Sequence record: PP434429
Reading direction: 5' to 3' (one strand)
Source of the DNA: Escherichia phage LH01
Length of the DNA: 64,000 bases
Part shown: positions 1 through 64,000 of the stretch, piece after piece
How positions within the stretch are numbered: the first letter of the stretch is position 1
Layout of the letters: every line of letters begins with the position of its first letter
Notes under the pieces: model-generated
Databases searched by the model: none
Told to the model about the DNA's origin: nothing
Seen by the model: the letters and a program-made list of their open reading frames with translations, nothing else
Made by a program: the position numbers and the translations under genes

Positions 1-156
1 ACGGTTCGTTTGATTGAAGCACGCAAAGCAGAAATCGCTTCTCAATTTTTGATTGAAGGCGAAGAACCTGAAGAAGAAAAGAAAGCTAAAGCTTCGGAAG
101 ACGACGCTGATGAAGGCGATGACGACGAAGACGAAGATGATGAGGACGATGAATAA
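1..156 (+). CDS. 67: prohead core protein gp67, C-terminal fragment (5' end outside window)
   Basis: Frame 1 open from position 1 to TAA at 154-156; D/E-rich acidic tail; sits directly upstream of 68-21-22-23 as in T4. Confidence 0.55.
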
Positions 157-581
157 TGTATCTTATCCCTGAATCTTATGAATTGGTACTCGAAAATGTC
201 GAAGCACTTATTCCTGAAGCACAGGGCCGAATCGATGCATTGTCTTCTGCTCTCGATATTGACGATATAAATACTATTATCGAGAACATGCTTGAAACTG
301 AAACAGATTTAGCTGTTGCAATGGCTTCCATTATTAATGAAGAACAGTTAAATGAGTTTATCGTTAAACATGTTTCTTCTCGTGGTGAAGTCACCCGCAC
401 TAAAGACCGTAAAACTCGTGAACGTAACGCGTTCCAAACAACTGGTCTTTCTAAAGCAAAACGTAGACAAATCGCTCGTAAGGTCGTTAAAGCTAAAAAA
501 GCTAACCCTTCAGGCCAAGTTAAAGGCATGCGTAAGCGTAAAAAAGCTCTTAAACGTCGTAAAGCATTAGGATTAAGCTAA
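156..581 (+). CDS. 68: prohead core protein gp68
   Basis: 141 aa ORF, same length and position as T4 gp68; ATG overlaps upstream stop (TAATG); basic K/R-rich C-terminus. Confidence 0.75.
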
Positions 582-1228
582 TGAATAAACCCGAGTTACT
601 TATTGAAACTTGGGGTCAACCCGGTGAGATTATTGATGGCGTTCCAATGTTGGAATCTCATGATGGAAAAGATTCTGGCTTAAAACCAGGGCTTTATATA
701 GAAGGCATTTTTCTTCAGGCAGAGGTTGTTAACCGAAATAAACGTTTATATCCTAAACGCGTTTTGGAAAAAGCAGTAAGTGACTATATTAAAGAACAAG
801 TCGCAACCAAACAAGCCCTTGGAGAATTAAACCATCCACCTCGCGCAAATGTTGACCCTATGCAAGCCGCTATCATTATTGAAGATATGTGGTGGAAAGG
901 AAACGATGTATATGGACGCGCTAGAATTATTGAAGGTGACCATGGTCCCGGCGATAAATTAGCTGCTAATATACGAGCTGGTTGGATTCCAGGTGTTTCC
1001 TCTCGTGGTCTTGGTTCTTTAACCGACACCAATAAAGGGTACCGTATCGTGAACGAAGGATTTAAATTAACCGTCGGCGTAGATGCCGTATGGGGACCTT
1101 CTGCTCCAGATGCTTGGGTTACTCCTAAACAAATATCAGAATCAGAATCAGAAAATTCGGTGGAAATCACCAAAAACAGTGCTGACGAAGCATTTAAAGC
1201 TCTCGCAGAGAGTTTAAAAGCATTATAA
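581..1228 (+). CDS. 21: prohead core scaffold protease gp21
   Basis: 215 aa; near-identical by recollection to T4 gp21 (LLIETWGQPGEIIDGVPMLESHDGKDSGLKPGLYIEGIF...). Confidence 0.9.
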   Translation: MNKPELLIETWGQPGEIIDGVPMLESHDGKDSGLKPGLYIEGIFLQAEVVNRNKRLYPKRVLEKAVSDYIKEQVATKQALGELNHPPRANVDPMQAAIIIEDMWWKGNDVYGRARIIEGDHGPGDKLAANIRAGWIPGVSSRGLGSLTDTNKGYRIVNEGFKLTVGVDAVWGPSAPDAWVTPKQISESESENSVEITKNSADEAFKALAESLKAL

Positions 1229-1231
1229 ATA
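1224..1231 (+). promoter_or_regulatory. late promoter TATAAATA (gene 22)
   Basis: Exact TATAAATA about 30 nt upstream of gene 22 ATG. Confidence 0.6.
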
Positions 1232-1261
1232 ATAATGTAATCTAAACCACAGGACACTAAA

Positions 1262-2074
1262 ATGATCAAAGAACAACTTTTGAAAGAAGCTCAGAACATC
1301 GAGACTTCAGTTGCTCTTAATAGTGTTTTCGAATCAGTAGAACTGTCTCCGGACGTTAAAGCTAATTTCAGCACTGTATTCGAAGCCACCGTTAAGCAGG
1401 AAGCAGTCAAACTGGCTGAATCTCATATCAAAGCCATCGCCGAAAAGGCTGAAGAAGAAGTTGAAAAGGCTAAAGAAGATGCTGAAGAGAAAGCTGATAA
1501 AAAATTGGCTGAACAAGCTTCTAAATTCCTGGACCATCTTGCAAAAGAATGGCTCGCAGAAAACCAAATCGCAGTTGATAAAGGCATTAAAGCTGATTTG
1601 TTTGAATCCATGCTTGGTGGTCTGAAAGAACTGTTTGTTGAACATAACGTTGTTGTTCCAGAAGAATCTGTAGATGTTGTAGCAGAAATGGAAGAAGAGC
1701 TGGCCGAACATAAAGAAGAAACCGCTCGTTTGTTCGAAGAAGTTACCAAACGTGATGCATATATCAATTACGTTCAGCGTGAAACCGCTATTAATGAAAG
1801 CGTAAAAGACCTGACTGAATCTCAGAAAGAAAAAGTTATTGGTCTGGTTGAAGGTATGGATTATTCTGACGCATTTGGTACTAAGTTAACTGCTATTGTA
1901 GAAATGGTTAAAGGTTCTACTAAAGAAGAAGCCGCTATTACCGAAAGTATAAATACAGTTGACAATGACGCTGCCGGTCTTAATTTTGTTGCCGAAGCAG
2001 TTGACACTACCACAACTCAGGTAGAACAGAATTCTAATGTAAGTTTATATGCGAAAGTCGCATCTCGTTTCTAA
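1262..2074 (+). CDS. 22: prohead core scaffold protein gp22
   Basis: 270 aa acidic coiled-coil-like protein between genes 21 and 23; TATAAATA late promoter just upstream. Confidence 0.9.
   Translation: MIKEQLLKEAQNIETSVALNSVFESVELSPDVKANFSTVFEATVKQEAVKLAESHIKAIAEKAEEEVEKAKEDAEEKADKKLAEQASKFLDHLAKEWLAENQIAVDKGIKADLFESMLGGLKELFVEHNVVVPEESVDVVAEMEEELAEHKEETARLFEEVTKRDAYINYVQRETAINESVKDLTESQKEKVIGLVEGMDYSDAFGTKLTAIVEMVKGSTKEEAAITESINTVDNDAAGLNFVAEAVDTTTTQVEQNSNVSLYAKVASRF
1948..1955 (+). promoter_or_regulatory. late promoter TATAAATA inside gene 22 (gene 23)
   Basis: Exact TATAAATA about 137 nt upstream of gene 23 ATG. Confidence 0.5.
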
Positions 2075-2091
2075 TTTAAAGGTTAACACAA

Positions 2092-3660
2092 ATGACTACT
2101 ATCAAAACTAAAGCTCAGCTCGTAGACAAATGGAAAGAACTGCTGGAAGGTGAAGGCCTGCCGGAAATCGCTAATAGCAAGCAGGCTATTATCGCTAAAA
2201 TCTTCGAAAACCAGGAAAAAGATTTCGAAGTATCCCCTGAATATAAAGACGAGAAAATCGCTCAGGCATTTGGTTCTTTCTTGACCGAAGCTGAAATTGG
2301 TGGTGACCACGGTTATAATGCTCAGAATATTGCAGCAGGTCAAACCTCTGGTGCAGTAACCCAAATTGGGCCGGCAGTTATGGGTATGGTTCGTCGTGCT
2401 ATTCCTAATCTGATCGCTTTTGGTATTTGTGGTGTTCAGCCTATGAACAGCCCGACCGGTCAGGTATTTGCTCTCCGTGCAGTATATGGTAAAGATCCTA
2501 TCGCTGCTGGCGCTAAAGAAGCTTTCCATCCGATGTATGCCCCAGACGCGATGTTCTCTGGTCAGGGTGCTGCTAAGAAATTCCCAGCTCTGGCTGCTGA
2601 CACTACCACCGTTGTAGGTGATATCTATACTCACTTCTTCCAAGAAACTGGTACTGTATATCTGCAAGCTTCTGCTATCGTAACACTTGATTCTGGTGCA
2701 ACTGATGCAGCTAAATTAGATGCAGAAGTTAAGAAACAAATGGAAGCTGGTGCACTGGTAGAAATCGCTGAAGGTATGGCTACTTCTATCGCTGAACTCC
2801 AGGAAGGTTTCAACGGTTCTACCGATAACCCATGGAATGAAATGGGCTTCCGTATCGATAAACAAGTTATCGAAGCTAAATCTCGCCAGCTGAAAGCTGC
2901 TTACTCTATCGAATTAGCACAAGACCTCCGTGCAGTACACGGTATGGATGCTGATGCTGAACTGAGCGGTATTCTGGCTACGGAAATTATGCTAGAAATC
3001 AACCGTGAAGTTGTTGATTGGATTAACTACTCTGCACAGGTTGGTAAATCTGGTATGACCCTGACTCCGGGTTCTAAAGCCGGTGTATTTGACTTCCAGG
3101 ACCCGATTGATATCCGTGGTGCTCGTTGGGCCGGTGAAAGCTTTAAATCTCTGTTGTTCCAGATTGATAAAGAAGCAGTTGAAATTGCTCGTCAAACCGG
3201 TCGTGGTGAAGGTAACTTCATTATCGCTTCCCGTAACGTAGTTAACGTACTGGCTTCAGTTGATACTGGTATTTCTTACGCTGCACAGGGTCTGGCTTCT
3301 GGGTTTAATACCGACACTACTAAGTCTGTATTTGCCGGTGTACTTGGTGGTAAATACCGCGTATACATCGACCAGTATGCTAAACAGGATTACTTCACCG
3401 TTGGTTACAAAGGCGCTAACGAAATGGATGCAGGTATTTACTATGCTCCTTACGTTGCACTTACCCCACTGCGTGGTTCCGATCCTAAGAACTTCCAGCC
3501 GGTAATGGGCTTTAAAACTCGTTACGGTATCGGTGTTAACCCGTTTGCTGAAAGTTCCCTGCAGGCTCCAGGTGCTCGCATCCAGTCCGGTATGCCGTCT
3601 ATTCTGAACAGCCTTGGTAAGAACGCTTACTTCCGCCGTGTATATGTAAAAGGCATCTAA
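2092..3660 (+). CDS. 23: major capsid protein gp23
   Basis: 522 aa; N-terminus and internal stretches match T4 gp23 (GGDHGYNAQNIAAGQTSGAVTQIGPAVMGMVRRAIPNLIAF...). Confidence 0.97.
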   Translation: MTTIKTKAQLVDKWKELLEGEGLPEIANSKQAIIAKIFENQEKDFEVSPEYKDEKIAQAFGSFLTEAEIGGDHGYNAQNIAAGQTSGAVTQIGPAVMGMVRRAIPNLIAFGICGVQPMNSPTGQVFALRAVYGKDPIAAGAKEAFHPMYAPDAMFSGQGAAKKFPALAADTTTVVGDIYTHFFQETGTVYLQASAIVTLDSGATDAAKLDAEVKKQMEAGALVEIAEGMATSIAELQEGFNGSTDNPWNEMGFRIDKQVIEAKSRQLKAAYSIELAQDLRAVHGMDADAELSGILATEIMLEINREVVDWINYSAQVGKSGMTLTPGSKAGVFDFQDPIDIRGARWAGESFKSLLFQIDKEAVEIARQTGRGEGNFIIASRNVVNVLASVDTGISYAAQGLASGFNTDTTKSVFAGVLGGKYRVYIDQYAKQDYFTVGYKGANEMDAGIYYAPYVALTPLRGSDPKNFQPVMGFKTRYGIGVNPFAESSLQAPGARIQSGMPSILNSLGKNAYFRRVYVKGI

Positions 3661-3684
3661 TCTTAATTGATTAAATCTTATTTT

Positions 3685-3709
3685 GGGAGACTTCGGTCTC
3701 CCATTTTTG
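3685..3709 (+). terminator. rho-independent terminator after gene 23
   Basis: GGGAGAC-UUCG-GUCUCCC hairpin followed by AUUUUUGG. Confidence 0.75.
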
Positions 3710-3712
3710 GTT

Positions 3713-3982
3713 TTATTTCTGTGCAATTTCGATGTAAGTTTTCAAAATATTTTGCCAATTAGGCATACCTTCTTGGACATATGCCGGAGAACCGTCTTTG
3801 TTTTTGAATGATGCAAGTTTATCAGTGGCCCAATAACCTTTAGCTCGAGCTTCAGAATCAACTTTCATCCATACTTTGTTGAAGGCATTACCATTAACTT
3901 TTGCACCATATTTTTCTACTAACTTAACTGCTTCAGCTTCTAGAACTTTTAAAGTATCTCGTAAGAAACGTGCTTTAGTCAT
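3713..3982 (-). CDS. hypothetical protein (89 aa) between genes 23 and 24
   Basis: ORF with GGAG Shine-Dalgarno and GTTTAC-N18-TACTAT promoter upstream; T4 carries segD at this locus instead. Confidence 0.5.
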   Translation of the reverse strand: MTKARFLRDTLKVLEAEAVKLVEKYGAKVNGNAFNKVWMKVDSEARAKGYWATDKLASFKNKDGSPAYVQEGMPNWQNILKTYIEIAQK

Positions 3983-4012
3983 TTTGTTTACTCCTCTGTA
4001 GTTGATAAGTCT

Positions 4013-4042
4013 ATAGTATCACACGCCAAATACGTTGTAAAC
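4013..4042 (-). promoter_or_regulatory. early promoter GTTTAC-N18-TACTAT
   Basis: Minus-strand -35 and -10 hexamers upstream of ORF 3713..3982; no flanking inverted repeat. Confidence 0.5.
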
Positions 4043-4048
4043 AATCTT

Positions 4049-4056
4049 TATAAATA
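4049..4056 (+). promoter_or_regulatory. late promoter TATAAATA (gene 24)
   Basis: Exact TATAAATA about 28 nt upstream of gene 24 ATG. Confidence 0.6.
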
Positions 4057-4083
4057 ATCTATATCACATAAGGAAAAAATGCA

Positions 4084-5367
4084 ATGAGTAAAATCCAAAA
4101 ATTATTGCGTGAATCTACAACGTCTACTAGCAACTCAATCGGTCGCCCAAATCTCGTTGCTTTGACTCGCGCTACGACTAAATTAATATATTCTGACATT
4201 GTAGCAACACAAAGAACTAATCAACCTGTTGCTGCTTTTTATGGTATCAAATATCTTAACCCAGATAACGAATTCACATTTAAAACTGGTGCTACTTATG
4301 CAGGCGAAGCTGGATATGTAGACCGAGAAAAAATTACTGAGCTCACAGAAGAATCAAAAGTCACACTAAATAAAGGTGATTTTTTCAAATATAATAATAT
4401 CGTCTATAAGGTGTTAGAAGATACACCATTTGCAGATATTCAAGAAAGTGATCTAGAATTAGCTCTTCAGATTGCAGTCGTTCATTTAAAGGTACGGTTA
4501 TTTTCAGATGCAGCGGTAACAAGCAAATTTGAAAGCTCTGATAGCGAAATTTCTGATGCAAGATTCCAGATTAATAAATGGCAAACTTCAGTCAAATCTC
4601 GTAAACTTAAAACTGGCCTCACGGTCGAATTAGCGCAAGATTTGGAAGCGAATGGATTTGATGCCCCTAACTTCTTAGAAGATTTGCTTGCTACTGAAAT
4701 GGCAGATGAAATTAATAAAGATATTATTCAGTCTTTAATTACTGTATCGAAACGTTATAAAGTTACTGGAATTACTGACACCGGATTTATTGACTTGAGT
4801 TATGCATCAGCTCCAGAAGCAGGTCGTTCATTATATCGAATGGTGTGTGAAATGGTATCACACATTCAAAAAGAGACAACTTATACTGCAACGTTTTGTG
4901 TAGCCTCAGCTCGTGCAGCTGCTATTCTTGCTGCTTCCGGTTGGTTAAAACATAAGCCGGAAGATGATAAGTACCTTTCACAAAATGCTTATGGATTCTT
5001 GGCAAATGGATTACCTCTTTACTGCGATACCAACAGTCCGTTAGATTATGTTATTGTGGGTGTTGTAGAAAATATCGGCGAAAAAGAAATTGTAGGGTCC
5101 ATCTTTTATGCTCCATACACTGAAGGAGTAGATTTAGATGACCCGGAACATGTCGGTGCATTTAAAGTTGTAGTTGATCCGGAAAGCTTACAACCGTCTA
5201 TAGGTTTATTGGTTAGATATGCTTTATCAGCAAATCCTTACACAGTAGCAAAAGACGAAAAAGAAGCGAGAGTAATTGATGGTGGGGACATGGATAAAAT
5301 GGCAGGACGTTCAGACTTGTCTGTTTTACTAGGTGTTAAATTGCCTAAAATTATTATAGATGAATAA
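4084..5367 (+). CDS. 24: capsid vertex protein gp24
   Basis: 427 aa, gp23 paralogue; TATAAATA at 4049-4056 upstream; same size as T4 gp24. Confidence 0.95.
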   Translation: MSKIQKLLRESTTSTSNSIGRPNLVALTRATTKLIYSDIVATQRTNQPVAAFYGIKYLNPDNEFTFKTGATYAGEAGYVDREKITELTEESKVTLNKGDFFKYNNIVYKVLEDTPFADIQESDLELALQIAVVHLKVRLFSDAAVTSKFESSDSEISDARFQINKWQTSVKSRKLKTGLTVELAQDLEANGFDAPNFLEDLLATEMADEINKDIIQSLITVSKRYKVTGITDTGFIDLSYASAPEAGRSLYRMVCEMVSHIQKETTYTATFCVASARAAAILAASGWLKHKPEDDKYLSQNAYGFLANGLPLYCDTNSPLDYVIVGVVENIGEKEIVGSIFYAPYTEGVDLDDPEHVGAFKVVVDPESLQPSIGLLVRYALSANPYTVAKDEKEARVIDGGDMDKMAGRSDLSVLLGVKLPKIIIDE

Positions 5368-5370
5368 ACG

Positions 5371-5401
5371 AAAAAAGGGACCTTACGGTCCCTTTTTTTT
5401 T
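5371..5401. terminator. bidirectional terminator between gene 24 and rnlB
   Basis: GGGACC-UUAC-GGUCCC hairpin flanked by A6 upstream and T9 downstream, so a U-tract follows on both strands. Confidence 0.75.
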
Positions 5402-5402
5402 G

Positions 5403-6410
5403 TTATGATACTAATTCAATCCATGCAGGACGCAGAACATCTTGCACCATTCGGACTAATTCTTTCTTAACAAGATTCGGATTATCAGATGTTGTTAATA
5501 CAATACCTTCACGAGAAGTTTCTTCCAGAATATCTTGAACAGTCAATCCCATCACTTTGCCAAAATCTTTTGGCGTTACAGTCCCAATCTTAGAAATAAC
5601 ATTATTAACACGATTTAATGTAACATAACAAGCTAGAACATCAAGCAAGTTTTTGTCAATTTCGGTTAATGGAACCTGAGTTTTAATAGGCTTATCAGAC
5701 TTTTTCTTTTCACTGAATTTAGAGTTCTTGCACTTAATCGCTACACGAGCACCGTTTGGCAGCCATTTAGGGAAACAAGGCTTCAGAACATAACCTTCTG
5801 CCGTATTATCGCCAATAACATTAGCATCAAATACACAATTATTTGCTTCTACAAGGTCTTCTGACGCAGTAGCATTATAAGCGGCTAAGACGGAATCAAG
5901 GTCATTTGGAATCATGATAAGAGAATCAAATGTTCCACGACCAAGCATTGGTGCCATTTTAAAACCGAATTCATTACAGAAATCTTGCATTTCGTAATCA
6001 CTCATGTAATAAGTATCACCGCTTTCCGTGTTTATGATGATATCGAATACATAGAAATCTTTTTCACCGTAGTCAACACCTTTCTGAATTCCACCACCAG
6101 CGAATTCACCAAAGATTTGATATGTCACTGGCACTGAAGTTGAAATACTGCCCATGACTTCTTGAACACCTTTAATAGCCTTATCATACTTCTTGAGTAC
6201 GATTTCATAACCATAAAAATCTTCTGCTGGAAGAATAGGGCCTGTGCGCTTGGCGCATGTGACGTTGTCACGTTCAATTATTAACGAGAAGTTGGTCCCG
6301 TGGATTTTCTCACGTGCTACCCAAACACCAGTAGTCAAACCATTAGTGTAGAGTTTTTCAATAAACTTAGAGTTGTAGTGGTTTTCAAGACTGCTGTATT
6401 TCTTAAACAT
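5403..6410 (-). CDS. rnlB: RNA ligase 2 (Rnl2)
   Basis: 335 aa; nucleotidyltransferase motif I KIHGTN; N-terminus [21 protein letters not shown] as in T4 Rnl2. Confidence 0.93.
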
Positions 6411-6436
6411 AAATCACCATTATAAATAATAATATC

Positions 6437-6468
6437 AAAATAATTAGCAGAGACTCTGTCTCTGACCA
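6437..6468 (-). terminator. terminator after ORF 6530..6781
   Basis: CAGAGAC-aga-GUCUCUG hairpin followed on minus strand by U-rich CUAAUUAUUUUGAU. Confidence 0.5.
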
Positions 6469-6529
6469 GATGTTTAATTTGAATGGATAGAACCTAGATT
6501 CATTATACCATCAAAAAATGTAAAGCATA

Positions 6530-6781
6530 TTAGAACTTGATTTCTATCCAATGACCATCACGCTGGTCGTGATTAATTTTGTACTGAAAGCCGTTATCAC
6601 GAAGCCATTGACCGACTTGTTCAGTTATAGTTAAATCGTTCTTTGACGGGTAGTATGTAAATTGTGTCTGGCCTTTGTCAGCGGCTTTCTCTGCCATCAC
6701 AGAGAAGTTAGTAATAAAATCACTCAACAAATTGGCTTTAGTGGCCAGAGCCCTTTCTCTTAATTCCTGTGCAAAACTCAT
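6530..6781 (-). CDS. hypothetical protein (83 aa, 24.2-like position)
   Basis: ORF followed by hairpin CAGAGAC-aga-GTCTCTG; translationally coupled to upstream ORF. Confidence 0.5.
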   Translation of the reverse strand: MSFAQELRERALATKANLLSDFITNFSVMAEKAADKGQTQFTYYPSKNDLTITEQVGQWLRDNGFQYKINHDQRDGHWIEIKF

Positions 6782-6978
6782 TTCTTCACCTTTTTATTAA
6801 TCAGACGTTTACGGTATACAACTTTTTCTTTTGCTTTAAACTTTGACCGAGCTGTCTCGGCTTTAGTCCATAGTAATCCAACTTCTTTAGGTTGTAAACC
6901 GATTTTTTGAGCAATTTCTACGAATGAAAATCCCGCCTCATGTAATGTATAAACTTCAACTTCAGCTCTCATAATCAA
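6778..6978 (-). CDS. hypothetical small basic protein with helix-turn-helix-like segment (66 aa)
   Basis: ORF; segment GFSFVEIAQKIGLQPKEV resembles an HTH; K/R-rich C-terminus. Confidence 0.5.
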   Translation of the reverse strand: MIMRAEVEVYTLHEAGFSFVEIAQKIGLQPKEVGLLWTKAETARSKFKAKEKVVYRKRLINKKVKK

Positions 6979-7040
6979 TCCCGTATTATTTGGTTTGTGC
7001 CATTATATACATCAATCTCAAGTTGTGTTTTGTATGCTTT

Positions 7041-7067
7041 AAAAACGAAGAAAGGGGCCGAAGCCCC
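7041..7067 (-). terminator. terminator after hoc
   Basis: GGGGC-UUCG-GCCCC hairpin followed on minus strand by UUUCUUCGUUUUU. Confidence 0.7.
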
Positions 7068-7073
7068 TTTCGA

Positions 7074-8204
7074 TTATGGATATGTATAGATGATACCAGT
7101 TTCCAAAGCAGTTTTATGGACGATGTATCCATTACGTGATTCTTGAACATCAACTTCTGGGTAGTCTTTCATCATCTTCTGAAGCGTATAACGATGCAAG
7201 TAATACTTACTATCTGGATCGTCAATTTTCCAATCTTTACCTTCTTCAGTCATTTTTTGGATTTCATCCATAACCCACCATCCGCACCAGATGTAAGCTG
7301 AAGTACGATGTGGAAGAGGATGAACATAAGGTAGTTCACCTTCTGGTTCTGGAGCAACTTTATCAGTTACCTGAACTTGACCTTCTGCTGTAATAGTTTT
7401 GCTATCATAATCAGTTGCAGTAACAGTTGCAGTCACTTCAATAGTTTGACTTCCAATAGTAGAAGTATCAACGGTATATACATTAGTTGATCCTTCTACT
7501 GGAGAAGAATCTTTCTTCCATGAATAGGTAATTTGTGCTTCTTCTGGAGCACCAGTCACATTAGCAGTAAATGTAGCTGAAGCATCTTGCTGAACGTTAA
7601 TAGAAGGAGGAGTCAATGTAACCTGTGGATTCATTGTCTTCTTATTAACCGTTAATGACACTTCATTAGAAGTAACTTCCTTTGCATCATAATCTGTCGC
7701 AGTTACTTGGGCTACACATTTAATTCTTTTTACACCACTTGTAGTTGGAGTATAGCTAAATGTAGAGTTAGTTTCTCCACCAACCTGTGAATCATCTACA
7801 TACCACTGATACGTAGCAGACGCTCCAACCGGTTGAGAAGCTAAGGCAGCAGTAAATTGAACCGTGGTTCCAATTACTCCAGCTGAAGGACTATTGGGAG
7901 TTACTGCCAAAGTAGTTGACTGAGTTTTATTTTTAACTGTGATAGTTGCAGTAGTTTCTGCTGTTTCAGCTTCAGCTTCTGGAACTGTATTTGTTGCAAC
8001 TACTTTAATAGTCTTTTGACCGGCAGGTCCTTTTAGTACATAACTAAAAGTTGCTTCAGCTCCATCTTGTGGAACATCATCCACAGTCCAAGCATATGTA
8101 ATAGTTCCACCTTCAGCCTGACCACTAGGCGTGGCAGTAAACTGCTGGGTCTGTCCTATAACTCCAGTAGGTGTTTTAGGAGTTATATTAACTGTAAAAG
8201 CCAT
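7074..8204 (-). CDS. hoc: highly immunogenic outer capsid protein Hoc
   Basis: 376 aa with repeated Ig-like T/V-rich modules and conserved C-terminal capsid-binding region; position after rnlB as in T4. Confidence 0.9.
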   Translation of the reverse strand: MAFTVNITPKTPTGVIGQTQQFTATPSGQAEGGTITYAWTVDDVPQDGAEATFSYVLKGPAGQKTIKVVATNTVPEAEAETAETTATITVKNKTQSTTLAVTPNSPSAGVIGTTVQFTAALASQPVGASATYQWYVDDSQVGGETNSTFSYTPTTSGVKRIKCVAQVTATDYDAKEVTSNEVSLTVNKKTMNPQVTLTPPSINVQQDASATFTANVTGAPEEAQITYSWKKDSSPVEGSTNVYTVDTSTIGSQTIEVTATVTATDYDSKTITAEGQVQVTDKVAPEPEGELPYVHPLPHRTSAYIWCGWWVMDEIQKMTEEGKDWKIDDPDSKYYLHRYTLQKMMKDYPEVDVQESRNGYIVHKTALETGIIYTYP

Positions 8205-8213
8205 AAGCTATCC

Positions 8214-8882
8214 TTATTTTAATGTTACGAAAGAAGAATTACGAGTTTCACGAATTAGAACTGATCCATCGCGATTAATATAATAAATTAAGCTAAATAA
8301 TGTTTGGTGAGCAGAAGCGTGCACAAAACTAGTTGGGCGAGATTTCCAATCTGGTGTTTCGGCTATCCATTGATAAATCCACCAAGGAACAGTAACATAC
8401 CCTGGGCCTTTGCCTAATTTAATGAGTGTAGGACTAAAATTTTCAGGCAGAACAAATTTTACTTCTTTATTTACCTCTGTCTCAGGCTCTTTTTCAGATT
8501 CAACAACCTGAGTAATTGCTTCTTCGAATTTATCATGGTCGAATTCTTTTTCTTGTTCGACAACTTCTAATACTTCAACTTGTTCTGTTGGAGAATCAAA
8601 CAACAGAATAGCTTCTTCTTTAACTTCTTCGTTGGTGAAATTAACACCGTCCACATCATCTGCGGCAGTAATTAAATCGGTGATAGATAATCCATCAGTT
8701 TCAGGTAATGGTTCATCAGCCAGTGCGTTAAGAGCTTCTTCGATATCAATAACAATATTATCGAATGATTTTGTTTTCTTAACACTAATACCAAATTGTT
8801 CCGCATATTCAAACAGTTTAGCTTTGGCTTCCTTTTTATCAGAAAGAGCACGTAACTCTTCAATATAGTCTTTATCGATCAT
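8214..8882 (-). CDS. inh: prohead protease inhibitor Inh-like protein
   Basis: 222 aa acidic protein between hoc and uvsW, the T4 inh position. Confidence 0.65.
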   Translation of the reverse strand: MIDKDYIEELRALSDKKEAKAKLFEYAEQFGISVKKTKSFDNIVIDIEEALNALADEPLPETDGLSITDLITAADDVDGVNFTNEEVKEEAILLFDSPTEQVEVLEVVEQEKEFDHDKFEEAITQVVESEKEPETEVNKEVKFVLPENFSPTLIKLGKGPGYVTVPWWIYQWIAETPDWKSRPTSFVHASAHQTLFSLIYYINRDGSVLIRETRNSSFVTLK

Positions 8883-8896
8883 GATATTTCCTCATT

Positions 8897-8904
8897 ATAA
8901 ATAT
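8897..8904 (+). promoter_or_regulatory. late promoter TATAAATA (uvsW)
   Basis: Exact TATAAATA about 29 nt upstream of uvsW ATG. Confidence 0.55.
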
Positions 8905-8932
8905 AACTATATTTATTACATGGTAATTTGAC

Positions 8933-10447
8933 ATGACTGACATTAAAGTACATTTTTATGATTTTAGTCACGTGCGCATTGAATGCGACGAAAGTACGTT
9001 TTACGAACTTCGTGACTTTTTTAGCTTTGAAGCCGACGGGTATAAATTTAACCCAAAATATCGCTATGGGCAATGGGATGGTAGAATTCGACTTTTAGAT
9101 TACAATCGTTTGTTACCATATGGACTTGTAGGTCAAATAAAAAAGTTCTGTAACAATATGAGTTATTCTGTATGGATTGACCCTAAAATCTTTGAGACCG
9201 AAGACCTTACCAGGGAAGATTTTGACGCATGGCTTTCTAAACAAGAAATTTATTCGGGCAATACCAAAATCGAACCACATTGGTATCAAAAAGATGCAGT
9301 ATATGAAGGTCTAGTTAATCGTCGTAGAATTTTAAACCTTCCGACATCAGCAGGTAAATCACTAATCCAAGCACTTTTAGCTCGATATTATCTAGAGAAC
9401 TATGAAGGTAAAATTCTCATTATCGTCCCTACAACAGCATTGACAACCCAGATGGCTAATGATTTTGTTGATTATCGCTTGTTTAGTCATTCGATGATTA
9501 AGAAAATTGGCGGTGGTGCTGATAAAGCAGACAAATCTAAAAACGACGCTCCAATTATTGTCGGCACATGGCAAACGGTAGTTAAGCAGCCTAAAGAATG
9601 GTTCTCTCAGTTTGGTATGATGATGAATGATGAATGCCACTTAGCAACAGGCAAAAGTATTTCTTCAATCATCTCAGGATTAAATAATTGCATGTTCAAA
9701 TTTGGTTTATCTGGCTCATTAAGAGACGGAAAAGCCAATGTAATGCAGTACGTAGGTATGTTCGGCGAAATCTTCCGTCCTGTTAGCACGTCTAAATTAA
9801 TGGAAGACGGACAGGTAACTGAGCTTAAGATTAATAGTATTTTCCTTCGTTATCCGGACGAATTCGCCATTAAATTAAAAGGTAAAACATACCAAGAAGA
9901 AGTTAAAATTATTACCGGACTAAAACGACGTACAAAGTGGATTGCTCAACTTTCAGTCAAATTGGCTAAGAAAGACGAGAACGCCTTTGTAATGTTTAAA
10001 CACGTTACACACGGTAAAGAAATATTTGAAGCTATTAAAGAGCTTGGATACGAAAAAGTTTATTACGTATCAGGTGAAGTTGATACTGAAACACGTAACG
10101 CGCTTAAAGTCATGGCAGAAAATGGTAAAGGCATTATTATTGTCGCATCATATGGAGTATTCTCTACTGGTATTTCAGTCAAGAATCTTCATCATGTTAT
10201 TTTTGCCCATGGTGTTAAATCAAAAATTATCGTACTTCAAACCGTAGGTCGCGTGCTTCGTAAGCATGGTTCTAAAGCTGTTGCTACAGTTTGGGATCTC
10301 ATCGATGACGCAGGTGTAAAACCTAAATCATTAAATACTAAAAAGAAGTATACTCATCTTAATTACTTGTTAAAACACGGTATTGATCGTATCCAACGTT
10401 ACGCTGATGAGAAATTTAACTATGTAATGAAAACAATTAATTTATAA
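8933..10447 (+). CDS. uvsW: UvsW SF2 DNA helicase
   Basis: 504 aa; Walker A LNLPTSAGKS and DECH box; TATAAATA at 8897-8904 upstream. Confidence 0.93.
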   Translation: MTDIKVHFYDFSHVRIECDESTFYELRDFFSFEADGYKFNPKYRYGQWDGRIRLLDYNRLLPYGLVGQIKKFCNNMSYSVWIDPKIFETEDLTREDFDAWLSKQEIYSGNTKIEPHWYQKDAVYEGLVNRRRILNLPTSAGKSLIQALLARYYLENYEGKILIIVPTTALTTQMANDFVDYRLFSHSMIKKIGGGADKADKSKNDAPIIVGTWQTVVKQPKEWFSQFGMMMNDECHLATGKSISSIISGLNNCMFKFGLSGSLRDGKANVMQYVGMFGEIFRPVSTSKLMEDGQVTELKINSIFLRYPDEFAIKLKGKTYQEEVKIITGLKRRTKWIAQLSVKLAKKDENAFVMFKHVTHGKEIFEAIKELGYEKVYYVSGEVDTETRNALKVMAENGKGIIIVASYGVFSTGISVKNLHHVIFAHGVKSKIIVLQTVGRVLRKHGSKAVATVWDLIDDAGVKPKSLNTKKKYTHLNYLLKHGIDRIQRYADEKFNYVMKTINL

Positions 10448-10472
10448 GGGCTTCGGCCCTTAGGAGATAAAA

Positions 10473-10706
10473 ATGGTACTTGAATTTAAACAATTTTTAT
10501 ACGAAGCATCTATTGACGAATTCATGGGTAAAATTTCTAGTTGTCATACCTTAGAAGGGCTTGAAGAATTGGAAGCTTATTATAAGAAACGTATAAAAGA
10601 AACGGAATTAAAAGATACAGATGATATTTCTGTTAGGGATGCCTTAGCAGGTAAGCGTGCCGAACTTGAAGGCGACGATGATGAGGATGAGGAAGAAGAC
10701 TTCTAA
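10473..10706 (+). CDS. UvsW.1-like small acidic protein
   Basis: 77 aa ORF right after uvsW with AGGAG RBS; poly-D/E C-terminus. Confidence 0.6.
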   Translation: MVLEFKQFLYEASIDEFMGKISSCHTLEGLEELEAYYKKRIKETELKDTDDISVRDALAGKRAELEGDDDEDEEEDF

Positions 10707-10710
10707 TTAA

Positions 10711-10737
10711 AAAAAGGCCCGACCTTTTGGAAGGGCC
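10711..10737 (-). terminator. terminator ending the minus-strand uvsY-25-26 unit
   Basis: GGCCC...GGGCC hairpin followed on minus strand by U7; on plus strand only an A-tract follows. Confidence 0.6.
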
Positions 10738-10763
10738 AAAAACCATAGGCAAAAAAGGTAACA

Positions 10764-10931
10764 CTATAGTAAAAGTTGGGTTTCGTTCAATTGCTCTTCT
10801 GAACTTTCTGAAACCGGCAATTGTTGGACATAATTATAACAAGGACCAGGATGTGCTGGACCTTTGTCTGTTTCAACAACCAATGCAGAATCGATTGGAG
10901 TTTTACAGACAACACAAATCTTATCTGACAT
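10764..10931 (-). CDS. small Cys-containing protein (55 aa; absent from ORF track)
   Basis: Hand-translated MSDKICVVCKTPIDSALVVETDKGPAHPGPCYNY...; GGAGG 6 nt upstream of ATG; followed by hairpin plus U-tract terminator. Confidence 0.4.
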   Translation of the reverse strand: MSDKICVVCKTPIDSALVVETDKGPAHPGPCYNYVQQLPVSESSEEQLNETQLLL

Positions 10932-10963
10932 GATTGCCTCCTAAGTTGAAATTACATATCTAT

Positions 10964-11188
10964 TTATACCACTCGCATGCACATATCGATACCCATATCT
11001 TTTGTATAAAAATACTCGTCGATATACCCAGCAAACTTCCCTTTAATATAAAGGACGTCTTCGCCACAAGGGTGGTCTGCTAGAATACGAATATCCTGGC
11101 GACGTAGACGATACTTTTCCATTAAGAATTTAATTTCAGTTTCAAATTCTTCATCATTATTAAAGGCATCTTCAATTGAATAACGCAT
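10964..11188 (-). CDS. hypothetical protein (74 aa, uvsY.-1-like position)
   Basis: ORF start overlaps uvsY stop. Confidence 0.55.
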   Translation of the reverse strand: MRYSIEDAFNNDEEFETEIKFLMEKYRLRRQDIRILADHPCGEDVLYIKGKFAGYIDEYFYTKDMGIDMCMRVV

Positions 11189-11601
11189 TATTGCCCCGCT
11201 TCAAATTCTCGCATGTCCTGGATATGTTTAAGTGCAAAACTACGAGACTTAACTGCGTCAAGTGCACCACTACAGAACTCAAGTAAAATTCCCCAGTATT
11301 GTAAAGTAGTCTCTATTTTAAGCACATCTTTATCAGCAGCCAGGACAGTTTTCATTTCAGATTTCTCGTATCGGTCCATACTGAATTCATCACCATCACC
11401 TCGTCCCGAGTAGTAGTCTAATCTTGCTTTTAGAGCAGTTTTCTTCTGAGTCTCTATACGCAACATTTCTTTACGAATAAATGAGTGCTTACGTAGCCAT
11501 TTGCTGTATAACTTAACATTATTTGCCGTCTCATATTGCAACTTTGTCGTATCAATAGCTAAGTCTGCGTCTAACTCTTCCTGTAAATCTTCCAGCTTCA
11601 T
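11188..11601 (-). CDS. uvsY: recombination mediator UvsY
   Basis: 137 aa from internal ATG (MKLEDLQEEL...), matching T4 UvsY; the 164-aa track ORF is an upstream extension. Confidence 0.9.
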   Translation of the reverse strand: MKLEDLQEELDADLAIDTTKLQYETANNVKLYSKWLRKHSFIRKEMLRIETQKKTALKARLDYYSGRGDGDEFSMDRYEKSEMKTVLAADKDVLKIETTLQYWGILLEFCSGALDAVKSRSFALKHIQDMREFEAGQ

Positions 11602-11681
11602 AATGTTCTCTCTTTTAACTAATAATCTCCCGGCTGTATCGGAAGGACCTAAAACCATTATACATAGGTTGCCTTGAAGCA

Positions 11682-12080
11682 TTACACTCTATTGCTTGAT
11701 GCTAACTGAAGTTTGATTTGTTCTATATCATCAGGGTTATCTACGACCGAAAATCTAATCTCTACTATAACTGTATAGTCATCATATACTGGCGTTACAC
11801 TTACAGAAAGTTTGTCGATGCGCGGCTCATAGTTACGGACGGCTGCCTGGATATTACGCTCAATCGTATCAGCTGTAAGTGGTGTCATGTTCTCGAAAAG
11901 TTCGTCGACCAAATCGCATCCAAATTCAGGGTCGAAGGGGCGTGAGCCTTTTCTAGTTGTCACTATACCAAGAAGACTATTTTTAATAGAACGAAGTCCT
12001 ACAGAACGAGCAACGTCCTTGTTCCAATCCATACGCATTTCTGGGTCGATATCTGAATAAAGTTTATTGATATTAGACAT
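11682..12080 (-). CDS. 25: baseplate wedge protein gp25
   Basis: 132 aa; matches T4 gp25 (INKLYSDIDPEM..., IEQIKLQLASSNRV). Confidence 0.92.
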   Translation of the reverse strand: MSNINKLYSDIDPEMRMDWNKDVARSVGLRSIKNSLLGIVTTRKGSRPFDPEFGCDLVDELFENMTPLTADTIERNIQAAVRNYEPRIDKLSVSVTPVYDDYTVIVEIRFSVVDNPDDIEQIKLQLASSNRV

Positions 12081-12706
12081 TATAGTAACTCAAAGAATTC
12101 TTTGAGGCCTCGTATTGTGTGAACGTGTGATGCCCCACATTTGGGACATTTAATAGGGGTTGCCAGATAAATTGATGGCGATACCAAAAGATTTTTAATA
12201 TTGATCATGTCATCTTCTGTTATAAGGCCGTAAAGGTCATTTATTTCTGCTTCAGTTAAATCTTCAACAGGGATGGACTCTCCATTGACAAAAACGGCCT
12301 CAATACATGAAGCAATCATTAATGCGATATTTTTATCGTCAAATAATTTAGGTTGACGGAACTTAATTTTAATACCACTAAACGAATACCAGGGATCGGC
12401 CTGTTCATCTAATTGAGTGTGCAATAAATTCATATAGACTTGAAATGAATGCCCACAGGAACAATTCCAGGTGTGTTCTTGATTCACTTCACCTAACGAA
12501 TGTGCCCACAGATTTACCAACAATAGCTCGGCTTCTTGTTTAGTCAAGTTTTTAGCATTAGAGCAATTAGTGATAATATTGTTCACTGCTGATTCAATAG
12601 TACCGGTAGCCCGCGCACCTATGAGTCCTAAATATTCTTTTAAAGTAAAGGCTCTACAATTCACTTCTTTATCGCCTAAACGTACGGTAAACGTATATTT
12701 GTACAT
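12080..12706 (-). CDS. 26: baseplate hub protein gp26
   Basis: 208 aa, same length and position as T4 gp26; AAGGAG RBS. Confidence 0.88.
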   Translation of the reverse strand: MYKYTFTVRLGDKEVNCRAFTLKEYLGLIGARATGTIESAVNNIITNCSNAKNLTKQEAELLLVNLWAHSLGEVNQEHTWNCSCGHSFQVYMNLLHTQLDEQADPWYSFSGIKIKFRQPKLFDDKNIALMIASCIEAVFVNGESIPVEDLTEAEINDLYGLITEDDMINIKNLLVSPSIYLATPIKCPKCGASHVHTIRGLKEFFELL

Positions 12707-12724
12707 GTTAACTCCTTTATTGTT

Positions 12725-12736
12725 TATTTATAAATA
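12725..12736. promoter_or_regulatory. palindromic divergent late promoter pair (gene 26 leftward, gene 51 rightward)
   Basis: 12-bp perfect palindrome TATTTATAAATA holds TATAAATA on both strands, each 20-25 nt upstream of its ATG. Confidence 0.55.
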
Positions 12737-12753
12737 ATAGAAAAGGAGTAATT

Positions 12754-13506
12754 ATGGCTAATATAATTCGTTGTAAATTACCGGATGGTGTTCATCGTTT
12801 CAAGCCGTTCACCGTGGCGGATTATAGAGACTTTTTACTAGTTAGAAATGATATCGAACATCGTTCACCACAAGAACAAAAAGAAATAATTGCCGATCTG
12901 ATTGATGATTATTTTAACGAATACCCTAAAACATGGCAACCATTTATATTCCTGCAAGTTTTTGCAGGCTCTATAGGCAAAACAAAAGTTCCCGTTATTT
13001 TCACTTGCCCTAAATGCTCTAAAGAAAAAACTGCACCATTTGAGATATATCAAAAAGAATTAGTCGAACCTGAACTTGATGTTGCTGGTATAAAAATACG
13101 TTTTTCTTTCCCTGAAAAGTTTTATGACAACAAAGCATTAATGATAAGTGAAAACATAAAAGAAATATATTATAACGATGAATGGTACCCATGGAATGAT
13201 TTGACTGAAGAGAACCAAATCCAAGTAATAGAAGCAATAGACATTGACTCGCTCGAGAAGGTTATTGCTTCTATGAACCCTATTAATTTGACCCTTAGAT
13301 TAGGTTGTTGTGAACGTCATGTTAAAACATATACTGATATCTTAGAGGTTTTTAAATTGTTAGTTAACCCTGATGAGATTTTTACATTCTATCAGATAAA
13401 CCATTCACTAGTAAAGAGTCAATACACATTGGATTCTATTATGCAAATGATTCCTGTTGAACGTGGTATTGCTTTAACATTAGTAGAAAAGGACCATAAA
13501 AAATGA
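12754..13506 (+). CDS. 51: baseplate hub assembly catalyst gp51
   Basis: 250 aa; divergent from gene 26; late promoter TATAAATA at 12729-12736. Confidence 0.88.
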
Positions 13507-14675
13507 CAGTATTCCAACGTCCAGGATATCCTAACTTAAGCGTTAAATTATACCAAGATTATTCGGCTTGGCAAGAAAATAGATACGTTGAACTCGCAGC
13601 AACAATAACAACTTTAACCATGCGAGATTCGCTATATGGAAGAAATGAAGGGATTCTTCAATTTTATGACACTAAAAACATCCACACTAAAATGGATGGT
13701 AGACAGATAGTCCAAATCTCTGTTTCAAATTCAAACACACCTCTCCAAGTTAGAACTCGAATTTACGGATGTAGACATTATTCTGTGTCTGTGGACTCAA
13801 AAGGTGACAATATTATTGCAATTGAGCTTGGAACAATACATTCTATAGAGAACCTTAAATTTGGGCGACCATTCTTCCCAGACGCAGGAGAATCTATACG
13901 TGAAATGTTAGGTGTCATATATAAAGACCGTACATTAATTACTCCGCCAATAAACACTATTAATGCTTATGTTCCTGATATTCCTTGGACAAGCACATTT
14001 GATGATTATTTGGCATATGTCAGAGAATTAGGACTTGCTACAGCGAGTGATAAGTTCGTATTCGTATGGCAAGATATTTTAGGCGTAAACATGATTGACT
14101 ACGATACTCTTATTGGCCAGGAAGGCATTAAGATGATTGTAGGCGAGCCAAATACCGTAGGCCAGTATATTCAAGAGCTTGAGTATCCATTAGTATGGGA
14201 TTTCACCTGGATGACTAAAGCTAACCAATTTACAAGAGACCCTATTAAAAACGCCACGATATTCGCCCATTCATTTTTAGATACATCTATTCCGGTTATT
14301 GTTACAGGCGATGGTGATAATGCTATTGTTGTGTCAAGATCTGGTGGATATTCCGAAATGACCTATCGTAATGGATTTGAAGAAGCAAGTCGTCTTCAGA
14401 CAATGGCTCAATATGACGGATATGCTAAATGCACTACTACAGGTAATTTTAACATAACGCCTGCTACTAAAATTATATTTGTTGACCAAAAGAACCAATT
14501 CAAATCCGAATTTTACGTGGATGAAGTTATTCATGAGTTATCAAATAACAACTCACAAACTCATCTATACATGTTTACCAACTCAATGGTGTTAGAACCT
14601 GTTAACCCAGTTAAGGTTAAAAATGAACTTAAATCTGATTCTACCTCTAAAGAAAATAATTCTACCACAGTCTAA
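13503..14675 (+). CDS. 27: baseplate hub protein gp27
   Basis: 390 aa; overlaps gene 51 stop; T4 gp27 size and order. Confidence 0.92.
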
Positions 14676-15156
14676 TAAAAAGGTAATGATTCCTAAATTA
14701 GGGCTCAAACATTATAATCTTTTAAAGGACGTTAAAGGTCCTGACGAAAACATGAAAATCTTAGCTGATTCTATTTGTAAAAATATGAGTCCTGCTGATT
14801 TTGATTTTGCATGTCTACACATATTGGAATTTAATAACAAACTTAAGTCTGAAGTTGAAAAAGACGGATTCACATATAAGCTAGATGACGTCTATGTATG
14901 CCAACGAACAGAATTCCAATTCCAAGGCAATACCTTTTATTTTAGACCTCCAGGCAAATTTGAACAATTCGCTACAATCAGTGAAATGCTATCAAATTGC
15001 TTAATAAAAGTTAATGACGAAGAGAAAGAAATTTCTTTCCTTGAGATGCCTGCTTTTGTAATCAAATGGGCAGAAGACCTTTCGACAACTATTGCTATTC
15101 CAGGCCCTAATGGTCCTATTAAGGGTATAGCAGAAATTATTGGATTGCTTGAATGA
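14623..15156 (+). CDS. 28: baseplate hub distal subunit gp28
   Basis: 177 aa; overlaps 3' end of gene 27 as in T4. Confidence 0.85.
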
Positions 15157-16925
15157 AACCTGAAGAAATGAAATCCATGCGTAGAAATAAGGTCATTGCC
15201 GATAATAAACCACAAAAAGTAGCTGCAACAGCAGCTACTGATTCATTAGAAGCATTGAATGATATTTCATCAAAACTAGACGATGTCCAAGCCGCGTCTG
15301 AACTCACATCACAAAGTGTAGAAGATAAAGGCAATGGAATTATTGAATCAATTGGAGACTTAAAGAATTCGACAGATAATACTGCTGAAGGCACAGAGCT
15401 TATCGCAGAAGTTATTGAAAAACAAACTGAAGTCACTAAAAGTATAAACGAAGTTTCTAATGCAATAAACTCTAAGTTAGACCGATTAGCTACATTATTA
15501 GAGCAAAAATTACAAACATCTACCGCTATTCAAAATACAGGAGGCACCTCTCTTGAAGTAATTGAGAACGCAATACCTGTTAAAGTGGTTGAGAACGAAA
15601 CTTCTGATGAGTTGTTTAAAGCATTACCTACACCTGAAAAGATTGATAATAAGCCAGACGAAGATTTCTTCCCAGCCCCGGTTCAAGAAAGTGCTAATTC
15701 TACTTCCGATTCTAAAGGCGGAATTAGCTTTAAATTGAGCGATAAAATTGCAATGCTCACCAAAACAGTTCAAACCGGGTTTAATAAATCAATATCAATT
15801 TCAGACAGAATTGCTGGAATGCTTTTCAAATACACTATAACGGCTGCTATTGAAGCAGCAAAAATGGCCGCACTTATTCTTGGTATTGTTATCGGTATTG
15901 ATTTATTGATAGTCCATTTCAAATATTGGACAGACAAGTTCACTTCTGCCTGGGATTTATTTGATGAAAACTTTACTAAATTCTCCGATGAAGCTAAAGA
16001 GTGGGGTAAATTCTTAAGTGATATATTCACTTCTATTGACTCGATAAAACAATTGTGGGAAGCTGGAGACTGGGGTGGTTTAACCGTTGCTATTGTCAAA
16101 GGTGTAGGAACAGCATTAATGAACTTAGGTGAACTAATTCAATTAGGAATGGCTAAACTCTCTGCGTCTATATTGCGTGCTATAGGTTTTGGCGATACCG
16201 CAGACGAAATAGAAGGACGTGCTTTGGAAGGATTCCAAGAAACTACTGGGAACAAATTAAAGAAAGAAGACCAAGAGAAAGTCGCTAAATATCAAATGAA
16301 GCGTGACGATGGGGAATTAGGAACCGTTTCTAAAGGTCTTGATATGTTACAACGCGGCAAAACATTCGTTACTAACTGGGTTCGTGGTAATGACAATAAA
16401 GAAGAGTTTAGTACAAGTGATGAGCGCGCTGCGGAATCAGCAAAATTAAAAGAGTTACCTGAAGAGGAGCGTAAAGAGGCGTATATAAAAGCTAATGAAA
16501 CTCGTGCGGCACTAGTTAGATTTGAGGATTATATCGATAAAATCGATATGACTAATCCGGAAAATGCTAAAAACGTCGAGAAGTCTTATGCTGATTTAAG
16601 TAAACTTATTAAAGACCCTGAACTTAATAAAACTCCTGTTGTTAAAAAGGAAATAGATGCTAGATTTGAAAAGCTAAATAATAAAATGGCTGAAGCCAAA
16701 AAGGCTCAGACAACAGTTAAGCCTGAATCTTCAACTAAATCTCCGGAAGCAAAACAAGTTCAGTCAATAGAGAAAGGACGTGCTTCTGAATCTAAACAAC
16801 AGCAACCGGTAGCGGCTATTAGTAACACAAATAATGTCGTCAAAAAGAATACCGTAGTCCAGAATATGACCCCTGTAACAAGTACAACGGCTCCTGGAAT
16901 TTTCCATGCCACCGGTGTTAATTAA
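15153..16925 (+). CDS. 29: baseplate hub / tail length determinator gp29
   Basis: 590 aa; alpha-helical with internal hydrophobic segment; T4 gp29 size and order. Confidence 0.9.
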   Translation: MKPEEMKSMRRNKVIADNKPQKVAATAATDSLEALNDISSKLDDVQAASELTSQSVEDKGNGIIESIGDLKNSTDNTAEGTELIAEVIEKQTEVTKSINEVSNAINSKLDRLATLLEQKLQTSTAIQNTGGTSLEVIENAIPVKVVENETSDELFKALPTPEKIDNKPDEDFFPAPVQESANSTSDSKGGISFKLSDKIAMLTKTVQTGFNKSISISDRIAGMLFKYTITAAIEAAKMAALILGIVIGIDLLIVHFKYWTDKFTSAWDLFDENFTKFSDEAKEWGKFLSDIFTSIDSIKQLWEAGDWGGLTVAIVKGVGTALMNLGELIQLGMAKLSASILRAIGFGDTADEIEGRALEGFQETTGNKLKKEDQEKVAKYQMKRDDGELGTVSKGLDMLQRGKTFVTNWVRGNDNKEEFSTSDERAAESAKLKELPEEERKEAYIKANETRAALVRFEDYIDKIDMTNPENAKNVEKSYADLSKLIKDPELNKTPVVKKEIDARFEKLNNKMAEAKKAQTTVKPESSTKSPEAKQVQSIEKGRASESKQQQPVAAISNTNNVVKKNTVVQNMTPVTSTTAPGIFHATGVN

Positions 16926-16933
16926 GGATTATT

Positions 16934-18043
16934 ATGATTAGTGTAAAAGAAATAGTAGTAGATGCAAAGGATTTAAATAAAGCAATCCCAGTCTCAGAAA
17001 GTGCTGGGCAAAGCACTAAAACCGAAACAACTACTAAAACTTATGTTGCTCAATTTCCTACAGGAAGAGCAGCCGGAAATGACTCCACAGGAGACTTCCA
17101 GGTAACAGACCTTTATAAGAATGGATTATTATTTACCGCGTACAATATGTCTGCACGCGATTCAGGATCCCTCAGGAATTTACGTCCGGCATACGCTGGT
17201 ACTTCATCTAATGGTATCATATCAGATTTAACTGATAATGTGAAAGATGCAGTGACTAAATTCTCTAATGGGTTGCTTCCTGCTGGAGCTAATAAGTCTA
17301 CTATAAATAAAACTCCTGTTGCTAATATACTTTTGCCACGTTCTAAATCTGACGTCGATACAACTTCACATCGTTTTAATGATATCGGTGATAGCCTTAT
17401 TACTAAAGGTGGAGGTACTGCTACAGGTGTTTTAAGTAACATTGCTTCTACTGCAGTCTTTGGTGCATTAGATTCTATTACCCAAGGGCTTATGGCTGAT
17501 AATAACGAACAGATTTATACGACTTCTCGTAGTATGTATGGTGGTGCTGAGAACCGTACTAAAGTCTTTACATGGGATTTAACTCCACGTTCAACTGAAG
17601 ACCTTATGGCTATTATAAACATTTACCAGTATTTTAACTATTTCTCATATGGTGAGACCGGTAAATCACAGTACGCCCAAGAGATTAAAAGTTATTTAGA
17701 CGAATGGTACCGTTCAACGTTTATTGAGCCTATGACGCCAGATGATGCAGTAAAAAATAAGACATTGTTTGAAAAGATTACTGCGTCATTAACAAATGTA
17801 TTAGTTGTAAGCAACCCTACAATTTGGATGGTTAAAAACTTTGGTTATACATCTAAATTTGACGGGTTAACTGATGTATTTGGCCCATGTCAAATTCAAA
17901 GCGTACGTTTTGATAAAACTCCAAATGGACAATTTAATGGTCTCGCTGTTGCTCCTAACTTACCGTCAACATTTACGTTAGAGATAACAATGCGAGAAAT
18001 TATTACATTAAACCGTTCTTCACTTTATGCGGGGACTTTCTAA
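16934..18043 (+). CDS. 48: baseplate tail-tube junction protein gp48
   Basis: 369 aa; position and size as T4 gp48. Confidence 0.9.
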   Translation: MISVKEIVVDAKDLNKAIPVSESAGQSTKTETTTKTYVAQFPTGRAAGNDSTGDFQVTDLYKNGLLFTAYNMSARDSGSLRNLRPAYAGTSSNGIISDLTDNVKDAVTKFSNGLLPAGANKSTINKTPVANILLPRSKSDVDTTSHRFNDIGDSLITKGGGTATGVLSNIASTAVFGALDSITQGLMADNNEQIYTTSRSMYGGAENRTKVFTWDLTPRSTEDLMAIINIYQYFNYFSYGETGKSQYAQEIKSYLDEWYRSTFIEPMTPDDAVKNKTLFEKITASLTNVLVVSNPTIWMVKNFGYTSKFDGLTDVFGPCQIQSVRFDKTPNGQFNGLAVAPNLPSTFTLEITMREIITLNRSSLYAGTF

Positions 18044-19005
18044 TGTACTCTTTAGAAGAATTTAATAACCAAGCTATAAATGCAGATTTCCAACGAAACA
18101 ATATGTTTAGTTGTGTATTTGCTACTACGCCATCGACCAAATCATCTTCACTAATTTCGTCAATTGGTAGTTTTGCTTATAATAACTTAGGGTTGGATTC
18201 TGATTGGTTAGGATTAACTCAAGGTGATATCAATCAGGGCGTAACAACCCTGATTACAGCAGGAACACAGAAATTAATTCGAAAATCAGGTATAAGTAAA
18301 TATCTGATTGGAGCAATGAGCCAACGTACGGTACAAAGCTTGTTAGGTGAGTTCACGGTAGGATCTTATCTGATAGACTTCTTCAATATGGCATATAATA
18401 ATACAGGTTTAATGATTTATTCTGTAAAAATGCCTGAGAACCGATTATCTTATGAAACGGATTTCAACTATAACTCCCCGAACATCCGAATTACCGGCAG
18501 AGAAATGGACCCATTAGTAATAAGCTTTAGAATGGATTCCGAAGCATCTAACTTTAGAGCAATGCAAGACTGGGTAAACTCGGTCCAAGACCCTGTAACA
18601 GGACTTCGCGCTTTACCACAAGACGTCGAAGCAGATATTCAGGTTAATTTACATGCGCGAAATGGTTTACCACATACCGCTGTCATGTTCACTGGATGTA
18701 TTCCTGTTAGCGTCTCTTCTCCTGAGTTAACGTATGATGGTGATAATCAGATAACAGTTTTTGATGTAACATTTGCTTATCGCGTTATGCAATCAGGTGC
18801 TGTAAATAGACAGGCTGCTTTAGAATGGCTGGAATCAGGACTTATTAGTAGTGTTTCAGGAATGTTTGGAAATAATCAGAATGATTCTGGTCTAGGAAGT
18901 GCAGTATCAAGACTTTCTAGATTAGGTGGGACTGCTGGAGGTGTGTCTAATATAAACACATTGACAGGTGTGGTGAATTCTGCGTCAAGAGTTTTAGGAC
19001 TATAA
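18043..19005 (+). CDS. 54: baseplate tail-tube initiator gp54
   Basis: 320 aa; ATGA-coupled to gene 48; followed by bidirectional terminator. Confidence 0.9.
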   Translation: MYSLEEFNNQAINADFQRNNMFSCVFATTPSTKSSSLISSIGSFAYNNLGLDSDWLGLTQGDINQGVTTLITAGTQKLIRKSGISKYLIGAMSQRTVQSLLGEFTVGSYLIDFFNMAYNNTGLMIYSVKMPENRLSYETDFNYNSPNIRITGREMDPLVISFRMDSEASNFRAMQDWVNSVQDPVTGLRALPQDVEADIQVNLHARNGLPHTAVMFTGCIPVSVSSPELTYDGDNQITVFDVTFAYRVMQSGAVNRQAALEWLESGLISSVSGMFGNNQNDSGLGSAVSRLSRLGGTAGGVSNINTLTGVVNSASRVLGL

Positions 19006-19036
19006 GAAAAAGGGAGACGTTGTCTCCCTTTAGGGG
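19004..19036. terminator. bidirectional terminator between gene 54 and alt region
   Basis: GGGAGAC-guu-GUCUCCC hairpin with U-tracts on both sides. Confidence 0.7.
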
Positions 19037-19037
19037 T

Positions 19038-19331
19038 TTATTTACGGAATGAAAGGAATGCTGGTGCTCTGAATGGAGTATCATCTTTAGAGTATTTAAC
19101 TAATACGACCATTGGTACCTCTGTTTCTAAATGACCTGTCAGTACACCGATAAAAATTTGATCAGTGTGTTCAGGGTCACGAAAGTTTTTAAGAGGTTCC
19201 ATAGCAATATGGAATGCACCTGGGAATACTCGATTCAATTCGTCAATCACAGCTTCGTTAAAAACATCATCCGCTGGGATAGCATCTTCAACTACTAGTT
19301 CTTGACCATTAAAGCGAAGCATAGATTTCAT
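19038..19331 (-). CDS. hypothetical protein (97 aa, alt.-1-like position)
   Basis: ATG at 19331 with GAGGAAAA RBS; track ORF to 19403 is a TTG-initiated extension across the promoter. Confidence 0.5.
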   Translation of the reverse strand: MKSMLRFNGQELVVEDAIPADDVFNEAVIDELNRVFPGAFHIAMEPLKNFRDPEHTDQIFIGVLTGHLETEVPMVVLVKYSKDDTPFRAPAFLSFRK

Positions 19332-19360
19332 AACGTTTTCCTCATGTTGTTGATGGGATG

Positions 19361-19390
19361 ATAGTATCACACATCCATGTGCTTGTAAAC
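19361..19390 (-). promoter_or_regulatory. early promoter GTTTAC-N18-TACTAT
   Basis: Upstream of ORF 19038..19331; -35 abuts alt stop codon; imperfect inverted repeat in spacer. Confidence 0.5.
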
Positions 19391-21477
19391 TATCCTTGAA
19401 CAAATTTAAACGGAACCGATTCCAAATCCATTAAAGATGCTAACAGTTTCAATCCTTTAGGAGCACTAGTTTTTTCTACAAATGAGGAGAACGATACCGG
19501 CTCATCTGATTCGATTTCACCCGTCATAGCAACCACCTCGCCTGTTTCCATGAGAACATCACCATCGTAAATGACAGCTTCATCCAACTGGTCTGAGGAC
19601 ATGACTTCAGCTTGAATAAATTTAAGGTTGGATTCTAAACCTGCACCAGTGTCAGATGACGCATCTGTAATTTTATTTATCTGCAAGAGAATGCCTCTAG
19701 GCAAAATAATTTCTTGCTCATTAGGGTGATTACTCAACTGTCCTGGATAAATCACGTTAACTTTATGGGCGCCATCAATAGCCCATCCAACGTTAACACG
19801 GATTTGTTCTGGTGCATGCATAGCTGTTCTTACTTGACTAGGAGAAATAGTAACACCTTCGTCATTATTGTCAATGTTAAGCTCTTTGCGAACTTCTTCA
19901 GGAGCAAGTCCAAGGGCAACGTTCTCTTTAAACCCACCGAAAATAATAGGAGCTAGTGAAGTGGAAACATAGTTTCTGAAGTAGAATACCTTATTTTTAA
20001 CCATTGCTTCGTAAATAGGCATTCTGATAGACTGAGCTCTATATAACGTTAGTCCTTCAGGTAAACGGTCTCCATTTAAAAACGCCGAATCAAGACCATC
20101 AATAGCGCGTTTAACTTCATCTTCATCTGCAACATCGTAAAAATCTGGTTTATAACGACCTAACAACATATTATTGATATCGGTATACGCAGAAGAGGCA
20201 TATTCACGAATAGCTCGTTTTTCAGCAACAGAGTATTGTTTAGGGTCCCGATTCATTGTTATATTAAAGGTGCCTCTAGCCGATTCTCGTGCATAAGTAT
20301 ACATCACATTAGACAAGAACGCTGATTTACGTTGTTTCCAAGTTCTTTCAGATACTTCAGCTAAAACATCGTCAGGCAGTTGGAAATTATCTCGTCTAAA
20401 ATCTTCAAACCATTCGTCTCTAATAGAGTCTGCAATTTCGTTTGCAGCTTCAACAAAAGCAGCTAATGCTTTAACAGATGTTGTTTTTTCAGTTTTAATT
20501 TTCTTAGCAAACTTTTCTAAAGTCGGCTTAATAACGCTACCATAAGAAACTTCATCAGCAAATTTAAAGGATTCATCAATACGATTATAAATCTTATTTT
20601 CGATATCAGCAACTAAAGTGCCTTTTGCTGTGGACGATGCTTGGGCTAGTACAATTTCATATGCTTCAGGAAGTAATTCGGCTGTAGCTGGGCCACTAAC
20701 TTCTTTAGCAGAATTTTCGTATTTCTGGAATAGCTCACCTTCTTGGCGGTCAGCTTCTAAAGATTGACTTGCTGCAATAGCGCGACGAGAAATTTTAGTA
20801 CGAGCAATAACAGGCTTATCTTTACGTTTTTCTTCTACAGCAGCAATAGAACCCGCGATAGCCGTTTCTTTGGTGACTTTTTCGCCAGTCTTTTTACTCA
20901 CATAAACTTCACCAACATCAGAATCTACTTTCGTGTACAACTCTGTGTTAATGTTAGGGATGCCTTTAATATCTTCAATGTTGGCATTTTTACGAACCAT
21001 CATCACATAGGTGTGTTTACCTGTGAATTGATACATTGCCGACAACACTTTAAAACGACCGCCAGTTTTAGTAGAAACTAAACGAGCAAGAAGAGTTTGA
21101 AGCTGCTGTCCACGTCCTTTCAATTTCTTGGTAGGGAATCGGAACAGAACTGCATCCATACGAAGAGCTTTAACCTGTTCATATACTGTATTGAAAATAG
21201 TGTTGATTGCATCAATAGGAGCAGGACCAAGGCCATTTTTCAATTCAGCGAGATTACCCTTTTCAGACAGACTCATAATAACAACATGAGCGTATTTGTC
21301 GCCAAGTTTAACTTGTTTTACAGCGTCGCCTTCGGAAAGGTAAGAGAATAAACGAACTACAATATTTGTATCGATATCACCAATTTTCCAGACTTGTGGA
21401 ACTTTAGCTTTAGGGTTCAAATTGACGACAGGAAGACTGCCTTCAGATTCAAACACTTCATTTAATTGTTCAGACAT
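19390..21477 (-). CDS. alt: Alt ADP-ribosyltransferase (packaged, modifies host RNA polymerase)
   Basis: 695 aa; ART catalytic R-S-E pattern: YRAQ, YVSTS, EQEIILPRG; position between 54 and 30 as in T4. Confidence 0.87.
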   Translation of the reverse strand: MSEQLNEVFESEGSLPVVNLNPKAKVPQVWKIGDIDTNIVVRLFSYLSEGDAVKQVKLGDKYAHVVIMSLSEKGNLAELKNGLGPAPIDAINTIFNTVYEQVKALRMDAVLFRFPTKKLKGRGQQLQTLLARLVSTKTGGRFKVLSAMYQFTGKHTYVMMVRKNANIEDIKGIPNINTELYTKVDSDVGEVYVSKKTGEKVTKETAIAGSIAAVEEKRKDKPVIARTKISRRAIAASQSLEADRQEGELFQKYENSAKEVSGPATAELLPEAYEIVLAQASSTAKGTLVADIENKIYNRIDESFKFADEVSYGSVIKPTLEKFAKKIKTEKTTSVKALAAFVEAANEIADSIRDEWFEDFRRDNFQLPDDVLAEVSERTWKQRKSAFLSNVMYTYARESARGTFNITMNRDPKQYSVAEKRAIREYASSAYTDINNMLLGRYKPDFYDVADEDEVKRAIDGLDSAFLNGDRLPEGLTLYRAQSIRMPIYEAMVKNKVFYFRNYVSTSLAPIIFGGFKENVALGLAPEEVRKELNIDNNDEGVTISPSQVRTAMHAPEQIRVNVGWAIDGAHKVNVIYPGQLSNHPNEQEIILPRGILLQINKITDASSDTGAGLESNLKFIQAEVMSSDQLDEAVIYDGDVLMETGEVVAMTGEIESDEPVSFSSFVEKTSAPKGLKLLASLMDLESVPFKFVQG

Positions 21478-21511
21478 AGTGTTTTCCTTTTAGTAATAAT
21501 TTATATTTATG

Positions 21512-21533
21512 CCAAAAAGAGCCCGAAGGCTCT
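21512..21533 (-). terminator. terminator between gene 30 unit and alt
   Basis: AGAGCC-UUCG-GGCUCU hairpin followed on minus strand by UUUUUGG. Confidence 0.6.
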
Positions 21534-21742
21534 TAATCCACAATCGGAAGCAAAGTACGATAAACTTCAAAATTAGGGCCTTTTTCGTACTTATCAAAAT
21601 TGTCCATAAAAATATGATAGGAATCGTTATTAGGAAAATCTAATACAATTTGGGAACAAGAGGTGGAAACATCTCCACCATCCTTCTTAGCTACAATAAC
21701 TGTTTCTAAATAAGCTTTCATTATAAACCTGTCTGGGACCAC
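21533..21742 (-). CDS. hypothetical protein (69 aa track ORF, likely shorter)
   Basis: ORF between gene 30 and alt; 5' end overlaps gene 30. Confidence 0.45.
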   Translation of the reverse strand: MVPDRFIMKAYLETVIVAKKDGGDVSTSCSQIVLDFPNNDSYHIFMDNFDKYEKGPNFEVYRTLLPIVD

Positions 21743-23214
21743 GGTCCAAATACGTCTTCAAATGAATCCGCTTCTGTTTTATCAAAACGGAACCCTTTAA
21801 TAATTGGAAGGAAAATACCTACAGTGCCTTCACGTCCTTTAGAATGAACCCAACCATTACATTCGCAATCAGCAATACGTCCGATCAATTTACCTTCGCG
21901 AGCTTCGGTCATTAATCGTTCACGGTCTAAATCATGACGCTCATCTAAAGGAATAAGAACCTTTACACCATCAACTGTTTTATGAGTTGTATCTTTAAAC
22001 CCTGAACCACAATCGGTTGTAATACGACGACAACGTGATACGAGTTCGACACCACCTAATTTGTTAGGGTCTTTAGAGTGTTCATAGTATCCTACAACTT
22101 CCAAAGCGATATCAATAACTTCTTTAAATTTAATTAGGTTCTTAGAGCGTTTGTTTTCCCAGTATGAATCACGGTTTTTAAGGATAATACCTTCAAGACC
22201 TTGGTCAACATATTTTTTATAAACCACTTTAGCTTCATCAAGATTACGAACTAACTGGTTTTCGATAGGTTCAATTCGTTTAAAGCCTTCAGCCATATTT
22301 TCAAGAGCAGCAAAACGAACATCGTATTTCTGGCCTTTAATTTTGCCATCAGAATAGACTTCATCTAAAGGAACATAGTCCCAGGCTTGAAGAACCATAC
22401 CTTCAGCTTCTTTAGGAGAAATAGTCCCTTGAAGAGATTTATTTGCTAAACCGTTTGAAGTGCTACGGTCTGCAACTTGTACTTCTTCGGATTCTTCATT
22501 ATCGCCAAATAAGAACGACAGGTCATTTCCTGAGCTCACGGCCTTTTTAATATCAAATGAATGATAAACTAATTCACCGTCGATTAAAACCCCATTAGGG
22601 TGTCTTTCACGGGCTTCTTTAGTCATTTCCATTAGTTCATCTGCTAATAGGGTAAGACCATGGTATTCGTTACCAGCACGAGAAAAGAATTGAACGCCAT
22701 CATCGCGAACTTCAGCGAAACAACGAGCACCATCTGCCTTTAATTGAGCAAATGCAGGCCATTTAATATTTTTAGTAATCAATTTCTCATCATATGCAGA
22801 TGCTAACATCTGTGGCTGCAATTGAATAAGTCCAGGCCACACCTTATTCGCGATAGACACTGAAGCACCTACTTCAAGGTCTCGCATCATTACACGACGA
22901 AGGACTTCTACATCATCAGGTTTACCGTCAGCGATATAACCCATGAGCTCTTTAATTGCAGCATTACCAGTGAGTTTACGAGTGGCTAATGTGAACTCAA
23001 TAAAATCCAACATGTCATCTAATTCAAGAAGGCCATACGCTTGAGACCTTTCACCTGGACCTGGCCATTTCTTAATATAATACTGGATGCCACGCGCATA
23101 CGTTAAACGATATACACGTTCAAGTAATTTGTTGTCCTTATTTTTCTTAAGGATTTCTTGTTTTGTTTTAGTAGAACCGATCGCAGCTATTTGGTTTAAA
23201 ATATCTAAAATCAT
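21721..23214 (-). CDS. 30: ATP-dependent DNA ligase gp30
   Basis: 497 aa; adenylation motif KADGAR; matches T4 DNA ligase N-terminus (MIL.ILN.IA.IGSTK.KQ). Confidence 0.95.
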   Translation of the reverse strand: MILDILNQIAAIGSTKTKQEILKKNKDNKLLERVYRLTYARGIQYYIKKWPGPGERSQAYGLLELDDMLDFIEFTLATRKLTGNAAIKELMGYIADGKPDDVEVLRRVMMRDLEVGASVSIANKVWPGLIQLQPQMLASAYDEKLITKNIKWPAFAQLKADGARCFAEVRDDGVQFFSRAGNEYHGLTLLADELMEMTKEARERHPNGVLIDGELVYHSFDIKKAVSSGNDLSFLFGDNEESEEVQVADRSTSNGLANKSLQGTISPKEAEGMVLQAWDYVPLDEVYSDGKIKGQKYDVRFAALENMAEGFKRIEPIENQLVRNLDEAKVVYKKYVDQGLEGIILKNRDSYWENKRSKNLIKFKEVIDIALEVVGYYEHSKDPNKLGGVELVSRCRRITTDCGSGFKDTTHKTVDGVKVLIPLDERHDLDRERLMTEAREGKLIGRIADCECNGWVHSKGREGTVGIFLPIIKGFRFDKTEADSFEDVFGPWSQTGL

Positions 23215-23480
23215 TTGATGTCCTCGATTTTGGTTACGGTTCTATTATAAGCCACTTCGTCTAGAAGCGATTTCAGCGTTTTCTGATAAGTGGTAATCCA
23301 TTTACCAAGTCCTTCAACATAGTATTCTGAAATGTAGATGAACCCTTGTTCAACACACTCTTTAAATATTTCTGCGTCTTTTACTGAACGAAACACCGGC
23401 CAGTCTCGAAAGAACATGTTAACATGACCGTAGTCACGTGTGGTGTTTTTGCCATCTGTAATATCATGAACTACAAACAT
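23211..23480 (-). CDS. hypothetical protein (89 aa)
   Basis: ORF coupled to gene 30 start. Confidence 0.5.
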   Translation of the reverse strand: MFVVHDITDGKNTTRDYGHVNMFFRDWPVFRSVKDAEIFKECVEQGFIYISEYYVEGLGKWITTYQKTLKSLLDEVAYNRTVTKIEDIK

Positions 23481-23489
23481 AATTAACCC

Positions 23490-24314
23490 TTAACAATTTA
23501 TAGACCAAGTCCATTTAGACGAATCTAAAGGAAAGTTTTGAATCGTCCACCATGGCTGCATATCGGTTGGTCCTGGGGTTCGCCAGGTATATGGAGTACG
23601 TGTTGTCGAGGGGCCGCCAATTTGATTAGGCCATGCACCTGGACTTGTTGCACCAGATTCTTTAAGCAAATCAGCCAATCGTTTTAAAAGGTCTTCACGA
23701 TCTGAATCTGAATTATTCTTAGGCAGAACCAAACGAGATTCAATATCATCCCATGTGTGTACACGTTGTGCAGTGCGAGGAATGGCATCACGTTCACCAC
23801 GAGCCAACCAATAAATTGGTACATTAAGAATTTCTGCCGCATGGTCACAGTGATGAGCTAAATCATCAACATAACAAATCACGTTATATTTTGTTTTGGC
23901 TAGTTCGAATAATTGTTCTTTTGAAGAATCATGACCACACATCATTACTTCAGAGAAAGCGCCTGGGAACAAAGCATTCAAATTAAATTGTCTATTCAAT
24001 CGAGCATCAATTGAATCACCTAGCGCCGTCACGGCTACAAAATTATAGTCTTCTTTTAGTTTATTGATAACTCGAAGAGCATCCGAATAAGGCGCTAAGT
24101 AACGAATAAAATCAGAGCGATTATATTTTTCTATTAATTGTTTACCAAGGTTATCGTCAGTATTGAACAGTTTACCAGGAGAAATAAATTTTTCGTCCTG
24201 AATCATTTTTAAAATATGTTCTAATGGAAGATTATATTTTTGGGCAAAATAAGGAAGTCCAGATTGCCAACTTAAACATACACCATCAATATCAGTCAAA
24301 ATAGTAGGCTTCAT
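23490..24314 (-). CDS. HAD-like hydrolase / putative nucleotidase
   Basis: 274 aa; N-terminal HAD motif I ILTDIDGVCL; unusual Trp/Pro-rich C-terminal 55 aa. Confidence 0.55.
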   Translation of the reverse strand: MKPTILTDIDGVCLSWQSGLPYFAQKYNLPLEHILKMIQDEKFISPGKLFNTDDNLGKQLIEKYNRSDFIRYLAPYSDALRVINKLKEDYNFVAVTALGDSIDARLNRQFNLNALFPGAFSEVMMCGHDSSKEQLFELAKTKYNVICYVDDLAHHCDHAAEILNVPIYWLARGERDAIPRTAQRVHTWDDIESRLVLPKNNSDSDREDLLKRLADLLKESGATSPGAWPNQIGGPSTTRTPYTWRTPGPTDMQPWWTIQNFPLDSSKWTWSINC

Positions 24315-24778
24315 AAAGAGTCTCTTAATAGGTTTAACACATCAACAAATTCAGTTTCGGTTAGTATTGTATCATCTTTTGTTAGGTGGCTAGCCATGCT
24401 GTGCTTCAAAATTTTTCCTTTAGAGGCTTGTAAGGCATCACGAAACCCCTTATTTTGGATCGCGGCTTCAAAATATGCATTTGTGTATAATTCTTTCCAT
24501 GCTTCAGAGTATCTTGAAAATGGAACTCCTAACCAGAAGAGAGTCCCACGGTCCTGAGCTCTTGCATAAGACCTTCCAGCTTGCTGTGCAGCCAATCCAG
24601 ACAACCCAAATATACGTCTTTGCTGTTCAACATTTTTCACCTTACATCCTTGGAGAAATCCTTCAAGACCTCCGAATTGAATACCATCCATAACAAAAGG
24701 CCATTGAGCAAAGTTACTTAATGCACATGACGGCCACTTGAAATTACTTCTTATTTCTAATTCAGACATCTTTAACAC
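24311..24778 (-). CDS. NADAR/YbiA-like (DUF1768) domain protein
   Basis: 155 aa; core LSNFAQWPFVMDGIQF parallels E. coli YbiA FSNFAAWPIKVDGKTW. Confidence 0.65.
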   Translation of the reverse strand: MLKMSELEIRSNFKWPSCALSNFAQWPFVMDGIQFGGLEGFLQGCKVKNVEQQRRIFGLSGLAAQQAGRSYARAQDRGTLFWLGVPFSRYSEAWKELYTNAYFEAAIQNKGFRDALQASKGKILKHSMASHLTKDDTILTETEFVDVLNLLRDSL

Positions 24779-24974
24779 TTATAATTTCAACATCAGCCCA
24801 ATGACCGTAACTAGGCAGACGGTCTTCAATAGATAAACCACCGTCATTTTTAAGCATTTTAATTGTCTTGATAAACGGTTCATCCTGTGGATGAATAGGC
24901 GAGCAGTCAGTCACACGATAAGTAACTTCAACCATTTCCGTGCCTAACAATTTCTGGATTAATTTATTCAACAT
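24762..24974 (-). CDS. hypothetical protein (70 aa)
   Basis: ORF in early-gene cluster; overlapping start/stop with neighbours. Confidence 0.45.
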   Translation of the reverse strand: MLNKLIQKLLGTEMVEVTYRVTDCSPIHPQDEPFIKTIKMLKNDGGLSIEDRLPSYGHWADVEIISVKDV

Positions 24975-25161
24975 GTTTCAACCCTTTAATAGGAGATAAC
25001 TCTTTACCCATACGTATGTCAGAAGTCCAATCAACCCATTGAACAGCATACGCTTCATTGATAATTCCAGCGGCGGTTTTAAATTCAGGGAGAACTTTAA
25101 AAATCACCCCAGGAATTCCAACACCTTTTAATTGGACTGTTTGTGCTATTAAAAATTTCAT
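24964..25161 (-). CDS. hypothetical protein (65 aa)
   Basis: ORF in early-gene cluster. Confidence 0.45.
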   Translation of the reverse strand: MKFLIAQTVQLKGVGIPGVIFKVLPEFKTAAGIINEAYAVQWVDWTSDIRMGKELSPIKGLKHVE

Positions 25162-25215
25162 ATTTTTCCACTTACTAAAGAAATCATTATACTCTAATCC
25201 GTCCTTGGATGTAAA

Positions 25216-25830
25216 CTACTTAACGAAATTAATTTCTACCGGATGAACAACAGGTTGAGCAGTGATATATTGAGTAATTGCTTTCATGACTAGAGCTTCA
25301 GAACCAGGATTTTTCTCAACGAATTCACGTGCTTGGTTATGAGCTTCAAGTTCACTTAGTAAACCACTTCGTTGGCATCCACGGTCTTGAGTACCCTGTT
25401 CAGATAAAAAGACGACGATGTATTTTTCATCGTCATAAGGTTTAGACGGTTGAGCAAATGTTCCTTTACTTCCAAAAGGAGAGTTATGACGCCACATCAC
25501 GCCGTGAGGAGTTTCAACCTTCGTATATTCGTGCGGTCCATTTTTCTTAATTTCTTGATGTGGAACTTCATAGACCTTAGGGTTAGGACATTCAATAAAA
25601 TGCTCATCTAAATCAGTCGAGAATATTAAAGTAAAACAATTACTGAATTTACCGACACCTGCCTGATAAATTTTACCTTCAGAAGTTCTAATTTCACAAA
25701 CTGAGCCGGCATCAGTAACTTCTAAAACTTCAAAAGGCTCGATAAGGTCATATGAGAACATGTTTTTAAGGCGTGGAGTAATATCCCCATTTTTAAAATT
25801 CATTTTATAAAAAGTATTAACTTTAAACAT
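25216..25830 (-). CDS. hypothetical protein (204 aa from ATG at 25830)
   Basis: GAGGAAATT RBS before MFKVNTFYK...; track ORF start at 25860 would read through an upstream hairpin. Confidence 0.55.
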   Translation of the reverse strand: MFKVNTFYKMNFKNGDITPRLKNMFSYDLIEPFEVLEVTDAGSVCEIRTSEGKIYQAGVGKFSNCFTLIFSTDLDEHFIECPNPKVYEVPHQEIKKNGPHEYTKVETPHGVMWRHNSPFGSKGTFAQPSKPYDDEKYIVVFLSEQGTQDRGCQRSGLLSELEAHNQAREFVEKNPGSEALVMKAITQYITAQPVVHPVEINFVK

Positions 25831-25865
25831 AATTTCCTCAGTGGGAGCTTCGGCTCCCAATTAAT

Positions 25866-26231
25866 TTAGATATCAAATTCGTTAAGAACTACATCAAAGA
25901 TTGCTTCGAGATGTTCAGGTTTAGCTCGGTTACTCAGGATATGACGAATCCAAGTTTTAACCAGAAGTTTACGATTAACACCATTCCAGCAAGGATGAGT
26001 ACCTAAATCACGCTGACGGAAATCATCATCTAATGCAATTTTAAAATTTGAACCTTCCATCGTGATTGAAACCGTGATACCATTTTCAAATCGCATATAA
26101 ACGTAATTAGGAGTCATGCACTGTTCGATTTCACAAACTGTACCGTTTTCGTGTTTCCATAAGCAAATAACTTCAGAAGAACCAGCGATACCGTTAGAAA
26201 CATATTTGCGTTCGAAGTTGGTGTAGTTCAT
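25866..26231 (-). CDS. hypothetical protein (121 aa)
   Basis: ORF with GGAGAAT RBS and own GTTTAC-N17-TATTAT promoter. Confidence 0.5.
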   Translation of the reverse strand: MNYTNFERKYVSNGIAGSSEVICLWKHENGTVCEIEQCMTPNYVYMRFENGITVSITMEGSNFKIALDDDFRQRDLGTHPCWNGVNRKLLVKTWIRHILSNRAKPEHLEAIFDVVLNEFDI

Positions 26232-26272
26232 TTTATTCTCCGGATGTTTAAGTTGTTTGTTGGTACAGGTCT

Positions 26273-26301
26273 ATAATAACATAACCTGTACCAAAGTAAA
26301 C
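26273..26301 (-). promoter_or_regulatory. early promoter GTTTAC-N17-TATTAT with inverted repeat
   Basis: Arms TGGTACAGG 26261-26269 and CCTGTACCA 26285-26293 (9/9) flank the -10. Confidence 0.5.
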
Positions 26302-26305
26302 TGTT

Positions 26306-26674
26306 TTATGCAACTTTAATCCAATTGTCTAAATTTAAAACACCTTTGGCTTTCATTTTTTCGATCAGGTTATCTGCTGTAATGCGTCCATTTTGATACC
26401 ATGTAACATCTTCAGAGTAACCAGTTTCTTCGTCAACATATGTTTCTGAACGAATTTTACCGGTAATAATAGTTTTTAATTCGTATGTGTCACCTGTGAA
26501 AAAGTTTGCTAACACAATTTTCCAAGAGAAATCATCAGAAGGACCTTCAGGGGTCATACAACCTACGAACTCAAATTGCTCTTTGTATAACATCCACTGG
26601 AATTCTTTAATTTCGATAGCTTTATAACCATCGTGGTCTTTACATTTGATGTATGAGTTCAGATTGATTTTCAT
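26306..26674 (-). CDS. hypothetical protein (122 aa)
   Basis: ORF with GGAGAAC RBS and own GTTTAC-N17-TACTAT promoter. Confidence 0.5.
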   Translation of the reverse strand: MKINLNSYIKCKDHDGYKAIEIKEFQWMLYKEQFEFVGCMTPEGPSDDFSWKIVLANFFTGDTYELKTIITGKIRSETYVDEETGYSEDVTWYQNGRITADNLIEKMKAKGVLNLDNWIKVA

Positions 26675-26716
26675 TTTGTTCTCCAGGTTGTTTTATTGAT
26701 TAGATGGTACAAGTCT

Positions 26717-26745
26717 ATAGTAACACATCCTACAGGAGAGTAAAC
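26717..26745 (-). promoter_or_regulatory. early promoter GTTTAC-N17-TACTAT
   Basis: Homologous to the 26273 promoter but complementarity of arms is lost. Confidence 0.5.
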
Positions 26746-26770
26746 ATCTTTTTAAACTTTTTCTGCCCTA

Positions 26771-26799
26771 AACGCACAAAAGGGAGACCGAAGTCTCCC
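26771..26799 (-). terminator. terminator after small basic ORF 26805..26984
   Basis: GGGAGAC-UUCG-GUCUCCC hairpin followed on minus strand by UUUUGUGCGUUU. Confidence 0.65.
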
Positions 26800-26804
26800 T
26801 AAAA

Positions 26805-26984
26805 TTATGCAACAACCTTTCCAAAACGAGAAGCATCATCTCGAAGAACTGCACGTGCTCTGCGCATGATCTTCTCAACTGTTTGATTAATACGAGAGTT
26901 CGACCCACGCTTGTATCCAGCGCGTTTAGAGGTACCATCAACTTTCTTTTCAACTGCTTTCTTTGCTTTAGCTTGTTTTGCCAT
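26805..26984 (-). CDS. small basic protein (59 aa; absent from ORF track)
   Basis: Hand-translated MAKQAKAKKAVEKKVDGTSKRAGYKRGSNSRINQTVEKIMRRARAVLRDDASRFGKVVA; followed by terminator; the 61-aa track ORF 26768..26953 is an alternative frame. Confidence 0.4.
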   Translation of the reverse strand: MAKQAKAKKAVEKKVDGTSKRAGYKRGSNSRINQTVEKIMRRARAVLRDDASRFGKVVA

Positions 26985-27278
26985 TATAAATTCTCTTTAA
27001 ATGAAAATGCAGGACTTATTGACATTGCCTGCGCAAGCCCTCAAGGGGAACATAGGTTTTGGATATTTAACGACAGGATAACCATAAACCCGTCATCATA
27101 CCAACCACGACTTAGACAGATAACCTTTTTCTGACGCGTGATAGTATAAAATACATTCAAGAGGTACACCGTAAAACTGCCGGGGTCTTAAAACTATAAT
27201 GATTCGCAAATCATTAATCAGACAGTTCGACGGCTCCTCGATTTTCTAGCCGCACTAAGGTAGCGAATCACCTAAAAC

Positions 27279-27527
27279 TTATTTAAGGGTAATAACAAAA
27301 TGACGAACTGCTTTGCGTGCTGCAGAAGCCAGAGGCTTAGCATATTTCAATTCATCTTTAGCTTCCAGTTCAGAAGCCAGAGTAGCCTGAGCAGGATTCA
27401 GATGTTTGAAATATCGCAGGATTTCCAGTGCTTCGGCTTCAACATCAATTGAAGCGCCGTAGTTTTCGTGACCGTTATTCCATGCGTTGCGTTGCAGTTC
27501 AAGAGCGTGTTGTAATTGTTTAATCAT
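27279..27527 (-). CDS. rIII: rIII lysis-inhibition accessory protein
   Basis: 82 aa; matches recalled T4 rIII (MIKQLQHALELQRNAWNNGHENYGASID...). Confidence 0.75.
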   Translation of the reverse strand: MIKQLQHALELQRNAWNNGHENYGASIDVEAEALEILRYFKHLNPAQATLASELEAKDELKYAKPLASAARKAVRHFVITLK

Positions 27528-27643
27528 TTTAAATTCTCAATTCGAGATAATATTTAGTAGCCACGTTCGTCTGAATTTCACCTTCTTTCGACAAGTCTCT
27601 CAGTTGTAGGCTACCGCTTAGAAGAGTGTTCTCTTCATATAGT

Positions 27644-27651
27644 TATTTATA
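27644..27651 (-). promoter_or_regulatory. possible late promoter (rIII)
   Basis: TATAAATA on minus strand just after gene 31 stop, about 117 nt upstream of rIII ATG. Confidence 0.35.
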
Positions 27652-27984
27652 TCACTTATAAAGACACGGAATAGCTTTATAGTGGCATGTTACGAATTTC
27701 TGTTTAATTTCTTTAGGTTGTTTAAGTCCCAAAGCCACAAATGGATGTGGAACATTTCGAATTTGTCCAACTGGTAGTGGAGTCAAATCACCGACTTCAA
27801 CAAAACCTTCAGGAACATCAGGACCTACAGAATGAACTACGCATAGTTCAGGAACTTCACCTTGAACACGTTTACCAATCACAAGTCCTGATTCGGTAAC
27901 TTCTTCATCACCTGCTTGAGCGGGTTCAGAAACCAGAATGACATATTCACCAACAGCACGAATTGGGAGTTGTACTTCAGACAT
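27652..27984 (-). CDS. 31: co-chaperonin gp31 (GroES analogue)
   Basis: 110 aa; matches T4 gp31 ([27 protein letters not shown]...KAIPCLYK). Confidence 0.92.
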
Positions 27985-28041
27985 CTTATTTCCTTGTTGT
28001 TTGACGATAGATTAATAATACCACACTATTCGTAAAGCATA

Positions 28042-28350
28042 TTACATAAGAAGCAAACGTTCTACCGGAGTACCATCAACCGAAATTACTTTATCAAGGC
28101 GGAAAGAACGCCACTGGCCTAACTTGGTATCGAATGCTCGAACTGATTCACGAGGTTCATAACGAACTTCTGTTGCCGGATTGTTATTTTCATATTTGAC
28201 TTCAAGTTCATCGCGCGAAGCAAACATAGTGCGTACATCACCGTTAGCCTTTTCAAATACAACACAATGAACGCCTACAGACAGAATAGTTTTAATACGT
28301 TCACGAAGAACCATAGTTTCTCGTTCAGTTAAAATCATATTATTCACCAC
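28042..28350 (-). CDS. hypothetical protein (102 aa, 31.1-like position)
   Basis: ORF overlapping cd start. Confidence 0.5.
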   Translation of the reverse strand: MVNNMILTERETMVLRERIKTILSVGVHCVVFEKANGDVRTMFASRDELEVKYENNNPATEVRYEPRESVRAFDTKLGQWRSFRLDKVISVDGTPVERLLLM

Positions 28351-28921
28351 AAAAGTTTCGGATTTGTTCCCAATTCAGAGAACGAAGATTATTACGAGAG
28401 TACTGAATTACTTCAATACCAGCTTGTTTAAGAATGTCTGCCCAGTTTTCAGGAGATCTGTCGTATAATTCTGCGTATACGACCTTTTTAATACCTGACT
28501 GCGTAATAGCTTTAGTGCAATCAGGACATGGAGAAAGCGTCGTATATAACGTAGCACCTTCAATAGAATTACCTTTACGAGCGGCAAACAAAATTGCGTT
28601 CAATTCTGCATGGATTTCATTATTAGCAGACCATGCACTATGAGCAGCTCGATGTTCTTTGGCTAAAACAAAATTATCTACCCGTCCAAATGCTGTAGTG
28701 CCTTCTTTATGTCCAGCAACGATGACTGGGATTGGTTTATTCTTCAACCAACCATTTTCAGATGCATGTTCGCAACAGTTAACGCCACCTGCAGGTGAAC
28801 CGTTATATCCAGTAGAGATAATGCGTCCATCTTTTTCAATGACGGCACCAACTTTCCATGAACAACATTTTGATTCTTGAGAAATCAGATATGCAATCTG
28901 AAGGTATGTGCTAGCTTTCAT
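28340..28921 (-). CDS. cd: dCMP deaminase
   Basis: 193 aa; zinc-binding motifs HAELNAI and SPCPDCTKAI; size as T4 Cd. Confidence 0.92.
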   Translation of the reverse strand: MKASTYLQIAYLISQESKCCSWKVGAVIEKDGRIISTGYNGSPAGGVNCCEHASENGWLKNKPIPVIVAGHKEGTTAFGRVDNFVLAKEHRAAHSAWSANNEIHAELNAILFAARKGNSIEGATLYTTLSPCPDCTKAITQSGIKKVVYAELYDRSPENWADILKQAGIEVIQYSRNNLRSLNWEQIRNFCGE

Positions 28922-29913
28922 TATTGAACCTTATTAATATAAGTTAACAGCTCTTTAGTTTGTTCCCAACTGATGCACGCATCGGTAACGGAAACGCCAT
29001 AGGACATATTATCAGAAATTTTTTGATTTCCTTCATGTAGGAACGATTCTATCATAATTCCTTTGACCAAATCATTAGCTGCTAATTTTTTACCAATACC
29101 AATTTGATTGCTATAATGCCCATCAGCGTTTGCATGGCTACAGTCAACCATTACATAATGATTCAGACCTACTGCCCTTGCTTTGTTAGAAGCTTCTTGA
29201 ATATCAGAAGAATGATAGTTCGGGCCGTTGGTCCCGCCACGCAATACGATATGCGTATTCTGATTACCTTCAGCTTCAACAATGCCTACAGTACCATCGA
29301 CGTCCATACCCATATACCGATGAGGCCAGGCGGCACTATACATCGCGTCTGTAGCTACTTTAATAGAACCATTGGTTGCGTTCTTGAAGCCTACGCACAT
29401 CGGTAGACCTGAAGCAATTTCACGATGTGTCTGACTTTCAGTCGTACGTGCGCCAATAGCAACCCATGAGAAAATACCAGAAAGATACTTAATCGTGAAT
29501 GGGTCTAATACTTCAGTTGCTAATGGAAGTCCCATACGTAGAAGTTTACGACACAATGTTCGTGCAACTATAAGACCGTGGTTCATATCAAAACTTCCGT
29601 CAAGATATGGATCATTTACAAGACCTTTCCAACCTACGGTAGTTCGAGGCTTTTCAAAATAAACGCGCATCACTAACAGAACATTAGGAAGACGAGTTTG
29701 AAGTTCAGCCAGACGTTTGCCGTATTCAACAGCAGCAATAGGGTCATGAATTGAACAAGGACCTACAACAATAAGTTTGCGTGGGTCTTCACCGTTCATA
29801 ATCGAATTAACTTGTTCGCGATGAGAAGCCACTTGTGATGCGTAAGCTTCCGACAAAGGAATAATCTCAGCCAGTTCTTTTGGAGAAATAAGTTTTCCGA
29901 CGACAGGTAACAT
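28921..29913 (-). CDS. 3-deoxy-D-arabino-heptulosonate-7-phosphate (DAHP) synthase, class I (AroG/F/H-like)
   Basis: 330 aa; motifs VVGPCSIHD, RVYFEKPRTTVGWKGL, IGARTTESQTHRE, MVDCSHAN, ESFLHEGNQ, VTDACISW align with E. coli AroG; stop/start overlap with cd. Confidence 0.9.
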   Translation of the reverse strand: MLPVVGKLISPKELAEIIPLSEAYASQVASHREQVNSIMNGEDPRKLIVVGPCSIHDPIAAVEYGKRLAELQTRLPNVLLVMRVYFEKPRTTVGWKGLVNDPYLDGSFDMNHGLIVARTLCRKLLRMGLPLATEVLDPFTIKYLSGIFSWVAIGARTTESQTHREIASGLPMCVGFKNATNGSIKVATDAMYSAAWPHRYMGMDVDGTVGIVEAEGNQNTHIVLRGGTNGPNYHSSDIQEASNKARAVGLNHYVMVDCSHANADGHYSNQIGIGKKLAANDLVKGIMIESFLHEGNQKISDNMSYGVSVTDACISWEQTKELLTYINKVQ

Positions 29914-30033
29914 AACAATCCTTAGGAGATATAAACAGATTCTGATTCAACAATACCTTTAACCGGATTAGATAGGCTAAGTTGGTAGTGCTCAGATTTA
30001 TGACCATTCTCGATAGTAATGAGATAGCTCTCA

Positions 30034-30270
30034 TTATAGTGTTCCATATACTCGAGTTGCTTCAACAAGACCATCACTGCCTAATTTAAGATTAGTAATT
30101 TGGTCACCATCTTTAGGATTAACGATTATGAGAAAAGAACGTGGAGATTCTTGAATAACTCGTAATGTTGCATCCTGGAAACGTTCAGACACTTTATTGA
30201 TGAGTGCTTGAGCAAATTCTTTTACTTTAATCTGAAATTCGTGTACTGTAATTGGGTTTTCACTTAGCAT
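30034..30270 (-). CDS. hypothetical protein (78 aa)
   Basis: ORF with GAGGAAATAG RBS and GTTTAC-N18-TACTAT promoter. Confidence 0.45.
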   Translation of the reverse strand: MLSENPITVHEFQIKVKEFAQALINKVSERFQDATLRVIQESPRSFLIIVNPKDGDQITNLKLGSDGLVEATRVYGTL

Positions 30271-30298
30271 TTCTATTTCCTCATTTGTTGGTAGAGTT

Positions 30299-30328
30299 AT
30301 AGTATCACAACTCCACCATGTTGTAAAC
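30299..30328 (-). promoter_or_regulatory. early promoter GTTTAC-N18-TACTAT with inverted repeat
   Basis: Arms TGGTAGAGTT 30289-30298 and AACTCCACCA 30309-30318 (9/10) flank the -10. Confidence 0.5.
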
Positions 30329-30330
30329 CA

Positions 30331-30606
30331 TTAAATTGCTTTGCATTCAATTTTTTGTGTACCGAAATTGATATCACACTGGATAACTAAATCACCATCA
30401 AGATCAAATACCACTATGACGTGCGCAGACCCAGGGAGAAGAGTAATAGCAATAGAATCTACTTGGTCTGGGAGCAAAGCATTGAGTACATGAGTTAGTT
30501 GAGCATGAACTCTGAGTTCGGCTGCATTATCAAGCACTTCAAACATATTATTAGCAATAATCTGACTGAAGACTACCTTTACAATTTCAGAATATTTAGG
30601 GAACAT
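30331..30606 (-). CDS. hypothetical protein (91 aa)
   Basis: ORF in early cluster. Confidence 0.45.
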   Translation of the reverse strand: MFPKYSEIVKVVFSQIIANNMFEVLDNAAELRVHAQLTHVLNALLPDQVDSIAITLLPGSAHVIVVFDLDGDLVIQCDINFGTQKIECKAI

Positions 30607-30613
30607 AATTACC

Positions 30614-30838
30614 TCAGTGCACAGTATTTACTTTAACTCGAACAACAAATCGCTCGGTTGGTTCACCTACAGGAACAAACTCTACATGATATTCGCCTTT
30701 GTATCGAGTATTCAGGTCATTACGAATTCCGGCGAGTTTGTTGATTAATGTAGGACTCATACTAAGTCCCACTAGTTTACGAAGCATTTTGTATGCTTCA
30801 TCTTCGATTTCATGATGTTTATCGTACATAGTTTTCAT
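30614..30838 (-). CDS. hypothetical protein (74 aa)
   Basis: ORF in early cluster. Confidence 0.45.
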   Translation of the reverse strand: MKTMYDKHHEIEDEAYKMLRKLVGLSMSPTLINKLAGIRNDLNTRYKGEYHVEFVPVGEPTERFVVRVKVNTVH

Positions 30839-31009
30839 TTAACCATTCAATTGCCTGGTCGACGTTATCAAATATACCGCCGTCCAAACGTTCTTCATGC
30901 TCATAGTCCAGCACATCAATACCGAACTGTCCATTTACTAAAGGCCAGGCTACAAACAAATATTCTTTATGCTGTTCGATGGCCTCAATCACTTCATATA
31001 ATCGTTTCA

Positions 31010-31010
<1 letters not shown>
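30819..31010 (-). CDS. hypothetical protein (63 aa)
   Basis: ORF coupled to pseT stop. Confidence 0.4.
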
Positions 31011-32096
<1,086 letters not shown>

Positions 32097-32097
<1 letters not shown>

Positions 32098-32396
32098 TAT
32101 TTTATTCCTAAGAAAGTTTCAAGAATACGAATGTTATGCTCGCGCCGGTCTTTATTAATTTCAGCAACGTTTTTATTAATTGACGTACTTCTAACGTTTG
32201 AAGAAATAAATTTAATCATATGACTTTTGAGTTGTTGCAAATCCATCCCTTTTTCTTTAGCAGCTTTACGAAGAGCTTTACCTGCTTCATCTAGTGCCTT
32301 TGCTGCATCTTTGTCATAATTGCCAAGTGACATTCCACGACAGATATCAATATACTCATCAGACCGTTTGATGTAATTCTCTAGTAATGTTTTCAT
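32097..32396 (-). CDS. hypothetical protein (99 aa)
   Basis: ORF. Confidence 0.5.
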
Positions 32397-32453
32397 TTAG
32401 ATTTCCTCAATTATCCATAGGAGCATTATAATCTGCTCCTGAGAGTTTGTAAA

Positions 32454-32678
32454 CTATTTTACTAAAGATTCAATATACTCGTGAAGAGCTTTAGTCGCTA
32501 CTGCCCACTTATTCTGATATTCATTTTTCAGATTAGCACGAGACTGAACTAACAATCGGTCATTAGTCGGAGGCAAAGATTCTAATCGTTGAATCTGGCG
32601 CCCATAAATCATAGCCGCCATTTCAGATTCATAGATAAGCCCTTTAATGTATTCATGCTGTTCTTTAGTCATTGGCAT
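32454..32678 (-). CDS. hypothetical protein (74 aa)
   Basis: ORF. Confidence 0.45.
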   Translation of the reverse strand: MPMTKEQHEYIKGLIYESEMAAMIYGRQIQRLESLPPTNDRLLVQSRANLKNEYQNKWAVATKALHEYIESLVK

Positions 32679-32959
32679 TTTTCCTCTTTTAAACCACTAC
32701 GATAATAACATATCATAGTTTTCTGGTCATGTACATATCTTTTTACATCGTTTAACCAGATACGAAATTCTTGAGAGTCTTCAAATGGCATTCCAACCCA
32801 TGGATTACCATCAATAACCTTTACTTGCCATTTCTGGTTATATTCAACAATAGATTCAGGCCATGGTGGATGTAAAGTTTCTTTAGGGCTTAAGGGCACA
32901 TCCTTGGCACATCCAGCCAAAATGCCAATAGATAATACAACTGCGGTTAATTTAATCAT
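32669..32959 (-). CDS. o-spanin (outer-membrane lipoprotein, Rz1 equivalent)
   Basis: 96 aa; signal peptide with lipobox LAGC; directly follows the i-spanin-like gene with 4-nt overlap. Confidence 0.65.
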   Translation of the reverse strand: MIKLTAVVLSIGILAGCAKDVPLSPKETLHPPWPESIVEYNQKWQVKVIDGNPWVGMPFEDSQEFRIWLNDVKRYVHDQKTMICYYRSGLKEEKCQ

Positions 32960-33312
32960 TCTGAGAGCTTCCTGAGGTCTTCTGCAAAGGAATCGAAGGA
33001 CCTGTTGATTTGTTTTTCGACCAATCCTGGCTTACTTGCCACCACGTTCTTCTTCTTCGAATCCTGGCGGAGCTTTTCATTTTCAGCCTTAAGTTGGTCA
33101 ACTAAAACACGGTTCTTATAAGTCATTTCTTCGATTGACTGATATTGAACTTTGAAGTCGTCTAATACTTTAGCATTGTTTTTAGCAGCCTCTTTAACAG
33201 AAGCTAATTCAGTATTCAACGAATCAACTTTGTTGTTTAAGACAACTATTGTTACCGTAGAAACTAGAGCAAAAGCTGCTACTATAGCATAAATCGGATT
33301 TACTTTAAGCAT
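32956..33312 (-). CDS. i-spanin (inner-membrane, Rz equivalent)
   Basis: 118 aa; N-terminal TM segment IYAIVAAFALVSTVTIVVL followed by charged coiled-coil. Confidence 0.65.
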   Translation of the reverse strand: MLKVNPIYAIVAAFALVSTVTIVVLNNKVDSLNTELASVKEAAKNNAKVLDDFKVQYQSIEEMTYKNRVLVDQLKAENEKLRQDSKKKNVVASKPGLVEKQINRSFDSFAEDLRKLSE

Positions 33313-33800
33313 GTTTGAATAATCTCAATGATTTCGTCTCGGGATAATCCATTGATAAGAACTGTTTTAGGCCCATCAGTTTGGATTTTGTAGGTCTCAA
33401 ACATTACACACAACTCTTCTGCTGTATGATATGGACTTGAAATTCCGAGACGGTTGAATTTGTCGGTAAGAGGGTCGCAAATGATGTAGAATTTTATACC
33501 TGCGATATGTACATTTGGTTGACTAATATTAATGAACACATTAGCGTCATATTTAGTTAAATTGTTTTGAAGAAATTCTACCATAGCATTAACTGCTTCT
33601 GGCATCGCTTCGCGTTTCTCTTCAGCGTATCGGGTTGAATACTCTTTTTGCTTTAACTTCTTTTTAGCATTTTTCGCTAGAGTAGTACGAAGGTCCGTAA
33701 GATAACCAACTGGACGGCCTTTCTTAAAGACCCGGATTCCATCTGTAGAATCACCAAATGCTGCCACAACCATATCGTTAGTAATCAATTGCATATTCAT
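33300..33800 (-). CDS. alc: Alc-like protein (host transcription shutoff), 166 aa from ATG at 33800
   Basis: GAGGAGAAAATT RBS before MNMQLITNDM...; position between pseT-region genes and rnlA as T4 alc. Confidence 0.55.
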   Translation of the reverse strand: MNMQLITNDMVVAAFGDSTDGIRVFKKGRPVGYLTDLRTTLAKNAKKKLKQKEYSTRYAEEKREAMPEAVNAMVEFLQNNLTKYDANVFINISQPNVHIAGIKFYIICDPLTDKFNRLGISSPYHTAEELCVMFETYKIQTDGPKTVLINGLSRDEIIEIIQTCLK

Positions 33801-33830
33801 AATTTTCTCCTCGTGTTGTTGATAAAACCC

Positions 33831-33860
33831 ATAGTAACACCATCCTTGGTGTTTGTAAAC
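33831..33860 (-). promoter_or_regulatory. early promoter GTTTAC-N18-TACTAT (alc)
   Basis: Spacer contains palindrome AACACC-aaggat-GGTGTT. Confidence 0.45.
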
Positions 33861-33862
33861 CA

Positions 33863-34996
<1,134 letters not shown>

Positions 34997-35013
34997 TCAG
35001 TTAGTTTTTTTAA

Positions 35014-35043
35014 ATTGTACCACAATCCTTGTGGTATGTAAAC
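35014..35043 (-). promoter_or_regulatory. early promoter GTTTAC-N18-TACAAT (rnlA)
   Basis: Spacer contains palindrome ACCACAA-gga-TTGTGGT; -35 overlaps denA stop. Confidence 0.45.
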
Positions 35044-35453
35044 TACTTTTTCTTATGTTGGATATTCCAAGGCGGGTTGAACTTTTTGATAAAAAGTGGT
35101 TCTTCAAGGTCCATTGTTGCGATGGTCATTGAACCAAGTTCGTTGGTGACTGAAAGGTCAAAACATTGGCGGGCCCAGAATTCAACCTTTTTGCCTTGCA
35201 TTAAGGCATCCAAAATCATAAGTGATTTTCTTGAATCTGAAGTCTGGTCTTTTCGATTTATGGCTGTTCGATAGTAGTTAATGCGTTTCTTTAAATTCTT
35301 GGTTTTACCAATATACACAAGTTCGTCATCTACAGCAATAGCGTATATGACATTTTTCTTATTAGAGACATCAACTGTTTTAATTGTTGCATCTTCTAAT
35401 AGCTCCAATTCTGTATATTTAATAAAGGAATATTCGGCGGCAATATCTTTCAT
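35043..35453 (-). CDS. denA: endonuclease II (GIY-YIG)
   Basis: 136 aa; GIY-YIG-type motif VIYAIAVDDELVYIGKTKNLKKRINYYR. Confidence 0.9.
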   Translation of the reverse strand: MKDIAAEYSFIKYTELELLEDATIKTVDVSNKKNVIYAIAVDDELVYIGKTKNLKKRINYYRTAINRKDQTSDSRKSLMILDALMQGKKVEFWARQCFDLSVTNELGSMTIATMDLEEPLFIKKFNPPWNIQHKKK

Positions 35454-35479
35454 AATAAAGTGGGACCGAAGTCCCGTCC

Positions 35480-36658
35480 TTAGAAATATTTTTTGTATGA
35501 ATTGATTACATTTTGGTCTACATCATTATCAATTTGTGCGACAAGATAAGAACTGATTTCAACTTCCTGAGGAGCTGCTTGAACTAAATCAGAGTTCAGA
35601 TATTCACGAATCCAAGGATACGGATGCTTGGACGGAGCATCAGTGATTGGGCATGGCAAACCGCACTGTTTCATACGAGACACAGTCAAGTAATCAACAA
35701 AAGCACACATACTCTGCGTATTGATACCTGGACATGTACCATCTTTAAAGAGGTGTGCAGCCCATTCCTTCTCTTGACTATTTACTTCCATAAAGATATC
35801 TACTGCTTCTTGCTCACACTCTTTAGCAATTTGAACCCATTCATCCCCATCAACACCAAGTTGGAGCTGTCGAATAATGTACTGAGTGCCTTTAAGGTGG
35901 AGTTGTTCGTCACGAGCGATGAACTTCATAATCTTTGCATTACCTTCCATGATTTCCATGTTCTTATGGAAGTTGAAAGTACATGCAAATGATACGTAAA
36001 AACGAATAGCTTCTAAGGCGTTAATAACGTGTAAGCAGAGATAAAGAGACTTCATTAATGCACGTTTACATTCTTCCACATGCATAAGACTATTTGAATA
36101 TGCATCCAAATCATATTCATTTTCGGAAAAACATTTAAAAATTTCTTTAGCATTTTCCCATTCACGTGTTTTAACTAGAACATCATCATAATATTTGCCG
36201 ATTGATTCCGCACGTTTCATAATTGCTTCATCTAATACAATCTCATCAAATACCTTCGATGGATCAGTATAAAGATTTCGCATGATATGAGTATATGAAC
36301 GAGAGTGAATGGTTTCACTGAATGTCCATGTAGCAACCCATGTATCTAATGAAGGGTCGGAAAGCAATGCCATAAGTACCGCAGATGGTGCCCTGCCTTG
36401 GATAGAATCCAATAATGATTGATACTTAAGGTTGTTCGTAAAGATGTTCTGTTGGAACTGTGGAAGCTTATTGAACTGCGCAGAGTCCAACATCAAGTTT
36501 ACCTCTTCAGGGCGCCAAAAAAACGACAATTGCTTTTCAATAAGCTCTTCAAAAACTTTATGGCGTTGAATATCGTAACGCGCAAGGCCAAGACCGGAAC
36601 CAAAGAACATTGGTTCATTCAAAACATCAACTTTTTGGGTATTAAAAACTGTACTCAT
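35480..36658 (-). CDS. nrdB: ribonucleotide reductase beta subunit
   Basis: 392 aa uninterrupted ORF; di-iron/tyrosyl-radical R2 protein; no intron. Confidence 0.95.
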   Translation of the reverse strand: MSTVFNTQKVDVLNEPMFFGSGLGLARYDIQRHKVFEELIEKQLSFFWRPEEVNLMLDSAQFNKLPQFQQNIFTNNLKYQSLLDSIQGRAPSAVLMALLSDPSLDTWVATWTFSETIHSRSYTHIMRNLYTDPSKVFDEIVLDEAIMKRAESIGKYYDDVLVKTREWENAKEIFKCFSENEYDLDAYSNSLMHVEECKRALMKSLYLCLHVINALEAIRFYVSFACTFNFHKNMEIMEGNAKIMKFIARDEQLHLKGTQYIIRQLQLGVDGDEWVQIAKECEQEAVDIFMEVNSQEKEWAAHLFKDGTCPGINTQSMCAFVDYLTVSRMKQCGLPCPITDAPSKHPYPWIREYLNSDLVQAAPQEVEISSYLVAQIDNDVDQNVINSYKKYF

Positions 36659-36708
36659 TATATTCTCTCAATAGTGACTCATCCATGAGTCAATTATAAA
36701 CAAAATTC

Positions 36709-38964
36709 TTAAAGCTTACAAGCGGAGCAATCTTCAGCTTTAGGCGTTTCTAACTCATAGTCATCTGTACCAGAACCATCTCGAGTGTTATGATAGTAAA
36801 GGTTCTTACCACCAAAGTACCAGAAGTAAAGCAAGTCATCAAGCATTACAGACATTGGCACTTTGCCTTTCTCAAAGACTGAAGGGTCGTAGTATGTATT
36901 AGCAGAAGCAGATTGGCACACCCATTTTAACATGATAACAACTTGTGTCAGATAAGGCTTATTACCTTTCTTAGCGAGTTTCCACGCATAGTCATAAAGA
37001 CCCATGTTGTGTTCAATATTAGGAACAACCTGTCGGAAGTTGCCTTCTTTAGATTCTTTAATACTTACAGGTCCACGAGGTGGCTCTATACCGTTTGTGC
37101 TATTTGAGACTTGACTGCTTGATTCGCATGGCATGAGAGCACTAAGTGTGCTGTTACGAATTCCATGTTCTTTGAGTTCAGCTCGAAGTTCTTCCCAGTC
37201 ACAGACGTAGTTCGGGGCTGCGATTTGGTCAATCTTTTTATTGTACCAGTCGATAGGTAATTCGCCTCTAGACCATTTAGTGTCTGAATAATACTCACAA
37301 GGTCCTTTTTCTTTGGCGAGTTTGATTGAAGCTTTGATAAGGCCATATTGCAATCTCTCAAACAATTCATGAGTCAAATCGTTAGCGTCTTCATATGAAG
37401 CAAAGTTAGAAGCTAACCATGCGGCATAGTTCGTCACACCAACACCGAGATTTCGACGCTTTTTAGCTTTTAAAGCTTCTGGAACCGGATAATCTTGATA
37501 GTCTAACAAGTTATCAAGTGCACGTACTTGTACTTCGGCCAGTTCATTAATTTTATCTTGGTCTTGCCAATCAAATTTATCTAATACAAAAGCAGATAAC
37601 GTACATAAACCAATTTCAGCATCAGGACTATTAACATCATTAGTTGGAATAGCTATTTCACAACATAGATTGCTCTGACGAATAGGAGCTTTTTCACGAA
37701 TAAATGGAGTGTAGTTATTCGTGTTATCAACAAACTGTGGATAAATTCGAGCAGTACCAGAACGTTCAGTCATGAACAATTCAAAGAGTTCTAGTGCTTT
37801 GATTCTTTTCTTTCTGATTGTTGGGTCTTTTTCAGCTTTCTCATAAAGTTCACGGAATTTATCTTGATCTTCAAAGAACGAGTAGTATAGTTCGCCTGAC
37901 ATTTCGTGAGGGCTAAATAAAGTAATATAATCATTTTTACCAAGGCGTTCCATCATGAGGTCATTAATCTGAATTCCGTAGTCCATATGTCGAATACGGT
38001 TTTCATCCACACCTTTGTTATTTTTCAGAACTAATAGGTTCTCTACTTCTAAGTGCCACATCGGATAATACGCTGTAGCAGCACCACCACGAATACCACC
38101 TTGAGAACAAGATTTTACTGCAGTTTGGAAATGTTTCCAGAATGGAATAACACCCGTATGTCGAACTTCACCCATACCGATCTTAGAACCTTCTGCACGA
38201 AGCATACCAACGTTGATACCGATACCAGCTCGTTTAGAAATATATTCAATAATTGATGCTGAAGTTTTGTTAATAGATTTTAACGAATCACCGGCTTCAA
38301 TAACTACACAACTAGAGAACTGGCGAGTTGGAGTACGAGCACCTGCCATAATTGGGGTTGGCAATGAAACTTGATGAGTAGAAACGGCATCATAAAAACG
38401 AATAATATGTTTCAAACGGTCATGAGTTTCGTCTTGATGTAAGGCCATGCCAATAGCCATGATAGCAAACTGTGGAGTTTCATAAATCTTCCCAGTTGTT
38501 TTATCTTTAACTAGATATTTTTCTTTAAGCTGCATAGCACCAGCATAAGTCAGGTCAAAGTCTCGTTCATGTTTAATCTGTGAATCGAGATAAATGATTT
38601 CTTCTGCTGAATATTGAGACAACAGCTCAGGGTCGTATTTGCCTTCATTAACACAATAAGAAATATGGTCGATAAAAGCAGGCGGTTCAAACTGCCCATA
38701 CACATCTTTACGAAGTGCAAACATTAATCCTTTAGCGGCAACATATTGATAGTCAGGTTCTTCGACAGAAATCAAGTTAGCTGCAACTTTAATACAAATC
38801 TTCTGGATATCTTTGGTACTCATCCCATCAACCAGATGAGTCTTAATTTCTTCATACAATTCGTATGGGTCGATTTGTGTTCCTTCACACTGCCAAGTTA
38901 AGACTTGAATAATTTTCTGTGCATCAAAATTTTGGGATACACCACTGCTCTTAGTTACTTGCAT
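36709..38964 (-). CDS. nrdA: ribonucleotide reductase alpha subunit
   Basis: 751 aa; class I RNR large subunit with ATP-cone N-terminus and active-site NLCCE-type motif. Confidence 0.95.
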   Translation of the reverse strand: MQVTKSSGVSQNFDAQKIIQVLTWQCEGTQIDPYELYEEIKTHLVDGMSTKDIQKICIKVAANLISVEEPDYQYVAAKGLMFALRKDVYGQFEPPAFIDHISYCVNEGKYDPELLSQYSAEEIIYLDSQIKHERDFDLTYAGAMQLKEKYLVKDKTTGKIYETPQFAIMAIGMALHQDETHDRLKHIIRFYDAVSTHQVSLPTPIMAGARTPTRQFSSCVVIEAGDSLKSINKTSASIIEYISKRAGIGINVGMLRAEGSKIGMGEVRHTGVIPFWKHFQTAVKSCSQGGIRGGAATAYYPMWHLEVENLLVLKNNKGVDENRIRHMDYGIQINDLMMERLGKNDYITLFSPHEMSGELYYSFFEDQDKFRELYEKAEKDPTIRKKRIKALELFELFMTERSGTARIYPQFVDNTNNYTPFIREKAPIRQSNLCCEIAIPTNDVNSPDAEIGLCTLSAFVLDKFDWQDQDKINELAEVQVRALDNLLDYQDYPVPEALKAKKRRNLGVGVTNYAAWLASNFASYEDANDLTHELFERLQYGLIKASIKLAKEKGPCEYYSDTKWSRGELPIDWYNKKIDQIAAPNYVCDWEELRAELKEHGIRNSTLSALMPCESSSQVSNSTNGIEPPRGPVSIKESKEGNFRQVVPNIEHNMGLYDYAWKLAKKGNKPYLTQVVIMLKWVCQSASANTYYDPSVFEKGKVPMSVMLDDLLYFWYFGGKNLYYHNTRDGSGTDDYELETPKAEDCSACKL

Positions 38965-39051
38965 ATATTCCTCAGTATAGGTTGATAGACATTACTCCAA
39001 ACGGGATAGTATTTATCCCGTTAATTTATTATACACTTTTAAACTGAAGCG

Positions 39052-39306
39052 TTAATTATCCTCAGCAATAATTTCTTCATATTCTTTAGGAGTCAAGACT
39101 GTAATATCGAAATAAACCAGAGGCTCTTTTTCCATACCGAATCCACCACAGAATTCACGATATTCATAAATTCGTTCATGTGAATGGCAAATGAATCGTT
39201 CACCTTTAACTGTGATTTCACTATTCGGTGAAGGGATATCCAGTTCACTTGGATTTTTCATTTCAAAAATTGTGGTGCCATATGAATTAATAAAACGTAA
39301 AATCAT
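39052..39306 (-). CDS. hypothetical protein (84 aa from ATG at 39306)
   Basis: ATG immediately after td stop; track ORF to 39369 overlaps td. Confidence 0.45.
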   Translation of the reverse strand: MILRFINSYGTTIFEMKNPSELDIPSPNSEITVKGERFICHSHERIYEYREFCGGFGMEKEPLVYFDITVLTPKEYEEIIAEDN

Positions 39307-39307
39307 T

Positions 39308-40168
39308 TTATACCGCCATTTTAGCTTTGATAGCTGGATGTGATTCGTAATTTTTAAGAATGAAATCACTCGGATTCATATGCTCTGTTACCCAATGAAG
39401 CTGTAATGTCGTGCTCCAATCAGAGAATCCTTCAGGCCAATCAATTTTAAGTTCACACAGTTCTTTAGGCTCACGACGAAGAACTTCTTTGCATTGTTCT
39501 ACATGATTGCTGTAGATATGCGTGTTGCCGCCTGAGAACACTAAATCGCCCGGGATAAGATTACACATCTTAGCTACAATATGAGTCAAGGCAGCGTACG
39601 AGGCAATGTTGAATGGCAAACCCAAGAAAACATCAACACTTCTCTGGTACCATTGTAAATCAAGATGACCATTACGCACATTGAACTGATAGAACATATG
39701 GCAAGGAGGAAGAGCCATTTGATTTATTTCGGCCGGATTCCATGCAGAAACTATTTGACGACGATCATTAGGAAGAGCTTTAATGCGGTCGATAGTTTTG
39801 ACCAATTGGTCTACACCGCCAAAATCACGCCATTGCTTACCATAAATAGGACCAAGTTCGCCGCTATGATATCCAAGGTCTTTTGCCTGATTTTCATAGT
39901 TGTCGTCCCAAATAGTTTTACCTTGAATAAGACTACCGTGAGTACGAATACGTAAATCATTAACATTGGTAGAACCAGACATGAACCACAGTAACTCGGC
40001 AATACAAGCTTTCCATGCTAATTTCTTAGTTGTTACTGCAGGGAATCCTTTAGTCAGGTCCCAACGTAATTTAGTTCCGAACAGGGCAATTGTTCCTGTG
40101 CCTGTACGGTCGTCTGTTTCGTAGCCATTTTCTAGGATATCATTAATCAGGTATTGGTATTGTTTCAT
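39308..40168 (-). CDS. td: thymidylate synthase
   Basis: 286 aa uninterrupted; matches T4 Td (MKQYQ.LI.DI.ENGYETDDRTGTGTIALFG); active-site PPCH; no intron. Confidence 0.95.
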   Translation of the reverse strand: MKQYQYLINDILENGYETDDRTGTGTIALFGTKLRWDLTKGFPAVTTKKLAWKACIAELLWFMSGSTNVNDLRIRTHGSLIQGKTIWDDNYENQAKDLGYHSGELGPIYGKQWRDFGGVDQLVKTIDRIKALPNDRRQIVSAWNPAEINQMALPPCHMFYQFNVRNGHLDLQWYQRSVDVFLGLPFNIASYAALTHIVAKMCNLIPGDLVFSGGNTHIYSNHVEQCKEVLRREPKELCELKIDWPEGFSDWSTTLQLHWVTEHMNPSDFILKNYESHPAIKAKMAV

Positions 40169-40752
40169 TTATATACGCTCTCAGTAATTTCGGTGAGTTC
40201 ATCGATTCTGTAGTAATGAGATTCTACCATAGAACGTTGAAGCATAATATCTTGGATGAAATCTTTATCAAGTTGAACGTCTGAATTAACACGACATTTC
40301 TTAATGATTTTAGTCATCACAATTTCATCAGCATAAGGCAGTGCTTGTTTTAATAGAGCCGGGCCACCGATAACAGATACATCAACATGTTCAGTAGAAA
40401 GTTTAAATGGTACGTCTGTTGAAGGGCCGAACAAGTTAATTTCACTACCAGTCACCAGGGTAATAAATTCTGCTTGGGTGATATAGAACCGTGCAAGTTC
40501 GTCGCTTTTAGTCCTAGGCAGTTTTCTAGACATATCGGTGACAACTACATGAGTACGATCTGGGAGTAGACGAGGTAATGATGCAAAAGTCTTAGCACCC
40601 ATAACCATTACAGTGTTTTTAGTGCGAGCAACAAAGTTACTCATATCTTGTTTGATATGCTTCCATGGAAGTCCATCACCTAATCCAAAAGCATATTCCA
40701 GTTTATCATCAACTGTTTTAGACGGGGCACATGCAAATACTAATTTAAGCAT
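40165..40752 (-). CDS. frd: dihydrofolate reductase
   Basis: 195 aa; coupled to td; conserved GLGDGLPW and VIGGPALL. Confidence 0.9.
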   Translation of the reverse strand: MLKLVFACAPSKTVDDKLEYAFGLGDGLPWKHIKQDMSNFVARTKNTVMVMGAKTFASLPRLLPDRTHVVVTDMSRKLPRTKSDELARFYITQAEFITLVTGSEINLFGPSTDVPFKLSTEHVDVSVIGGPALLKQALPYADEIVMTKIIKKCRVNSDVQLDKDFIQDIMLQRSMVESHYYRIDELTEITESVYK

Positions 40753-40990
40753 CTTTAAGCCCTTTAATAACTTTTTGGATTTGTGATTTTGATGAAACTA
40801 AATCACACTGGATTTGGCAACCATCGGCAGGGTCAAATGTTGTAACGCAAACACGTGCTGGCATGGTGTATTCGTCAGACAAATCGAATGCATCAGCAAT
40901 ATATTTGGCTAAATCCGGGTGGTCTAAATTGACCGAAGTATAAACTTCATATCCGTCATCACCCTTGGAGTATTCAACAACAATAATCAT
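40745..40990 (-). CDS. hypothetical protein (81 aa)
   Basis: ORF coupled to frd. Confidence 0.45.
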   Translation of the reverse strand: MIIVVEYSKGDDGYEVYTSVNLDHPDLAKYIADAFDLSDEYTMPARVCVTTFDPADGCQIQCDLVSSKSQIQKVIKGLKDA

Positions 40991-40992
40991 TT

Positions 40993-41184
40993 TTATTTCC
41001 TCAGATATTTTTTGACCATATAGTATTGGAATTCAAACATTCTTGAATCAATAACAAAAATTTGTTTTCTTGGGCATTCATTTAATCGTACAGCTGAACA
41101 CCCAAACGCAAGTTCATGATATTGTTTCTTTTCTATTTCTGAAAGGAAAGTTCTAAGATAACGGAAAAATAGACAGTTAATCAT
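40993..41184 (-). CDS. hypothetical protein (63 aa)
   Basis: ORF. Confidence 0.4.
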   Translation of the reverse strand: MINCLFFRYLRTFLSEIEKKQYHELAFGCSAVRLNECPRKQIFVIDSRMFEFQYYMVKKYLRK

Positions 41185-41186
41185 AA

Positions 41187-41435
41187 TTATTTCCTCAGAT
41201 TTTTCTTAACAACTTTCCAATCGGCTTTAAACGATTCAACATCAGAATGGTGAATCCAGAATCCTGCGCTTTCACCATCTTCGTAGAGTGGACATCCATC
41301 ACATTCTTCATTCCAACCCATTTCACGTAAAGATGTTTCAGCTTGTTCAAGGAGTTCAGCATCTTTATCAAGGATGTTGAAGTACCATTTGCCTTTAACT
41401 TCAGAGTCGTTAATGCTTTGGCGTTGTAATTTCAT
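41187..41435 (-). CDS. hypothetical protein (82 aa)
   Basis: ORF with promoter carrying a 10-bp inverted repeat. Confidence 0.45.
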   Translation of the reverse strand: MKLQRQSINDSEVKGKWYFNILDKDAELLEQAETSLREMGWNEECDGCPLYEDGESAGFWIHHSDVESFKADWKVVKKNLRK

Positions 41436-41471
41436 TTTATTCTCCGTTGCTTCATTTGTTTTGACAGGGTA

Positions 41472-41501
41472 ATAGTATCACACCATTACCCTGTTGTATA
41501 C
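41472..41501 (-). promoter_or_regulatory. early promoter GTATAC-N18-TACTAT with 10-bp inverted repeat
   Basis: Arms ACAGGGTAAT 41464-41473 and ATTACCCTGT 41485-41494 (10/10) flank the -10. Confidence 0.45.
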
Positions 41502-41863
41502 TATTTTATTCCAAAAATTTCTTTAATTTCTGCAATCACATCTCGAGCATTTTCCGTAGTCACTTCAAAGATGAGTGATTGTTTAGAAATAGACTCTGGA
41601 GATACCTCGATGAAGTGTTTAAACTCATCATCATAAAGCTCAAAATATGAACCTGGCTTACCATCAAAACCGAATTCAGTACCGTCTCGCATAGTTACAC
41701 GGGTTACACATTTATCATCATCATAATCTGTGTTCATGTCTTTTACAACAAAACTAGGACCATGAAGCTCAATCAAAGCCAGCATATCGGCGTTTTGTGG
41801 GCATTCATTGGCGAAGATAGCTTTACATTCTGGATTGATGATATAAGTTTTTCCAATTTTCAT
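41501..41863 (-). CDS. hypothetical protein, paralogue A of tandem pair (120 aa)
   Basis: Shares N-terminal IGK.YIINP...FANEC...HGPSFVV and VTRVTM.DGTE with adjacent ORF. Confidence 0.5.
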   Translation of the reverse strand: MKIGKTYIINPECKAIFANECPQNADMLALIELHGPSFVVKDMNTDYDDDKCVTRVTMRDGTEFGFDGKPGSYFELYDDEFKHFIEVSPESISKQSLIFEVTTENARDVIAEIKEIFGIK

Positions 41864-41895
41864 TTTGATTTCCTCTCATTTGTTTTGATAGGACT

Positions 41896-41925
41896 ACTAT
41901 AACATAGCCCTATCTGATTGTACAC
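41896..41925 (-). promoter_or_regulatory. early promoter GTGTAC-N18-TATAGT with inverted repeat
   Basis: Arms TAGGACTA 41889-41896 and TAGCCCTA 41905-41912 (7/8) flank the -10. Confidence 0.45.
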
Positions 41926-42311
41926 TACTTTTTAAAAGTTTTTTGCAAAAGTTTGATGATTTCGTCGACGTTGGTTTCATCTACGATACAATGGATTTTT
42001 GTTACACCTAAAGTTATACCTTCGTTAGTAGATTGAGGCTTTTCTAAAGTTACCTCAGTAAAGTATTTGAATTCTTCAGAGTAAATCTCAAAATACGTCT
42101 CAAGTGGGCCACCAGCCATGTATTCAGTGCCGTCTTCCATAGTTACACGTACCACACAGTCACCAGCACAATCATCACTTTCCATTTCATCTACAACAAA
42201 ACTAGGTCCGTGCTTCTCTATTAAATTTAGCATCATTACATTGCAACGGCACTCGTTAGCAAAGTCATCTTTAAATAAAGGGTTAATGATATAAGATTTT
42301 CCGATTTCCAT
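41925..42311 (-). CDS. hypothetical protein, paralogue B of tandem pair (128 aa)
   Basis: Paralogue of 41501..41863; own GTTTAC promoter. Confidence 0.5.
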   Translation of the reverse strand: MEIGKSYIINPLFKDDFANECRCNVMMLNLIEKHGPSFVVDEMESDDCAGDCVVRVTMEDGTEYMAGGPLETYFEIYSEEFKYFTEVTLEKPQSTNEGITLGVTKIHCIVDETNVDEIIKLLQKTFKK

Positions 42312-42340
42312 TTTGATTTCCTCATGTTGTTGATAGGTTT

Positions 42341-42369
42341 ATACTAACACATTCAGGGAAGAAGTAAAC
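42341..42369 (-). promoter_or_regulatory. early promoter GTTTAC-N17-TAGTAT
   Basis: Upstream of ORF 41925..42311; lies between gene 32 terminator and the ORF. Confidence 0.4.
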
Positions 42370-42392
42370 AACTTTTTCAGCAATTTACAGAT

Positions 42393-42418
42393 ACTCAAAA
42401 GGGAGACCGAAGTCTCCC
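42393..42418 (-). terminator. terminator after gene 32
   Basis: GGGAGAC-UUCG-GUCUCCC hairpin followed on minus strand by UUUUGAGUAU. Confidence 0.7.
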
Positions 42419-42424
42419 AATTTA

Positions 42425-43324
42425 TTATAGACCAGCTAACAGGTCATCGAGGTCGCCATCGTCAGAAGACGAGGAACTCATGAAGTCATCTTCAGTTTTT
42501 GCAGAACCAAAGGCTTCCATGTCTTTATCAAAATCGTCGAGGTCAGAAGCAACTTTATCTGCAACAGAAGCTGCTGCGGCTGCTGCACCACCGAGAGCGG
42601 CAGTACCAAGAACCTTAGCGAAAGATTCATTTAATTTTTCAAAGGACTTGAACTGGTCTTTAGCCGTCAAAGTAGTAAGGTCTACCATCTGGTCATATAG
42701 TTCTTTCTGGAATGCTTCGTCATTAATACGAGGAATTTCAGATTGACCCAAGAATTTAGATTCGTCATAGTTGCTAAAACCAGAAACCTGCTTAGCTTTC
42801 AGAACGAAGTTGGCACCTTCAAACGGGCAAGTAACATCAACCGGAGTTTCACCCATTTCGGTATCAACAGCAATCATTGCATTGATTTTGTCCCAAATCT
42901 TTTTACCGAAACGATATTTAAATACTTTACCTTCGTTATCTGGAGCTTGAGGGTCTTTAACAACCAGAATATTAGCCCAATAAGAAGTTTTACGTTTCAG
43001 TTGAGAATATTCAGTTTTGTTGGTATTGTACAGGTCATTTTTACTAATGTACTGACATACAGGACAAGAGTCGTAATCACCATGTGTAGAAGAGCAATTT
43101 TCAATATACCATTTACCATTTTTCTTGAAACCGTGGTTAACAAGAATTGCAAATGGTAGTGCGTCATCAGTTTTTGCTGGCAGGAAACGAATTACCGCTT
43201 GACCATTACCTGATGCATCTAGCTTCAGCTTCCATTCGCCTTTATCTTCTGAAGAGAAACCTTTGTTACCGTTCAGTTTAGCCATTTGAGCAGCGAGGTC
43301 AGCAGTAGATTTACGTTTAAACAT
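42425..43324 (-). CDS. 32: single-stranded DNA-binding protein gp32
   Basis: 299 aa; matches T4 gp32 ([35 protein letters not shown]); acidic C-terminal tail. Confidence 0.95.
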
Positions 43325-43400
43325 TATATTTACCTTTATTTAGATTATTTAATTTATTTACAGTTGGTTGCTACGACACTTATACCTCGTAGCTGGTATG
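43325..43400 (-). promoter_or_regulatory. gene 32 autoregulatory translational operator
   Basis: 5' leader with stem GCUACGA...UCGUAGC (43370-43376 / 43387-43393) then AU-rich UAAAUAAAUUAAAUAAUCUAAAUAAAGGUAAAUAUA before the ATG. Confidence 0.5.
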
Positions 43401-43403
43401 ATT

Positions 43404-43411
43404 TATTTATA
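43404..43411 (-). promoter_or_regulatory. late promoter TATAAATA (gene 32)
   Basis: Exact TATAAATA on minus strand about 80 nt upstream of gene 32 ATG. Confidence 0.5.
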
Positions 43412-43440
43412 AAGTAATTTTAACACACAAGAAATAAAGC

Positions 43441-44094
43441 TTAATACTTACATGATTTGATTGTTTCTATGAACAATTTCTTAGCAGCATTTCCATCGAT
43501 TTGAAGTATTTTTCGATATGCCTTTAATTTGGTAGAATAATTTTGCCAGACTAAATTGTCAGTAAGTTCGTCATGCTTATCTATAATATTCAAGAATGAA
43601 TCCAACAACAAGAAGGTTTCAAATGAAATTATATTGCTTTGTAGCAATTTAAATATGTAGCTCGACTGAACTTTATTATTATAATAAAATATCTCTTGAA
43701 GCGCACTAACTTCCACTTTCTTACTGAAATAGTAGATGTTACGTACGTCTTCAGCAAACGTCTCCTTGGCTTGTTTGAGACGTCCAATATATTCCCTATA
43801 GAAAACTAATGCATCAGCGTCTGATATCTCACCAATCCATGCGTCTTGGTTAGCAACTAAGTTGCTTATGAATATCAAGGTGAGTTCCTTCAATTTATAT
43901 TTCTCTGCTAGTTTTTCAAAGAAATATTTATCTCGGCGTTTTTGATACGCATTATCCGAAACACGCATGCACCAGTTATATTTGATTACGTCATACCGAC
44001 CATTAAAGTGTTGTTTGCACATCAAGTATAGTTTGTATACCGATTTTCCGTTAATATAACGTTCTCCATCAGGAGGCATGCGTATTTTAATCAT
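43441..44094 (-). CDS. 59: helicase loader gp59
   Basis: 217 aa; matches T4 gp59 (YKLYLM.KQH.NG.YDVIKYNWCMRVSD). Confidence 0.93.
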   Translation of the reverse strand: MIKIRMPPDGERYINGKSVYKLYLMCKQHFNGRYDVIKYNWCMRVSDNAYQKRRDKYFFEKLAEKYKLKELTLIFISNLVANQDAWIGEISDADALVFYREYIGRLKQAKETFAEDVRNIYYFSKKVEVSALQEIFYYNNKVQSSYIFKLLQSNIISFETFLLLDSFLNIIDKHDELTDNLVWQNYSTKLKAYRKILQIDGNAAKKLFIETIKSCKY

Positions 44095-44429
44095 AATAAG
44101 AAATCTAACGTATTAGTTTTTTCACCACGAGCAACTGATGGGCGAAGCATGTTTTCGTCAATTGCTTCGCTTGTAATTTTTTCAACAATTCCTGTAGGAA
44201 TAAATTTAGCAAATTGTGTTTCTGGAATAGAATTTTCTTCCAAGAAAGCAGTTGTTGCTTCTAAATAAGACATACCAAATTGTTCAACCATGGATTCGAT
44301 AATGAATCCGTTTTCTTGCCGGTCAAGCAATTTAGCGATATCATCTTTATCATGTTTTACTGCTAATTCTTGTTCAGATAAACCGGCCTCATCAACTGGT
44401 TTAATATCACTTAGTGAAAACTGTGTCAT
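44091..44429 (-). CDS. 33: late transcription co-activator gp33
   Basis: 112 aa; matches T4 gp33 (MTQFSL.DI.PVDE.GLSE.EL). Confidence 0.85.
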   Translation of the reverse strand: MTQFSLSDIKPVDEAGLSEQELAVKHDKDDIAKLLDRQENGFIIESMVEQFGMSYLEATTAFLEENSIPETQFAKFIPTGIVEKITSEAIDENMLRPSVARGEKTNTLDFLL

Positions 44430-44676
44430 AAAGCTCGACTACCTCTTCGTTTTCAGCTTCAAATTGATCACGAGCGTCTTTATGATAAAGAGCTAACAAA
44501 CGATTAAACATTTTTCCATCGACACCAAGCTCTTCTTTAGCACGAGTACGAATGTCTTTAATCAGTTCATTATAACCAGAAATTTTAAGTTTGTTATCGG
44601 AAGCTTCCTTGACTAGTTTAGCCAGTTCTTCACCATGCACATCTTGATTAAATTCAACTGCTTCTTTCTTAGCCAT
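44407..44676 (-). CDS. dsbA: dsDNA-binding protein DsbA
   Basis: 89 aa from ATG at 44676 (MAKKEAVEF...) with GAGGTAAAC RBS; track ORF adds 6 N-terminal codons. Confidence 0.7.
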   Translation of the reverse strand: MAKKEAVEFNQDVHGEELAKLVKEASDNKLKISGYNELIKDIRTRAKEELGVDGKMFNRLLALYHKDARDQFEAENEEVVELYDTVFTK

Positions 44677-44683
44677 GTTTACC

Positions 44684-45601
44684 TCAGAATTCATTAATTA
44701 CACTTGTTAATTTAGAAAGACCAGATTTTACAAAGTATGAATAAATCTTGCCTTTAGGTTGTTGTTTATACGAGTTATAGTACTCTATAATGGTTGAAGC
44801 AATATTATCAGGGATATAATCAAAATCAATGAGAACCAAATTTTCTTGATACCGTTTATATTCTTCTGCACTTAATAATACTTCAGCTTGAGAACGGTCG
44901 TTAGCAATTGATTCAATAATTGATGTTTTCATGCTTGGAGTTCGTTCACCTTCAACTCGAGTAAACCAGAAGTCACCACGAACTCGAACAGATGCGACAC
45001 CATCCTTACGGTCACCTTTAAGAATTTTAGTCATGCAATCAATTTCAGCAGAACCGTTCTTAATTTTAACCCATTTTTTCTGTGGTGGCGACCACTGTTT
45101 AACGTTAGGATATTTGTGTAATTGTGTAAAGTCACCATCTGATGCAACAATACATACCTTATGACCAGCTAATGACAAATATTTAGTTAATACACCGATA
45201 TGGTCATCCGCTTCATACTTGTCAATATCCATTACAACGTATGGCATGTATTTCTTAATCTCATCAACAACTTGATGGAGTGCAGTAAAATATCCTTCCC
45301 AATCCCACTTTGAAGCTTCACGATCGGTTTTACGATTTTTCTTGTAATAGTAAGCAAAATCACGTCGCCAATAACCTGAAGTAGCATTATCCATACACAA
45401 TACAAATTTTGTATAGCCTTGCTTACGGAACATCACGACGTTTTTACGAATTGAATTCAAGATTACATGGCGAACCATTGGTACCGTAATTTTATCGCCG
45501 TCTTCAAAGTTGTTTAATGCGGCTGCCAACGCAATGTTACTAAAGTCGGCAAGTGCAATACCTTCTTTGTAATCTTCATCCAACATCATTTCTAAATCCA
45601 T
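44684..45601 (-). CDS. rnh: RNase H (5'-3' flap exonuclease)
   Basis: 305 aa; matches T4 RNase H (MDLEMMLDEDYKEGI..., WSP..KKWVKIK.GSAEIDCMTKILKGD). Confidence 0.93.
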   Translation of the reverse strand: MDLEMMLDEDYKEGIALADFSNIALAAALNNFEDGDKITVPMVRHVILNSIRKNVVMFRKQGYTKFVLCMDNATSGYWRRDFAYYYKKNRKTDREASKWDWEGYFTALHQVVDEIKKYMPYVVMDIDKYEADDHIGVLTKYLSLAGHKVCIVASDGDFTQLHKYPNVKQWSPPQKKWVKIKNGSAEIDCMTKILKGDRKDGVASVRVRGDFWFTRVEGERTPSMKTSIIESIANDRSQAEVLLSAEEYKRYQENLVLIDFDYIPDNIASTIIEYYNSYKQQPKGKIYSYFVKSGLSKLTSVINEF

Positions 45602-45666
45602 ATGAACCTCTTGTTCAGTTAGTCAACTTGTCTATAGTAACACACTCATTTGAAAGCGTAAACTGG

Positions 45667-45674
45667 TATAAATA
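45667..45674 (+). promoter_or_regulatory. late promoter TATAAATA (gene 34)
   Basis: Exact TATAAATA about 30 nt upstream of gene 34 ATG. Confidence 0.6.
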
Positions 45675-45704
45675 AGTATTATTGAAACAATAAAGGAAAA
45701 ACGA

Positions 45705-48700
45705 ATGGCCGACATCAAACGTAAGTTCAGAGCCGAAGACGGTCTGGACGCCGGTGGCGACAAGATTGTTAACGTAGCATTAGCCGACCGTACAGTAGGT
45801 ACTGATGGCGTAAACGTTGACTTCCTGGTACAAGAAAACACCGTTCAAGTATATGATTCTACGCGTGGATATAACAAAGGATTTGTTGTTCTTTATGACA
45901 ACCGTTTATATCAAGCAATAAATGATATCGTGTCTCCTTCCGGGGCATTTAACCTTTTACAATGGCGTGCAGTTCGTACTGATGCACAATGGATAACTGT
46001 CGCTTCTGGGACTTATCAACTTTCTTCAGGTGAATCGATTTCGGTTAACACTGGTGCTGGCAATGATATGGTTTTCACGTTGCCAAATGCGCCGGTTGAT
46101 GGTGATACTGTTGTTTTGGCTGATATTGGTGGAAGAACCGGGACAGTTAAAGTACAGATTAACGCGTCTGTGCAGAGTATTTTAAACTTTAGAGGTGAAC
46201 AAGTTCGTACAGTTTTAATGACGCGCCCACGTTCACAACTATTGTTTGTGTTTAGTAATCGTTTGTGGCAGATGTATATCATTGATTACGGTAAAGAATC
46301 AATCACTGTTACACCTGCGACACCATATCAAGCACAAGCAAATGATTTTATCGTTCGTCGTTTTACTAGTGCAGCACCAATCAACATTACACTTCCACGT
46401 AATGCTAACAATGGTGATATAATCAGCCTAGTCGATTTAGATAAATTAAACCCACTGTATCATACAATTGTTAAAACATTTGATGATACAACGTCTATTG
46501 GTGAAGTCGGGACTCATATTGCTGAAGGCAGAAATGACTCTGACGCGTTTTTTGTTTTTGATGCTGCAAATAGTTTATGGCGTATATGGGAAGGCGACCA
46601 GAAATCGCGTCTTCGTATTATCCGTGCGGATTCAAATATTCGTCCAAATGAAGAAGTTCTTATCTTTGGCACAAATAACGCTACAACCGGAACTATTAAT
46701 CTTACGCTGCCTACCGGAATTTTGAGTGGTGACACTGTTAAAATTTCAATGAACTACATGCGTAAAGGCCAAACAGTAAAAATTAAAGCTGCCGAAGGTG
46801 ATACAATTGCTTCCACTGTTGCATTGCTTCAGTTCCCTAAACGTTCTGAATATCCACCTGATGCTCAATGGGTCTCTGTTACTGAACTAGAATTCAATGG
46901 CACTACTTCATATGTTCCTGTATTAGAATTAGCGTATATCGAAGACACCGTTGCTGGTACACGTTATTGGGTTGTGCAACAGAATGTCCCTACGGTAGAA
47001 CGTGTTGATGCTGGAACTGATGCTACACGAGCTCGTTTAGGTGTTATTGCTCTTGCTACTCAAGCGCAAGCAAATGTTGATTTAGAGAATACTCCAGCTA
47101 AAGAAGTGGCTATTACTCCTGAAACGTTGGCAAATCGTACAGCAACTGAAGCTCGACGTGGTATCGCTAAAATTGCTACAACAGCACAAGTTAATCAGAA
47201 TTCCACTGCAACATTTGTGGATGATACTATTGTTACGCCTAAAAAACTAAATGAGCGTACAGCAACTGAAACTCGTCGTGGTCTTGCTGAAATTGCTACT
47301 CAGGTTGAAACAGATGCTGGTCTTGATGACACAACGATTATTACACCTAAGAAATTGCAGGCACGTCAGGGTTCTGAAACACTATCTGGTATAGTTAAAT
47401 ATGTATCAACTACTTCTGCTACACCTGCCGCGACTCGTGGAGCTGCAGGCACTAACGTTTATAATAAAACCGTAAATAATTTAACTATTTCTCCTAAAGC
47501 CCTTGACCAATATAAAGCAACTTATGCTCAACAAGGTGCAGTAATTTTAGCTGTTGATAGTGAAGTAATTGCTGGTCAATCTCAAGCAGGTTATTCTCAT
47601 GCTGTAGTAACTCCTGAAACACTACATAAGAAAACTTCTACTGATGGACGTATTGGTTTAATTGAAATTGCTACGCAAGCAGAAACTAATGCTGGGACTG
47701 ATTATACACGTGCAGTAACGCCTAAGACGTTAAATGATAGGAGAGCGACGGAAGGATTATCCGGCATAGCCGAACTTGCTACGCAAGTTGAATTTGATAC
47801 TGGAACTGATGATACTCGTATCTCAACTCCACTGAAAATTAAAACTCATTTTGATTCTTCTGACCGTACCAGTGTTAATTCTGATTCCGGACTTATTGAA
47901 GAAGGAACCTTGTGGAACCATTATACTCTTGATATTTCTAAAGCAAATGAAACACAACGTGGTACACTTCGCGTAGCGACCCAAGCAGAATCTAATGCAG
48001 GAACTTTAGATGATGTTCTTATTACTCCTAAAAAGCTTTTAGGGACTAAGTCCACTGAAACGTCTGAAGGCGTAATTAAGGTTGCTACTCAGGCTGAAAC
48101 TGTAACAGGAACTTCTGCTAATACTGCTGTATCTCCTAAGAATTTAAAATGGATTGTCCAGTCTGAACCAACATGGGCTGCTACTACGGCGATTCGTGGA
48201 TTCGTTAAAACTTCATCTGGTTCTATTACATTCGTTGGTAATGATACAGTTGGTTCAACACAACCTTTAGAATCATATGAAAAAAATAGCTATGCTATAT
48301 CTCCATATGAATTAAACCGTGTACTTGCTAACTATTTGCCATTGAAAGCTAAAGCCGTAGATAGTAATTTATTAGATGGTCTAGATTCATCTCAGTTCAT
48401 TCGTAGGGACATTGCACAGACGGTTAATGGTTCACTAACCTTAACCCAACAAACGAATCTGAGTGCCCCTCTTGTATCATCTAGTACTGCTACGTTTGGT
48501 GGTTCAGTTTCGGCAAATAGTACATTAACTATTTCTAATACTGGAACGGCAACTCGTCTGATTTTTGAGAAAGGACCTCAAACTGGAACAAATCCTGCTC
48601 AAACGATGACTATCAGAGTTTGGGGAAATGAATTTGGTGGTAGTTCAGATACAACGCGTTCTACTGTATTTGAAGTCGGCGATGAAACATCTAATCACTT

Positions 48701-49580
48701 TTATTCTCAACGTAATAAAGCTGGGAATATAACGTTTAGTATCAATGGTACTGTGATGCCAATAAATGTTAACGCTTCAGGCACGTTAAATGCGAATGGC
48801 GTTGCAACATTTGGTCGTTCAGTTACAGCCAATGGTGAATTCATTAGCAAGTCTGCAAATGCTTTCAGAGTAATTAGTGGTGATTACGGATTCTTTATTC
48901 GCAATGATGGCGGCAGCACATATTTTATGCTTACTGCATCTGGTGATCAGACTGGTGGATTTAATGGATTACGTCCATTATCAATTAATAACCAATCCGG
49001 TCAGATTACAATTGGTGAAGGCTTAATCATTGCCAATGGTGCTACTATAAATTCTGGCGGTTTGACTGTTAACTCGAGAATTCGTTCTCAGGGTACTAAA
49101 ACATCCGATTTATATACCCGTGCGCCAACATCTGATAATGTAGGATTCTGGTCAATTGATATTAACGATTCAGCCACTTATAACCAGTTCCCAGGTTATT
49201 TTAAAATGGTTGAAAAAACTAATGAAGTGACTGGGCTTCCATACTTAGAACGTGGCGAAGAAGTTAAATCTCCTGGTACACTGACTCAGTTTGGTAACAC
49301 ACTTGATTCACTTTACCAAGATTGGATTACTTATCCAACAACCCCAGAAGCACGTACAACCCGTTGGACTCGTACATGGCAGAAAACTAAAAATTCTTGG
49401 TCAAGTTTTGTTCAAGTATTTGATGGGGGTAACCCTCCTCAGCCATCTGATATTGGTGCTTTACCTTCTGATAATGCAACAATAGGAAACTTGACAATAA
49501 GGGATTTCTTAAGGATTGGTAATGTCCGCATTATTCCAGACCCTGTGAATAAATCTGTTAAATTCGAGTGGATTGAATAA
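45705..49580 (+). CDS. 34: long tail fibre proximal subunit gp34
   Basis: 1291 aa; N-terminus MA.IKR.FRAEDGLDAGGDKI.NVALADRTVGTDGVNVD as T4 gp34; TATAAATA at 45667-45674. Confidence 0.95.
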   Translation: MADIKRKFRAEDGLDAGGDKIVNVALADRTVGTDGVNVDFLVQENTVQVYDSTRGYNKGFVVLYDNRLYQAINDIVSPSGAFNLLQWRAVRTDAQWITVASGTYQLSSGESISVNTGAGNDMVFTLPNAPVDGDTVVLADIGGRTGTVKVQINASVQSILNFRGEQVRTVLMTRPRSQLLFVFSNRLWQMYIIDYGKESITVTPATPYQAQANDFIVRRFTSAAPINITLPRNANNGDIISLVDLDKLNPLYHTIVKTFDDTTSIGEVGTHIAEGRNDSDAFFVFDAANSLWRIWEGDQKSRLRIIRADSNIRPNEEVLIFGTNNATTGTINLTLPTGILSGDTVKISMNYMRKGQTVKIKAAEGDTIASTVALLQFPKRSEYPPDAQWVSVTELEFNGTTSYVPVLELAYIEDTVAGTRYWVVQQNVPTVERVDAGTDATRARLGVIALATQAQANVDLENTPAKEVAITPETLANRTATEARRGIAKIATTAQVNQNSTATFVDDTIVTPKKLNERTATETRRGLAEIATQVETDAGLDDTTIITPKKLQARQGSETLSGIVKYVSTTSATPAATRGAAGTNVYNKTVNNLTISPKALDQYKATYAQQGAVILAVDSEVIAGQSQAGYSHAVVTPETLHKKTSTDGRIGLIEIATQAETNAGTDYTRAVTPKTLNDRRATEGLSGIAELATQVEFDTGTDDTRISTPLKIKTHFDSSDRTSVNSDSGLIEEGTLWNHYTLDISKANETQRGTLRVATQAESNAGTLDDVLITPKKLLGTKSTETSEGVIKVATQAETVTGTSANTAVSPKNLKWIVQSEPTWAATTAIRGFVKTSSGSITFVGNDTVGSTQPLESYEKNSYAISPYELNRVLANYLPLKAKAVDSNLLDGLDSSQFIRRDIAQTVNGSLTLTQQTNLSAPLVSSSTATFGGSVSANSTLTISNTGTATRLIFEKGPQTGTNPAQTMTIRVWGNEFGGSSDTTRSTVFEVGDETSNHFYSQRNKAGNITFSINGTVMPINVNASGTLNANGVATFGRSVTANGEFISKSANAFRVISGDYGFFIRNDGGSTYFMLTASGDQTGGFNGLRPLSINNQSGQITIGEGLIIANGATINSGGLTVNSRIRSQGTKTSDLYTRAPTSDNVGFWSIDINDSATYNQFPGYFKMVEKTNEVTGLPYLERGEEVKSPGTLTQFGNTLDSLYQDWITYPTTPEARTTRWTRTWQKTKNSWSSFVQVFDGGNPPQPSDIGALPSDNATIGNLTIRDFLRIGNVRIIPDPVNKSVKFEWIE

Positions 49581-49588
49581 GAGGTATT

Positions 49589-50716
49589 ATGGAAAAATTT
49601 ATGGCTAAGTTTGGACAAGGATACGTCCAAACGCCATTTTTATCGGAAAGCAATTCAGTACGATTTAAATTAAGCATAGCGGGCTCTTGCCCGCTATCAA
49701 CATCTCCTGCTTATATTAAGTTCCAGGATAATCCACTTGGGTCCCAGGTTTTTTCCGTTGGATTAAACGTTCGTGTAATAAATCCTACAACAGGTGCAGT
49801 AGTTGAATCTAAGTCATATAATTTCTCTACTGAAAACGACGCCACGTCAAGTGCATTTGTTACTTTCATGGACACATATGCTTCAAATTTTATATTTGCT
49901 CTTGTTACTAACGCTAAAACAAACTTTCCACCTGAAGTTCTTGCATGGTTTAATAAAGCCGGAAGTTCTGTTATTCCATTAGCTCAACAAGTTTTAAATA
50001 TAGTGGACATTTCTTATTCGGCATTTTATATTTCTGGTAAGAATGCTATAGCGCTAGAACATATTAAGTATAGTAATAAGAAAACTTCAACCGACTATAG
50101 TACACCACTTGATGTTGTGTACGACACGATCGATGATATTGGTGCTACCGGCTTCCCTAGACGTACGTATGAATCGTCAGACACATTTTTATCTGCCATT
50201 GGAGGTACTAATAACGAAATTAAAAGGATGCCTACAACGTCCCTTATTACACCTCTCGCTGGGTATAAATTGAAGCCTGGAGATTTCCTTTATATGAAAT
50301 TCCAACTAATGGCCGATGCCGATTTGTTAGCACAAGGGACGACACGACTTTCTATTCGTTTCTTTAAATCTCCTTCTACTTCACCTATTTCATTTAAGGA
50401 TATAAACTTTGATGGGAACGCAGGTGAATGGAAGATATATGAAGACTACATAGAAATTCCTGCTGGTGCTGACGGGTTCACGATTTATTGTTATCGTACA
50501 GCTCCAGTCGGGCAAGGTGGATTAAGAAACGTTATATTCACTGAAGTATCATGTAATGGAAGCGTTTCAAAACCTGCCGAGTTTGGTATAAATGGTATTC
50601 GTGTAAATTATGTTTCAGAATCTTTAAGTGCTCCAGACATAATGACATTACCTACTCAATCTTCAACTGATACTGGTAAGGTATTTGGACAAGAATTTAA
50701 AGAAGCATCAGAATAA
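49589..50716 (+). CDS. 35: long tail fibre hinge protein gp35
   Basis: 375 aa following gene 34; terminator downstream. Confidence 0.9.
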   Translation: MEKFMAKFGQGYVQTPFLSESNSVRFKLSIAGSCPLSTSPAYIKFQDNPLGSQVFSVGLNVRVINPTTGAVVESKSYNFSTENDATSSAFVTFMDTYASNFIFALVTNAKTNFPPEVLAWFNKAGSSVIPLAQQVLNIVDISYSAFYISGKNAIALEHIKYSNKKTSTDYSTPLDVVYDTIDDIGATGFPRRTYESSDTFLSAIGGTNNEIKRMPTTSLITPLAGYKLKPGDFLYMKFQLMADADLLAQGTTRLSIRFFKSPSTSPISFKDINFDGNAGEWKIYEDYIEIPAGADGFTIYCYRTAPVGQGGLRNVIFTEVSCNGSVSKPAEFGINGIRVNYVSESLSAPDIMTLPTQSSTDTGKVFGQEFKEASE

Positions 50717-50721
50717 ATTTA

Positions 50722-50746
50722 GGGAGACTTCGGTCTCCCATTTTTG
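50722..50746 (+). terminator. terminator after gene 35
   Basis: GGGAGAC-UUCG-GUCUCCC hairpin followed by AUUUUUG. Confidence 0.75.
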
Positions 50747-50754
50747 TATAAATA
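50747..50754 (+). promoter_or_regulatory. late promoter TATAAATA (gene 36)
   Basis: Exact TATAAATA right after gene 35 terminator, 25 nt upstream of gene 36 ATG. Confidence 0.6.
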
Positions 50755-50778
50755 TGGTATACATATAAGGAGACAACT

Positions 50779-51444
50779 ATGGCCGATTTAAAAGCTGGTA
50801 GTACAACTGGCGGTGCTGTTATATGGCATCAAGGTAATTTCCCTTTAATGCCAGCAGGTGATGACGTCCTGTATAAAACGTTTAAACTCTATTCAGAATA
50901 TAATAAACCACAAGCGGCTGATAACGATTTCGTTTCTAAAGCAAATGGTGGTACGTATGCCGCTCGAGTAACATTTAATAATGGTGTGCAAGTACCTTAT
51001 GCCGTAAATAACACAAATCAAAGTGGTATTTATCCTGGCAATGGCGATGCTGCTACTTTTGATACAGCAAATATTGATATTGTTTCATGGTATGGCATTG
51101 GTTTTAAATCATCACAAGGATCTGCAGGTAGAACTGTTGTTGTTAACACTCGTACTGGTGATATCAGCACTAAAGGTGGTATTTATGCAACTGGTCCTGT
51201 CCGTTCTAACGCTACTGCTCCGGTTGCAGCAAATGATCTCACAAGAAAAGATTATGTTGATGGACGAATAAATATTGTTACGGATAACGCAAATTCCCGT
51301 GTATTGCGTAAAGGCGATACCATGACTGGTACTTTAACAGCACCAAACTTTTTCTCACAGAATCCGGCGTCTGAGGCTAATCATGTTCCTCGTTTCGACC
51401 AGATTGTAATTAAAGATTCTGTTCAAGATTTCGGCTATTATTAA
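50779..51444 (+). CDS. 36: long tail fibre distal connector gp36
   Basis: 221 aa; late promoter TATAAATA at 50747-50754. Confidence 0.9.
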
Positions 51445-51452
51445 GAGGACTT

Positions 51453-54400
51453 ATGGCTACATTAAAACAGATACAATTTAAAAGAAGCAAAGTAGCAGGA
51501 GTTAATCCTACTGCAGCACAATTAGCCGAAGGCGAATTAGCGATAAACTTAAAAGATCGAACTCTTTTTACTAAAGATGACCTCGGTAATATTATTAGCC
51601 TAGGCTTTGCTAAGGGCGGGGATATTAACGGTAATGTAACTCACGTAGGTAACTATACTCAGACAGGTACATTTAATTTAATAGGCTCACAAAATGTTGC
51701 ATCCGGTGGATATATCGAATTTGCTTATAAGGCCACCGGAGTTGGTTCTTGGGCAGGTCAACACACGGCAAAAGCCCCTATTTTCATGGATATTTCCGCA
51801 TCAACCGCTACTTCGGAATATAATCCTATAATTAAACAACGCTTTAAAGATGGAACTTTTTCATTAGGTACTTTAGTTTCTGAAGGTTCGTTGAAGATTC
51901 ATTATATCAATGAATCAGGCGATTCGAAATATTGGACGTTTCGACGTGACGGTGGATTTACTGTTGACGGTGGAGGTTTAGCAGTATCAGGAGGTAGTAT
52001 AACTACATCTGGAAATATTGCAGCTCTCGGAAATATTACTTCGCCTCAGATTAATACTAAAAATATTATTTTAGACACAAAAGCATTTGGACAATACGAT
52101 TCGCAATCATTAGTTCAATATGTTTATCCTGGAACAGGCGAAGAAAATGGTGTAAACTATCTTCGTAAAGTTCGCGCTAAATCAGGCGGAACTATTTACC
52201 ATGAAATCGCTTCAGCTCAAACTGGTAAGAATGATGAAATTTCTTGGTGGACCGGAAATACACTTACTACTAAATTAATGGGTCTTCGTAATGATGGCGC
52301 AATGGTATTACGTCGTTCACTTGCTATTGGCACAATTACCACTGATGAAAATACCAATAACTACGGCTCTCCTACTCCAATGGGAGAAAGATATATTGCT
52401 TTGGGTGATGCTGCCACTGGTTTAAAATACATTAAGCAGGGTGTTTATGATTTAGTAGGTAATTGGAATTCTGTCGCATCTATTACACCTGACAGTTTCC
52501 GTAGTACTCGTAAAGGTATATTTGGTCGTTCCGAGGACCAAGGCACAACTTGGATTATGCCTGGAACGAACGCTGCTCTCTTGTCTGTTCAAACACAGGC
52601 TGATGAAAACACTGCTGGAGACGGCCAGACACATATTGGCTATAACTCAGGCGGAAAAATGAACCACTACTTCCGCGGTACAGGTCAGATGAATATCAAT
52701 ACCCAACAAGGTATGGAAATTAACCCGGGTATTCTTAAACTGGTAACCGGCGCAAATAATGTAATGTTTTATGCTGATGGTGGTATTACATCTGTTAAGC
52801 AGCTTTCAATATATAACGGCGTATATTTAGCAGCTAATAATTCTACCGCTGGGCTAACATTCGCTCCAACTACTACAATTGATGGCACTAAGCAAATTTT
52901 GTGGGAAGGTGGCACTCGTGCTGGGCAGAATAAAAGCTACGTAACTGTTAAAGCATGGGGTAATTCATTTAACGCATCCGGCGATCGTAATCGTGAAACT
53001 GTATTTGAAGTTAGTGACGGGCAAGGATATTATTTTTATTCACAGCGTGTGGCTCCAAGTGGCTCTGAAACTACTGGGCCTGTTGTAACCCAGTTCAATG
53101 GACAAGTTAATGCTAGAGGAAGTATTATTACTGACGGAAGTTTTAAAGTTAATGGATTAAGTACATTATCCGGACAAGTTACTATGGATAACGGGCTTGT
53201 TTTATCCGGCGGTGGTTCTATTACCGGTCAAGTTAAAATCGGTAATACCGCAGATGCTTTCCGTATTTACAATGCTGAATATGGAGCTATTTTCCGTCGT
53301 TCTGAAGCGTCTTTGCATATTATACCTACACTTAAAGATGCCGGTGAAAGTGGTGGTATTTCTAACCTTCGCCCATTGAGTGTTTCTCTTAACAACGGTA
53401 TGGTTCAAATGCGCCATTCTGTTACGCTAGGTGATGATGGCGCTGGCGGTAATATGGTGACCGTTGATAATGATAATAAACTTGTTGTTATAACTAGCCA
53501 TAGTCGCATTTCTCCTAATTACCGTATGCAATTAGGACAATCGGCATATATCGACGCCGAATGTACTGATACTGCACGACCTGCTGGAGCCGGTTCTTTT
53601 GCTTCACAAAATAATGAAAACGTTCGTGCTCCGTTCTATATGAATATTGATAGAACAGATACAAGCACTTATGTTCCTATTGTGAAACAAAGATACGTTC
53701 AAAATAATAGTTGCTATTCTATTGGTACTTTAATTAATGGTGGTAACTTTAGAGTTCATTATCACGAAGGTGGTGACGGCGTTTCTACTGGCGCAATTAT
53801 AAAGGATTTAGGTTGGGAATTTAATAAAAACGGTGATTTTTATTCTCCTGGTAAATTAGGCGCTGGTAATGTTCGTATTGGTACTGATGGTAATATCACA
53901 GGTGGTTCTGGCAACTTTGCTAACTTGAATACCACAATAAATAACCTTAAGACGGATATTGTCTCAAGTTATCCTATTGGTGCTCCGATTCCTTGGCCTA
54001 CTGATACACCTCCTGAAGGTTATGCCATCATGGAAGGTCAAACATTTGATGTCGACTTGTATCCTAAGTTAGCTGCAGTGTATCCTTCCGGCTCTCTGCC
54101 TGATATGCGCGGTCAGACGATTAAAGGTAAACCATCCGGACGTGCAGTATTAAGTACAGAAGCAGATGGTGTTAAGTCACATAGCCATAGTGCAAGTGCA
54201 TCAAGCACAGATTTGGGTACTAAGACCACTTCTAGTTTTGATTACGGTAGCAAAACGACTTCAAGCTTTGATTATGGTACTAAGACCAGTAATACCACTG
54301 GTAACCATAACCATACAGTGAGTGGTAATACTAGTTCCGCAGGAGCTCACCAACACGCGCGTTCAGGTCCTCAGGTCACTGCTGCATGGGCAGACAATTT

Positions 54401-54725
54401 GTTTAGAGACGGGGTTACTACGATAGGTGCAAACTCATATGCTAAAATTAACTCAGGTATCACTGGTTCGACTTTAGCAACTAAGGTCGGTAAAACATCA
54501 AATGACGGTGCCCACACCCATAGTTGGTCAGGAACTACTAGCTCTACGGGTAACCATGCTCATACGGTAGGTATTGGTGCTCATACCCATTCGGTAGGTA
54601 TTGGTGCTCATTCTCATACTGTTGCAATTGGTTCCCATGGACATACAATAACTGTAAATGCCACAGGAAATACAGAAAACACAGTTAAAAACGTTGCTTT
54701 TAACTATATCGTTCGTTTAGCATAA
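51453..54725 (+). CDS. 37: long tail fibre distal subunit / receptor-binding adhesin gp37
   Basis: 1090 aa; C-terminal His-rich HxH repeats (GNHNHT, GAHTHS, GNHAHT, GAHSHT, GSHGHT) and ending [11 protein letters not shown] as T4 gp37. Confidence 0.93.
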
Positions 54726-54731
54726 GGAGAA

Positions 54732-54750
54732 GGGGCTTCGGTCCCTTTTA
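54732..54750 (+). terminator. hairpin after gene 37; also the spacer of the gene 38 split RBS
   Basis: GGGGC-UUCG-GUCCC hairpin followed by UUUUAUAAU, between AAGGAG at 54724-54729 and gene 38 ATG at 54755. Confidence 0.55.
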
Positions 54751-54754
54751 TAAT

Positions 54755-55306
54755 ATGAAACTCTATCACTATTATTTTGACACTAAAGAATTTTACAAAG
54801 AAGAAAATTATAAACCATTAAAAGGCGTAGGATTTCCGGCTCATTCGACACCAAAAAAACCTTTAGACCCTAAAGAAGGCTATGCTGTTATATTTGACGA
54901 ACGCGAGCAAGAATGGGTATATGTTGAAGACCATCGAGGAAAAACAGTATGGACATATGATAAGCAAAAAATTGTTATTGACACTCCAGGTGCTCTTCAA
55001 AATGTTACTACAGAAGAACCTGGTGAATTTGACCTTTGGACCGACGACGGGTGGAAGGAAGATGAAGCATATAAACGCGTAGTTCAACGTGATAAGAAAA
55101 TTCATGAACTCTATAAATTATTCAGTGTTTTAAGTTCTCTTATTGACGCAGAGGTTGCTAATAGAGAAGAAAAACGAAAATTTAAAGAGCTCAAAAAATT
55201 CTTTGCCCTTTTAGAAAAACATGAACATCTTGGCGGCGAATTCCCTAAATTCCCTGACCTTGAAAACAAATCTATTATCAAAGCGATTATAAATATCTTT
55301 AAGTAA
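54755..55306 (+). CDS. 38: tail fibre assembly chaperone gp38
   Basis: 183 aa; matches T4 gp38 (M.LYHYYFDTKEFYKEENYKP, FFALLEKHEHLGGEFP). Confidence 0.9.
   Translation: MKLYHYYFDTKEFYKEENYKPLKGVGFPAHSTPKKPLDPKEGYAVIFDEREQEWVYVEDHRGKTVWTYDKQKIVIDTPGALQNVTTEEPGEFDLWTDDGWKEDEAYKRVVQRDKKIHELYKLFSVLSSLIDAEVANREEKRKFKELKKFFALLEKHEHLGGEFPKFPDLENKSIIKAIINIFK
55288..55295 (+). promoter_or_regulatory. late promoter TATAAATA inside gene 38 3' end (holin t)
   Basis: Exact TATAAATA about 21 nt upstream of t ATG. Confidence 0.55.
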
Positions 55307-55315
55307 GGAGGTATT

Positions 55316-55975
55316 ATGGCAACACCAAAAGTATCATTTTCGCTTAGTGATATTCTATTTGGGTTGCTAGATCGTATTTTCAAAGATAACGCTACTGGAA
55401 AGGTTTTAATGTCCCGAGTAGCGGTAATTATTCTTTTGTTCCTAATGGCACTAATATGGTACAAAGGAAGTATTTTGCTGGATTATTATGTAAGAGCTAA
55501 GTATGATACTTATACTGAAATAATCCAAAAAGAACGAGCTTTACGTTTTGAATCTGCGGCTCTAGAACAACTGCAAATAGTTCATATCTCATCTGGTGCA
55601 GATTTTAGTGCTGTGTATTCTTTCAGACCTAAAAACTTAAATTATTTTGTCGACCTTATAGCTTATGAAGGCAAACTACCTAGCACAATTTCTGAAAAGT
55701 CCCTTGGCGGATTCCCGGTGGATAAAACGACCAATGAATATATAATTCATTTAAGTGGCCGTCATTTCTCATCTAAATCAGAATTTGCATTTTTGCCTAC
55801 AAAATCTAAGACTGCCGAACTTTCTTATATGTATAGTTGTCCATACTTTAATTTGGATAACATCTACGCTGGAACTGTGACGATGTATTGGTATAAGGGG
55901 AGTAATATACTTGAGGAAGATCGCTTAGCAGCTATATGCAACCAAGCGGTCCGAATACTAGGAAGGGCTAAATAA
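55316..55975 (+). CDS. t: holin T
   Basis: 219 aa; matches T4 holin (SDILFG.LDR.FKDNATGKVL, single TM RVAVIILLFLMALIWY). Confidence 0.92.
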   Translation: MATPKVSFSLSDILFGLLDRIFKDNATGKVLMSRVAVIILLFLMALIWYKGSILLDYYVRAKYDTYTEIIQKERALRFESAALEQLQIVHISSGADFSAVYSFRPKNLNYFVDLIAYEGKLPSTISEKSLGGFPVDKTTNEYIIHLSGRHFSSKSEFAFLPTKSKTAELSYMYSCPYFNLDNIYAGTVTMYWYKGSNILEEDRLAAICNQAVRILGRAK

Positions 55976-56248
55976 TTAGTTGTTAGAATACATCGCTAAA
56001 TGACGATAAATATTTTCAAAACCTTCATTGAATTCACTAATCAGTGTTTTCTTTTCTTCGGCAGTTAAATTTGTAATTAGTTTTCTGAACGAATTCTGAT
56101 TTAGCTGCCGACCATCTTTTTTAATTCCAATCTCATTCAAGAAACCGATAAAACTTGCTCGGTCTTCAACAATATCTTCCCTAGAGAATTTAATCAAAAT
56201 AGAAGCAATAGTAATAATTTCGCGTACAATTTCAATGTCTTTATTCAT
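55976..56248 (-). CDS. asiA: anti-sigma-70 factor AsiA
   Basis: 90 aa; matches T4 AsiA (VREIIT.ASILIKFSREDIVE.RA.FI.FLNEIG). Confidence 0.92.
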   Translation of the reverse strand: MNKDIEIVREIITIASILIKFSREDIVEDRASFIGFLNEIGIKKDGRQLNQNSFRKLITNLTAEEKKTLISEFNEGFENIYRHLAMYSNN

Positions 56249-56254
56249 AACGTT

Positions 56255-56455
56255 TTATTCATTCCACTTAGTTGATATGGATATAGTACCATTATCAGTG
56301 TTGATTGTAAACGGCTTTTCTACGCTTTTAACGTAATCAATGTAGTCTTCCTGTTCATACGAGTGTAAGGCCAAGAATGGAACTAATAGTTCATTATAGA
56401 CTAAAGCCTCACGCTCACGTTCGGCCTCTACTACGTTCTGAAGATTATGACTCAT
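56255..56455 (-). CDS. hypothetical protein (66 aa from ATG at 56455)
   Basis: AAGGAA RBS before MSHNLQNV...; track ORF to 56509 overlaps upstream gene. Confidence 0.4.
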   Translation of the reverse strand: MSHNLQNVVEAEREREALVYNELLVPFLALHSYEQEDYIDYVKSVEKPFTINTDNGTISISTKWNE

Positions 56456-56744
56456 ATTGTTCCTTATAACTATCAATGTAGTCCTGTATGTCGAAGAATG
56501 ACATTTCATATTCTAGGGCATTAAGAGCCCGTTCTTCAGTATAGTCAGAACCAAAGACGATAGTGATTTCACCAGGCTTCATATGATTGAAATCGACACT
56601 AAAAGGAATACGAGAACATACTTCGTCTGCCATATCTACGATAACACTACGACACACTTCTCGGTTAACCTGATAAAGCTCTGCAAGTTCTTCACAACGA
56701 ATAACAAGTTCAGTGGCAGGATTTTCTTTGATTTTAGTAAACAT
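56445..56744 (-). CDS. acidic protein, possible Arn (anti-restriction) homologue
   Basis: 99 aa, strongly acidic; next to asiA where T4 has arn; no sequence-level confirmation. Confidence 0.45.
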   Translation of the reverse strand: MFTKIKENPATELVIRCEELAELYQVNREVCRSVIVDMADEVCSRIPFSVDFNHMKPGEITIVFGSDYTEERALNALEYEMSFFDIQDYIDSYKEQYES

Positions 56745-56818
56745 AGTCTTTACCCTTATGTTTTTGTTTGCGTTTAGATTGAAGTTCTGATTTCTTCTTG
56801 TCCTTATGGACAGAAGCC

Positions 56819-57046
56819 TTATTGAAATCGTGTTTTGCTACAAGATTGTTCATAATGATTTATAACCTCGTTTAAACATTTGTCTGTGAAAGAAAACTTT
56901 TTAGCCACAGAACATTCGATAATGTGTTCTTTCAAATCTTTAGAGTCAGTATAACCCATCTCAGTAATAAAGTGGCGAATTAAAGCTTTATTCTTATCAT
57001 TAACAGAATTAAAATAATCTGCTTTAGAATCAATTATTCTCATCAT
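56819..57046 (-). CDS. hypothetical protein (75 aa)
   Basis: ORF in asiA-motA interval. Confidence 0.45.
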   Translation of the reverse strand: MMRIIDSKADYFNSVNDKNKALIRHFITEMGYTDSKDLKEHIIECSVAKKFSFTDKCLNEVINHYEQSCSKTRFQ

Positions 57047-57311
57047 CTAATTTCCTTAATTGATATTGCAACGAGCTAATAATTTCTTCGTTCATTTTAA
57101 TATACATGTCGCGCAAGAAAGGTTTTAACCCATCACGAATAATTGCTAACGTATCACCTTTACATAAATTAACCAAATAAGGATGGTCTAAAGCATCCCA
57201 ACCAGGCTGATTAGCATACATACCATAATTTTCTTCCATCATATGATTAAGACGTTTGATATCTTGGATACGTGATTCAATAGCATCTTTCTGGAGTTGT
57301 TTAATATTCAT
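57030..57311 (-). CDS. hypothetical protein (93 aa)
   Basis: ORF, overlapping neighbours. Confidence 0.45.
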   Translation of the reverse strand: MNIKQLQKDAIESRIQDIKRLNHMMEENYGMYANQPGWDALDHPYLVNLCKGDTLAIIRDGLKPFLRDMYIKMNEEIISSLQYQLRKLDDENN

Positions 57312-57772
57312 TAATACAGGTCCTCTGAATAAAGTTCTTTCTCACTTCCGCCACGTGCAATACGTACCTGTCCAGCATACGTTGCAATAATCATTGCTTC
57401 TTCACGAGTCCAGTAATTAGAGTATTGGTCGATAAAGCCTTGGTCGTCGCCACAAACTTGTTGCGAGACTAATTGAGGACCAACTATATCAAGTACTTCA
57501 GCCATATCTTTAGAGTAATGACGAACTCCAGGAATAACCAGAGTTCCACCGCTCTTCAATTTAAACCTATTAGCTGCACATACTATAACACGTTGAACTT
57601 TTTGGTCATTGTTCCAATAGCACGTTTGCCAACAGATTTCAGGAACTTCATTCATTATATCATCAGCAGAATAATTATAACCGTAGGACTGGAATTTTTC
57701 TGCTAGACTTTCAGGAGTCTCACGAGACAAGGCCAAATCTAATAGCTCTAAACGTTCTTTAAATGATTTCAT
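57311..57772 (-). CDS. hypothetical protein (153 aa)
   Basis: ORF, ATGA-coupled to upstream ORF. Confidence 0.5.
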
Positions 57773-58098
57773 TTAAACCATTCCTTAATACGTTGCCAAA
57801 TAGATTTTTGTGCTTGTTTATTTACACCAATCGAACGAATAACCGGTTGTGACTGCTGATATTCTTTATAATCTTCTTTATAGATTTCGTAAGCTGCATC
57901 AACAAATGAACTGATCGCTGCCATGTAGTTTTTACGAAGGCCAAATGGCGCGTCATTATTTTCACGAATAACCGTATATTGACCTGCTTTAATCTTTACA
58001 ATTGTCCCTAAATAAGCCCCGTGGTACCAAATATCCCATCCTTCCTGAGTAGGTTCTGCACATTTACGAAGTTCGTTAATAATATTCAGCTTATTCAT
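57769..58098 (-). CDS. hypothetical protein (109 aa)
   Basis: ORF directly downstream of motA. Confidence 0.5.
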
Positions 58099-58108
58099 TA
58101 TGTATTCC

Positions 58109-58741
58109 TCACAGTACGTTAGTTACAAGGGTAATGATTTCTTTGGACACATTAGGGAAGTCAATGTAAGTATATTTACCACCGATCTTAATCTTAACAT
58201 CATTTTCAAGAGAAGTAAACAGCTTTGATTCGGTTTCTGACATGTTGTATGCAAAGATTCTAAGAGCGCCATCTCGTCGAATTTCAATTTGGCGAATACC
58301 TAGAACTCGTTTTGCAAATCGAACTTCTAAGTTACTACGGTTTTCACCAATTTCTTTAACTTCAACTTTATCTTTAATATTTTCAAAAACAAAGTTTGCT
58401 AATTCATGCATTTCAGGAGTAACTCCACGTGCTTTTCTGGTGTTACGTTTCTGAAGAAGTTCTGGAGCATTTTCTTGGGCAAAGAGGTCTGCAGCTTTTT
58501 GGATAATATCCATTGCTTCGCCTGTTGCTACAAGTCCATCACCGGATTTTTCGACTAAACCTTTCTTAATCAATACACCAATGTTAGAGTTAACAACTGA
58601 TGCATTGTATTCTGCTTCCAGAGCTTCACGGACATTGGCAGCAGTGGTGAAGTTGTTCTTAATGATATAAACCATTATTGCAGCAGTTTTTTCATTCAGA
58701 GCGTTTTCAGAAGCTTTGATGATGTAAGTAACTTTAGACAT
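58109..58741 (-). CDS. motA: middle-transcription activator MotA
   Basis: 210 aa; matches T4 MotA (MSKVTYIIKAS, SNIGVLIKKGLVEKSGDGL). Confidence 0.92.
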   Translation of the reverse strand: MSKVTYIIKASENALNEKTAAIMVYIIKNNFTTAANVREALEAEYNASVVNSNIGVLIKKGLVEKSGDGLVATGEAMDIIQKAADLFAQENAPELLQKRNTRKARGVTPEMHELANFVFENIKDKVEVKEIGENRSNLEVRFAKRVLGIRQIEIRRDGALRIFAYNMSETESKLFTSLENDVKIKIGGKYTYIDFPNVSKEIITLVTNVL

Positions 58742-58808
58742 TTTATTTCTCCAAATTAGTATTTGTTTTGATAGGTCTATAATATCATGTTTGAAGCAAA
58801 AGTAAACT
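58735..58808 (-). repeat. direct repeat copy A (promoter-leader-start cassette, motA)
   Basis: About 75 bp near-identical to 59054..59129, spanning -35, -10, leader, GGAG and ATGTCTAAA. Confidence 0.7.
58779..58807 (-). promoter_or_regulatory. early/middle promoter GTTTAC-N17-TATTAT with MotA-box-like TTTGCTTCA (motA)
   Basis: -35 GTTTAC followed by TTTGCTTCA, 17-nt spacer, TATTAT, GGAG RBS. Confidence 0.55.
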
Positions 58809-58844
58809 TTATTTTGGGCTCTTTTTCAAAAGCCCTGGTAAAAT

Positions 58845-59060
58845 TTACAAACTCATTTCTTTAATAAGGCTAATAAGTTTTGCCTTTTTAGAACGAAGCT
58901 TTTCTAAATGATACCCGTTTGAACCGCGAACAACTAAAGAATTGATTTCAACTTCTAAGAAATTTAATTCTTCAACAAGTGCTTTACGGGGAGCATTCAT
59001 ACCAGGTTTAACTTTACCGAAACGAGTAGTTGTGTTTTGGGTTAATTTCATTTTAGACAT
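58845..59060 (-). CDS. hypothetical small basic protein (71 aa)
   Basis: ORF preceded by a duplicate of the motA promoter-leader cassette, sharing the first codons MSK. Confidence 0.5.
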   Translation of the reverse strand: MSKMKLTQNTTTRFGKVKPGMNAPRKALVEELNFLEVEINSLVVRGSNGYHLEKLRSKKAKLISLIKEMSL

Positions 59061-59129
59061 TTTATTTCTCCAATTTGGTTGTTTTGTTTTGATAGGTCTA
59101 TAATATCATGTTTGAAGCACATGTAAACT
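59054..59129 (-). repeat. direct repeat copy B (promoter-leader-start cassette, ORF 58845..59060)
   Basis: Copy of the motA cassette with a 3-nt indel and a few substitutions. Confidence 0.7.
59100..59128 (-). promoter_or_regulatory. early/middle promoter, duplicate of motA promoter
   Basis: Near-identical copy (GTTTAC-ATGTGCTTCA...TATTAT) upstream of ORF 58845..59060. Confidence 0.5.
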
Positions 59130-59140
59130 GTTTTGTGAGG

Positions 59141-59170
59141 AAAAATGCACAAAAGGGAGCCGAAGCCCCC
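59141..59170 (-). terminator. terminator after gene 52
   Basis: GGGGGC-UUCG-GCUCCC hairpin followed on minus strand by UUUUGUGCAUUUUU. Confidence 0.65.
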
Positions 59171-59246
59171 TAATCATGTTTGTCCAACCAATACAGCCAA
59201 ATCACTAGTGCAGCTATTGCACTGAGAAATCCTAAGGCTAGGGCAC

Positions 59247-60572
59247 TCAAAGTGCCTCCAAGTCTTTAGTGTACTCTGTCACAACATCAGTAGACTTCCA
59301 ATACTCATTTTCTTCTTTCTTAGCTTTAGCTTCTTCTGCTAGTTTACGTGCTTCATCGGAAGTGATATGGAAGATGTTAAGACCTACCAGTTTATCGACA
59401 TGTTCTTTATACATTTCGATTTGTGCTAGCTCTTCGGTCAAAGCTTTACGAGTCTTGCCTTGAATCACAATTTCGCCACTGATAACTTTTTTGATGAAGT
59501 GTGCCTTAGCAAAAGCAAGTTTAAATGCTTTTTCAGATTCAAGGATTTTGTTGTCAATACGTTTCTGAACGTAAGTCTTACGGACTTCAACAAAATCTTT
59601 GATTAAGTCCACTACGTTATCGTAGACAGCTAATTTACCCTTTTCATTAATCACTGTGATGTTTTGTGAACGACGTTCGATGAGACTAAAATCTTTCATG
59701 ATTTTTTCATGACGTAGCTCTTCATCATCAGGAAGCGAGTACTCTTTACGGAACTTCACCTTAAACCCAAAGCCGTGTTCACCGCAATCATCTTCCCATG
59801 AGATTAGACCTTTGTCTTCCAACGGGTCAAGAACCTTACTCACATACGTTTCACGGTCGAATTTATATGGGATTTCAGTTATCTGCATTTGAGTACGAGA
59901 TGTGAACTTGTATGTTCCGTGAATCTCATAACGCCCATCAACTTCATGCACTTCACCACGGAATTCCGGGAATTCAACTTTTGGCTTAGTGACATTTTTA
60001 CCTTGAAGAGCTTGTAATACAGCCTTTTTTACCGATTTAAAACTATGAGGCAGAATATTTGTTGCGTAACCGGTTGCAATACCAGAGACACCATTCAAAA
60101 GAACTGTCGGAATAATAGGAAGATAGAATTTTGGTGGAATGTGTTCTTTATCTTCATGAGCTGGAGCATATTCAGTATCTTTATATACGTTATAGAAATT
60201 TTTACTTACACGAGCAAAAATATAACGAGATGCTGCAGCTTTTTGGACTGTTCTAGAACCAAAGTTGCCTTGGCCATCTAACAGCGGATAGTTGTTGTTC
60301 CATGTGTTAGCCATTAATGCACCTGCATCTTGTGCAGAAGATTCACCATGGTGATAACCTAAATCTGCAACACCGCCTGCAATTGACGCAAGTTTATGAA
60401 ATTTTTCTTTATTACCACGAGCCAAATCTAACGCACGATGAACCACAAAACGTTGAACCGGCTTAAATCCATCAATCATGTTTGGGATTGCACGGTTTTC
60501 AACGGTGTACATCGCATATGCTAAGGCTTCGTTATCAATAATACTTTTTAGATTACGAGAATTCAATTGCAT
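59247..60572 (-). CDS. 52: DNA topoisomerase II medium subunit gp52
   Basis: 441 aa; GyrA-like N-terminus with catalytic-tyrosine region (AASRYIFAR); matches T4 gp52. Confidence 0.95.
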   Translation of the reverse strand: MQLNSRNLKSIIDNEALAYAMYTVENRAIPNMIDGFKPVQRFVVHRALDLARGNKEKFHKLASIAGGVADLGYHHGESSAQDAGALMANTWNNNYPLLDGQGNFGSRTVQKAAASRYIFARVSKNFYNVYKDTEYAPAHEDKEHIPPKFYLPIIPTVLLNGVSGIATGYATNILPHSFKSVKKAVLQALQGKNVTKPKVEFPEFRGEVHEVDGRYEIHGTYKFTSRTQMQITEIPYKFDRETYVSKVLDPLEDKGLISWEDDCGEHGFGFKVKFRKEYSLPDDEELRHEKIMKDFSLIERRSQNITVINEKGKLAVYDNVVDLIKDFVEVRKTYVQKRIDNKILESEKAFKLAFAKAHFIKKVISGEIVIQGKTRKALTEELAQIEMYKEHVDKLVGLNIFHITSDEARKLAEEAKAKKEENEYWKSTDVVTEYTKDLEAL

Positions 60573-60576
60573 ATTT

Positions 60577-60717
60577 TCACCATATTAATGAACGAATAAC
60601 CATTATAATATCTGAAATGAAAAGCACTACTTGGATTAGTCCAAACATCACACCGTAGTACAGAACCGTAAGCAACAACAAGAGCCCAGAGGCTCCTGCT
60701 AAGATTTTCTTAATCAT
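60577..60717 (-). CDS. small hydrophobic membrane peptide (46 aa; absent from ORF track)
   Basis: Hand-translated MIKKILAGASGLLLLLTVLYYGVMFGLIQVVLFISDIIMVIRSLIW; TAATG-coupled to upstream small ORF. Confidence 0.4.
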   Translation of the reverse strand: MIKKILAGASGLLLLLTVLYYGVMFGLIQVVLFISDIIMVIRSLIW

Positions 60718-60863
60718 TACTCGCCTTTTAACACGTTAAGAAGAGCTAAGACCGCTAAGGTACCTTGTGATACCGCCTGTTGAAATACTGTTGTTTCGCC
60801 TGTAACTAAAGTGTTAACGAATAAAAACGACCAACACAGCAATGCAATAATCCATGCTACCAT
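60717..60863 (-). CDS. small hydrophobic membrane peptide (48 aa; absent from ORF track; ac-region-like)
   Basis: Hand-translated MVAWIIALLCWSFLFVNTLVTGETTVFQQAVSQGTLAVLALLNVLKGE; GAGGTAATT RBS. Confidence 0.4.
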   Translation of the reverse strand: MVAWIIALLCWSFLFVNTLVTGETTVFQQAVSQGTLAVLALLNVLKGE

Positions 60864-60915
60864 TTTAATTACCTCAAAAATAAATTAAAGGCCTAACTTA
60901 ATAGGCCTGTATAAA

Positions 60916-61362
60916 TTAGTAACTCTGCAGAATAAATTTGAAATTATCGGCCAGAAGACGGTTCATTTCAGTGAGTGTTTGATATTCTGATGTATGGTTG
61001 CGAGTGAACGCTAGAGCCAATTGTCCTTTACCATAACCAGTGGTCAGAGGTTTCATGTTCTTAGCTGAAACAAAGATTACATCATATTCAATATTATTAG
61101 TGCCCATGGTACGGGCGAGTTGTGAACGGCCTTGACGAATGTGAGAAAGAATTGCATCCAACCCTTGTTTAGAACGTTGACGTCCTACAAAGAATCGTGC
61201 TGCTACTTGTCGCCAGTCAGATGAACCTTTAACGAAGAAGTAAAAACCTTCACGAGAACGAAACTCTTTAGAAACTTCAGAACCGTATTCGCCATTACGA
61301 ACTACTGCAACAACTTCACCGCCAACTGCCAGAAGGTCTTTACGAGTTAAATATTTGGACAT
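60916..61362 (-). CDS. ndd: nucleoid disruption protein Ndd
   Basis: 148 aa; matches T4 Ndd ([50 protein letters not shown]). Confidence 0.85.
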
Positions 61363-61438
61363 GCTAATTTCCTCAATTGATTAATGTTTTTGTAATCCAT
61401 GAGAGCATTATACTCTGCTCTCAAGAGTTTGTACAATT

Positions 61439-61639
61439 TTATTCGGCTATATCAGAACGTTCAAAAAGCTCTTCAACAGTTAAACATTCAGTGTCATCTT
61501 CAATAAAGAATCGAGTCCAACACGTTGGGGCGATACAGTTATGAGTTTGTCCGGCGATAGAAGCTACACGAATAAGCTGCTGACCATTATTCAGAACAAA
61601 TTTTTCACCAATTTCAACATCTTTAAAAAGCTTAGCCAT
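61439..61639 (-). CDS. hypothetical protein (66 aa)
   Basis: ORF with GAGGAACAC RBS and inverted-repeat promoter. Confidence 0.45.
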   Translation of the reverse strand: MAKLFKDVEIGEKFVLNNGQQLIRVASIAGQTHNCIAPTCWTRFFIEDDTECLTVEELFERSDIAE

Positions 61640-61667
61640 TTTGTGTTCCTCATGTTTCAGTAGGACT

Positions 61668-61697
61668 ACTATACCATAATCCTACCTTGTTGTAAAC
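61668..61697 (-). promoter_or_regulatory. early promoter GTTTAC-N18-TATAGT with inverted repeat
   Basis: Arms TAGGACTA 61661-61668 and TAATCCTA 61677-61684 (7/8) flank the -10. Confidence 0.5.
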
Positions 61698-61889
61698 AAT
61701 TAAATTACATTAAAATATGTTAAAGCCAACCATGTTCCAGTGAACGAACATGCAATGTAAAAACCCGTATCACAAATTGTTCTTAGTACAATAAGAAGTG
61801 CATTTTTCATAAGTACCTCAACACAATTGAAAATATTATACAAATCATTGGGATACTAAGCAACCATATTCCTATCCACATTTTAGAGC

Positions 61890-62153
61890 TCATATCTCAA
61901 CTTCCGCAAGTTCCATATATCCTTTGTTGATAACCTCTTTAAGGTCTTTAGAAAGAATAACATTAAAATGGTCGTTCATATGCCCGTTAACCAGACGAGT
62001 TATTTCGGCTTCAGATGACATATAAGGCACGTCCGAGTCCCAATGAGATAGACCTAAATGAGTATAAATCATCCCTTCGTCGTCTGCAGTGTTGTACATT
62101 GAAACAAATTCGCCTGTTACTTTATGTTTTGCGTAGAAAAATTTAAATTTCAT
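61890..62153 (-). CDS. hypothetical protein (87 aa)
   Basis: ORF with GAGGATAAC RBS and inverted-repeat promoter. Confidence 0.5.
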   Translation of the reverse strand: MKFKFFYAKHKVTGEFVSMYNTADDEGMIYTHLGLSHWDSDVPYMSSEAEITRLVNGHMNDHFNVILSKDLKEVINKGYMELAEVEI

Positions 62154-62180
62154 AATGTTATCCTCATTTAGATAGGACTA

Positions 62181-62210
62181 CTATATCATAGTCCTACTTA
62201 GTTGTAAACA
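62181..62210 (-). promoter_or_regulatory. early promoter GTTTAC-N18-TATAGT with perfect 8-bp inverted repeat
   Basis: Arms TAGGACTA 62174-62181 and TAGTCCTA 62190-62197 flank the -10. Confidence 0.5.
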
Positions 62211-62221
62211 CTTTTATGAAA

Positions 62222-62779
62222 TTAAAGATGAAGATACCAGCCGTTGTAGTTGCTCTTGCGGACGATTTTCTTTAGGTCTTCATGGTCTCCCACGAACTTT
62301 ATAGAATAAGAGAAGACGTCAGGTGAGGTTTCTTTGACATCTAATATAATAATGCAATCTGCGACTCGATGATTAAGGAAGGGCCCTATGTTGATTCCGT
62401 TGCCGCCTGGATAATCACCACTGTATCCTGTTGTAACAGAAATCCATTTAGAATCCATCTGATGTGTCTTGACTTCTACACGAATTCCACAATATTTAGG
62501 ATGGGCTAACACGTCCCACGCATACGTATAAGGGTCTTCAAGATCTTCGATACCGCCATTGACATACCCATCAAGCCAATTAGCGACTACATACTCTGCA
62601 AAGACCGCAACCTTACAACGTCGAACTACGTCTTCTTTTATTTGACCTGGATCTTGTTTCAACGAGTACCGAGCAGTGTCAGCAATCTTCACTTTCATTT
62701 CACTAGTCAAAAACTCATTCGACAGGATAAATGTCGGAAGATTCTTCAGCCTCAACAGTCCCAAGTTCGTCTTTACCAT
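62222..62779 (-). CDS. denB: putative endonuclease IV (DenB-like), 185 aa from ATG at 62779
   Basis: Position between ndd region and rIIB as T4 denB; AGAGG RBS before internal ATG; assignment by synteny and length only. Confidence 0.55.
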   Translation of the reverse strand: MVKTNLGLLRLKNLPTFILSNEFLTSEMKVKIADTARYSLKQDPGQIKEDVVRRCKVAVFAEYVVANWLDGYVNGGIEDLEDPYTYAWDVLAHPKYCGIRVEVKTHQMDSKWISVTTGYSGDYPGGNGINIGPFLNHRVADCIIILDVKETSPDVFSYSIKFVGDHEDLKKIVRKSNYNGWYLHL

Positions 62780-63002
62780 AGATACCTCTGATGTGTAGTT
62801 CGCCAAAATAAATGCGGTCTCCTTCTTCAAGATATTCTGCATCTACAGGCGGGATTTCAATAACAACTTCGTCGCATTCTAACCAGCCGTAGTGTGCATC
62901 ACCAGGATGTTTTACCAATTTAGCACAATAAACTGATTTACACTTATGATGACCACGAAGATTAGCAATTTTGGATTCTGATACGTCAAATGGATGAATC
63001 AT
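62715..63002 (-). CDS. hypothetical protein (95 aa)
   Basis: ORF directly downstream of rIIB; overlaps putative denB start. Confidence 0.45.
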   Translation of the reverse strand: MIHPFDVSESKIANLRGHHKCKSVYCAKLVKHPGDAHYGWLECDEVVIEIPPVDAEYLEEGDRIYFGELHIRGIYGKDELGTVEAEESSDIYPVE

Positions 63003-63010
63003 AATTACCC

Positions 63011-63038
63011 CTAAAGAAAAAAGGGGACCGAAGTCCCC
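63011..63038 (-). terminator. terminator after rIIB
   Basis: GGGGAC-UUCG-GUCCCC hairpin followed on minus strand by UUUUUUCUUU. Confidence 0.7.
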
Positions 63039-63043
63039 AATTA

Positions 63044-63991
63044 TTATTCTGCAAATAATTCAGTAACGTCTGAGATTACTTCATAACGACAAGTACGCAT
63101 CTTAGCATCACCATAGTCAACCGGGATGGATACAACATCACGTGGATGAACTTTAACCTTAACAACTTTATCTGAGCTTGAACCAAAGTGGCGAATATAA
63201 GATTTAGCACAAACATGGAGACCGCGAGAACAGGTTTGAGTATCATCGTCGTTAACTCGAGTACGAGGCATTGAAACAACTTTACCTGGGGAGTTATCAA
63301 ATGTACCACTATAGCAGTCTAAATAGTCCTTACGAACTACTTTCCACGCATAGAAATACCCATCTTCAGTGATTTCAATATCGTTTGCAACCAAGAAGTC
63401 GAATAAACGTTGTACAGCTTTTTCGCTTGGGTTTTCTAACAGGTTTTCAAGGAATGGCAGATAGAATTTAAAGTCTTCACCTTTTTCCATGGAATCAATA
63501 ATACGGTTAACCAGTCCTGAACGAATCTCTATACCTTGATAAAATAAACTACCACCTTCAATAGTAACATTACCATCAACAAACTTAGTAATAGCTTTCT
63601 TGATGTTAATAAGTTCGACAGCTTTACTAAGGTTTCCTGCGACCAGATTAGCTTTAATTTCTTCAAAATTTGCATGACTTGATGGAGTCGCATTGTATGC
63701 TACGCGTCCTTCAATAATTGAAATAAATTTAGATGACGCGTTCCATACGATTTCAGGACGATGTCCGCCGATAATAGGTTCATCATTTTCTGGAACTTCT
63801 TCGATTACATAAGAGGCATCGTTTGCTTCAGGGACAACGCCTTCTGCTTTAAAATTCTTAACAATCTTACGAAGAGTATCTGTTGAAATGTCGAAGTAAT
63901 CGGCAATTTCTTTACGAGTCCATTTGCCTGATTCAACAAGGCCGTAAGCTTCTAACTGTTCTTCTTGGGACAAGCATTTGATATTGTACAT
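63044..63991 (-). CDS. rIIB: rIIB membrane-associated rapid-lysis protein
   Basis: 315 aa; matches T4 rIIB (MYNIKCL, NSPGKVV.MPRTRVNDDDTQTCSRGLHVC.KSYIRHFGSS). Confidence 0.9.
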   Translation of the reverse strand: MYNIKCLSQEEQLEAYGLVESGKWTRKEIADYFDISTDTLRKIVKNFKAEGVVPEANDASYVIEEVPENDEPIIGGHRPEIVWNASSKFISIIEGRVAYNATPSSHANFEEIKANLVAGNLSKAVELINIKKAITKFVDGNVTIEGGSLFYQGIEIRSGLVNRIIDSMEKGEDFKFYLPFLENLLENPSEKAVQRLFDFLVANDIEITEDGYFYAWKVVRKDYLDCYSGTFDNSPGKVVSMPRTRVNDDDTQTCSRGLHVCAKSYIRHFGSSSDKVVKVKVHPRDVVSIPVDYGDAKMRTCRYEVISDVTELFAE

Positions 63992-64000
63992 AATGTTTCC

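Follow-up and report, generated by a model that had tools for sequence, protein, structure and literature searches.

Inverted repeats around the -10 element of early promoters in a T4-like phage of the RB69 group and their relation to promoter-early stem-loops

Promoter-early stem-loops and other hairpins between genes

The early promoters of T4-type phages rank with the strongest known promoters and are tightly packed between genes. Promoter-early stem-loops (PeSLs) of T4-type phages were described in RB49 and phi1 by Arbiol et al. in 2010 (PMC2839356) and extended to PST/T4 and nt-1/KVP40 by Comeau et al. in 2014 (PMC4122927). According to the accessible portions of both papers, the stem-loops lie between the -35 and -10 elements or overlap the -10, and one RB49 stem-loop reduced the expression of a lacZ placed downstream to about the same extent as rrnB T1 (PMC2839356). 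A figure legend of the 2014 paper places the PST/T4 stems "just upstream of the promoter" (PMC4122927), and the form that brackets the -10 may not be explicit for T-even-type phages in the accessible text of that paper.

The inverted repeats reported here come from the window (the whole 64-kb stretch of DNA that was analysed, belonging to a T4-like Mosigvirus of the RB69 group). As far as the accessible portions of the PeSL papers go, they share with PeSLs an AT-rich upstream region, sigma-70-like -35 and -10 boxes, a promoter-overlapping stem-loop followed by a Shine-Dalgarno (SD) sequence and start codon, the tolerance of G:T pairs, a location between small early ORFs, and a position at the edges of indels or replacements. 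They differ in that this RB69-group phage lies outside the phages of those papers and in that the stems are of mixed sequence with 40% GC pairs and no U-tract, not polyG/polyC. A sequence-only reading of this DNA had taken such repeats to be undescribed for T4 early promoters, which was mistaken. Since the PeSL architecture is already published, what is new is a refinement and an extension to the RB69 group, not a discovery. The detail added concerns the links of embedded hairpins to abutting stop codons, absent upstream terminators and a missing U-tract; neither a link to abutting stops or missing terminators nor a register preference was found in the accessible text of the PeSL papers.

Other systems offer partial parallels. 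In E. coli operons, REP elements are intercistronic stabiliser stem-loops that form a repeated sequence family outside promoters; such hairpins have no terminator tail and are believed to stop 3' exonucleases and to determine how stable adjacent cistrons are relative to one another. The hairpins described here likewise lie between cistrons without a terminator tail, but they differ in sequence among themselves and are built from promoter positions. The early promoters of phage N4 are DNA hairpins with a short conserved stem and loop that are recognised by the virion RNA polymerase. Here too the inverted repeat is integral to a phage early promoter, but these are normal sigma-70 promoters, half of them without arms, and the arms that exist vary.

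Early promoters of the window

A pattern scan of the window found 19 exact matches to GTTTAC-N17/18-TAnnnT, against 1.9 expected, all on the minus (gene) strand and about 16 of them followed by an SD sequence and ATG. Two additional promoters have variant -35 boxes (GTGTAC at 41925 and GTATAC at 41501) and are those that the sequence-only reading had cited by their arms only. The TGn motif and the -10 are conserved, and the upstream AT content of the early promoters is 0.7-0.9. An inverted repeat between the spacer and the sequence downstream of the -10 is present at 7 of 18 minus-strand early promoters, and two more have a palindrome within the spacer (Table 1). The RNA of the seven repeat-bearing promoters folds at -12 to -19 kcal/mol (z -3 to -6.8). 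As in PeSLs, a stable stem-loop lies in or near a sigma-70-like early promoter with an AT-rich upstream region (seven overlap the -10, two are in the spacer and four are upstream of the -35), with the upstream stop codon at the 5' end and the SD and ATG of the next gene at the 3' end. T4 promoters were located by pattern, as promoter features are absent from the T4 RefSeq record.

Repeats around the -10 had been listed at six promoters. All six are real, but the list was incomplete and lacked a seventh at 32454. The arms at 41464-41473/41485-41494 and at 26261-26269/26285-26293 are fully paired as stated (10/10 and 9/9, the latter extendable to 11). The arms at 30289-30298/30309-30318 exist with 9/10 positions paired, and the pairs starting at 61661 and 41889 exist with 7/8 paired, the odd pair being G:T in each case. 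At promoter 62209 the repeat stands but its coordinates had been given one base off, the true arms being TAGGACTA/TAGTCCTA at 62189-62196/62173-62180. The palindromes in the spacers of promoters 33860 and 35043 are as described, as is the lack of a repeat at 4013, 26717, 58779 and 59100, and the element is indeed facultative.

Table 1. Early promoters, embedded hairpins and upstream terminators or hairpins in the window (all on the minus strand)
Feature	Position	Elements and arms (position)	Folding	Remark
Early promoter 62209, embedded hairpin	62172..62209	-35 GTTTAC (62204-62209); -10 TATAGT (62180-62185); start site ~62173 (estimated); arms GTAGGACTAT (62188-62197) + GTAGTCCTAT (62172-62181)	RNA -13.2 kcal/mol, z -3.0	paralogous core common to 62209, 61697 and 41925
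Early promoter 61697, embedded hairpin	61659..61697	-10 TATAGT (61668-61673); arms GGTAGGATTAT (61676-61686) + GTAGTCCTACT (61659-61669)	RNA -13.6 kcal/mol, z -4.1	three G:U pairs
Early promoter 41925, embedded hairpin	41887..41925	variant -35 GTGTAC; arms GATAGGGCTAT (41904-41914) + GTAGTCCTATC (41887-41897)	RNA -16.0 kcal/mol, z -6.8	-35 overlaps TAG stop of upstream gene
Early promoter 41501, 14-bp RNA stem	41464..41501	-35 GTATAC; -10 TACTAT within 3' arm; stem ACAGGGTAATGGTG (41481-41494) + TACTATTACCCTGT (41464-41477)	RNA -19.1 kcal/mol, z -5.8	-35 overlaps TAG stop of upstream gene; ortholog of T4 Pe146107, upstream of frd.1; hairpin kept in 26/27 orthologs, with 19 distinct arm pairs
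Early promoter 32454, 7-bp embedded hairpin	32419..32454	arms AGGAGCA (32434-32440) + TGCTCCT (32419-32425)	RNA -12.2 kcal/mol, z -3.2	
Early promoter 30328, 13-bp RNA stem	30289..30328	stem TGGTGGAGTTGTG (30306-30318) + TATAACTCTACCA (30289-30301)	RNA -16.9 kcal/mol, z -5.9	three G:U pairs, loop AUAC; ortholog of T4 Pe133295
Early promoter 26301, 15-pair hairpin	26260..26301	arms TTGGTACAGGTTATG (26280-26294) + TATAGACCTGTACCAA (26260-26275)	RNA -17.9 kcal/mol, z -5.2	ortholog of T4 Pe129883, upstream of 30.7
Early promoter 33860, hairpin entirely within spacer	33831..33860	arms AACACCA (33847-33853) + TGGTGTT (33836-33842)	-8.0 kcal/mol, z -1.2 (weak)	upstream of alc
Early promoter 35043, spacer hairpin	35014..35043	arms, reaching into -10, TACCACAA (35029-35036) + TTGTGGTA (35018-35025)	-8.3 kcal/mol, z -2.3	upstream of rnlA
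Promoter 42369, no embedded hairpin	42341-42369 in 42341..42418			alternative arrangement
Canonical intrinsic terminator ahead of promoter 42369	42401-42418	GGGAGACTTCGGTCTCCC + TTTT		after gene 32
Promoter 26745, no embedded hairpin	26717-26745 in 26717..26799			
Terminator ahead of promoter 26745	26782-26799	GGGAGACTTCGGTCTCCC + TTTT		same as after gene 32
Two near-identical promoters, no embedded hairpins	59100-59128, 58779-58807 in 58779..59170			flank ORF 58845-59060
T-run site ahead of one near-identical promoter	59155-59170	GGGGGCTTCGGCTCCC + T-run		
GC hairpin ahead of the other near-identical promoter	58816-58835	GGGCTTTTGAAAAAGAGCCC		

Complementarity, covariation and gene context

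Within the window, a promoter's own spacer and downstream sequence share a longest Watson-Crick (WC) stem of 5.33 on average, compared with 3.88 for sequences of different promoters (permutation p = 5e-5), and four promoters have stems of at least 7 bp where spacer shuffles give 0.29. The comparative set consisted of 247 non-redundant promoters from about 55 T4-like genomes, which are related and so are not independent samples; clustering was applied. RNA ligase served as the query for related loci (polynucleotide kinase had given only 7 loci). A stem score of at least 8 was reached by 26.7% of own pairs versus 2.7% of cross pairs, and a score of at least 10 by 13.4% versus 0.37%. Two checks suggested by the sequence-only reading came out in its favour: complementarity exceeds controls in the window and in related genomes, and orthologous promoters show changes on both arms in 12/12 pairs tested.

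Among 38 orthologs unselected for structure, 58.3% of cells are paired versus 47.1% after shuffling, a level reached by 0 of 500 shuffles, and the covariation score is 0.340 versus 0.185 for shuffled and 0.11-0.16 for slid controls. There are 97 distinct arm pairs. Since the arms differ yet pairing is kept, the element is a structure and not a protein-binding site, as had been argued from the window. These results confirm that the inverted repeat around the -10 is real and is kept through compensatory change. The hairpin is retained in 26/27, 33/40 and 19/28 orthologs of three promoter families and in 2/26 and 4/25 of two others; its presence is a conserved property of particular loci.

A first tally of mismatches in 24 stems gave no strand bias (5 versus 3). 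In a larger stem set, sense-strand mismatches lean to G:U (26, versus 10 A:C, p = 0.011), and the count at non-consensus positions only is 17:7 (p = 0.06). In the window, the three paralogous copies (62209, 61697 and 41925) differ only by wobble-compatible changes in the 5' arm. The comparison of sense with antisense folding energy gave 55 versus 17 (p = 6e-7), and with the core masked the sense strand is the more stable one in 40 cases versus 26 (p = 0.04). This energy gap was rejected as decisive proof, since it is mostly TGTG/TAyTAT consensus pairing via G:U and shrinks upon masking. Strand asymmetry, being partly produced by that consensus, is weak support for an RNA-level hairpin.

Embedded hairpins are found where genes leave little room. 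At hairpin promoters the co-directional ORF upstream stops a median of 2 nt from the -35, versus 37 nt elsewhere (p = 3e-10), and such an ORF is lacking at 1/58 hairpin promoters versus 24/187 others (p = 0.012). The frequency of embedded hairpins is 46% at gaps of 10 nt or less, 16% at 11-30 nt and 5% above 30 nt. About half of the ORF-abutting promoters have no hairpin, so it is not required. A terminator-like hairpin is located upstream of 0/58 hairpin promoters versus 37/188 others (p = 3e-5). This link to missing terminators could just reflect shortage of space; at gaps above 10 nt, an embedded hairpin is present at 7/56 promoters without an upstream hairpin versus 1/57 with one (p = 0.03). 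All four window promoters that have an upstream terminator or GC hairpin are without an embedded one.

Intrinsic terminators are also stable stem-loops directly after a stop codon and occupy the same type of junction, at which they and embedded hairpins are mutually exclusive. Embedded hairpins, in contrast, have lower GC and no UUCG tetraloop, a T-run (at least 5 T in the 8 nt after the stem) follows only 1/58 of them, and their tails are 52% A. No embedded hairpin was among the hits of a scan for terminator-like sites, and the real terminators of this genome (GGGAGACTTCGGTCTCCC-TTTT) look unlike them. The lack of a U-tract means that the embedded hairpin is not a canonical intrinsic terminator, and the terminator role proposed in the PeSL papers is doubtful for the hairpins here. 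A search of the whole 64-kb window against Rfam 15 gave 0 matches at the gathering threshold.

Compared with relatives, non-homologous blocks start or end at these promoters (26301/2, 41506/7, 30271-30617, 32397-32668 and 58843-59051), with insertion or replacement edges at -35 boxes or start codons. Block 32397-32668, which holds an ORF and promoter 32454, is missing from a relative, block 30271-30617 (promoter 30328) is missing in relatives, the homology edge at 26301/26302 coincides with promoter 26301, and the ORF at 58845-59060 between the near-identical promoters has no homology in a relative. Breakpoints at promoters are consistent with the association of PeSLs with small non-essential ORFs and with indels and replacements but are not exclusive to it. 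The sequence-only suggestion of a recombination-prone structure agrees with the literature and with these breakpoints.

A probable read-through RNA hairpin and its alternatives

The preferred reading, to which a probability of roughly 0.6 is given, is that the embedded hairpins are PeSLs and form an intercistronic RNA hairpin in read-through transcripts that punctuates polycistronic early RNA. Among the three roles that had been suggested from the sequence (RNA hairpin, cruciform and recombination-prone structure), the RNA hairpin is the best fit, as the upstream co-directional ORF ends about 2 nt from the -35 and mismatches lean to G:U. We infer that the hairpin forms in RNA in vivo and has a role there. 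The starting point would be a strong sigma-70-type promoter with UP element, GTTTAC, TGn and TAnnnT; its spacer, under no other constraint, would have become complementary to a segment that runs from the 3' portion of the -10 box to about +5. RNA made from the promoter itself is predicted to start within or just past the 3' arm and so could not form the hairpin; only read-through RNA of the upstream gene would hold both arms. Such RNA would fold into a hairpin of 10-15 bp (-12 to -19 kcal/mol), partly by means of G:U pairs that bring the -10 box into the stem; the hairpin would follow the upstream stop immediately, and the downstream gene's A/C-rich leader, SD and AUG would stay unpaired. With the stop codon right next to the -35, only the spacer is left free, and the hairpin would for that reason be packed into the promoter, probably substituting for an intergenic stem-loop or terminator where room is short. 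It may block decay in the 3'-to-5' direction, cap the 5' end once the RNA has been processed or cause weak attenuation. In the DNA itself, the conserved cassette of promoter and arms would mark the edges of gene-sized insertions or replacements, as in the proposed PeSL-mediated shuffling. A literature search for maps of T4 transcript 5' and 3' ends found nothing usable.

On the RNA-hairpin reading, the "free" spacer of a promoter would double as an arm of a hairpin existing only in read-through transcripts, which would explain why spacers covary with start-site sequences. Junctions of this kind could be annotated by a simple rule (an upstream terminator or a hairpin within the promoter) and would offer testable handles on the stabilisation, attenuation or translation of delayed-early RNA. 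A more specific and only tentative proposal is that punctuation is terminator-free where an ORF abuts the promoter and is gated by the ribosome terminating 9-13 nt before the 5' arm, so that, together with anti-SD spacers, the spacers would make up an RNA "switchboard". This would set for each gene whether its read-through (delayed-early) RNA is silenced or else stabilised and translated, and would bear on the old question of immediate-early versus delayed-early expression in T4.

The alternative that survives best, although unlikely, is translational control, in which the hairpin in read-through RNA adjusts how well the gene downstream is translated. Possible mechanisms are insulation of the leader and SD from the promoter's G-rich sequence, a block to 70S scanning or to re-initiation past the upstream stop and, if the 3' arm reaches the SD, silencing of the SD, with protein then made only from locally started transcripts or by ribosomes that complete the upstream ORF. 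This logic is already established in the RBS-sequestering hairpins of T4 e, soc, 49 and I-TevI (PMC3014915), which also have a promoter within the 5' half of the hairpin; local transcripts do not contain the 5' arm and only upstream-initiated RNA folds. In addition, the 5' arm starts 9-13 nt past the stop codon, the inferred edge of the terminating ribosome's footprint, and relatives have anti-SD spacers with pairings of 12-14 bp, for example TCCTCATTTTGTTG/CAACAAAATGAGGA (24 observed versus 3.4 expected), especially at alc and 30.7 orthologs. This spacer-SD class also counts for the preferred reading, since it indicates that promoter spacers serve as RNA arms. However, the promoters of the four T4 genes are late or middle and their 3' arms cover the SD or AUG, whereas the window promoters are sigma-70 early promoters with 3' arms that end about 15-20 nt before the AUG. 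When folded in full read-through context, all seven strong window cases leave the leader, SD and AUG unpaired, and only promoter 26745 has a weak TCTCC/GGAGA pairing in the window; pairing of the 3' arm with the SD or start codon is found at other promoters in relatives.

It is quite unlikely that the complementarity is a DNA-level by-product, kept by templated mutation of the quasi-palindrome or strand-switch type or through gene conversion among repeated promoter cassettes, with no RNA function and at most a use as recombination substrate for module shuffling. Such an origin would fit the TATAGTAGTCCTA common to three paralogous copies, the near-identical promoters that flank an ORF lacking homologous sequence in one relative and the insertion edges at -35 boxes or start codons. 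It would also fit the mini-circles and cross-overs within PeSLs reported from experiments on RB49/phi1 in the accessible text of PMC2839356, and the statement in the T4 record that the segment between the Pe133295 arms was once reported inverted. Against it, the hairpin stays at the same loci while its sequence turns over and downstream proteins are only 45-50% identical, the sense-strand mismatches lean to G:U, and a purely mutational process does not predict the tight association with abutting co-directional ORFs and terminator absence.

A DNA cruciform or hairpin formed under negative supercoiling, which would help or gate melting of the -10 or set promoter strength or shut-off, is improbable. 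In the commonest register (28 promoters versus 1.4 expected) the axis of the dyad falls between T-12 and A-11 of the -10, the point at which melting nucleates, and both early-promoter shut-off (PMC3014915) and the promoter specificity of Alt stimulation (PMC2988021) lack an explanation; PMC2988021, the standard review of T4 transcription, does not mention the dyad. However, the +1 register is partly due to the quasi-palindromic TGTGaTAyTAT consensus, and further registers (-6 to -4 and 11-12) are enriched. The embedded repeats do not have the perfect arms on both strands and short spacer of a cruciform: WC-only arms are 7-11 bp long and 8-13 nt apart, and a fold with a short loop would depend on G:T pairs, whose counterparts on the opposite strand are A:C. 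Moreover, the hairpin tracks the upstream ORF context, which an aid to melting would not need, and half of the equally good promoters have no hairpin. The melting aid put forward by the sequence-only reading therefore finds little favour.

Chance, or a by-product of the promoter consensus (a G-rich spacer and a C/T-rich start region), can be dismissed: the consensus does have weak AGG...CCT complementarity and the leader is depleted in G, but pairing with the own downstream sequence is 10-36 times commoner than cross-promoter pairing, the information content of the spacer is near zero and covariation is higher than in either the shuffled or the slid controls.

Embedded hairpins at early promoters

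The 64-kb window comes from a Mosigvirus (RB69 group), a T4-like coliphage, and its best matches are Escherichia phages LF82-4, LF82-41, phiEC1, and Mizar (97-98% identity). In the region of the observation (19361-62210), the minus strand carries early and middle genes, including alt, DNA ligase, cd, pseT, alc, rnlA, nrdAB, td, frd, 32, 59, rnh, and dda. The early promoter motif GTTTAC-N17/18-TAnnnT is found 19 times in the window, always on the minus strand (1.9 matches expected). A Shine-Dalgarno (SD) sequence and an ATG lie downstream of about 16 of the 19 matches and of two promoters with a variant -35 element (see the table). The perfect match GTTTAC-N18-TACTAT at 6870-6899 (minus strand) lacks both; this candidate promoter may be intragenic, and an inverted repeat, GCCGAGACAGCTCGGT, lies 3' of it at about 6840-6860. 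In the closest annotated relative, LF82-4, a homing endonuclease (20642-21379 of locus L119) interrupts thymidylate synthase at a place corresponding to about 39300-40170 of the window; td in the window is an unbroken 286-aa ORF.

Promoters are named here by the coordinate of the -35 element. An embedded hairpin is an inverted repeat with its 5' arm in the promoter spacer and its 3' arm overlapping or just past the -10 box. The sequence-only reading listed six such arm pairs, all of which are present, although the first was misplaced by one base; three pair perfectly or nearly so (10/10, 9/9, and 9/10) and two pair at 7/8 with G:T as the odd pair. A seventh embedded hairpin, absent from that list, is found at promoter 32454 (AGGAGCA/TGCTCCT). 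The spacer palindromes noted at promoters 33860 and 35043 were confirmed, as were the promoters described as hairpin-free. RNA folds of the seven embedded hairpins range from -12.2 to -19.1 kcal/mol (z -3.0 to -6.8), and nine other window promoters fold as RNA no better than shuffles. Stems extend into the -10 box through G:U pairs and so reach 10-15 bp in six of the seven (7 bp at 32454), with loops of 3-8 nt.

Any complementarity inherent in the promoter consensus is controlled for by comparing own pairs (a spacer and its own downstream sequence) with cross pairs (a spacer and the downstream sequence of another promoter). The longest Watson-Crick stem in the window averages 5.33 in own pairs versus 3.88 in cross pairs (permutation p = 5e-5), and four window promoters have stems of at least 7 bp where 0.29 are expected. 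About 55 T4-like genomes were sampled around gp32, dda, pseT, and rnlA; in these neighbourhoods the motif favours the gene strand by 274 to 13. Among 247 non-redundant promoters, stem scores of at least 8 occur in 26.7% of own versus 2.7% of cross pairs, and scores of at least 10 in 13.4% versus 0.37%. Complementarity exceeds the controls both in the window and in the promoters of relatives, and the observation stands as confirmed, with robust statistics. The spacer is almost devoid of information at positions -16 to -6, and so these bases are free to evolve. Registers are given as the sum of paired indices, counted from 0 at the T that opens the -10 box. Register +1, in which the dyad axis falls between T-12 and A-11, is sharply favoured (28 promoters versus 1.4 expected) and gains from the extended -10 consensus TGTGaTAyTAT, which is quasi-palindromic; registers -6 to -4 and 11-12 are also enriched.

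Among orthologous promoters, defined by the downstream protein, the hairpin is kept despite sequence turnover. At the T4 frd.1 ortholog locus, a stem is present in 26 of 27 promoters and is built from 19 distinct arm pairs (for example, ACAGGGTAAT/ATTACCCTGT, GGTGTAAGAT/ATCTTACACC, and GTTGATAGGGTA/TACCCTATCAAC), and at two other loci the hairpin is rare (2/26 and 4/25 orthologs). Being consistently present or absent by locus, the hairpin is a conserved locus property. In 38 orthologs aligned without gaps and taken irrespective of structure, 58.3% of cells are paired in the commonest register versus 47.1% when shuffled (0 of 500 shuffles as high), the covariation score is 0.340 versus 0.185 shuffled and 0.11-0.16 with the partner slid, and 12 of 12 position pairs have two-sided changes. 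Since the arms change together, single-arm change among orthologs, named beforehand as the outcome that would speak against a structure, is not the rule.

Proposed folding in read-through RNA

The data are best explained by a hairpin that forms in RNA, and there only in read-through transcripts. The 3' arm ends at about +1 to +5, taking the start site as the end of the -10 box plus 7, an estimate that agrees with the T4 promoter name Pe133295. Transcripts started at the promoter itself thus have no 5' arm, and folding is possible only in read-through RNA. A DNA cruciform at the promoter is disfavoured since the Watson-Crick arms are short and widely separated and G:T pairs become A:C on the opposite strand. 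Internal mismatches on the sense strand of 97 distinct stems are G:T in 26 cases versus A:C in 10 (p = 0.011), or 24 versus 10 when counted per cluster and 17 versus 7 at non-consensus positions (p = 0.06). Three paralogous window promoters (62209, 61697, and 41925) have the 3' arm TAGTCCTA in common, and their 5' arms differ only in wobble-preserving ways. The sense-strand fold of hairpin promoters is stabler than the antisense fold, mostly through the promoter consensus, with a small effect when the core is masked.

A second class of pairing is found in relatives, where the spacer pairs over 12-14 bp with the SD region 20-35 nt downstream (for example, TCTCCATTTGGTTG/CAACCAAATGGAGA; 24 pairings versus 3.4 expected). 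This class is sensible only at the RNA level. Read-through RNA with such pairing is expected to be either untranslated or translated in coupling with the upstream ORF, an early-promoter version of the T4 e/soc/49/I-TevI logic (PMC3014915); no description of anti-SD spacers at early promoters was found in the literature. In many relatives, anti-SD spacers of 12-14 nt precede orthologs of alc and 30.7. The hairpin promoters of the window leave the leader, SD, and AUG unpaired. Across all promoters, leaders at index +8 to +21 past the start of the -10 box are strongly depleted in G (4-7%) and enriched in A and C, an unstructured, rut-like composition; of these bases only the first few are paired in the embedded hairpin.

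Upstream stop codons and terminators

The context of the junction with the upstream gene is considered here the most informative new result. For promoters with an embedded hairpin (MFE of -10 or lower), a co-directional upstream ORF has its stop codon a median of 2 nt from the -35 element, versus 37 nt at the remaining promoters (p = 3e-10), and such an ORF is missing at 1 of 58 hairpin promoters versus 24 of 187 others (p = 0.012). A terminator-like hairpin lies within 70 nt upstream of 0/58 hairpin promoters versus 37/188 others (p = 3e-5). Junctions with gaps of up to 10 nt carry an embedded hairpin in 46% of cases, those of 11-30 nt in 16%, and those above 30 nt in 5%; this last group instead has an upstream GC hairpin in 57%. 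At gaps above 10 nt, 7 of 56 promoters without an upstream hairpin have an embedded one, versus 1 of 57 with one (p = 0.03). The window agrees with its relatives, as none of its four promoters preceded by a terminator or GC hairpin has an embedded hairpin. Where an upstream ORF runs right up to the promoter, the hairpin may substitute for an intergenic stem-loop; its molecular effect would be a decay barrier, attenuation, or translational insulation. Embedded hairpins were also considered as canonical terminators, a reading that was rejected (T-run after 1 of 58, tails 52% A, GC pairs 40%).

The terminator hairpin GGGAGACTTCGGTCTCCC, with a UUCG tetraloop, is a repeated module found on both strands in four identical copies (0 expected by chance). 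Each of the two copies on the minus strand has a T-run after it (tails TTTTGTGCG and TTTTGAGTAT) and lies just 5' of a hairpin-free early promoter. Read on the plus strand, the 42401 copy has the tail AATTTATTAT, which differs from its minus-strand T-run tail.

Promoter and terminator features in the window and in example loci of related T4-like phages (L159, L132, L019)
Feature	Position	Strand	Detail
Variant -35 promoter	41925	minus	GTGTAC; SD and ATG downstream
Variant -35 promoter	41501	minus	GTATAC; SD and ATG downstream
Promoter, no embedded hairpin	42369	minus	GGGAGACTTCGGTCTCCC-TTTT upstream, identical to that of 26745
Promoter, no embedded hairpin	26745	minus	GGGAGACTTCGGTCTCCC-TTTT upstream, identical to that of 42369
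Promoter, no embedded hairpin	59128	minus	GGGGGCTTCGGCTCCC-TTTT upstream
Promoter, no embedded hairpin	58807	minus	GC hairpin upstream
GGGAGACTTCGGTCTCCC copy	3685-3702	plus	
GGGAGACTTCGGTCTCCC copy	26782-26799	minus	
GGGAGACTTCGGTCTCCC copy	42401-42418	minus	
GGGAGACTTCGGTCTCCC copy	50722-50739	plus	
Anti-SD spacer	L159 ~11149		
Anti-SD spacer	L132 ~11134		
Anti-SD spacer	L132 ~19258		
Anti-SD spacer	L019 ~20599		

Promoter-early stem-loops and recombination

The belief that the feature was undescribed proved wrong. Promoter-early stem-loops (PeSLs) were defined in RB49/phi1 by Arbiol et al. (2010), who suggested a terminator or attenuator role, found that one stem-loop lowered expression of lacZ placed downstream to about the same extent as rrnB T1, and demonstrated PeSL-PeSL recombination (PMC2839356). 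Comeau et al. (2014) described PeSLs in PST/T4 ('AGNA-loop-TCNT', promoter TTTACW-N17-TAYWAT) and in nt-1/KVP40 (PMC4122927). Strong T4 examples are Pe146107, Pe133295, and Pe129883. The window promoters have the defining sequence features of PeSLs, and homology breakpoints against four relatives coincide with these promoters; the window hairpins are therefore PeSLs, here in Mosigvirus. The architecture is already published. The association with abutting stops, the mutual exclusion with terminators, and the missing U-tract were not found in the accessible portions of the PeSL papers (PMC2839356, PMC4122927).

The promoter cassette may double as a recombination joint. Tandem paralogous small ORFs at 41501-41863 and 41925-42311 (minus strand; MKIGKTYIINP... 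and MEIGKSYIINP..., 58% identical by tblastn), each with its own early promoter, look like a cassette duplication between promoter repeats. At 58779-59128 (minus strand), a 71-aa ORF (58845-59060) without homology in one relative lies between two almost identical promoters (…GCTTCAAACATGATATTATAGACCTATCAAAACAAA…). Blocks 30271-30617 and 32397-32668 (minus strand), each consisting of one small ORF with a hairpin promoter at its 3' end, are missing from Tequatrovirus-like relatives, in which the flanking genes are joined by a stop-start overlap. The mobile unit seems to be an ORF plus its downstream promoter.

The T4 record NC_000866 carries a note at 133300-133313 (13300-13313 of T4 locus L181), 'inverted complement of previously reported sequence; corrects the early promoter Pe133295'. 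The corrected stretch, 14 nt long, coincides exactly with the interval between the Pe133295 hairpin arms GGTAGAG and CTCTACC, and thus the earlier T4 sequence carried the loop flipped between inverted repeats.

Follow-up and report, generated by a model that had tools for sequence, protein, structure and literature searches.

Gene 30.3 of Escherichia phage LH01 is a probable adfN orthologue, predicted to reverse DarT1 modification of phage DNA

The genome of Escherichia phage LH01 (sequence record PP434429; the window, the whole 64,000-nucleotide stretch that we analysed) carries a minus-strand gene that is very probably an orthologue of T4 adfN, gene 30.3, encoding an anti-DarTG1 DNA guanine ADP-ribosylglycohydrolase, with the activity assigned by homology to the T4 orthologue. 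The function of T4 gene 30.3 was published in 2024–2025, and the finding itself is already known. A preliminary description of the LH01 sequence had proposed a role in reversing ADP-ribosylation and countering DarT-type toxins. This role is supported, having been shown experimentally for the 95%-identical T4 orthologue (PMC11825919), and a reading made from the sequence alone had arrived at the right answer.

[quoted passage not shown] In the mechanism that would apply to phage LH01, the DarT1 toxin of DarTG1 would ADP-ribosylate guanine in phage DNA and thereby block replication, and AdfN would hydrolyse the N-glycosidic bond that joins the guanine amino group to ADP-ribose, restoring guanine, setting ADP-ribose free and allowing the phage to replicate. 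AdfN would in effect be an orphan antitoxin, with a putative active site composed of Glu36, Lys43 and the phage-specific residue His123 and a C-terminal helix probably required for full activity.

Gene position, orthology and distribution

The gene lies in a T-even gene order that runs on the minus strand through alt, alt.1, ligase gene 30, 30.1, 30.2, 30.3, 30.4, 30.5, 30.7 and 30.8, of which the order alt-30-30.1-30.2-30.3-30.4 is common to the window, T4 and RB69. The features of this region are:

19390..21477, minus strand (same strand as 30.3, 3 kb away): alt, with an ADP-ribosyltransferase domain (PF03496, E = 6.6e-28)
23490..24314, minus strand: gene 30.2, putative HAD-fold phosphatase-like protein of 274 aa, whose start ATG overlaps the adfN stop (ATGA)
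24311..24769, minus strand: adfN (gene 30.3) coding sequence, 152 aa, TGA stop at 24313..24311; phage-type NADAR, predicted DNA guanine ADP-ribosylglycohydrolase
25186..25215, minus strand: candidate sigma-70-type promoter, TTTACA-18-TATAAT (11/12), in the gap upstream of the packed run 30.5-30.4-30.3-30.2-30.1-30

The site at 25186..25215 stays a mere candidate because the total of promoter-like sites in the region, as counted by a promoter scan, was not above the shuffled expectation.

An uninterrupted minus-strand open reading frame at 24311..24778 encodes 155 aa when counted from a GTG, and the preliminary description had taken this full frame as the gene. The frame is real, but its start is most likely the ATG at 24769 and not the GTG at 24778, because the ATG is conserved and gives a T4-like length and a T4-like overlap with gene 30.4. 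When the DNA is aligned with that of T4, RB69 and 348Ecol098PP, T4 has GCA in place of the GTG at 24778, whereas the ATG that follows nine bases later is the same in the window phage and all three relatives. Translation from 24769 yields 152 aa, the length annotated for T4 gp30.3, and makes the gene overlap the end of 30.4 by 8 nt, as in the T4 annotation. The motif first quoted for this protein, LSNFAQWPFVMDGIQF, is found in the translation of the frame, and the YbiA string set beside it, FSNFAAWPIKVDGKTW, is an exact part of the product of E. coli K-12 ybiA.

Over all 152 residues the LH01 protein aligns with T4 gp30.3 without gaps at 95% identity, and phage p000v encodes an identical protein (100%). 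It matches Pfam Phage_30_3 (PF08010) with E = 4.9e-69 across 138/138 model positions, and among PHROGs it matches phrog_652 alone, which is labelled 'unknown function'. The LH01 and T4 proteins share their gene neighbourhood, the residues E36, K43 and H123, the C-terminal helix and a core-only NADAR fold. They differ by seven conservative or surface-type substitutions (K11R, E89P, I120V, M125I, H128G, T139A and V142I), all of them away from E36, K43 and H123, and by the genus of the genome, Mosigvirus for LH01 and Tequatrovirus for T4. We place the window phage among RB69-like T-even phages of the genus Mosigvirus because of the identities of the flanking genes: the ligase is 99% identical to that of RB69 and 67% identical to that of T4, and gp30.2 is 98% identical to that of RB69. 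The closest full records include one phage classed as Mosigvirus.

Comparison with T4 gave dN = 0.034 and dS = 0.57 for adfN, a dN/dS of about 0.06, which indicates a real gene under purifying selection. A tblastn search found the gene at a coverage of at least 80% in 1503 of 50,697 phage records, and the hosts of the carrier phages include Escherichia, Klebsiella, Aeromonas, Acinetobacter, Vibrio and others. An exhaustive profile search among 1.84 billion representatives returned 1378 clusters at 50% identity (E ≤ 1e-3). Nearly all of the ~1,500 phage records with adfN label its product 'hypothetical protein', one record names the gene 'ybiA-like protein', and the annotation adfN could now take the place of 'hypothetical protein' in these ~1,500 records.

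NADAR fold and active-site residues

Profile, profile–profile and structure comparisons bear out the NADAR membership that had been proposed from the sequence and assign the protein to the phage (His-type) branch of the NADAR superfamily. The HMM confirmation suggested at the time gave a divided answer. The Pfam NADAR model PF08719 itself is silent on this protein, with no match even at E ≤ 10, and NCBIfam, PADLOC models and phmmer against the PDB gave no match either, but the profile, hhalign and fold evidence is positive. A profile of 74 family members searched against PDB sequences had YbiA (2b3w) as its sole significant match (E = 7.7e-4), and hhalign of the family profile with YbiA gave a probability of 95% and E = 3.5e-8 over 133 columns, nearly the full length. 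Pairwise BLASTP between the LH01 protein and YbiA gave E = 8e-6, and both PF08010 and PF08719 were matched by 10 of 67 multidomain relatives.

An AlphaFold model computed from the family alignment reached a pLDDT of 95.5 and a pTM of 0.90. The NADAR fold is defined by an alpha-helical core with small flanking beta-sheets, and when Foldseek was run with this model against the PDB, the three best matches were YbiA (2b3w), PnNADAR of Phytophthora with ADP-ribose (8bau) and GlNADAR (8bat), with probabilities of 0.98–1.00, and every PDB match beyond these three solved NADARs had a probability of at most 0.05. On this model the LH01 enzyme is a minimal form of the NADAR fold, comprising the core only.

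The preliminary description had made its reading depend on the presence of NADAR catalytic residues in an alignment, and these are present, with E36, K43 and H123 conserved. The 74-sequence family alignment shows no variation at N19, E36, H123 and T137, and conservation of at least 90% at K43. E36 and K43 lie in an E-x(2)-(F/L)-Q-x(2)-K segment that aligns with the YbiA segment SEHYFQAQK. The corresponding positions in the window are:

24662..24664, minus strand: Glu36 codon (GAA), active site; aligned with YbiA E48 and invariant in the family
24641..24643, minus strand: Lys43 codon (AAG), active site; at least 90% conserved in the family
[quoted passage not shown]
24314..24358, minus strand: C-terminal alpha-helix, residues 138-152; helix H138-151 in the high-confidence model; intact

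Published work on T4 and on other NADARs speaks to each of these elements. E36 is among the residues that contact ADP-ribose in the PnNADAR structure (PMC11825919). In T4 AdfN the E36A substitution weakens rescue, and AdfN E36A is named in the methods of the ADP-ribose glycohydrolase assay; K43A rescues RB69 in part only, and both E36A and K43A keep partial activity in vivo (PMC11825919). The residue in the last strand is Glu in YbiA-type, Asp in DarG1-type and His in phage gp30.3 NADARs (PMC11543638, PMC11125620, PMC12945103). T4 protein cut at the position at which the RB69 protein ends has lower activity (PMC11825919).

Relation to DarG1 and breadth of substrate

T4-type NADARs form the cluster reported to be closest to the DarG1 NADARs (PMC11825919). 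With DarG1 (BC4488 family; 8bat of Geobacter lovleyi) the LH01 protein shares its fold and, as predicted by homology, the removal of ADP-ribose from DNA guanine. It differs in three respects: it lacks the N-terminal extension (152 aa compared with 219), it carries His where DarG1 has a catalytic Asp, and its gene is flanked by 30.2 and 30.4 with no adjacent DarT1 toxin or ART. The T4 protein, for its part, cannot stand in for DarG1 in uninfected cells (PMC11825919, PMC11125620). Membership of the DarG1/BC4488 antitoxin family was considered and ruled out on the His in place of Asp, the core-only architecture and the absence of an adjacent ART.

The natural substrate might be broader than, or different from, the DarT1 product, a tentative reading in which the enzyme would act on G-ADPr in RNA or nucleotides or against other toxins and DarTG1 would be one target; such a role would be additional to the anti-DarTG1 function and does not exclude it. 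PMC12945103, citing PMC11833690, describes NADARs of all four families as removing G-ADPr from RNA and DNA. Metagenomic members of the family are fused to the nucleic-acid-related domains Tpt1/KptA, ASCH, HD_4 and NT5C, and the family is very large, its 1378 clusters extending to phages of many hosts. Against a wide range of substrates, T4 gp30.3 hydrolyses G-ADPr in vitro and leaves T-ADPr and C-ADPr (PMC11125620, PMC12945103), and DarTG2 defence is unaffected by AdfN (PMC11825919). For the guanine-directed, anti-DarTG1 activity we infer by homology that the 95%-identical LH01 copy would behave like T4 AdfN.

An intact copy in an RB69-like phage

RB69 is the relative against which this prediction has to be weighed. 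Its adfN is disabled, and the phage rendered sensitive, by a single T at position 411 (PMC11825919). An LH01 copy inactivated in the same way would be conceivable, in that the phage is RB69-like in its ligase and gp30.2 and that shortened or split 30.3 genes occur in some other phage records (P0007, P0012 and P0015), but we regard it as highly improbable. RB69 gp30.3 is 97% identical to the LH01 protein over the 137 residues that it retains, and the surrounding genome region is near-identical. The two differ by the one-T insertion at gene nucleotide 411, corresponding to window position 24359, with which RB69 loses its last 15 residues. In the DNA alignment the extra T is present in RB69 only; the LH01 copy lacks it, its frame reaches the same stop as that of T4, and all conserved residues are kept. 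On the predicted model, the segment lost in RB69 is the terminal helix 138-151. Bas46 and Bas47, the closest relatives of RB69, are resistant to DarTG1, as are phages with full-length versions of the gene (PMC11825919). We predict that the LH01 copy is functional and that phage LH01 is DarTG1-resistant, unlike RB69, because the single-T insertion is absent and the substitutions spare the conserved residues.

Gene neighbourhood and the Alt ADP-ribosyltransferase

The preliminary description had also pointed to the Alt ADP-ribosyltransferase and a HAD-like hydrolase in the same genome segment as a sign of NAD/ADP-ribose handling. Both genes are indeed nearby, but a functional link with Alt has no support beyond synteny. 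Under such a link the protein would counterbalance Alt, ModA and ModB by taking ADP-ribose off host proteins, or would handle NAD or ADP-ribose metabolites, and we give this very little credence. The gene shares its strand with alt, 3 kb distant, and the order alt-30-30.x is kept in T4 and RB69, but this proximity is ordinary T-even synteny, and among 67 divergent loci encoding gp30.3 homologues alt, ligase or 30.2 is nearby in a minority. The chemistry also argues against it: Alt is annotated in 348Ecol098PP as an NAD(+)--arginine ADP-ribosyltransferase and modifies protein arginine, whereas the described NADAR activities all act on nucleobase-linked ADP-ribose (PMC11543638, PMC12945103). The phenotype of adfN deletion, moreover, is specific to DarTG1 hosts (PMC11825919).

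In the neighbourhoods of 80 viral loci encoding gp30.3 homologues, no conserved partner gene recurred beyond the T4-like ligase/30.2/30.3 block. A general operon-level partner was rejected on this basis, together with the Alt link.

Relation to YbiA

The 'YbiA-like' label attached to the protein from its sequence holds for similarity and fails for the branch: YbiA is the best structural and profile match, but the protein belongs to the His-type phage branch and not to the Glu-type of YbiA. The LH01 model matches the structure of E. coli YbiA (2b3w; PF08719 NADAR/DUF1768) with a Foldseek E of 6.2e-5 and a TM of 0.68, and the two proteins have the motif SNFA..P...DG....E..(F/L)Q..K in common. 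The two differ in their identity of about 18–24%, in the Glu that YbiA carries at the position of His123, and in their setting, YbiA being a chromosomal housekeeping N-glycosidase. The YbiA family sensu stricto was ruled out because the last-strand Glu is replaced by the invariant His123.

That the protein would be a YbiA-type housekeeping N-glycosidase destroying reactive riboflavin-pathway intermediates is a very unlikely reading, favoured by the best PDB match and the single 'ybiA-like protein' record and opposed by the invariant His in place of the family-defining last-strand Glu (PMC11125620), by the low identity to YbiA, by the fact that no riboflavin-synthesis genes were seen among the neighbours, and by the anti-DarTG1 activity shown for the T4 protein (PMC11825919).

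Gene 30.2 as a possible AdfN helper

In uninfected E. coli AdfN-T4 does not detoxify DarT1, and it rescues non-T-even phages in part only, so that a further T-even factor has been postulated (PMC11825919, PMC11125620). We considered gene 30.2, which directly follows adfN, as the factor that AdfN-T4 requires for full activity, and judge this unlikely.

The product of gene 30.2 is the HAD-like hydrolase that had been noted earlier, an identification upheld by conserved motifs and HAD structural matches. The four HAD motifs of gp30.2 (D8xD10, T96, K132 and D150D151) are all conserved in its family. At the sequence level Pfam HAD_2 is matched below threshold (E = 0.02), and a gp30.2 profile gave nothing significant against PDB sequences; the protein is placed in the HAD superfamily by structure search only, using a predicted model. 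This AlphaFold model has a pLDDT of 84.6 with a tail that is disordered after about residue 222, and 122 PDB structures of the HAD superfamily matched it at E ≤ 1e-3. Its PDB matches all fall in this superfamily, with 5'(3')-deoxyribonucleotidases near the top when ranked by rmsd.

Several observations hint at a helper role. The ATGA overlap between 30.3 and 30.2 is found in the window phage and many T4-like phages, the first ~135 nt of 30.2 fall in an island of ~630 nt, centred on adfN, in which identity to T4 is high and which may reflect either transfer of adfN by recombination or constraint on the nucleotide sequence, and the distributions of 30.2 and adfN across phage genera nearly match. 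Among metagenomic proteins, moreover, at least one (P0090) carries a NADAR domain of the gp30.3 type in fusion with an NT5C-type HAD domain. Shared Straboviridae ancestry explains these hints equally well. Gene 30.2 lies within 3.5 kb of 30.3 in only 12 of the 67 divergent loci, always together with the ligase, and comparison of gp30.2 with the NT5C domain of P0090 gave a BLASTP E of 1.2 and an hhalign probability of 21%, confined to the motif I region.

An island of high T4 identity around adfN

We compared the locus with T4 at the nucleotide level and found that identity peaks over 30.3 (adfN), the orthologue of the T4 NADAR-fold gene.

About 24180..24810: island in which 85-95% of nucleotides match T4
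23490..23700, minus strand: gp30.2 tail, the C-terminal ~70 residues, rich in Pro, Trp and Thr
24529..24633, minus strand: remnant of 30.3′, within 30.3 in a different frame

The island contains the whole of 30.3, the final ~50 nt of 30.4 and the initial ~135 nt of 30.2, and the surrounding region retains just 35-75% identity. At synonymous sites, 30.3 diverges from T4 by 0.57 and 30.7 by 0.78; values for the ligase gene, 30.1, 30.2, 30.4, 30.5, 30.8 and alt run from 1.5 to saturation. Together, the island and the low synonymous divergence of 30.3 and 30.7 suggest recent recombinational exchange of adfN, along with 30.7, between Tequatrovirus and Mosigvirus, or else an unusual constraint at the nucleotide level. 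The tail of gp30.2, the downstream HAD-fold protein, varies strongly among T-even phages, is predicted to be disordered (model pLDDT <50) and is missing from divergent homologues of ~200-212 aa. Within 30.3, T4 carries an annotated internal out-of-frame gene, 30.3′, of 75 aa. Stop codons shorten this ORF to 34 aa in LH01, and by this sequence comparison it lacks conservation and probably does not represent a genuine gene.

Domain architectures of metagenomic relatives

Among the metagenomic relatives P0021-P0165, the gp30.3-type NADAR domain is tandemly duplicated in proteins such as P0021, P0023 and P0025, and it also appears in fusions to NT5C, Tpt1/KptA RNA 2′-phosphotransferase, ASCH, HD_4, LRR and GDSL-lipase domains. 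These duplications and fusions hint that this NADAR branch may take part in a wider nucleic-acid or nucleotide ADP-ribose biology.

Neighboring features of the locus

25186..25215, minus strand: candidate sigma-70-like promoter, TTTACA-18-TATAAT, 11/12 match
25216..25860, minus strand: ORF encoding 214 aa, function unknown (phrog_17531, E=2.5e-146)
28921..29913, minus strand: class I DAHP synthase, 330 aa (PF00793, E=4.5e-75)

The candidate promoter is the top sigma-70-like match in the region and lies in the intergenic gap that immediately precedes the overlapping genes 30.5-30.4-30.3-30.2-30.1-30; the scan found a total count of promoter-like sites across the region no higher than chance. 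At the site equivalent to T4 and RB69 gene 30.6, the 214-aa ORF takes the place of that gene, has no Pfam match and occurs in only two of the 83 related loci examined. The DAHP synthase gene directly follows the dCMP deaminase gene cd (28340..28921); phage 348Ecol098PP has a DAHP synthase at the equivalent position, and T4 and RB69 lack one there. An enzyme of the aromatic-amino-acid pathway is unusual in a T-even phage.

Follow-up and report, generated by a model that had tools for sequence, protein, structure and literature searches.

The locus between pseT and cd

The window analysed here, the whole 64,000-nucleotide stretch of Escherichia phage LH01 (PP434429), comes from an RB69-like (Mosigvirus) T4-type phage and is 99.6% identical over 5 kb to Mosigvirus ATK47. 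Its minus strand carries a gene for DAHP synthase directly upstream of cd, with the following features in order of transcription:

30299..30327, minus strand: sigma-70-type promoter-like site (TTTACA, 17 nt, TG-TACTAT) between cd.3 and cd.2, from a consensus scan
30034..30270, minus strand: cd.2 homologue (DUF7320; PF24005 at 1.5e-35, phrog_1504 at 1e-37), upstream neighbour in the DAHP synthase–cd transcription unit
30021..30037, minus strand: left copy of an imperfect 17-nt direct repeat (ATAATGAGAGCTATCTC), from blastn and alignment against RB69
29922..30047, minus strand: 41-aa ORF between cd.2 and the DAHP synthase gene (phrog_15876 at 1.9e-32; annotated in phages JK45 and PNJ-6)
29919..29923, minus strand: Shine-Dalgarno sequence AAGGA, 5 nt 5' of the DAHP synthase ATG, read from the sequence
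28921..29913, minus strand: DAHP synthase gene (3-deoxy-7-phosphoheptulonate synthase, type I-alpha, AroF-like), 330 aa, ATG start, TAA stop at 28923-28921
28908..28924, minus strand: right copy of the direct repeat (ATAATGAAAGCTAGCAC, 14/17 matches), covering the stop of the DAHP synthase gene and the start of cd
28340..28921, minus strand: cd (dCMP deaminase), 193 aa (PF00383 at 1.6e-26; same annotation in ATK47, RB69 and T4)

The reading frame cannot be extended beyond its ATG, as it meets a stop 11 codons farther upstream and has no ATG, GTG or TTG between the two. At its other end the TAA shares one base (A) with the ATG of cd (28921-28919) in a TAATG junction, and in this window translation of the two genes is coupled. 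An earlier note on this DNA had placed the overlap at 28921 and had described the gene as coupled to cd within a T4-like early region; the junction reads as it said, and comparison of loci bears out the setting, the early region between pseT and cd. The promoter-like site occupies the position of the T4 early promoter Pe133295 (as given in a T4 annotation note), and a scan for terminator-like sites on the minus strand between it and cd found none. Since promoter and terminator scans returned no more matches than in shuffled sequence, the transcription unit is drawn mainly from the T4 annotation.

Relative to RB69 the window contains an additional segment of 1,113 bp, bounded by the 17-nt imperfect direct repeats and including the 41-aa ORF. 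Neither RB69 nor T4 has a DAHP synthase gene (the earlier note, which knew of none in T4, was right: the slot there holds cd.1), and because these two and most T4-like phages do without it, the gene is dispensable. The 41-aa product also gives a weak profile match (1.8e-05) to phrog_1504, the family matched by Cd.2, with no BLASTP alignment to Cd.2.

A type I-alpha DAHP synthase with an intact active site

The 330-aa ORF is unambiguously a type I-alpha DAHP synthase. It matches PF00793 at E = 4.5e-75 (252.5 bits against a cutoff of 25.5), the aroFGH equivalog model TIGR00034 at 427.9 bits (cutoff 173.2) and NF009395 at 454.8 bits (cutoff 343), so that the profile search proposed in the earlier note gave a clear answer. 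The best sequence match in the PDB is E. coli AroF (6agm, E = 6.8e-105). Besides generic models, the only isozyme-level NCBIfam matches are to AroH (385.5 bits, cutoff 463) and AroG (362.6 bits, cutoff 568), both below cutoff, and no AroF-specific model is among them. An AlphaFold model (pLDDT 91.3, pTM 0.91) superimposes in Foldseek on the N. meningitidis, F. tularensis and E. coli enzymes with TM scores of 0.94-0.96 and rmsd of 1.5-1.8 Å, and displays a (beta/alpha)8 barrel bearing the I-alpha decorations, namely N-terminal helices and an extra beta-hairpin before beta6 (strands 198-203 and 209-214).

Alignment to AroF, AroG and AroH locates the metal ligands and the substrate loop at the following codons:

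29755..29757, minus strand: Cys53, metal ligand (AroG Cys61)
29641..29652, minus strand: K88-P-R-T91, erythrose-4-phosphate (E4P)/PEP loop (AroG K97-T100), invariant in 29/29 phage-clade sequences
29134-29136, minus strand: His260, metal ligand (AroG His268)
29047-29049, minus strand: Glu289, metal ligand (AroG Glu302)
28981-28983, minus strand: Asp311, metal ligand (AroG Asp326)

The four ligands are invariant in all 29 phage-clade sequences, Cys53 also in 98/98 cellular homologues, and the residues contacting PEP and E4P (R83, K88, P89, R90, T91, E134, G154, A155, R156, K177 and R225) are likewise present and clade-invariant. In total, the 15 metal, PEP and E4P residues checked (C61, R92, K97, P98, R99, T100, E143, G163, A164, R165, K186, R234, H268, E302 and D326 in AroG numbering) are unchanged in every one of the 29 phage homologues. 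The earlier note had recognized six class I-alpha motifs, had taken these to include the AroG metal ligands Cys, His, Glu and Asp, and had named loss of metal ligands or PEP residues as grounds for calling the protein a pseudo-enzyme. All six motifs are found (at residues 49, 83, 153, 255, 289 and 309), the ligands are where it expected them, and no such loss is seen. Its description of the gene as full-length holds only approximately, the protein being 18-26 aa shorter than E. coli AroH, AroG and AroF (348, 350 and 356 aa). We also observe purifying selection, with dN/dS of 0.15-0.23 against five other phage genera; within Mosigvirus, where only 9-10 differences occur in 990 nt, the ratio is uninformative.

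The invariance of the 15 residues in 29/29 sequences, together with these dN/dS values, makes a pseudo-enzyme very unlikely, and the long-term ratio speaks against decay. We give equally little credence to an active protein using another aldose-phosphate substrate, for instance in KDO8P-synthase-like chemistry serving DNA sugar modification or lipopolysaccharide. Mosigvirus DNA does carry arabinosyl-hmC, and RB69 is the phage in which this modification was described, which would favor the first of these; RB69, however, lacks the gene and five other genera have it, and we reject the connection. The second draws on a description of the domain as related to lipopolysaccharide biosynthesis (PMC8022965), against which stand the KPRT motif, which discriminates DAHP from KDO8P synthases and is present here, the invariance of every catalytic residue, and an aroFGH equivalog score of 428 bits against 173; we reject this role also.

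One old phage clade, widely annotated

Phage DAHP synthases are already known, being annotated in more than 200 phage genomes and forming their own PHROG family, and the present gene is not a discovery. The protein is 100% identical to the annotated ATK47 protein YP_010088308.1, and its residues 1-330 match positions 8-337 of the 341 in PHROG 5045, an auxiliary metabolic gene family, at E = 4.2e-182. A tblastn search with the phage protein matched 212 phage records, a few of them distant and resembling host DNA; all 212 matches span at least 80% of the query and, among the matches listed, each is one unbroken piece. The equivalent search with AroB, the next enzyme of the pathway, returned 16 records, none from Straboviridae, which resemble bacterial sequence filed as phage, and by the same logic the distant DAHP synthase matches labeled "Acinetobacter phage MD-2021a" are probably host DNA. 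Mentions of the phage gene in the literature are at the level of annotation (PMC8022965, PMC11845039), and our literature search found no biochemical, genetic or omics study of any phage DAHP synthase. What is new here is that the phage enzymes are monophyletic, that they lack the N-terminal 8-10 residues, and that they carry clade-fixed substitutions in the inhibitor pocket.

In neighbor-joining (NJ) trees the phage enzymes form one clade with bootstrap support of 100/100, only about 50% identical to any cellular enzyme. The full tree places this clade as sister to enterobacterial AroF, a relation recovered in 8/100 bootstraps of a reduced set. The base composition of the gene matches the rest of the phage.

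These observations bear on the idea that the gene is a host aroF captured recently and still Tyr-sensitive, a neutral passenger (moron) adding enzyme dosage. Many phage records of the gene carry the GenBank label "aroF, Tyr-sensitive", AroF is the best PDB match, and at the position of AroG S211 the protein has Gly, as Tyr-type enzymes do. Yet identity to E. coli AroF is only 51%, the phage clade is supported in 100/100 bootstraps and its grouping with enterobacterial AroF in 8/100, GC3 is 0.30 against 0.50 in E. coli aroF, and neither the AroG equivalog model nor the AroH subfamily model of NCBIfam is matched above its cutoff. We therefore reject recent capture from the host; the phylogeny, which the earlier note had suggested as a test of host or phage origin, shows an old, monophyletic phage lineage.

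A remodeled inhibitor pocket

Compared with AroH, AroG and AroF, the phage protein lacks the first 8-10 residues, has internal deletions of 5 and 2-3 aa, and ends in a shorter C-terminus. The segment equivalent to AroG residues 1-8, including D6/D7 and the counterpart of AroF N8, is absent from 29/29 phage sequences; in AroF, the N8K substitution confers insensitivity to Tyr (PMC11843938). Columns at least 90% conserved in 98 cellular relatives and fixed to another residue in the phage clade number only six, and correspond to P150I, Q151K, D155G, S180P, F209Y and T223A in AroG numbering:

29488..29493, minus strand: I141-K142 codons, replacing AroG P150-Q151 (AroF P151-Q152) in the inhibitor pocket, clade-fixed
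29476-29478, minus strand: G146 codon, clade-fixed pocket change
29401-29403, minus strand: P171 codon, clade-fixed pocket change
29314-29316, minus strand: Y200 codon, clade-fixed pocket change
29272-29274, minus strand: A214 codon, clade-fixed pocket change

Five of the six fall on inhibitor-site or feedback-resistance positions defined in the literature (PMC9529685 and PMC11843938; Fisher p = 3.5e-6, a value that is somewhat optimistic in that the list of sites was compiled after the substitutions had been seen). Changes giving feedback resistance at these positions include P150L, AroF Q152I, S180F and F209A/S, and D155 is a residue of the site (PMC9529685). In AroF numbering, the alignment of allosteric residues that the earlier note had proposed shows the Tyr-binding P148 and G212 kept, Q152 replaced by Lys, S181 by Pro and F210 by Tyr, and the neighboring P151 by Ile. 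With Q152, S181 and F210 replaced and residues 1-10 absent, the protein has neither the full set of pocket residues nor the N8 segment that characterize a Tyr-sensitive AroF. The lost N8 region and the replaced Q152 and S181 tell further against a captured aroF, a reading that phylogeny and pocket changes between them largely refute and that we regard as highly improbable. The earlier note had offered two readings, a redirection of PEP/erythrose-4-phosphate flux and an escape from host feedback control; the missing N-terminal segment and the clade-fixed substitutions lend support to the second.

A changed pocket need not mean an unregulated enzyme, since allosteric positions vary naturally across the family: among 127 representatives, Q151 occurs in 67, the S180 position is Ser in 78 and Pro in 22, and the F209 position is Phe in 97 and Tyr in 13. 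The new pocket residues are themselves conserved in 28-29 of the 29 phage sequences, a level reached by only 40% of the columns of a clade that has diverged to 53% identity, and such strict conservation would be at least as compatible with a pocket that functions as with one that is dead. An active enzyme whose remodeled, conserved pocket serves a different effector, and which would be re-regulated instead of deregulated, is thus to be weighed, the candidates being an anionic ligand (for instance chorismate or prephenate), a nucleotide or a phage-encoded protein. It would explain why I141, K142, G146, P171, Y200, G202 and A214 are fixed in 28-29/29 despite 53% divergence, it accords with the reversal of pocket charge brought about by loss of the acidic N-terminal residues and the Gln to Lys change, and pocket residues do vary with effector type across the family. 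We nevertheless consider it unlikely: the sequence points to no candidate ligand, the conserved pocket residues also lie in the dimer interface, where structural constraint alone could fix them, and there is no characterized precedent, none of the 127 diverse representatives (50% clusters) of cellular enzymes having three or more of the six signature residues.

In a more specific form, to which we attach a slightly smaller chance still, the enzyme would be a conserved natural allosteric variant, anciently fixed in Straboviridae and retuned either to an effector other than an aromatic amino acid or to a protein partner from phage or host. The pocket has taken on a new arrangement that is itself conserved (Lys, Pro, Ile, Tyr, Gly and Ala at the six positions, without the acidic N-terminal lid), and so appears not merely broken. 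Were this so, the phage would own a programmable valve on host aromatic or pentose-phosphate metabolism.

Proposed role in infection

The explanation that we consider best, and on balance probable from the sequence comparisons, is that the phage encodes a deregulated DAHP synthase acting as an entry valve into the host shikimate pathway. The gene would be transcribed early with cd.2 and cd, probably from the promoter at the Pe133295 position, to give a metal-dependent enzyme, predicted to be catalytically competent, that converts PEP and erythrose-4-phosphate to DAHP and phosphate. Relative to host AroF, AroG and AroH its active site is unaltered and its allosteric site rebuilt: the missing N-terminal residues are those that close the inhibitor pocket of the partner subunit, and throughout the phage clade other residues stand where the main chain and ring of the inhibitor are held. 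Tyr, Phe and Trp would then probably be unable to inhibit the enzyme. Once the phage has stopped host gene expression, it may keep carbon entering the remaining shikimate-pathway enzymes of the host, so that aromatic amino acids, and perhaps further compounds made from chorismate, are available for building virions. Enzyme activity, feedback insensitivity, timing of expression and benefit to the phage are here what we infer.

As the AroB search turned up no true phage homologue, the phage contributes only the step at which the pathway is controlled. The same absence of any phage-encoded downstream shikimate-pathway gene would suit an active enzyme valued for draining substrates and not as a source of aromatics, either because drainage of E4P turns the non-oxidative pentose-phosphate pathway toward ribose-5-phosphate or because drainage of PEP disturbs host sugar uptake. 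Such a sink fits a place among nucleotide-metabolism genes, and in six phage genera the gene lies in the pseT–cd interval, next to cd or separated from it by no more than two small ORFs, with translational coupling in the window. The pseT–cd interval is, however, a variable slot of unrelated small ORFs (cd.1 in T4, nothing in RB69), so that position alone is weak evidence for a functional link, and the stoichiometric argument is our own reasoning only; we think a sink quite improbable.

As the product of a genome scan the gene is ordinary, an identical protein being annotated and the family filed as an auxiliary metabolic gene. Its interest is that, of the whole shikimate pathway, many T4-type enterobacterial phages encode exactly one enzyme, that of the regulated first step, and nothing further down. 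If the enzyme is truly insensitive to Tyr, Phe and Trp, the gene would be a plain example of how a phage overrides feedback control in its host, as opposed to adding pathway capacity. The enzyme would also be a DAHP synthase made feedback-resistant by natural evolution, which might find use in metabolic engineering.

Comparison with known systems

E. coli AroF (6AGM/6AGL) shares with the phage protein the type I-alpha fold, all metal, PEP and E4P residues and 51% identity, as well as Gly at the Phe/Tyr selectivity position (AroG S211) and Pro at the position of AroF P148. The phage protein differs in lacking AroF residues 1-10, N8 included, in having I, K, G, P and Y for AroF P151, Q152, D156, S181 and F210, in deletions of 5 and 3 aa, and in a C-terminus 9 residues shorter. 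E. coli AroG (1KFL/1QR7) has the same catalytic machinery, at 47% identity and a TM score of 0.95 to the phage model. Engineered feedback-resistant forms of AroG (P150L, Q151 variants, S180F and F209A/S; PMC9529685) are altered at positions that have also changed in the phage, whereas the phage residues (I, K, P and Y) are natural, clade-fixed and different from the engineered amino acids.

At the level of the locus, T4 cd.1 occupies the same early-region slot directly upstream of cd and encodes an unrelated 112-aa hypothetical protein, while in RB69 the slot at the cd.2–cd junction is empty where the window carries its extra 1,113-bp segment. The closest counterparts are the members of PHROG 5045 annotated in Straboviridae as "phospho-2-dehydro-3-deoxyheptonate aldolase", for example in ATK47, HX01, PhAPEC2, JK45, Klebsiella Marfavirus, Serratia X20, Proteus PM2 and EcS1. 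These share the locus between pseT and cd, and the gene described here is a member of their family from which nothing material sets it apart.

Identity of the ORF product and integrity of its active site

The product of the 330-residue ORF is a type I-alpha DAHP synthase, as the earlier note had proposed: all six motifs that it quoted were located (at residues 49, 83, 153, 255, 289 and 309), and profile searches matched both PF00793 (Pfam; 252 bits, E = 4.5e-75) and TIGR00034 (the NCBIfam aroFGH equivalog; 428 bits against a cutoff of 173). Among solved structures, E. coli AroF (6agm, E = 6.8e-105) gives the strongest match, ahead of the Neisseria, Francisella, E. coli AroG and yeast enzymes. 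Superposition of an AlphaFold2 model (pLDDT 91.3, pTM 0.91) with solved DAHP synthases gives TM 0.94-0.96 at an rmsd of 1.5-1.8 Å.

28921..29913, minus strand: DAHP synthase ORF, 330 aa, ATG start (ORF listing)
5 nt upstream of its start codon, minus strand: ribosome-binding site AAGGA

The ATG is preceded, 11 codons away, by an in-frame stop with no ATG, GTG or TTG between the two, so the ORF can encode at most 330 aa. The claimed overlap at 28921 is real: the stop codon TAA (28923-28921) and the cd ATG (28921-28919) share one base (TAATG), and the downstream ORF encodes a dCMP deaminase (PF00383, 1.6e-26).

Active-site mapping covered 15 residues (AroG numbering): the metal ligands C61, H268, E302 and D326 and the PEP and E4P residues R92, K97, P98, R99, T100, E143, G163, A164, R165, K186 and R234, with roles assigned from the AroG structures and partly from PMC9529685. 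All 15 are kept in the window protein and are invariant in 29/29 sequences of the phage clade (the phage-type DAHP synthases); the metal ligands are intact, as the earlier note had proposed, and none of the mapped PEP residues has been lost. These invariant residues, together with purifying selection (dN/dS 0.15-0.23 against five other genera, with dS saturated), remove most support from a pseudo-enzyme; that, or an enzyme with altered substrate, is very improbable.

Remodelling of the inhibitor pocket and proposed role

All 29 phage-clade proteins begin 8-10 residues later than the cellular enzymes and hence lack AroG D6/D7 and the AroF N8 position. Shumilin and colleagues are said to have reported in 2002 that the partner subunit's N-terminal segment helps close the inhibitor pocket. 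The AroF mutant N8K is Tyr-insensitive (Jossek 2001, as cited by PMC11843938).

Conservation among 98 cellular relatives reaches 90% or more in 122 alignment columns; of these, the phage clade keeps the same residue in 100 and is fixed to a different one in only six (P150I, Q151K, D155G, S180P, F209Y and T223A). Published inhibitor-site residues (AroG equivalents M147, Q151, D155, L179, S180, F209, S211, 212 and 214, with Q151 and S180 contacting the inhibitor main chain; PMC9529685) and feedback-resistant variants (AroG D146N, M147I, P150L, L175D, L179A, S180F, A202T, F209A/S and V221A, PMC9529685; AroF P148L and Q152I, PMC11843938) form a set that takes in five of these six changes, those at P150, Q151, D155, S180 and F209 (Fisher p = 3.5e-6, the site list having been compiled after the substitutions were seen). 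At the AroG S211 position the phage retains Gly, as typical of Tyr-type enzymes. When sampling was widened to 127 representatives of 50%-identity clusters, catalytic residues remained almost invariant and pocket residues proved variable (Q151 in 67, S180 in 78 and F209 in 97); none of the 127 shares more than two of the six phage residues.

Judged from sequence, the phage pocket clearly differs from that of AroF or AroG, and the simplest inference is that aromatic amino acids would no longer inhibit the phage enzyme; with the N-terminal segment gone and pocket positions changed, escape from host feedback, which the earlier note had raised as one option, is favoured. It is very hard to credit a host-like, Tyr-sensitive passenger gene beside such a pocket. 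The new pocket residues are fixed in 28-29 of the 29 clade sequences (only 40% of clade columns are that conserved), so the site may instead have been retuned and still work; re-regulation of the enzyme by a new effector nevertheless seems to us unlikely.

The best explanation is probably an active, early expressed and feedback-insensitive enzyme, which would keep up carbon entry into the shikimate pathway once host transcription stops and leave the remaining steps to host AroB through AroC. An AroB search of phage records returned no genuine phage homologue (16 records matched, none of Straboviridae and several evidently bacterial contigs), so the phage would contribute only the control point. 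That the enzyme instead acts as an E4P or PEP sink in the service of nucleotide synthesis is decidedly doubtful.

Gene order and expression signals

The window is from a Mosigvirus, an RB69-like T4-type phage, with a 5-kb stretch 99.6% identical to phage ATK47. The minus-strand order is pseT, cd.4, an ORF, cd.3, cd.2, a 41-aa ORF, DAHP synthase, cd, 31.1, gene 31 and rIII.

30327-30299, minus strand: sigma-70-type site (TTTACA, 17 nt, TG-TACTAT) between cd.3 and cd.2, from a consensus scan
28015-28039, minus strand: MotA-box-like motif (TGCTTNA, 11-13 nt, TANNNT)
31293-31317, minus strand: MotA-box-like motif, same pattern
33286-33311, minus strand: MotA-box-like motif, same pattern

In the T4 record, early promoter Pe133295 is the exact counterpart in position of the sigma-70-type site (cd.3/cd.2). 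Because of this promoter-like site, the MotA-like motifs and the absence of terminator-like sites on the minus strand from pseT to cd, the DAHP synthase gene is most likely co-transcribed with cd in the early or middle period, the scans being consensus matches with counts no higher than in shuffled sequence.

Over the window, MotA-box-type motifs show a strong strand bias (11 minus, 1 plus); gene 31 has one immediately upstream, and the cd.x-DAHP synthase-cd block is preceded by another, within pseT. The 31.1 homologue downstream of cd (28042-28350, minus strand) matches WYL_2 / Sm-like SH3 beta-barrel (PF10902, 3.7e-09), and its ATK47 label, 'tail fibers protein', looks like a mis-annotation.

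Distribution and history

By tblastn the protein matches 212 of 50,697 phage records; query coverage is never below 80%, and each of the matches listed is a single unbroken piece. In the records behind phage-collection matches H121, H122, H190 and H191 ('Acinetobacter phage MD-2021a') and H186-H189, aroF and aroB have identity levels like those of bacterial genes and lie on 240-kb contigs or on whole-genome contigs of Salmonella; these records look bacterial in origin, slightly raising the count. The gene also occupies the pseT-cd interval, next to cd or one to two small ORFs away, in Marfavirus (Klebsiella), Bragavirus (Proteus), Winklervirus (Serratia), Kagamiyamavirus (E. coli EcS1) and Kanagawavirus (Enterobacter).

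The closest proteins in a 5.8-billion-protein collection are phage or phage-like (319-343 aa, 54-98% identity), and the nearest cellular ones, from several phyla, reach only 51-55%. A neighbour-joining tree of 127 sequences unites the 29 phage-type proteins in one clade (100/100 bootstraps); the sisterhood to enterobacterial AroF that it appears to show had support in only 8/100 replicates with a reduced set. The gene's GC (0.413) and GC3 (0.296) resemble those of neighbouring phage genes, unlike E. coli aroF (0.518 and 0.504). Monophyly, low cellular identity, base composition and dN/dS together point to an old acquisition kept by purifying selection and speak against recent capture from the host.

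The gene's presence and identity were already known. ATK47 protein YP_010088308.1, annotated phospho-2-dehydro-3-deoxyheptonate aldolase, is 100% identical, which makes this an ordinary find for a genome scan; GenBank/RefSeq annotations date from at least 2012 (HX01), and PHROG 5045 (E = 4e-182) bears the same name under 'moron, auxiliary metabolic gene and host takeover'. The gene was mentioned earlier as phiC120 ORF 64 (PMC8022965), and that of Kanagawavirus KLB31 was taken as an auxiliary metabolic gene, with an aromatic amino-acid hypothesis (PMC11845039). The literature searched contained no experimental characterisation of a phage DAHP synthase and no description of the clade-wide allosteric-site remodelling, which, as read from sequence, would be the one new point. 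Overall, the earlier observation is confirmed and its interpretation supported.

Comparison with T4 and RB69

T4 lacks the gene: its slot is filled by the unrelated cd.1, whereas in RB69 the slot is empty and cd.2 abuts cd. Relative to RB69, the window has an additional segment of 1,113 bp, which comprises the small ORF and the DAHP synthase gene and is edged by an imperfect direct repeat.

30037-30021, minus strand: 17-nt repeat copy ATAATGAGAGCTATCTC
28924-28908, minus strand: 17-nt repeat copy ATAATGAAAGCTAGCAC
29922-30047, minus strand: 41-aa ORF MEHYNESYLITIENGHKSEHYQLSLSNPVKGIVESESVYIS, overlapping the cd.2 end and ending on the DAHP synthase ribosome-binding site

The 41-aa ORF, annotated in JK45 and PNJ-6 but not in ATK47, has a match to phrog_15876 (1.9e-32) and a weak one to the Cd.2 family (phrog_1504, 1.8e-05) in its C-terminal half; BLASTP against the window's own Cd.2 gave no alignment.

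Comparison of window 28624-30213 with JK45 (record L010) and PNJ-6 (L011) shows a sharp diversity step at the DAHP synthase/cd boundary (99.0-99.3% identity over the DAHP synthase gene and 300 nt upstream, only 92-95% over the first 300 nt of cd). Mosaic recombination may account for this step, or the cd.2-DAHP synthase block may recently have swept through Mosigvirus. In RB69 the annotated cd measures 510 nt (169 aa; record L009, 2501-3010), against 582 nt (193 aa) in the window (28340-28921) and T4; the nucleotide match nevertheless spans all 582 nt (RB69 133667-134251), and the shorter annotation may stem from a frameshift or early stop.

The repeat copies agree at 14/17 positions and contain the 'TAATGA' stop/start junction, and RB69 has one copy, at its cd.2/cd junction; this arrangement looks like the footprint of a deletion or insertion via short-repeat recombination. 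Loss from RB69 is the simpler reading, since most records with a Mosigvirus-type cd carry the gene (cd matches at near full length in 150, DAHP synthase at ≥95% identity in ~139) and other genera have it in the same interval.

Follow-up and report, generated by a model that had tools for sequence, protein, structure and literature searches.

Two divergent versions of the early gene frd.2 lie side by side in the RB69-like Escherichia phage LH01

Two adjacent small genes of Escherichia phage LH01 appear to be versions of frd.2, an early gene known from T4 phages, that diverged long ago and have been brought together by recombination, rather than the products of a recent duplication as had been suggested in the original prediction. 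In the account that we favour, to which we assign a probability of roughly 70%, copy B is the resident frd.2 and a mosaic, copy A belongs to a separate lineage, the two were stacked at PeSL-type sites and their products may act as early protein-binding adaptors. The window, by which we mean the whole stretch of 64,000 nucleotides that was analysed (sequence record PP434429), derives from an RB69-like (Mosigvirus) T4-type coliphage and the pair is found within the variable, hyperplastic interval between gene 32 and frd.

The order of the genes is 32 - B - A - frd.1 (DUF5417) - two small ORFs - frd - td and the same 32-to-frd synteny is present in T4, RB51, RB69 and G53. As all of the genes here are on the minus strand, the pair, which had been described as upstream of gene 32, is actually located immediately downstream of gene 32 and its terminator. 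The DNA is 99.5% identical to that of Escherichia phage LF82-1 and approximately 91% identical to that of Mosigvirus phages with one 'FRD2 protein' at the frd.2 position. The features of the locus, in the direction of transcription, are:

42425-43324, minus strand, gene 32, with the frd.2 pair directly downstream
42401-42418, minus strand, intrinsic terminator of gene 32 (GGGAGAC-UUCG-GUCUCCC then UUUU; terminator scan and intergenic RNA fold)
42341-42368, minus strand, early-promoter-like site before B (TTTACT-16-TAGTAT; pattern scan, fold dG -1.5)
41925-42311, minus strand, copy B, frd.2, 128 aa (Pfam FRD2, E 3.5e-33)
41864-41924, minus strand, putative PeSL-type cassette between B and A (TAG-TGTACA-17-TATAGT...GAGG-8-ATG; promoter scan, fold), with the -35 box TGTACA at 41919-41924 directly after the TAG of B and the -10 box TATAGT at 41896-41901
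41501-41863, minus strand, copy A, a rare divergent Frd.2-family gene, 120 aa (Pfam FRD2, E 2e-21)
41436-41500, minus strand, putative PeSL-type cassette between A and frd.1 (TAG-TATACA-17-TACTAT...GGAG-ATG; inverted repeat, fold, pattern scan), with the -35 box TATACA at 41495-41500 after the TAG of A and the -10 box TACTAT at 41472-41477
41187-41435, minus strand, frd.1 homologue, DUF5417, 82 aa (Pfam PF17438, E 8e-35)

The terminator hairpin of gene 32, which divides that gene from the frd.2 pair, is also present in G53, ATK47, ESh15 and RB69. At the other end the pair is followed by the conserved frd.1, which has 93.7% nucleotide identity to frd.1 of ESh15 and delimits the inserted cassette distally.

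The two adjacent ORFs of 120 and 128 aa that had been reported are intact (41501-41863 and 41925-42311, minus strand) and their designation as a tandem paralogous pair was correct in that A and B are true relatives, both members of FRD2. Against PF03197, for which the gathering cut-off is 29 bits, B scores 114.6 bits over model positions 2-96 of 96 and A 76.9 bits over positions 2-95, and both match phrog_622 (E 4e-38 for B and 4e-25 for A). A BLASTP comparison of A with B, run with compositional adjustment, gives 52 identities in 90 (58%) across residues 1-90 without a gap and the adjusted E value of 3e-33 means that the match is not one of low complexity; together with the Pfam matches it rules out a chance or low-complexity similarity, which the original prediction had named as one way in which it could fail. 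The motifs that it quoted (IGK.YIINP, FANEC, HGPSFVV and V.RVTM.DGTE) are all present. Its observation that the last 30-40 residues are strongly diverged was also borne out, yet the two C-termini are still homologous because both proteins match the FRD2 model to its last positions and share residues that are invariant in the family alignment (V101, N105, I110 and F117). A hmmsearch of all six-frame ORFs of the window with the family profile found no members beyond A and B.

The other way in which it could fail was for one copy to be a decaying pseudogene, and we give practically no weight to the possibility that either ORF is decaying or a chance ORF. In RefSeq the A-like ORF of ATK47 has no annotation, which might be taken as a sign of this, but both ORFs in LH01 are full-length, matched end to end by the Pfam model and preceded by a Shine-Dalgarno sequence at the correct spacing, and both give structural models with pLDDT values of about 85 or more. 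Copy A has a dN/dS of 0.10-0.12 against the copies of ESh15 and ATK47, a comparison of three variants across 8-10% nucleotide divergence, and copy B is conserved without change (100%) in 16 phage records. Purifying selection acts on both genes.

The age of the pair is where our results depart from the original prediction, in which a recent tandem duplication in situ had been followed by fast divergence of the C-terminal 30-40 residues towards a new specificity. The DNA has the form that such an event would leave, as A and B form a head-to-tail repeat with a period of 448 bp that spans the leader, part of the promoter region and the coding sequence, with 79% identity over 76 nt of leader and start region, and the N-terminal halves of the proteins are 58% identical. 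However the N-terminal domains have a dS of 1.19 (dN/dS 0.28) and synonymous sites are saturated in the remainder, therefore the pair is not a recent duplication; recent tandem duplicates would have a low dS and be each other's closest relatives, and neither is the case for A and B. The N-terminal core of B is 96% identical to RB51 and not to A, the C-terminus of A is of a type found in single-copy genes of other phages, ATK47 and ESh15 carry the two genes in the opposite order, A is flanked by hairpin elements that differ in type and the trees of the two domains are incongruent. Taken together this leaves a recent duplication unsupported and, in our estimation, highly improbable, and is consistent with two old divergent versions of frd.2.

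The nearest relative of B is the frd.2 of RB51, with tblastn identities of 90-92% (aa) to RB51-type frd.2 and 74-77% to RB69-type frd.2. This similarity is unevenly distributed along the gene, with codons 1-88 being 96% identical to RB51 at the nucleotide level (dS 0.08) and codons 89-128 being 95-97% identical to G53/ATK47 (dS 0-0.04). Breakpoints placed with a 30-nt sliding identity profile delimit a centre of RB51/Tequatrovirus type at approximately 42066-42275 (codons ~13-82) between two ends of Mosigvirus type. Judged by its sequence, B is the resident Mosigvirus frd.2 with an RB51-type patch of approximately 210 nt in its N-terminal domain.

Copy A has a different and much narrower distribution. 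Copies with 99% identity or more are found in 16 phage records and copies with 90-94% in 5, identity being less than 71% elsewhere. Of the ~216 records that have a frd.2 like that of B or RB69 (identity of 60% or more) only some 21 carry A, and an exhaustive search of representative proteins with A recovered only 25 clusters. It has a short linker and an 'NA.DVIAEIKEIFG' C-terminus, a type that is rare among E. coli T-even phages and common in more distant members of the family. Outside of its own lineage the nearest relatives of A are the frd.2 of T4_ev151, with 70% identity over the N-terminal 91 residues, and P0003, the sole frd.2 of the T4-like contig L011, which is 68% identical over its full length and has the same C-terminus type. 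This type also occurs in the Vequintavirinae (rV5-like) protein P0037, and since it is shared with P0003 and the Vequintavirinae protein the C-terminal difference between A and B was inherited and did not arise after a duplication. In T4_ev151 and ZCEC15 an A-like N-terminal domain is joined to the canonical C-terminus. Two of the proteins among the 25 clusters, P0040 and P0057, were discarded as long repetitive proteins with spurious summed-score matches. By all appearances A is a separate, old and rare allelic lineage of frd.2.

Two divergent versions of a gene in one genome could also descend from an ancient tandem duplication in the ancestor of the 'HGPSFVV' branch, with birth-and-death loss in most lineages and retention of both copies in LH01. 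Ancient duplication with differential loss would leave a pattern similar to that of stacking, and in neighbour-joining trees (without bootstrap, from domains of 26-103 columns) the A clade is sister to the B/Mosigvirus clade in the N-terminal domain, with T4-type Frd.2 apart. Two or three family members are also found at the frd.2 locus in the Gaprivervirus EAWsc9 and the Vequintavirinae phage A5-4. In total some 80 phage records have more than one FRD2 match. The C-terminal tree, on the other hand, places A with distant phages, and the small share of frd.2-bearing records that carry A, the difference in gene order between the two kinds of doublet (32-A-frd.2 with a degraded junction in ATK47 and ESh15) and the exact location of the junctions in PeSL-type elements all count against this history. 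These points would also be compatible with an old duplication and a later phase of shuffling. We consider an ancient duplication unlikely overall and prefer the stacking of two separately evolved alleles.

The original prediction gave each gene a separate promoter containing an inverted repeat and the first half of this was upheld, as promoter-like sites, identified by their match to the consensus, precede both genes, whereas of the two only the promoter of A contains a stable inverted repeat. No hairpin was found in the promoter of B (fold dG -1.5), which has 93-100% identity to the promoter that precedes frd.2 in the Mosigvirus G53 and scores below the generic E. coli threshold in the promoter scan. 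In the element between B and A a hairpin (41887-41914) extends across the spacer and the -10 box (dG -16.0 kcal/mol, z -4.3). From the hairpin to the ATG this element is 100% identical to the one after frd.2 in ESh15, where it drives a 22-aa mini-ORF, it is near-identical in G53, ATK47 and RB69, and its stem type recurs in LH01 at 61668-61696 and 62180-62208. The element between A and frd.1 has a hairpin at 41464-41494 that likewise spans the spacer and the -10 box (dG -19.1, z -3.8), its promoter is predicted to serve frd.1, and its stem is of the T4/RB51 sequence type and not the Mosigvirus type.

In total 8 sites that combine a promoter with a hairpin of dG -12 or lower were found in the window, all of them on the early (minus) strand. 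The leader motif TACCCTRTCAA was present at the level expected by chance as a genome-wide repeat (30 found against 31 expected); the repeated unit is the promoter with its hairpin and not the leader string. The insertion of A, the reversed order in ATK47 and ESh15 and the alternative mini-ORF all have their junctions within promoter/hairpin elements. Both elements flanking A have the layout of a PeSL (stop codon, -35 box, -10 box at ~17 nt, Shine-Dalgarno and ATG), contain a stem-loop and belong to a genomic repeat found at indels. By analogy with the published cassettes, which mediate gene shuffling in T4-like phages (PMC2839356, PMC4122927), we interpret them as PeSL cassettes with putative promoter/terminator activity.

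These observations suggest the following account. The central ~210 nt of B have been replaced by the allele of RB51-type Tequatrovirus phages. Copy A, which appears to sit as an autonomous cassette between two PeSL-type elements, was most likely placed beside B by recombination between co-infecting phages at short conserved promoter/leader sequences, and we infer that the pair arose by this 'allele stacking' in place of local duplication and divergence. Each gene has a good ribosome-binding site and would be transcribed from an early promoter of the sigma-70 type, and if the hairpins after B and after A behave as published PeSLs do they should attenuate read-through, therefore each gene would be expected to form an independent early transcription unit.

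In respect of function, the AF2 models of A and B (pLDDT 88.3 and 84.7 respectively) have the same predicted order of secondary structure elements, namely strand, helix, helix, strand, strand, strand, short helix, strand, linker and C-terminal helix. Residues 1-88 are predicted to form a FeoA/SH3-like ('LSm-like') barrel of five strands into which two helices are inserted, followed by what is modelled as a flexible linker (AF2 confidence below 50 at residues 92-102 of B) and a short C-terminal strand-helix module. This architecture agrees with that published for T4 Frd.2, for which an LSm-like N-terminal domain was predicted as part of a GoF/MotB.1/Frd.2 family (Kim et al. 2025, PMC12152347). 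A Foldseek search with the models matched 62 uncharacterised phage proteins, GoF among them, and by sequence no relative of solved structure was found below E 0.06. The only match to defence or anti-defence annotation (PADLOC) was at chance level (SduA, E 0.02).

The LSm-like prediction raises the question as to whether A and B could be LSm/Hfq-like RNA-binding modulators of the stability or translation of early phage mRNA, a role that has been proposed for the GoF/MotB.1/Frd.2 family. There are links of structure and of weak sequence similarity (PHROG goF, E 0.004) between B or A and GoF, and a reporter RNA with the gene 41 leader was stabilised by GoF(D25Y) (PMC12152347). In that study wild-type GoF and MotB.1 were without effect, the activity being seen only with the gain-of-function mutant, which was predicted to have a more positive surface. 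Neither A nor B matches the Pfam LSM domain, and they have neither an Sm-type motif nor close structural similarity to Sm-Hfq proteins. Both are acidic (pI 4.55 for A and 4.42 for B, family median 4.46) with net charges of -10 and -13, which makes basic RNA-binding faces less probable, and the acidity of the entire family makes Hfq-type direct binding of RNA seem less likely. RNA binding is thus doubtful in our view, and charge and fold class lead us to favour protein binding, with low confidence. At a similarly low level of confidence we propose that during early infection the two proteins may serve as adaptors to a host or phage protein. In this scheme the barrel and the C-terminal module could be exchanged as units, and as such two carried versions would widen the range of partners. 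The published data on frd.2 in T4 are in conflict, as amber mutants plate normally (PMC12152347) and a CRISPRi-ART screen singled out frd.2 as the sole gene of unknown function with a fitness effect in that phage (PMC11879866).

A broader and rather speculative reading, which we think improbable, is that Frd.2 proteins are arms-race effectors built from two exchangeable modules, that the pair lets the phage counter a variable host target or a defence with two specificities and that PeSL elements are the vehicle. The original prediction had likewise pointed to specificity-determining proteins such as inhibitors of variable host targets, a role with which the high allelic diversity and the recurrence of multi-copy arrays would be compatible. 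The modules seem to have been exchanged separately, as in the RB51 patch of B and the T4_ev151 chimera, arrays of two or three genes appear to have arisen repeatedly and independently (in two orders in Mosigvirus, in Gaprivervirus and in Vequintavirinae) and whole genes may have moved between unrelated phage subfamilies. The finding itself is largely ordinary, since it concerns two old versions of the known early gene frd.2 that probably recombined and not a recent duplication, and no new kind of system is revealed. The doublets, chimeras and cassette junctions nevertheless portray frd.2 as a two-module gene under purifying selection that is apparently traded at promoter-hairpin cassettes, the natural variants offer a ready set for probing what each module binds, and the locus would illustrate cleanly how PeSL-type shuffling can act on genes that are homologous.

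T4-like phages in general have a conserved frd.2 and the closest comparison is with Frd.2 of T4, which belongs to the same Pfam family (PF03197), occupies the same 32-to-frd.1/frd locus and is of the same size as A and B. It has the same predicted organisation of barrel (residues 1-88), linker and C-terminal module with the same weak resemblance to FeoA, and its C-terminus is almost identical to the canonical one of B (GVTKIHCIVDE.NVDEII.LL.KTFKK). However T4 has one copy where LH01 has two, its N-terminal domain is only ~30-40% identical to those of A and B, and A differs in its shorter linker and other C-terminus type. The PeSLs are the closest known system for the elements flanking A, in both of which the -35 box comes directly after the stop codon of the preceding gene, the promoter is of the type TTTACW-N17-TAYWAT, the PeSL consensus of the T4/PST group (Comeau et al. 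[quoted passage not shown] They are also repeated on the early strand of the genome, and the region in which they lie is hyperplastic, with insertions, replacements and changes of order between close relatives at the elements themselves. Promoter/terminator activity and mini-circle formation have been shown for the PeSLs of RB49 and phi1 (Arbiol et al. 2010, PMC2839356) whereas the elements of LH01 are known from sequence alone, the published cassettes swap unrelated ORFans whereas those of LH01 would have stacked two homologous genes, and the promoter before B differs in being without a stem-loop. For the proteins themselves, the closest known systems also include FeoA/SH3-like small barrels (e.g. 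PDB 6e55) and the Tudor-like RNA-polymerase-binding domains of CarD and the UvrD C-terminus.

The tandem pair beside gene 32 is real, and it consists of two members of a known gene family whose arrangement is explained by known recombination cassettes. Every gene here lies on the minus strand, in the plus-coordinate order td, frd, two small ORFs, frd.1 (DUF5417), copy A, copy B, gene 32 and 59, so that the pair, described in the original prediction as upstream of gene 32, in fact follows that gene and its terminator in transcription:

42401-42418, minus strand: gene 32 terminator with a UUCG loop, preceding the pair in the direction of transcription
41925-42311, minus strand: B, intact ORF of 128 aa
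41501-41863, minus strand: A, intact ORF of 120 aa

Over the 2.7 kb around the pair, identity reaches 99.5% with Escherichia phage LF82-1 and its siblings and about 91% with RB69-like phages (Mosigvirus), in which a single 'FRD2 protein' gene occupies this position. As the interval reads 32, (frd.3 or ORF245c), frd.2, frd.1, frd in T4, RB51 and RB69, A and B represent two frd.2-family genes within the known variable 32-frd interval. A 63-aa ORF between frd.1 and an 81-aa ORF (40993-41184, minus strand), with no match in Pfam or PHROG, is a further indel within this interval; the LF82 phages have it, G53 does not, and the homologous match of phiEC1 and Mizar ends at about 41177.

BLASTP aligned A with B over residues 1-90 with no gap, at 52/90 identities (E 3e-33), and every motif originally quoted for the conserved N-terminal half was found. 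With a period of 448 bp, the DNA repeat runs through the leader into the promoter region. The predicted divergence of the C-terminal 30-40 aa holds in pairwise comparison, where they appear unrelated, but homology persists there, since A (E 2e-21) and B (E 3.5e-33) both match the Pfam FRD2 model (PF03197) up to its last positions and V101, N105, I110 and F117 do not vary across an alignment of 23 family sequences. When every ORF of the window was searched with the family profile, no third member emerged. B contains five cysteines and A three, among them the one in the FANEC motif that both copies have and one immediately ahead of the V.RVTM strand; in the wider family they are not strictly conserved. 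Metal-related SH3 domains (FeoA, DtxR/IdeR) are among the best structural neighbours of both copies.

The duplication had been taken to be recent, which codon comparison by Nei-Gojobori contradicts: codons 1-88 of A and B share 67% nucleotide identity with a dS of 1.19 and a dN/dS of 0.28, and past codon 88 synonymous sites are saturated. Neither intact copy is a decaying pseudogene, and the dN/dS of 0.10-0.12 between A and the A-like genes of the Mosigvirus phages ESh15 and ATK47 (90-94% amino acid identity) indicates that A is functional and under purifying selection.

By sequence, A belongs to a separate and rare Frd.2 lineage. A tblastn search against 50,697 phage records found it at 99% identity or more in 16 records, at 90-94% in five, at 66-70% over the N-terminal part in two and below 60% in all others; for B- or RB69-like frd.2, at or above 60% identity, the figure is approximately 216 phage records. 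The metagenomic FRD2-family protein P0003 is 68% identical to A over its full length including the C-terminus and is encoded by the sole FRD2 gene of its contig, in the order 32 - FRD2 - frd.1. T4_ev151 and ZCEC15 carry a single frd.2 combining an A-like N-terminal domain (70%) with the canonical C-terminus, which is unchanged in T4, RB51, RB69 and B. In separate neighbour-joining trees of the two domains, built without bootstrap, the barrel tree pairs the A clade with the B/Mosigvirus clade as sisters, and in the C-terminal tree A groups with P0003, the Vequintavirinae protein P0037 and more distant members and B with T4, an incongruence which shows that the two domains were exchanged independently. 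The A-like gene of ATK47 (L004, NC_055708, 1501-1863; 120 aa, 90% identical to A) is unannotated in the RefSeq/GenBank records, as is that of ATK48, the feature table passing from the gene 32 terminator to frd.2.

B itself is the frd.2 resident in Mosigvirus, its barrel domain bearing a patch of Tequatrovirus sequence, as switches of identity along the gene show. Codons 1-88 are 96.2% identical to RB51 frd.2 (dS 0.08) and 75% to Mosigvirus G53 (dS 0.96), whereas over codons 89-128 identity is 95-97% with G53 and ATK47 (dS 0-0.04) and 79% with RB51 (dS 1.17). A 30-nt sliding identity comparison placed the breakpoints as follows:

42545-42276, minus strand: Mosigvirus-like (93-100%), promoter and first ~36 nt of B
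~42275-42066, minus strand: RB51-like (93-100%), central part of B
42065-41864, minus strand: Mosigvirus-like again (90-100%)

Other phages arrange the family differently. ESh15 and ATK47 have the order 32 - A-like - frd.2 - frd.1, the reverse of the window, with a spacer of 31-35 nt that keeps a remnant of -35 box and leader and lacks the hairpin and -10 box. EAWsc9 (Gaprivervirus) has two members with frd.3 between them, and a gene annotated as a PemK/MazF-family toxin adjoins frd in the same interval. The second FRD2 gene of EAWsc9 (L010, 3213-3644) carries a 23-residue unit, DGDAPVDTQTIHVQVNHKNAAEV, tandemly doubled in the linker and C-terminal part; the unit is single in the close relative P0039. 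The Vequintavirinae phage A5-4 contains a trio:

A5-4 (L014) 1745-3122: three tandem FRD2-family genes of 124, 119 and 125 aa, family profile E 1e-26 to 2e-34

Nothing but ribosome-binding sites lies between these genes, and 3' of them is encoded a protein of 80 aa that shares 70% identity with RB69ORF245c, the frd.2 neighbour in RB69, from which we conclude that the family and its adjoining gene are common to Tevenvirinae and rV5-like phages. With B as query, 960 matching places were found in 879 phage records, so multi-copy records amount to at most ~9%.

AlphaFold2 models built from a 42-sequence alignment were confident (pLDDT 88.3 for A and 84.7 for B) and predict the same order of elements in both: a small barrel at residues ~6-87, in which a short strand and two helices precede four further strands, then a poorly ordered linker that is longer in B, and finally a C-terminal helix. 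This reproduces the fold of T4 Frd.2 predicted by Kim et al. 2025 (PMC12152347). Foldseek against predicted viral structures returned 62 matches at E 1e-3 or below, and those named are all phage proteins, nearly all uncharacterised, one being GoF; the B-goF link in PHROG is weak. Amber mutants of frd.2 plate normally (Kim et al. 2025, PMC12152347); in contrast, a CRISPRi-ART screen found frd.2 to be the only T4 fitness gene of unknown function (PMC11879866).

Our analysis establishes family, fold class, selection, mosaicism and cassette structure, and the products may be small adaptors in host takeover. We prefer protein binding to RNA binding by a small margin, with low confidence in either, given that the pair (pI 4.55 and 4.42) belongs to a uniformly acidic family (median 4.46 over 76 members), that Sm and Hfq proteins are absent from the best structural matches, and that the published RNA effect is limited to a gain-of-function GoF mutant with a predicted increase in positive charge, the wild-type forms of GoF and MotB.1 being without effect (PMC12152347). 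They are possibly specificity-determining inhibitors, as originally suggested: arms-race genes would be expected to show module swapping, recurrent arrays and the extreme allelic diversity that the barrel has among phages otherwise alike, although pairwise dN/dS is well below 1.

Each copy had also been credited with its own promoter and inverted repeat. Promoter-like sites do precede both, and the repeat is found before A and not before B:

42341-42368, minus strand: promoter-like site before B, TTTACT-16-TAGTAT, no hairpin (dG -1.5)
41896-41924, minus strand: promoter-like site before A, TGTACA-17-TATAGT, hairpin dG -16, z -4.3
41472-41500, minus strand: promoter-like site after A, serving frd.1, TATACA-17-TACTAT, hairpin dG -19.1, z -3.8

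A and B would each be transcribed early as a unit of its own. From hairpin to ATG (53 nt), the element separating B from A is identical to that after frd.2 in ESh15, where it precedes a 22-aa hydrophobic mini-ORF in place of A, and near-identical to those after frd.2 in G53, ATK47 and RB69. The stem between A and frd.1 is of a different sequence type, which T4 has downstream of frd.2 and RB51 upstream of frd.1. The mini-ORF (MFAPYIMAAVMLVCLYLLIKAC) is conserved with its own Shine-Dalgarno in frd.2-frd.1 spacers, and none of the records viewed annotates it. It is missing from the window, where the same promoter-hairpin element is followed by A instead. The spacers are:

T4 (L009) 1888-2025
ESh15 (L003) 2283-2422
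T4-like contig carrying P0003 (L011) 2677-2814
T4_ev151 (L006) 1897-2034

Of 28 promoter-pattern matches in the window 25 are on the minus strand, as are all of at least eight promoter-plus-hairpin sites with a dG of -12 or lower. Besides the two that flank A, these comprise six further sites of the promoter-early stem-loop (PeSL) type, with dG of -12 to -18 kcal/mol, the last two sharing the stem type of the element before A:

26273-26300, minus strand
30299-30327, minus strand
32425-32453, minus strand
61407-61435, minus strand
61668-61696, minus strand
62180-62208, minus strand

With PeSL-type elements on both sides, A forms a PeSL-ORF-PeSL cassette between resident frd.2 and frd.1. The simplest history would be a crossover between the element 3' of a Mosigvirus frd.2 and the non-allelic element 5' of an A-type frd.2 carried by a co-infecting phage, resolved further downstream; less probably, the copies would go back to an ancient duplication, followed by differential loss and then by shuffling. 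What is new is modest: the rare A-type lineage retained beside the resident gene, the clear intragenic recombination patch in B, shuffling of the family at domain level and its tandem arrays outside Tevenvirinae.

Published PeSLs comprise an upstream stop codon, a sigma-70-like promoter, a stem-loop, then Shine-Dalgarno and ATG (PMC2839356, PMC4122927), with the T4-group promoter consensus TTTACW-N17-TAYWAT (PMC4122927) and the stem-loop mostly between -35 and -10 or overlapping -10 (PMC2839356). The elements before and after A share this layout. In RB49 and phi1, PeSLs have been shown to possess promoter and terminator activity and to recombine with one another, which releases the ORF between them as a mini-circle (PMC2839356).
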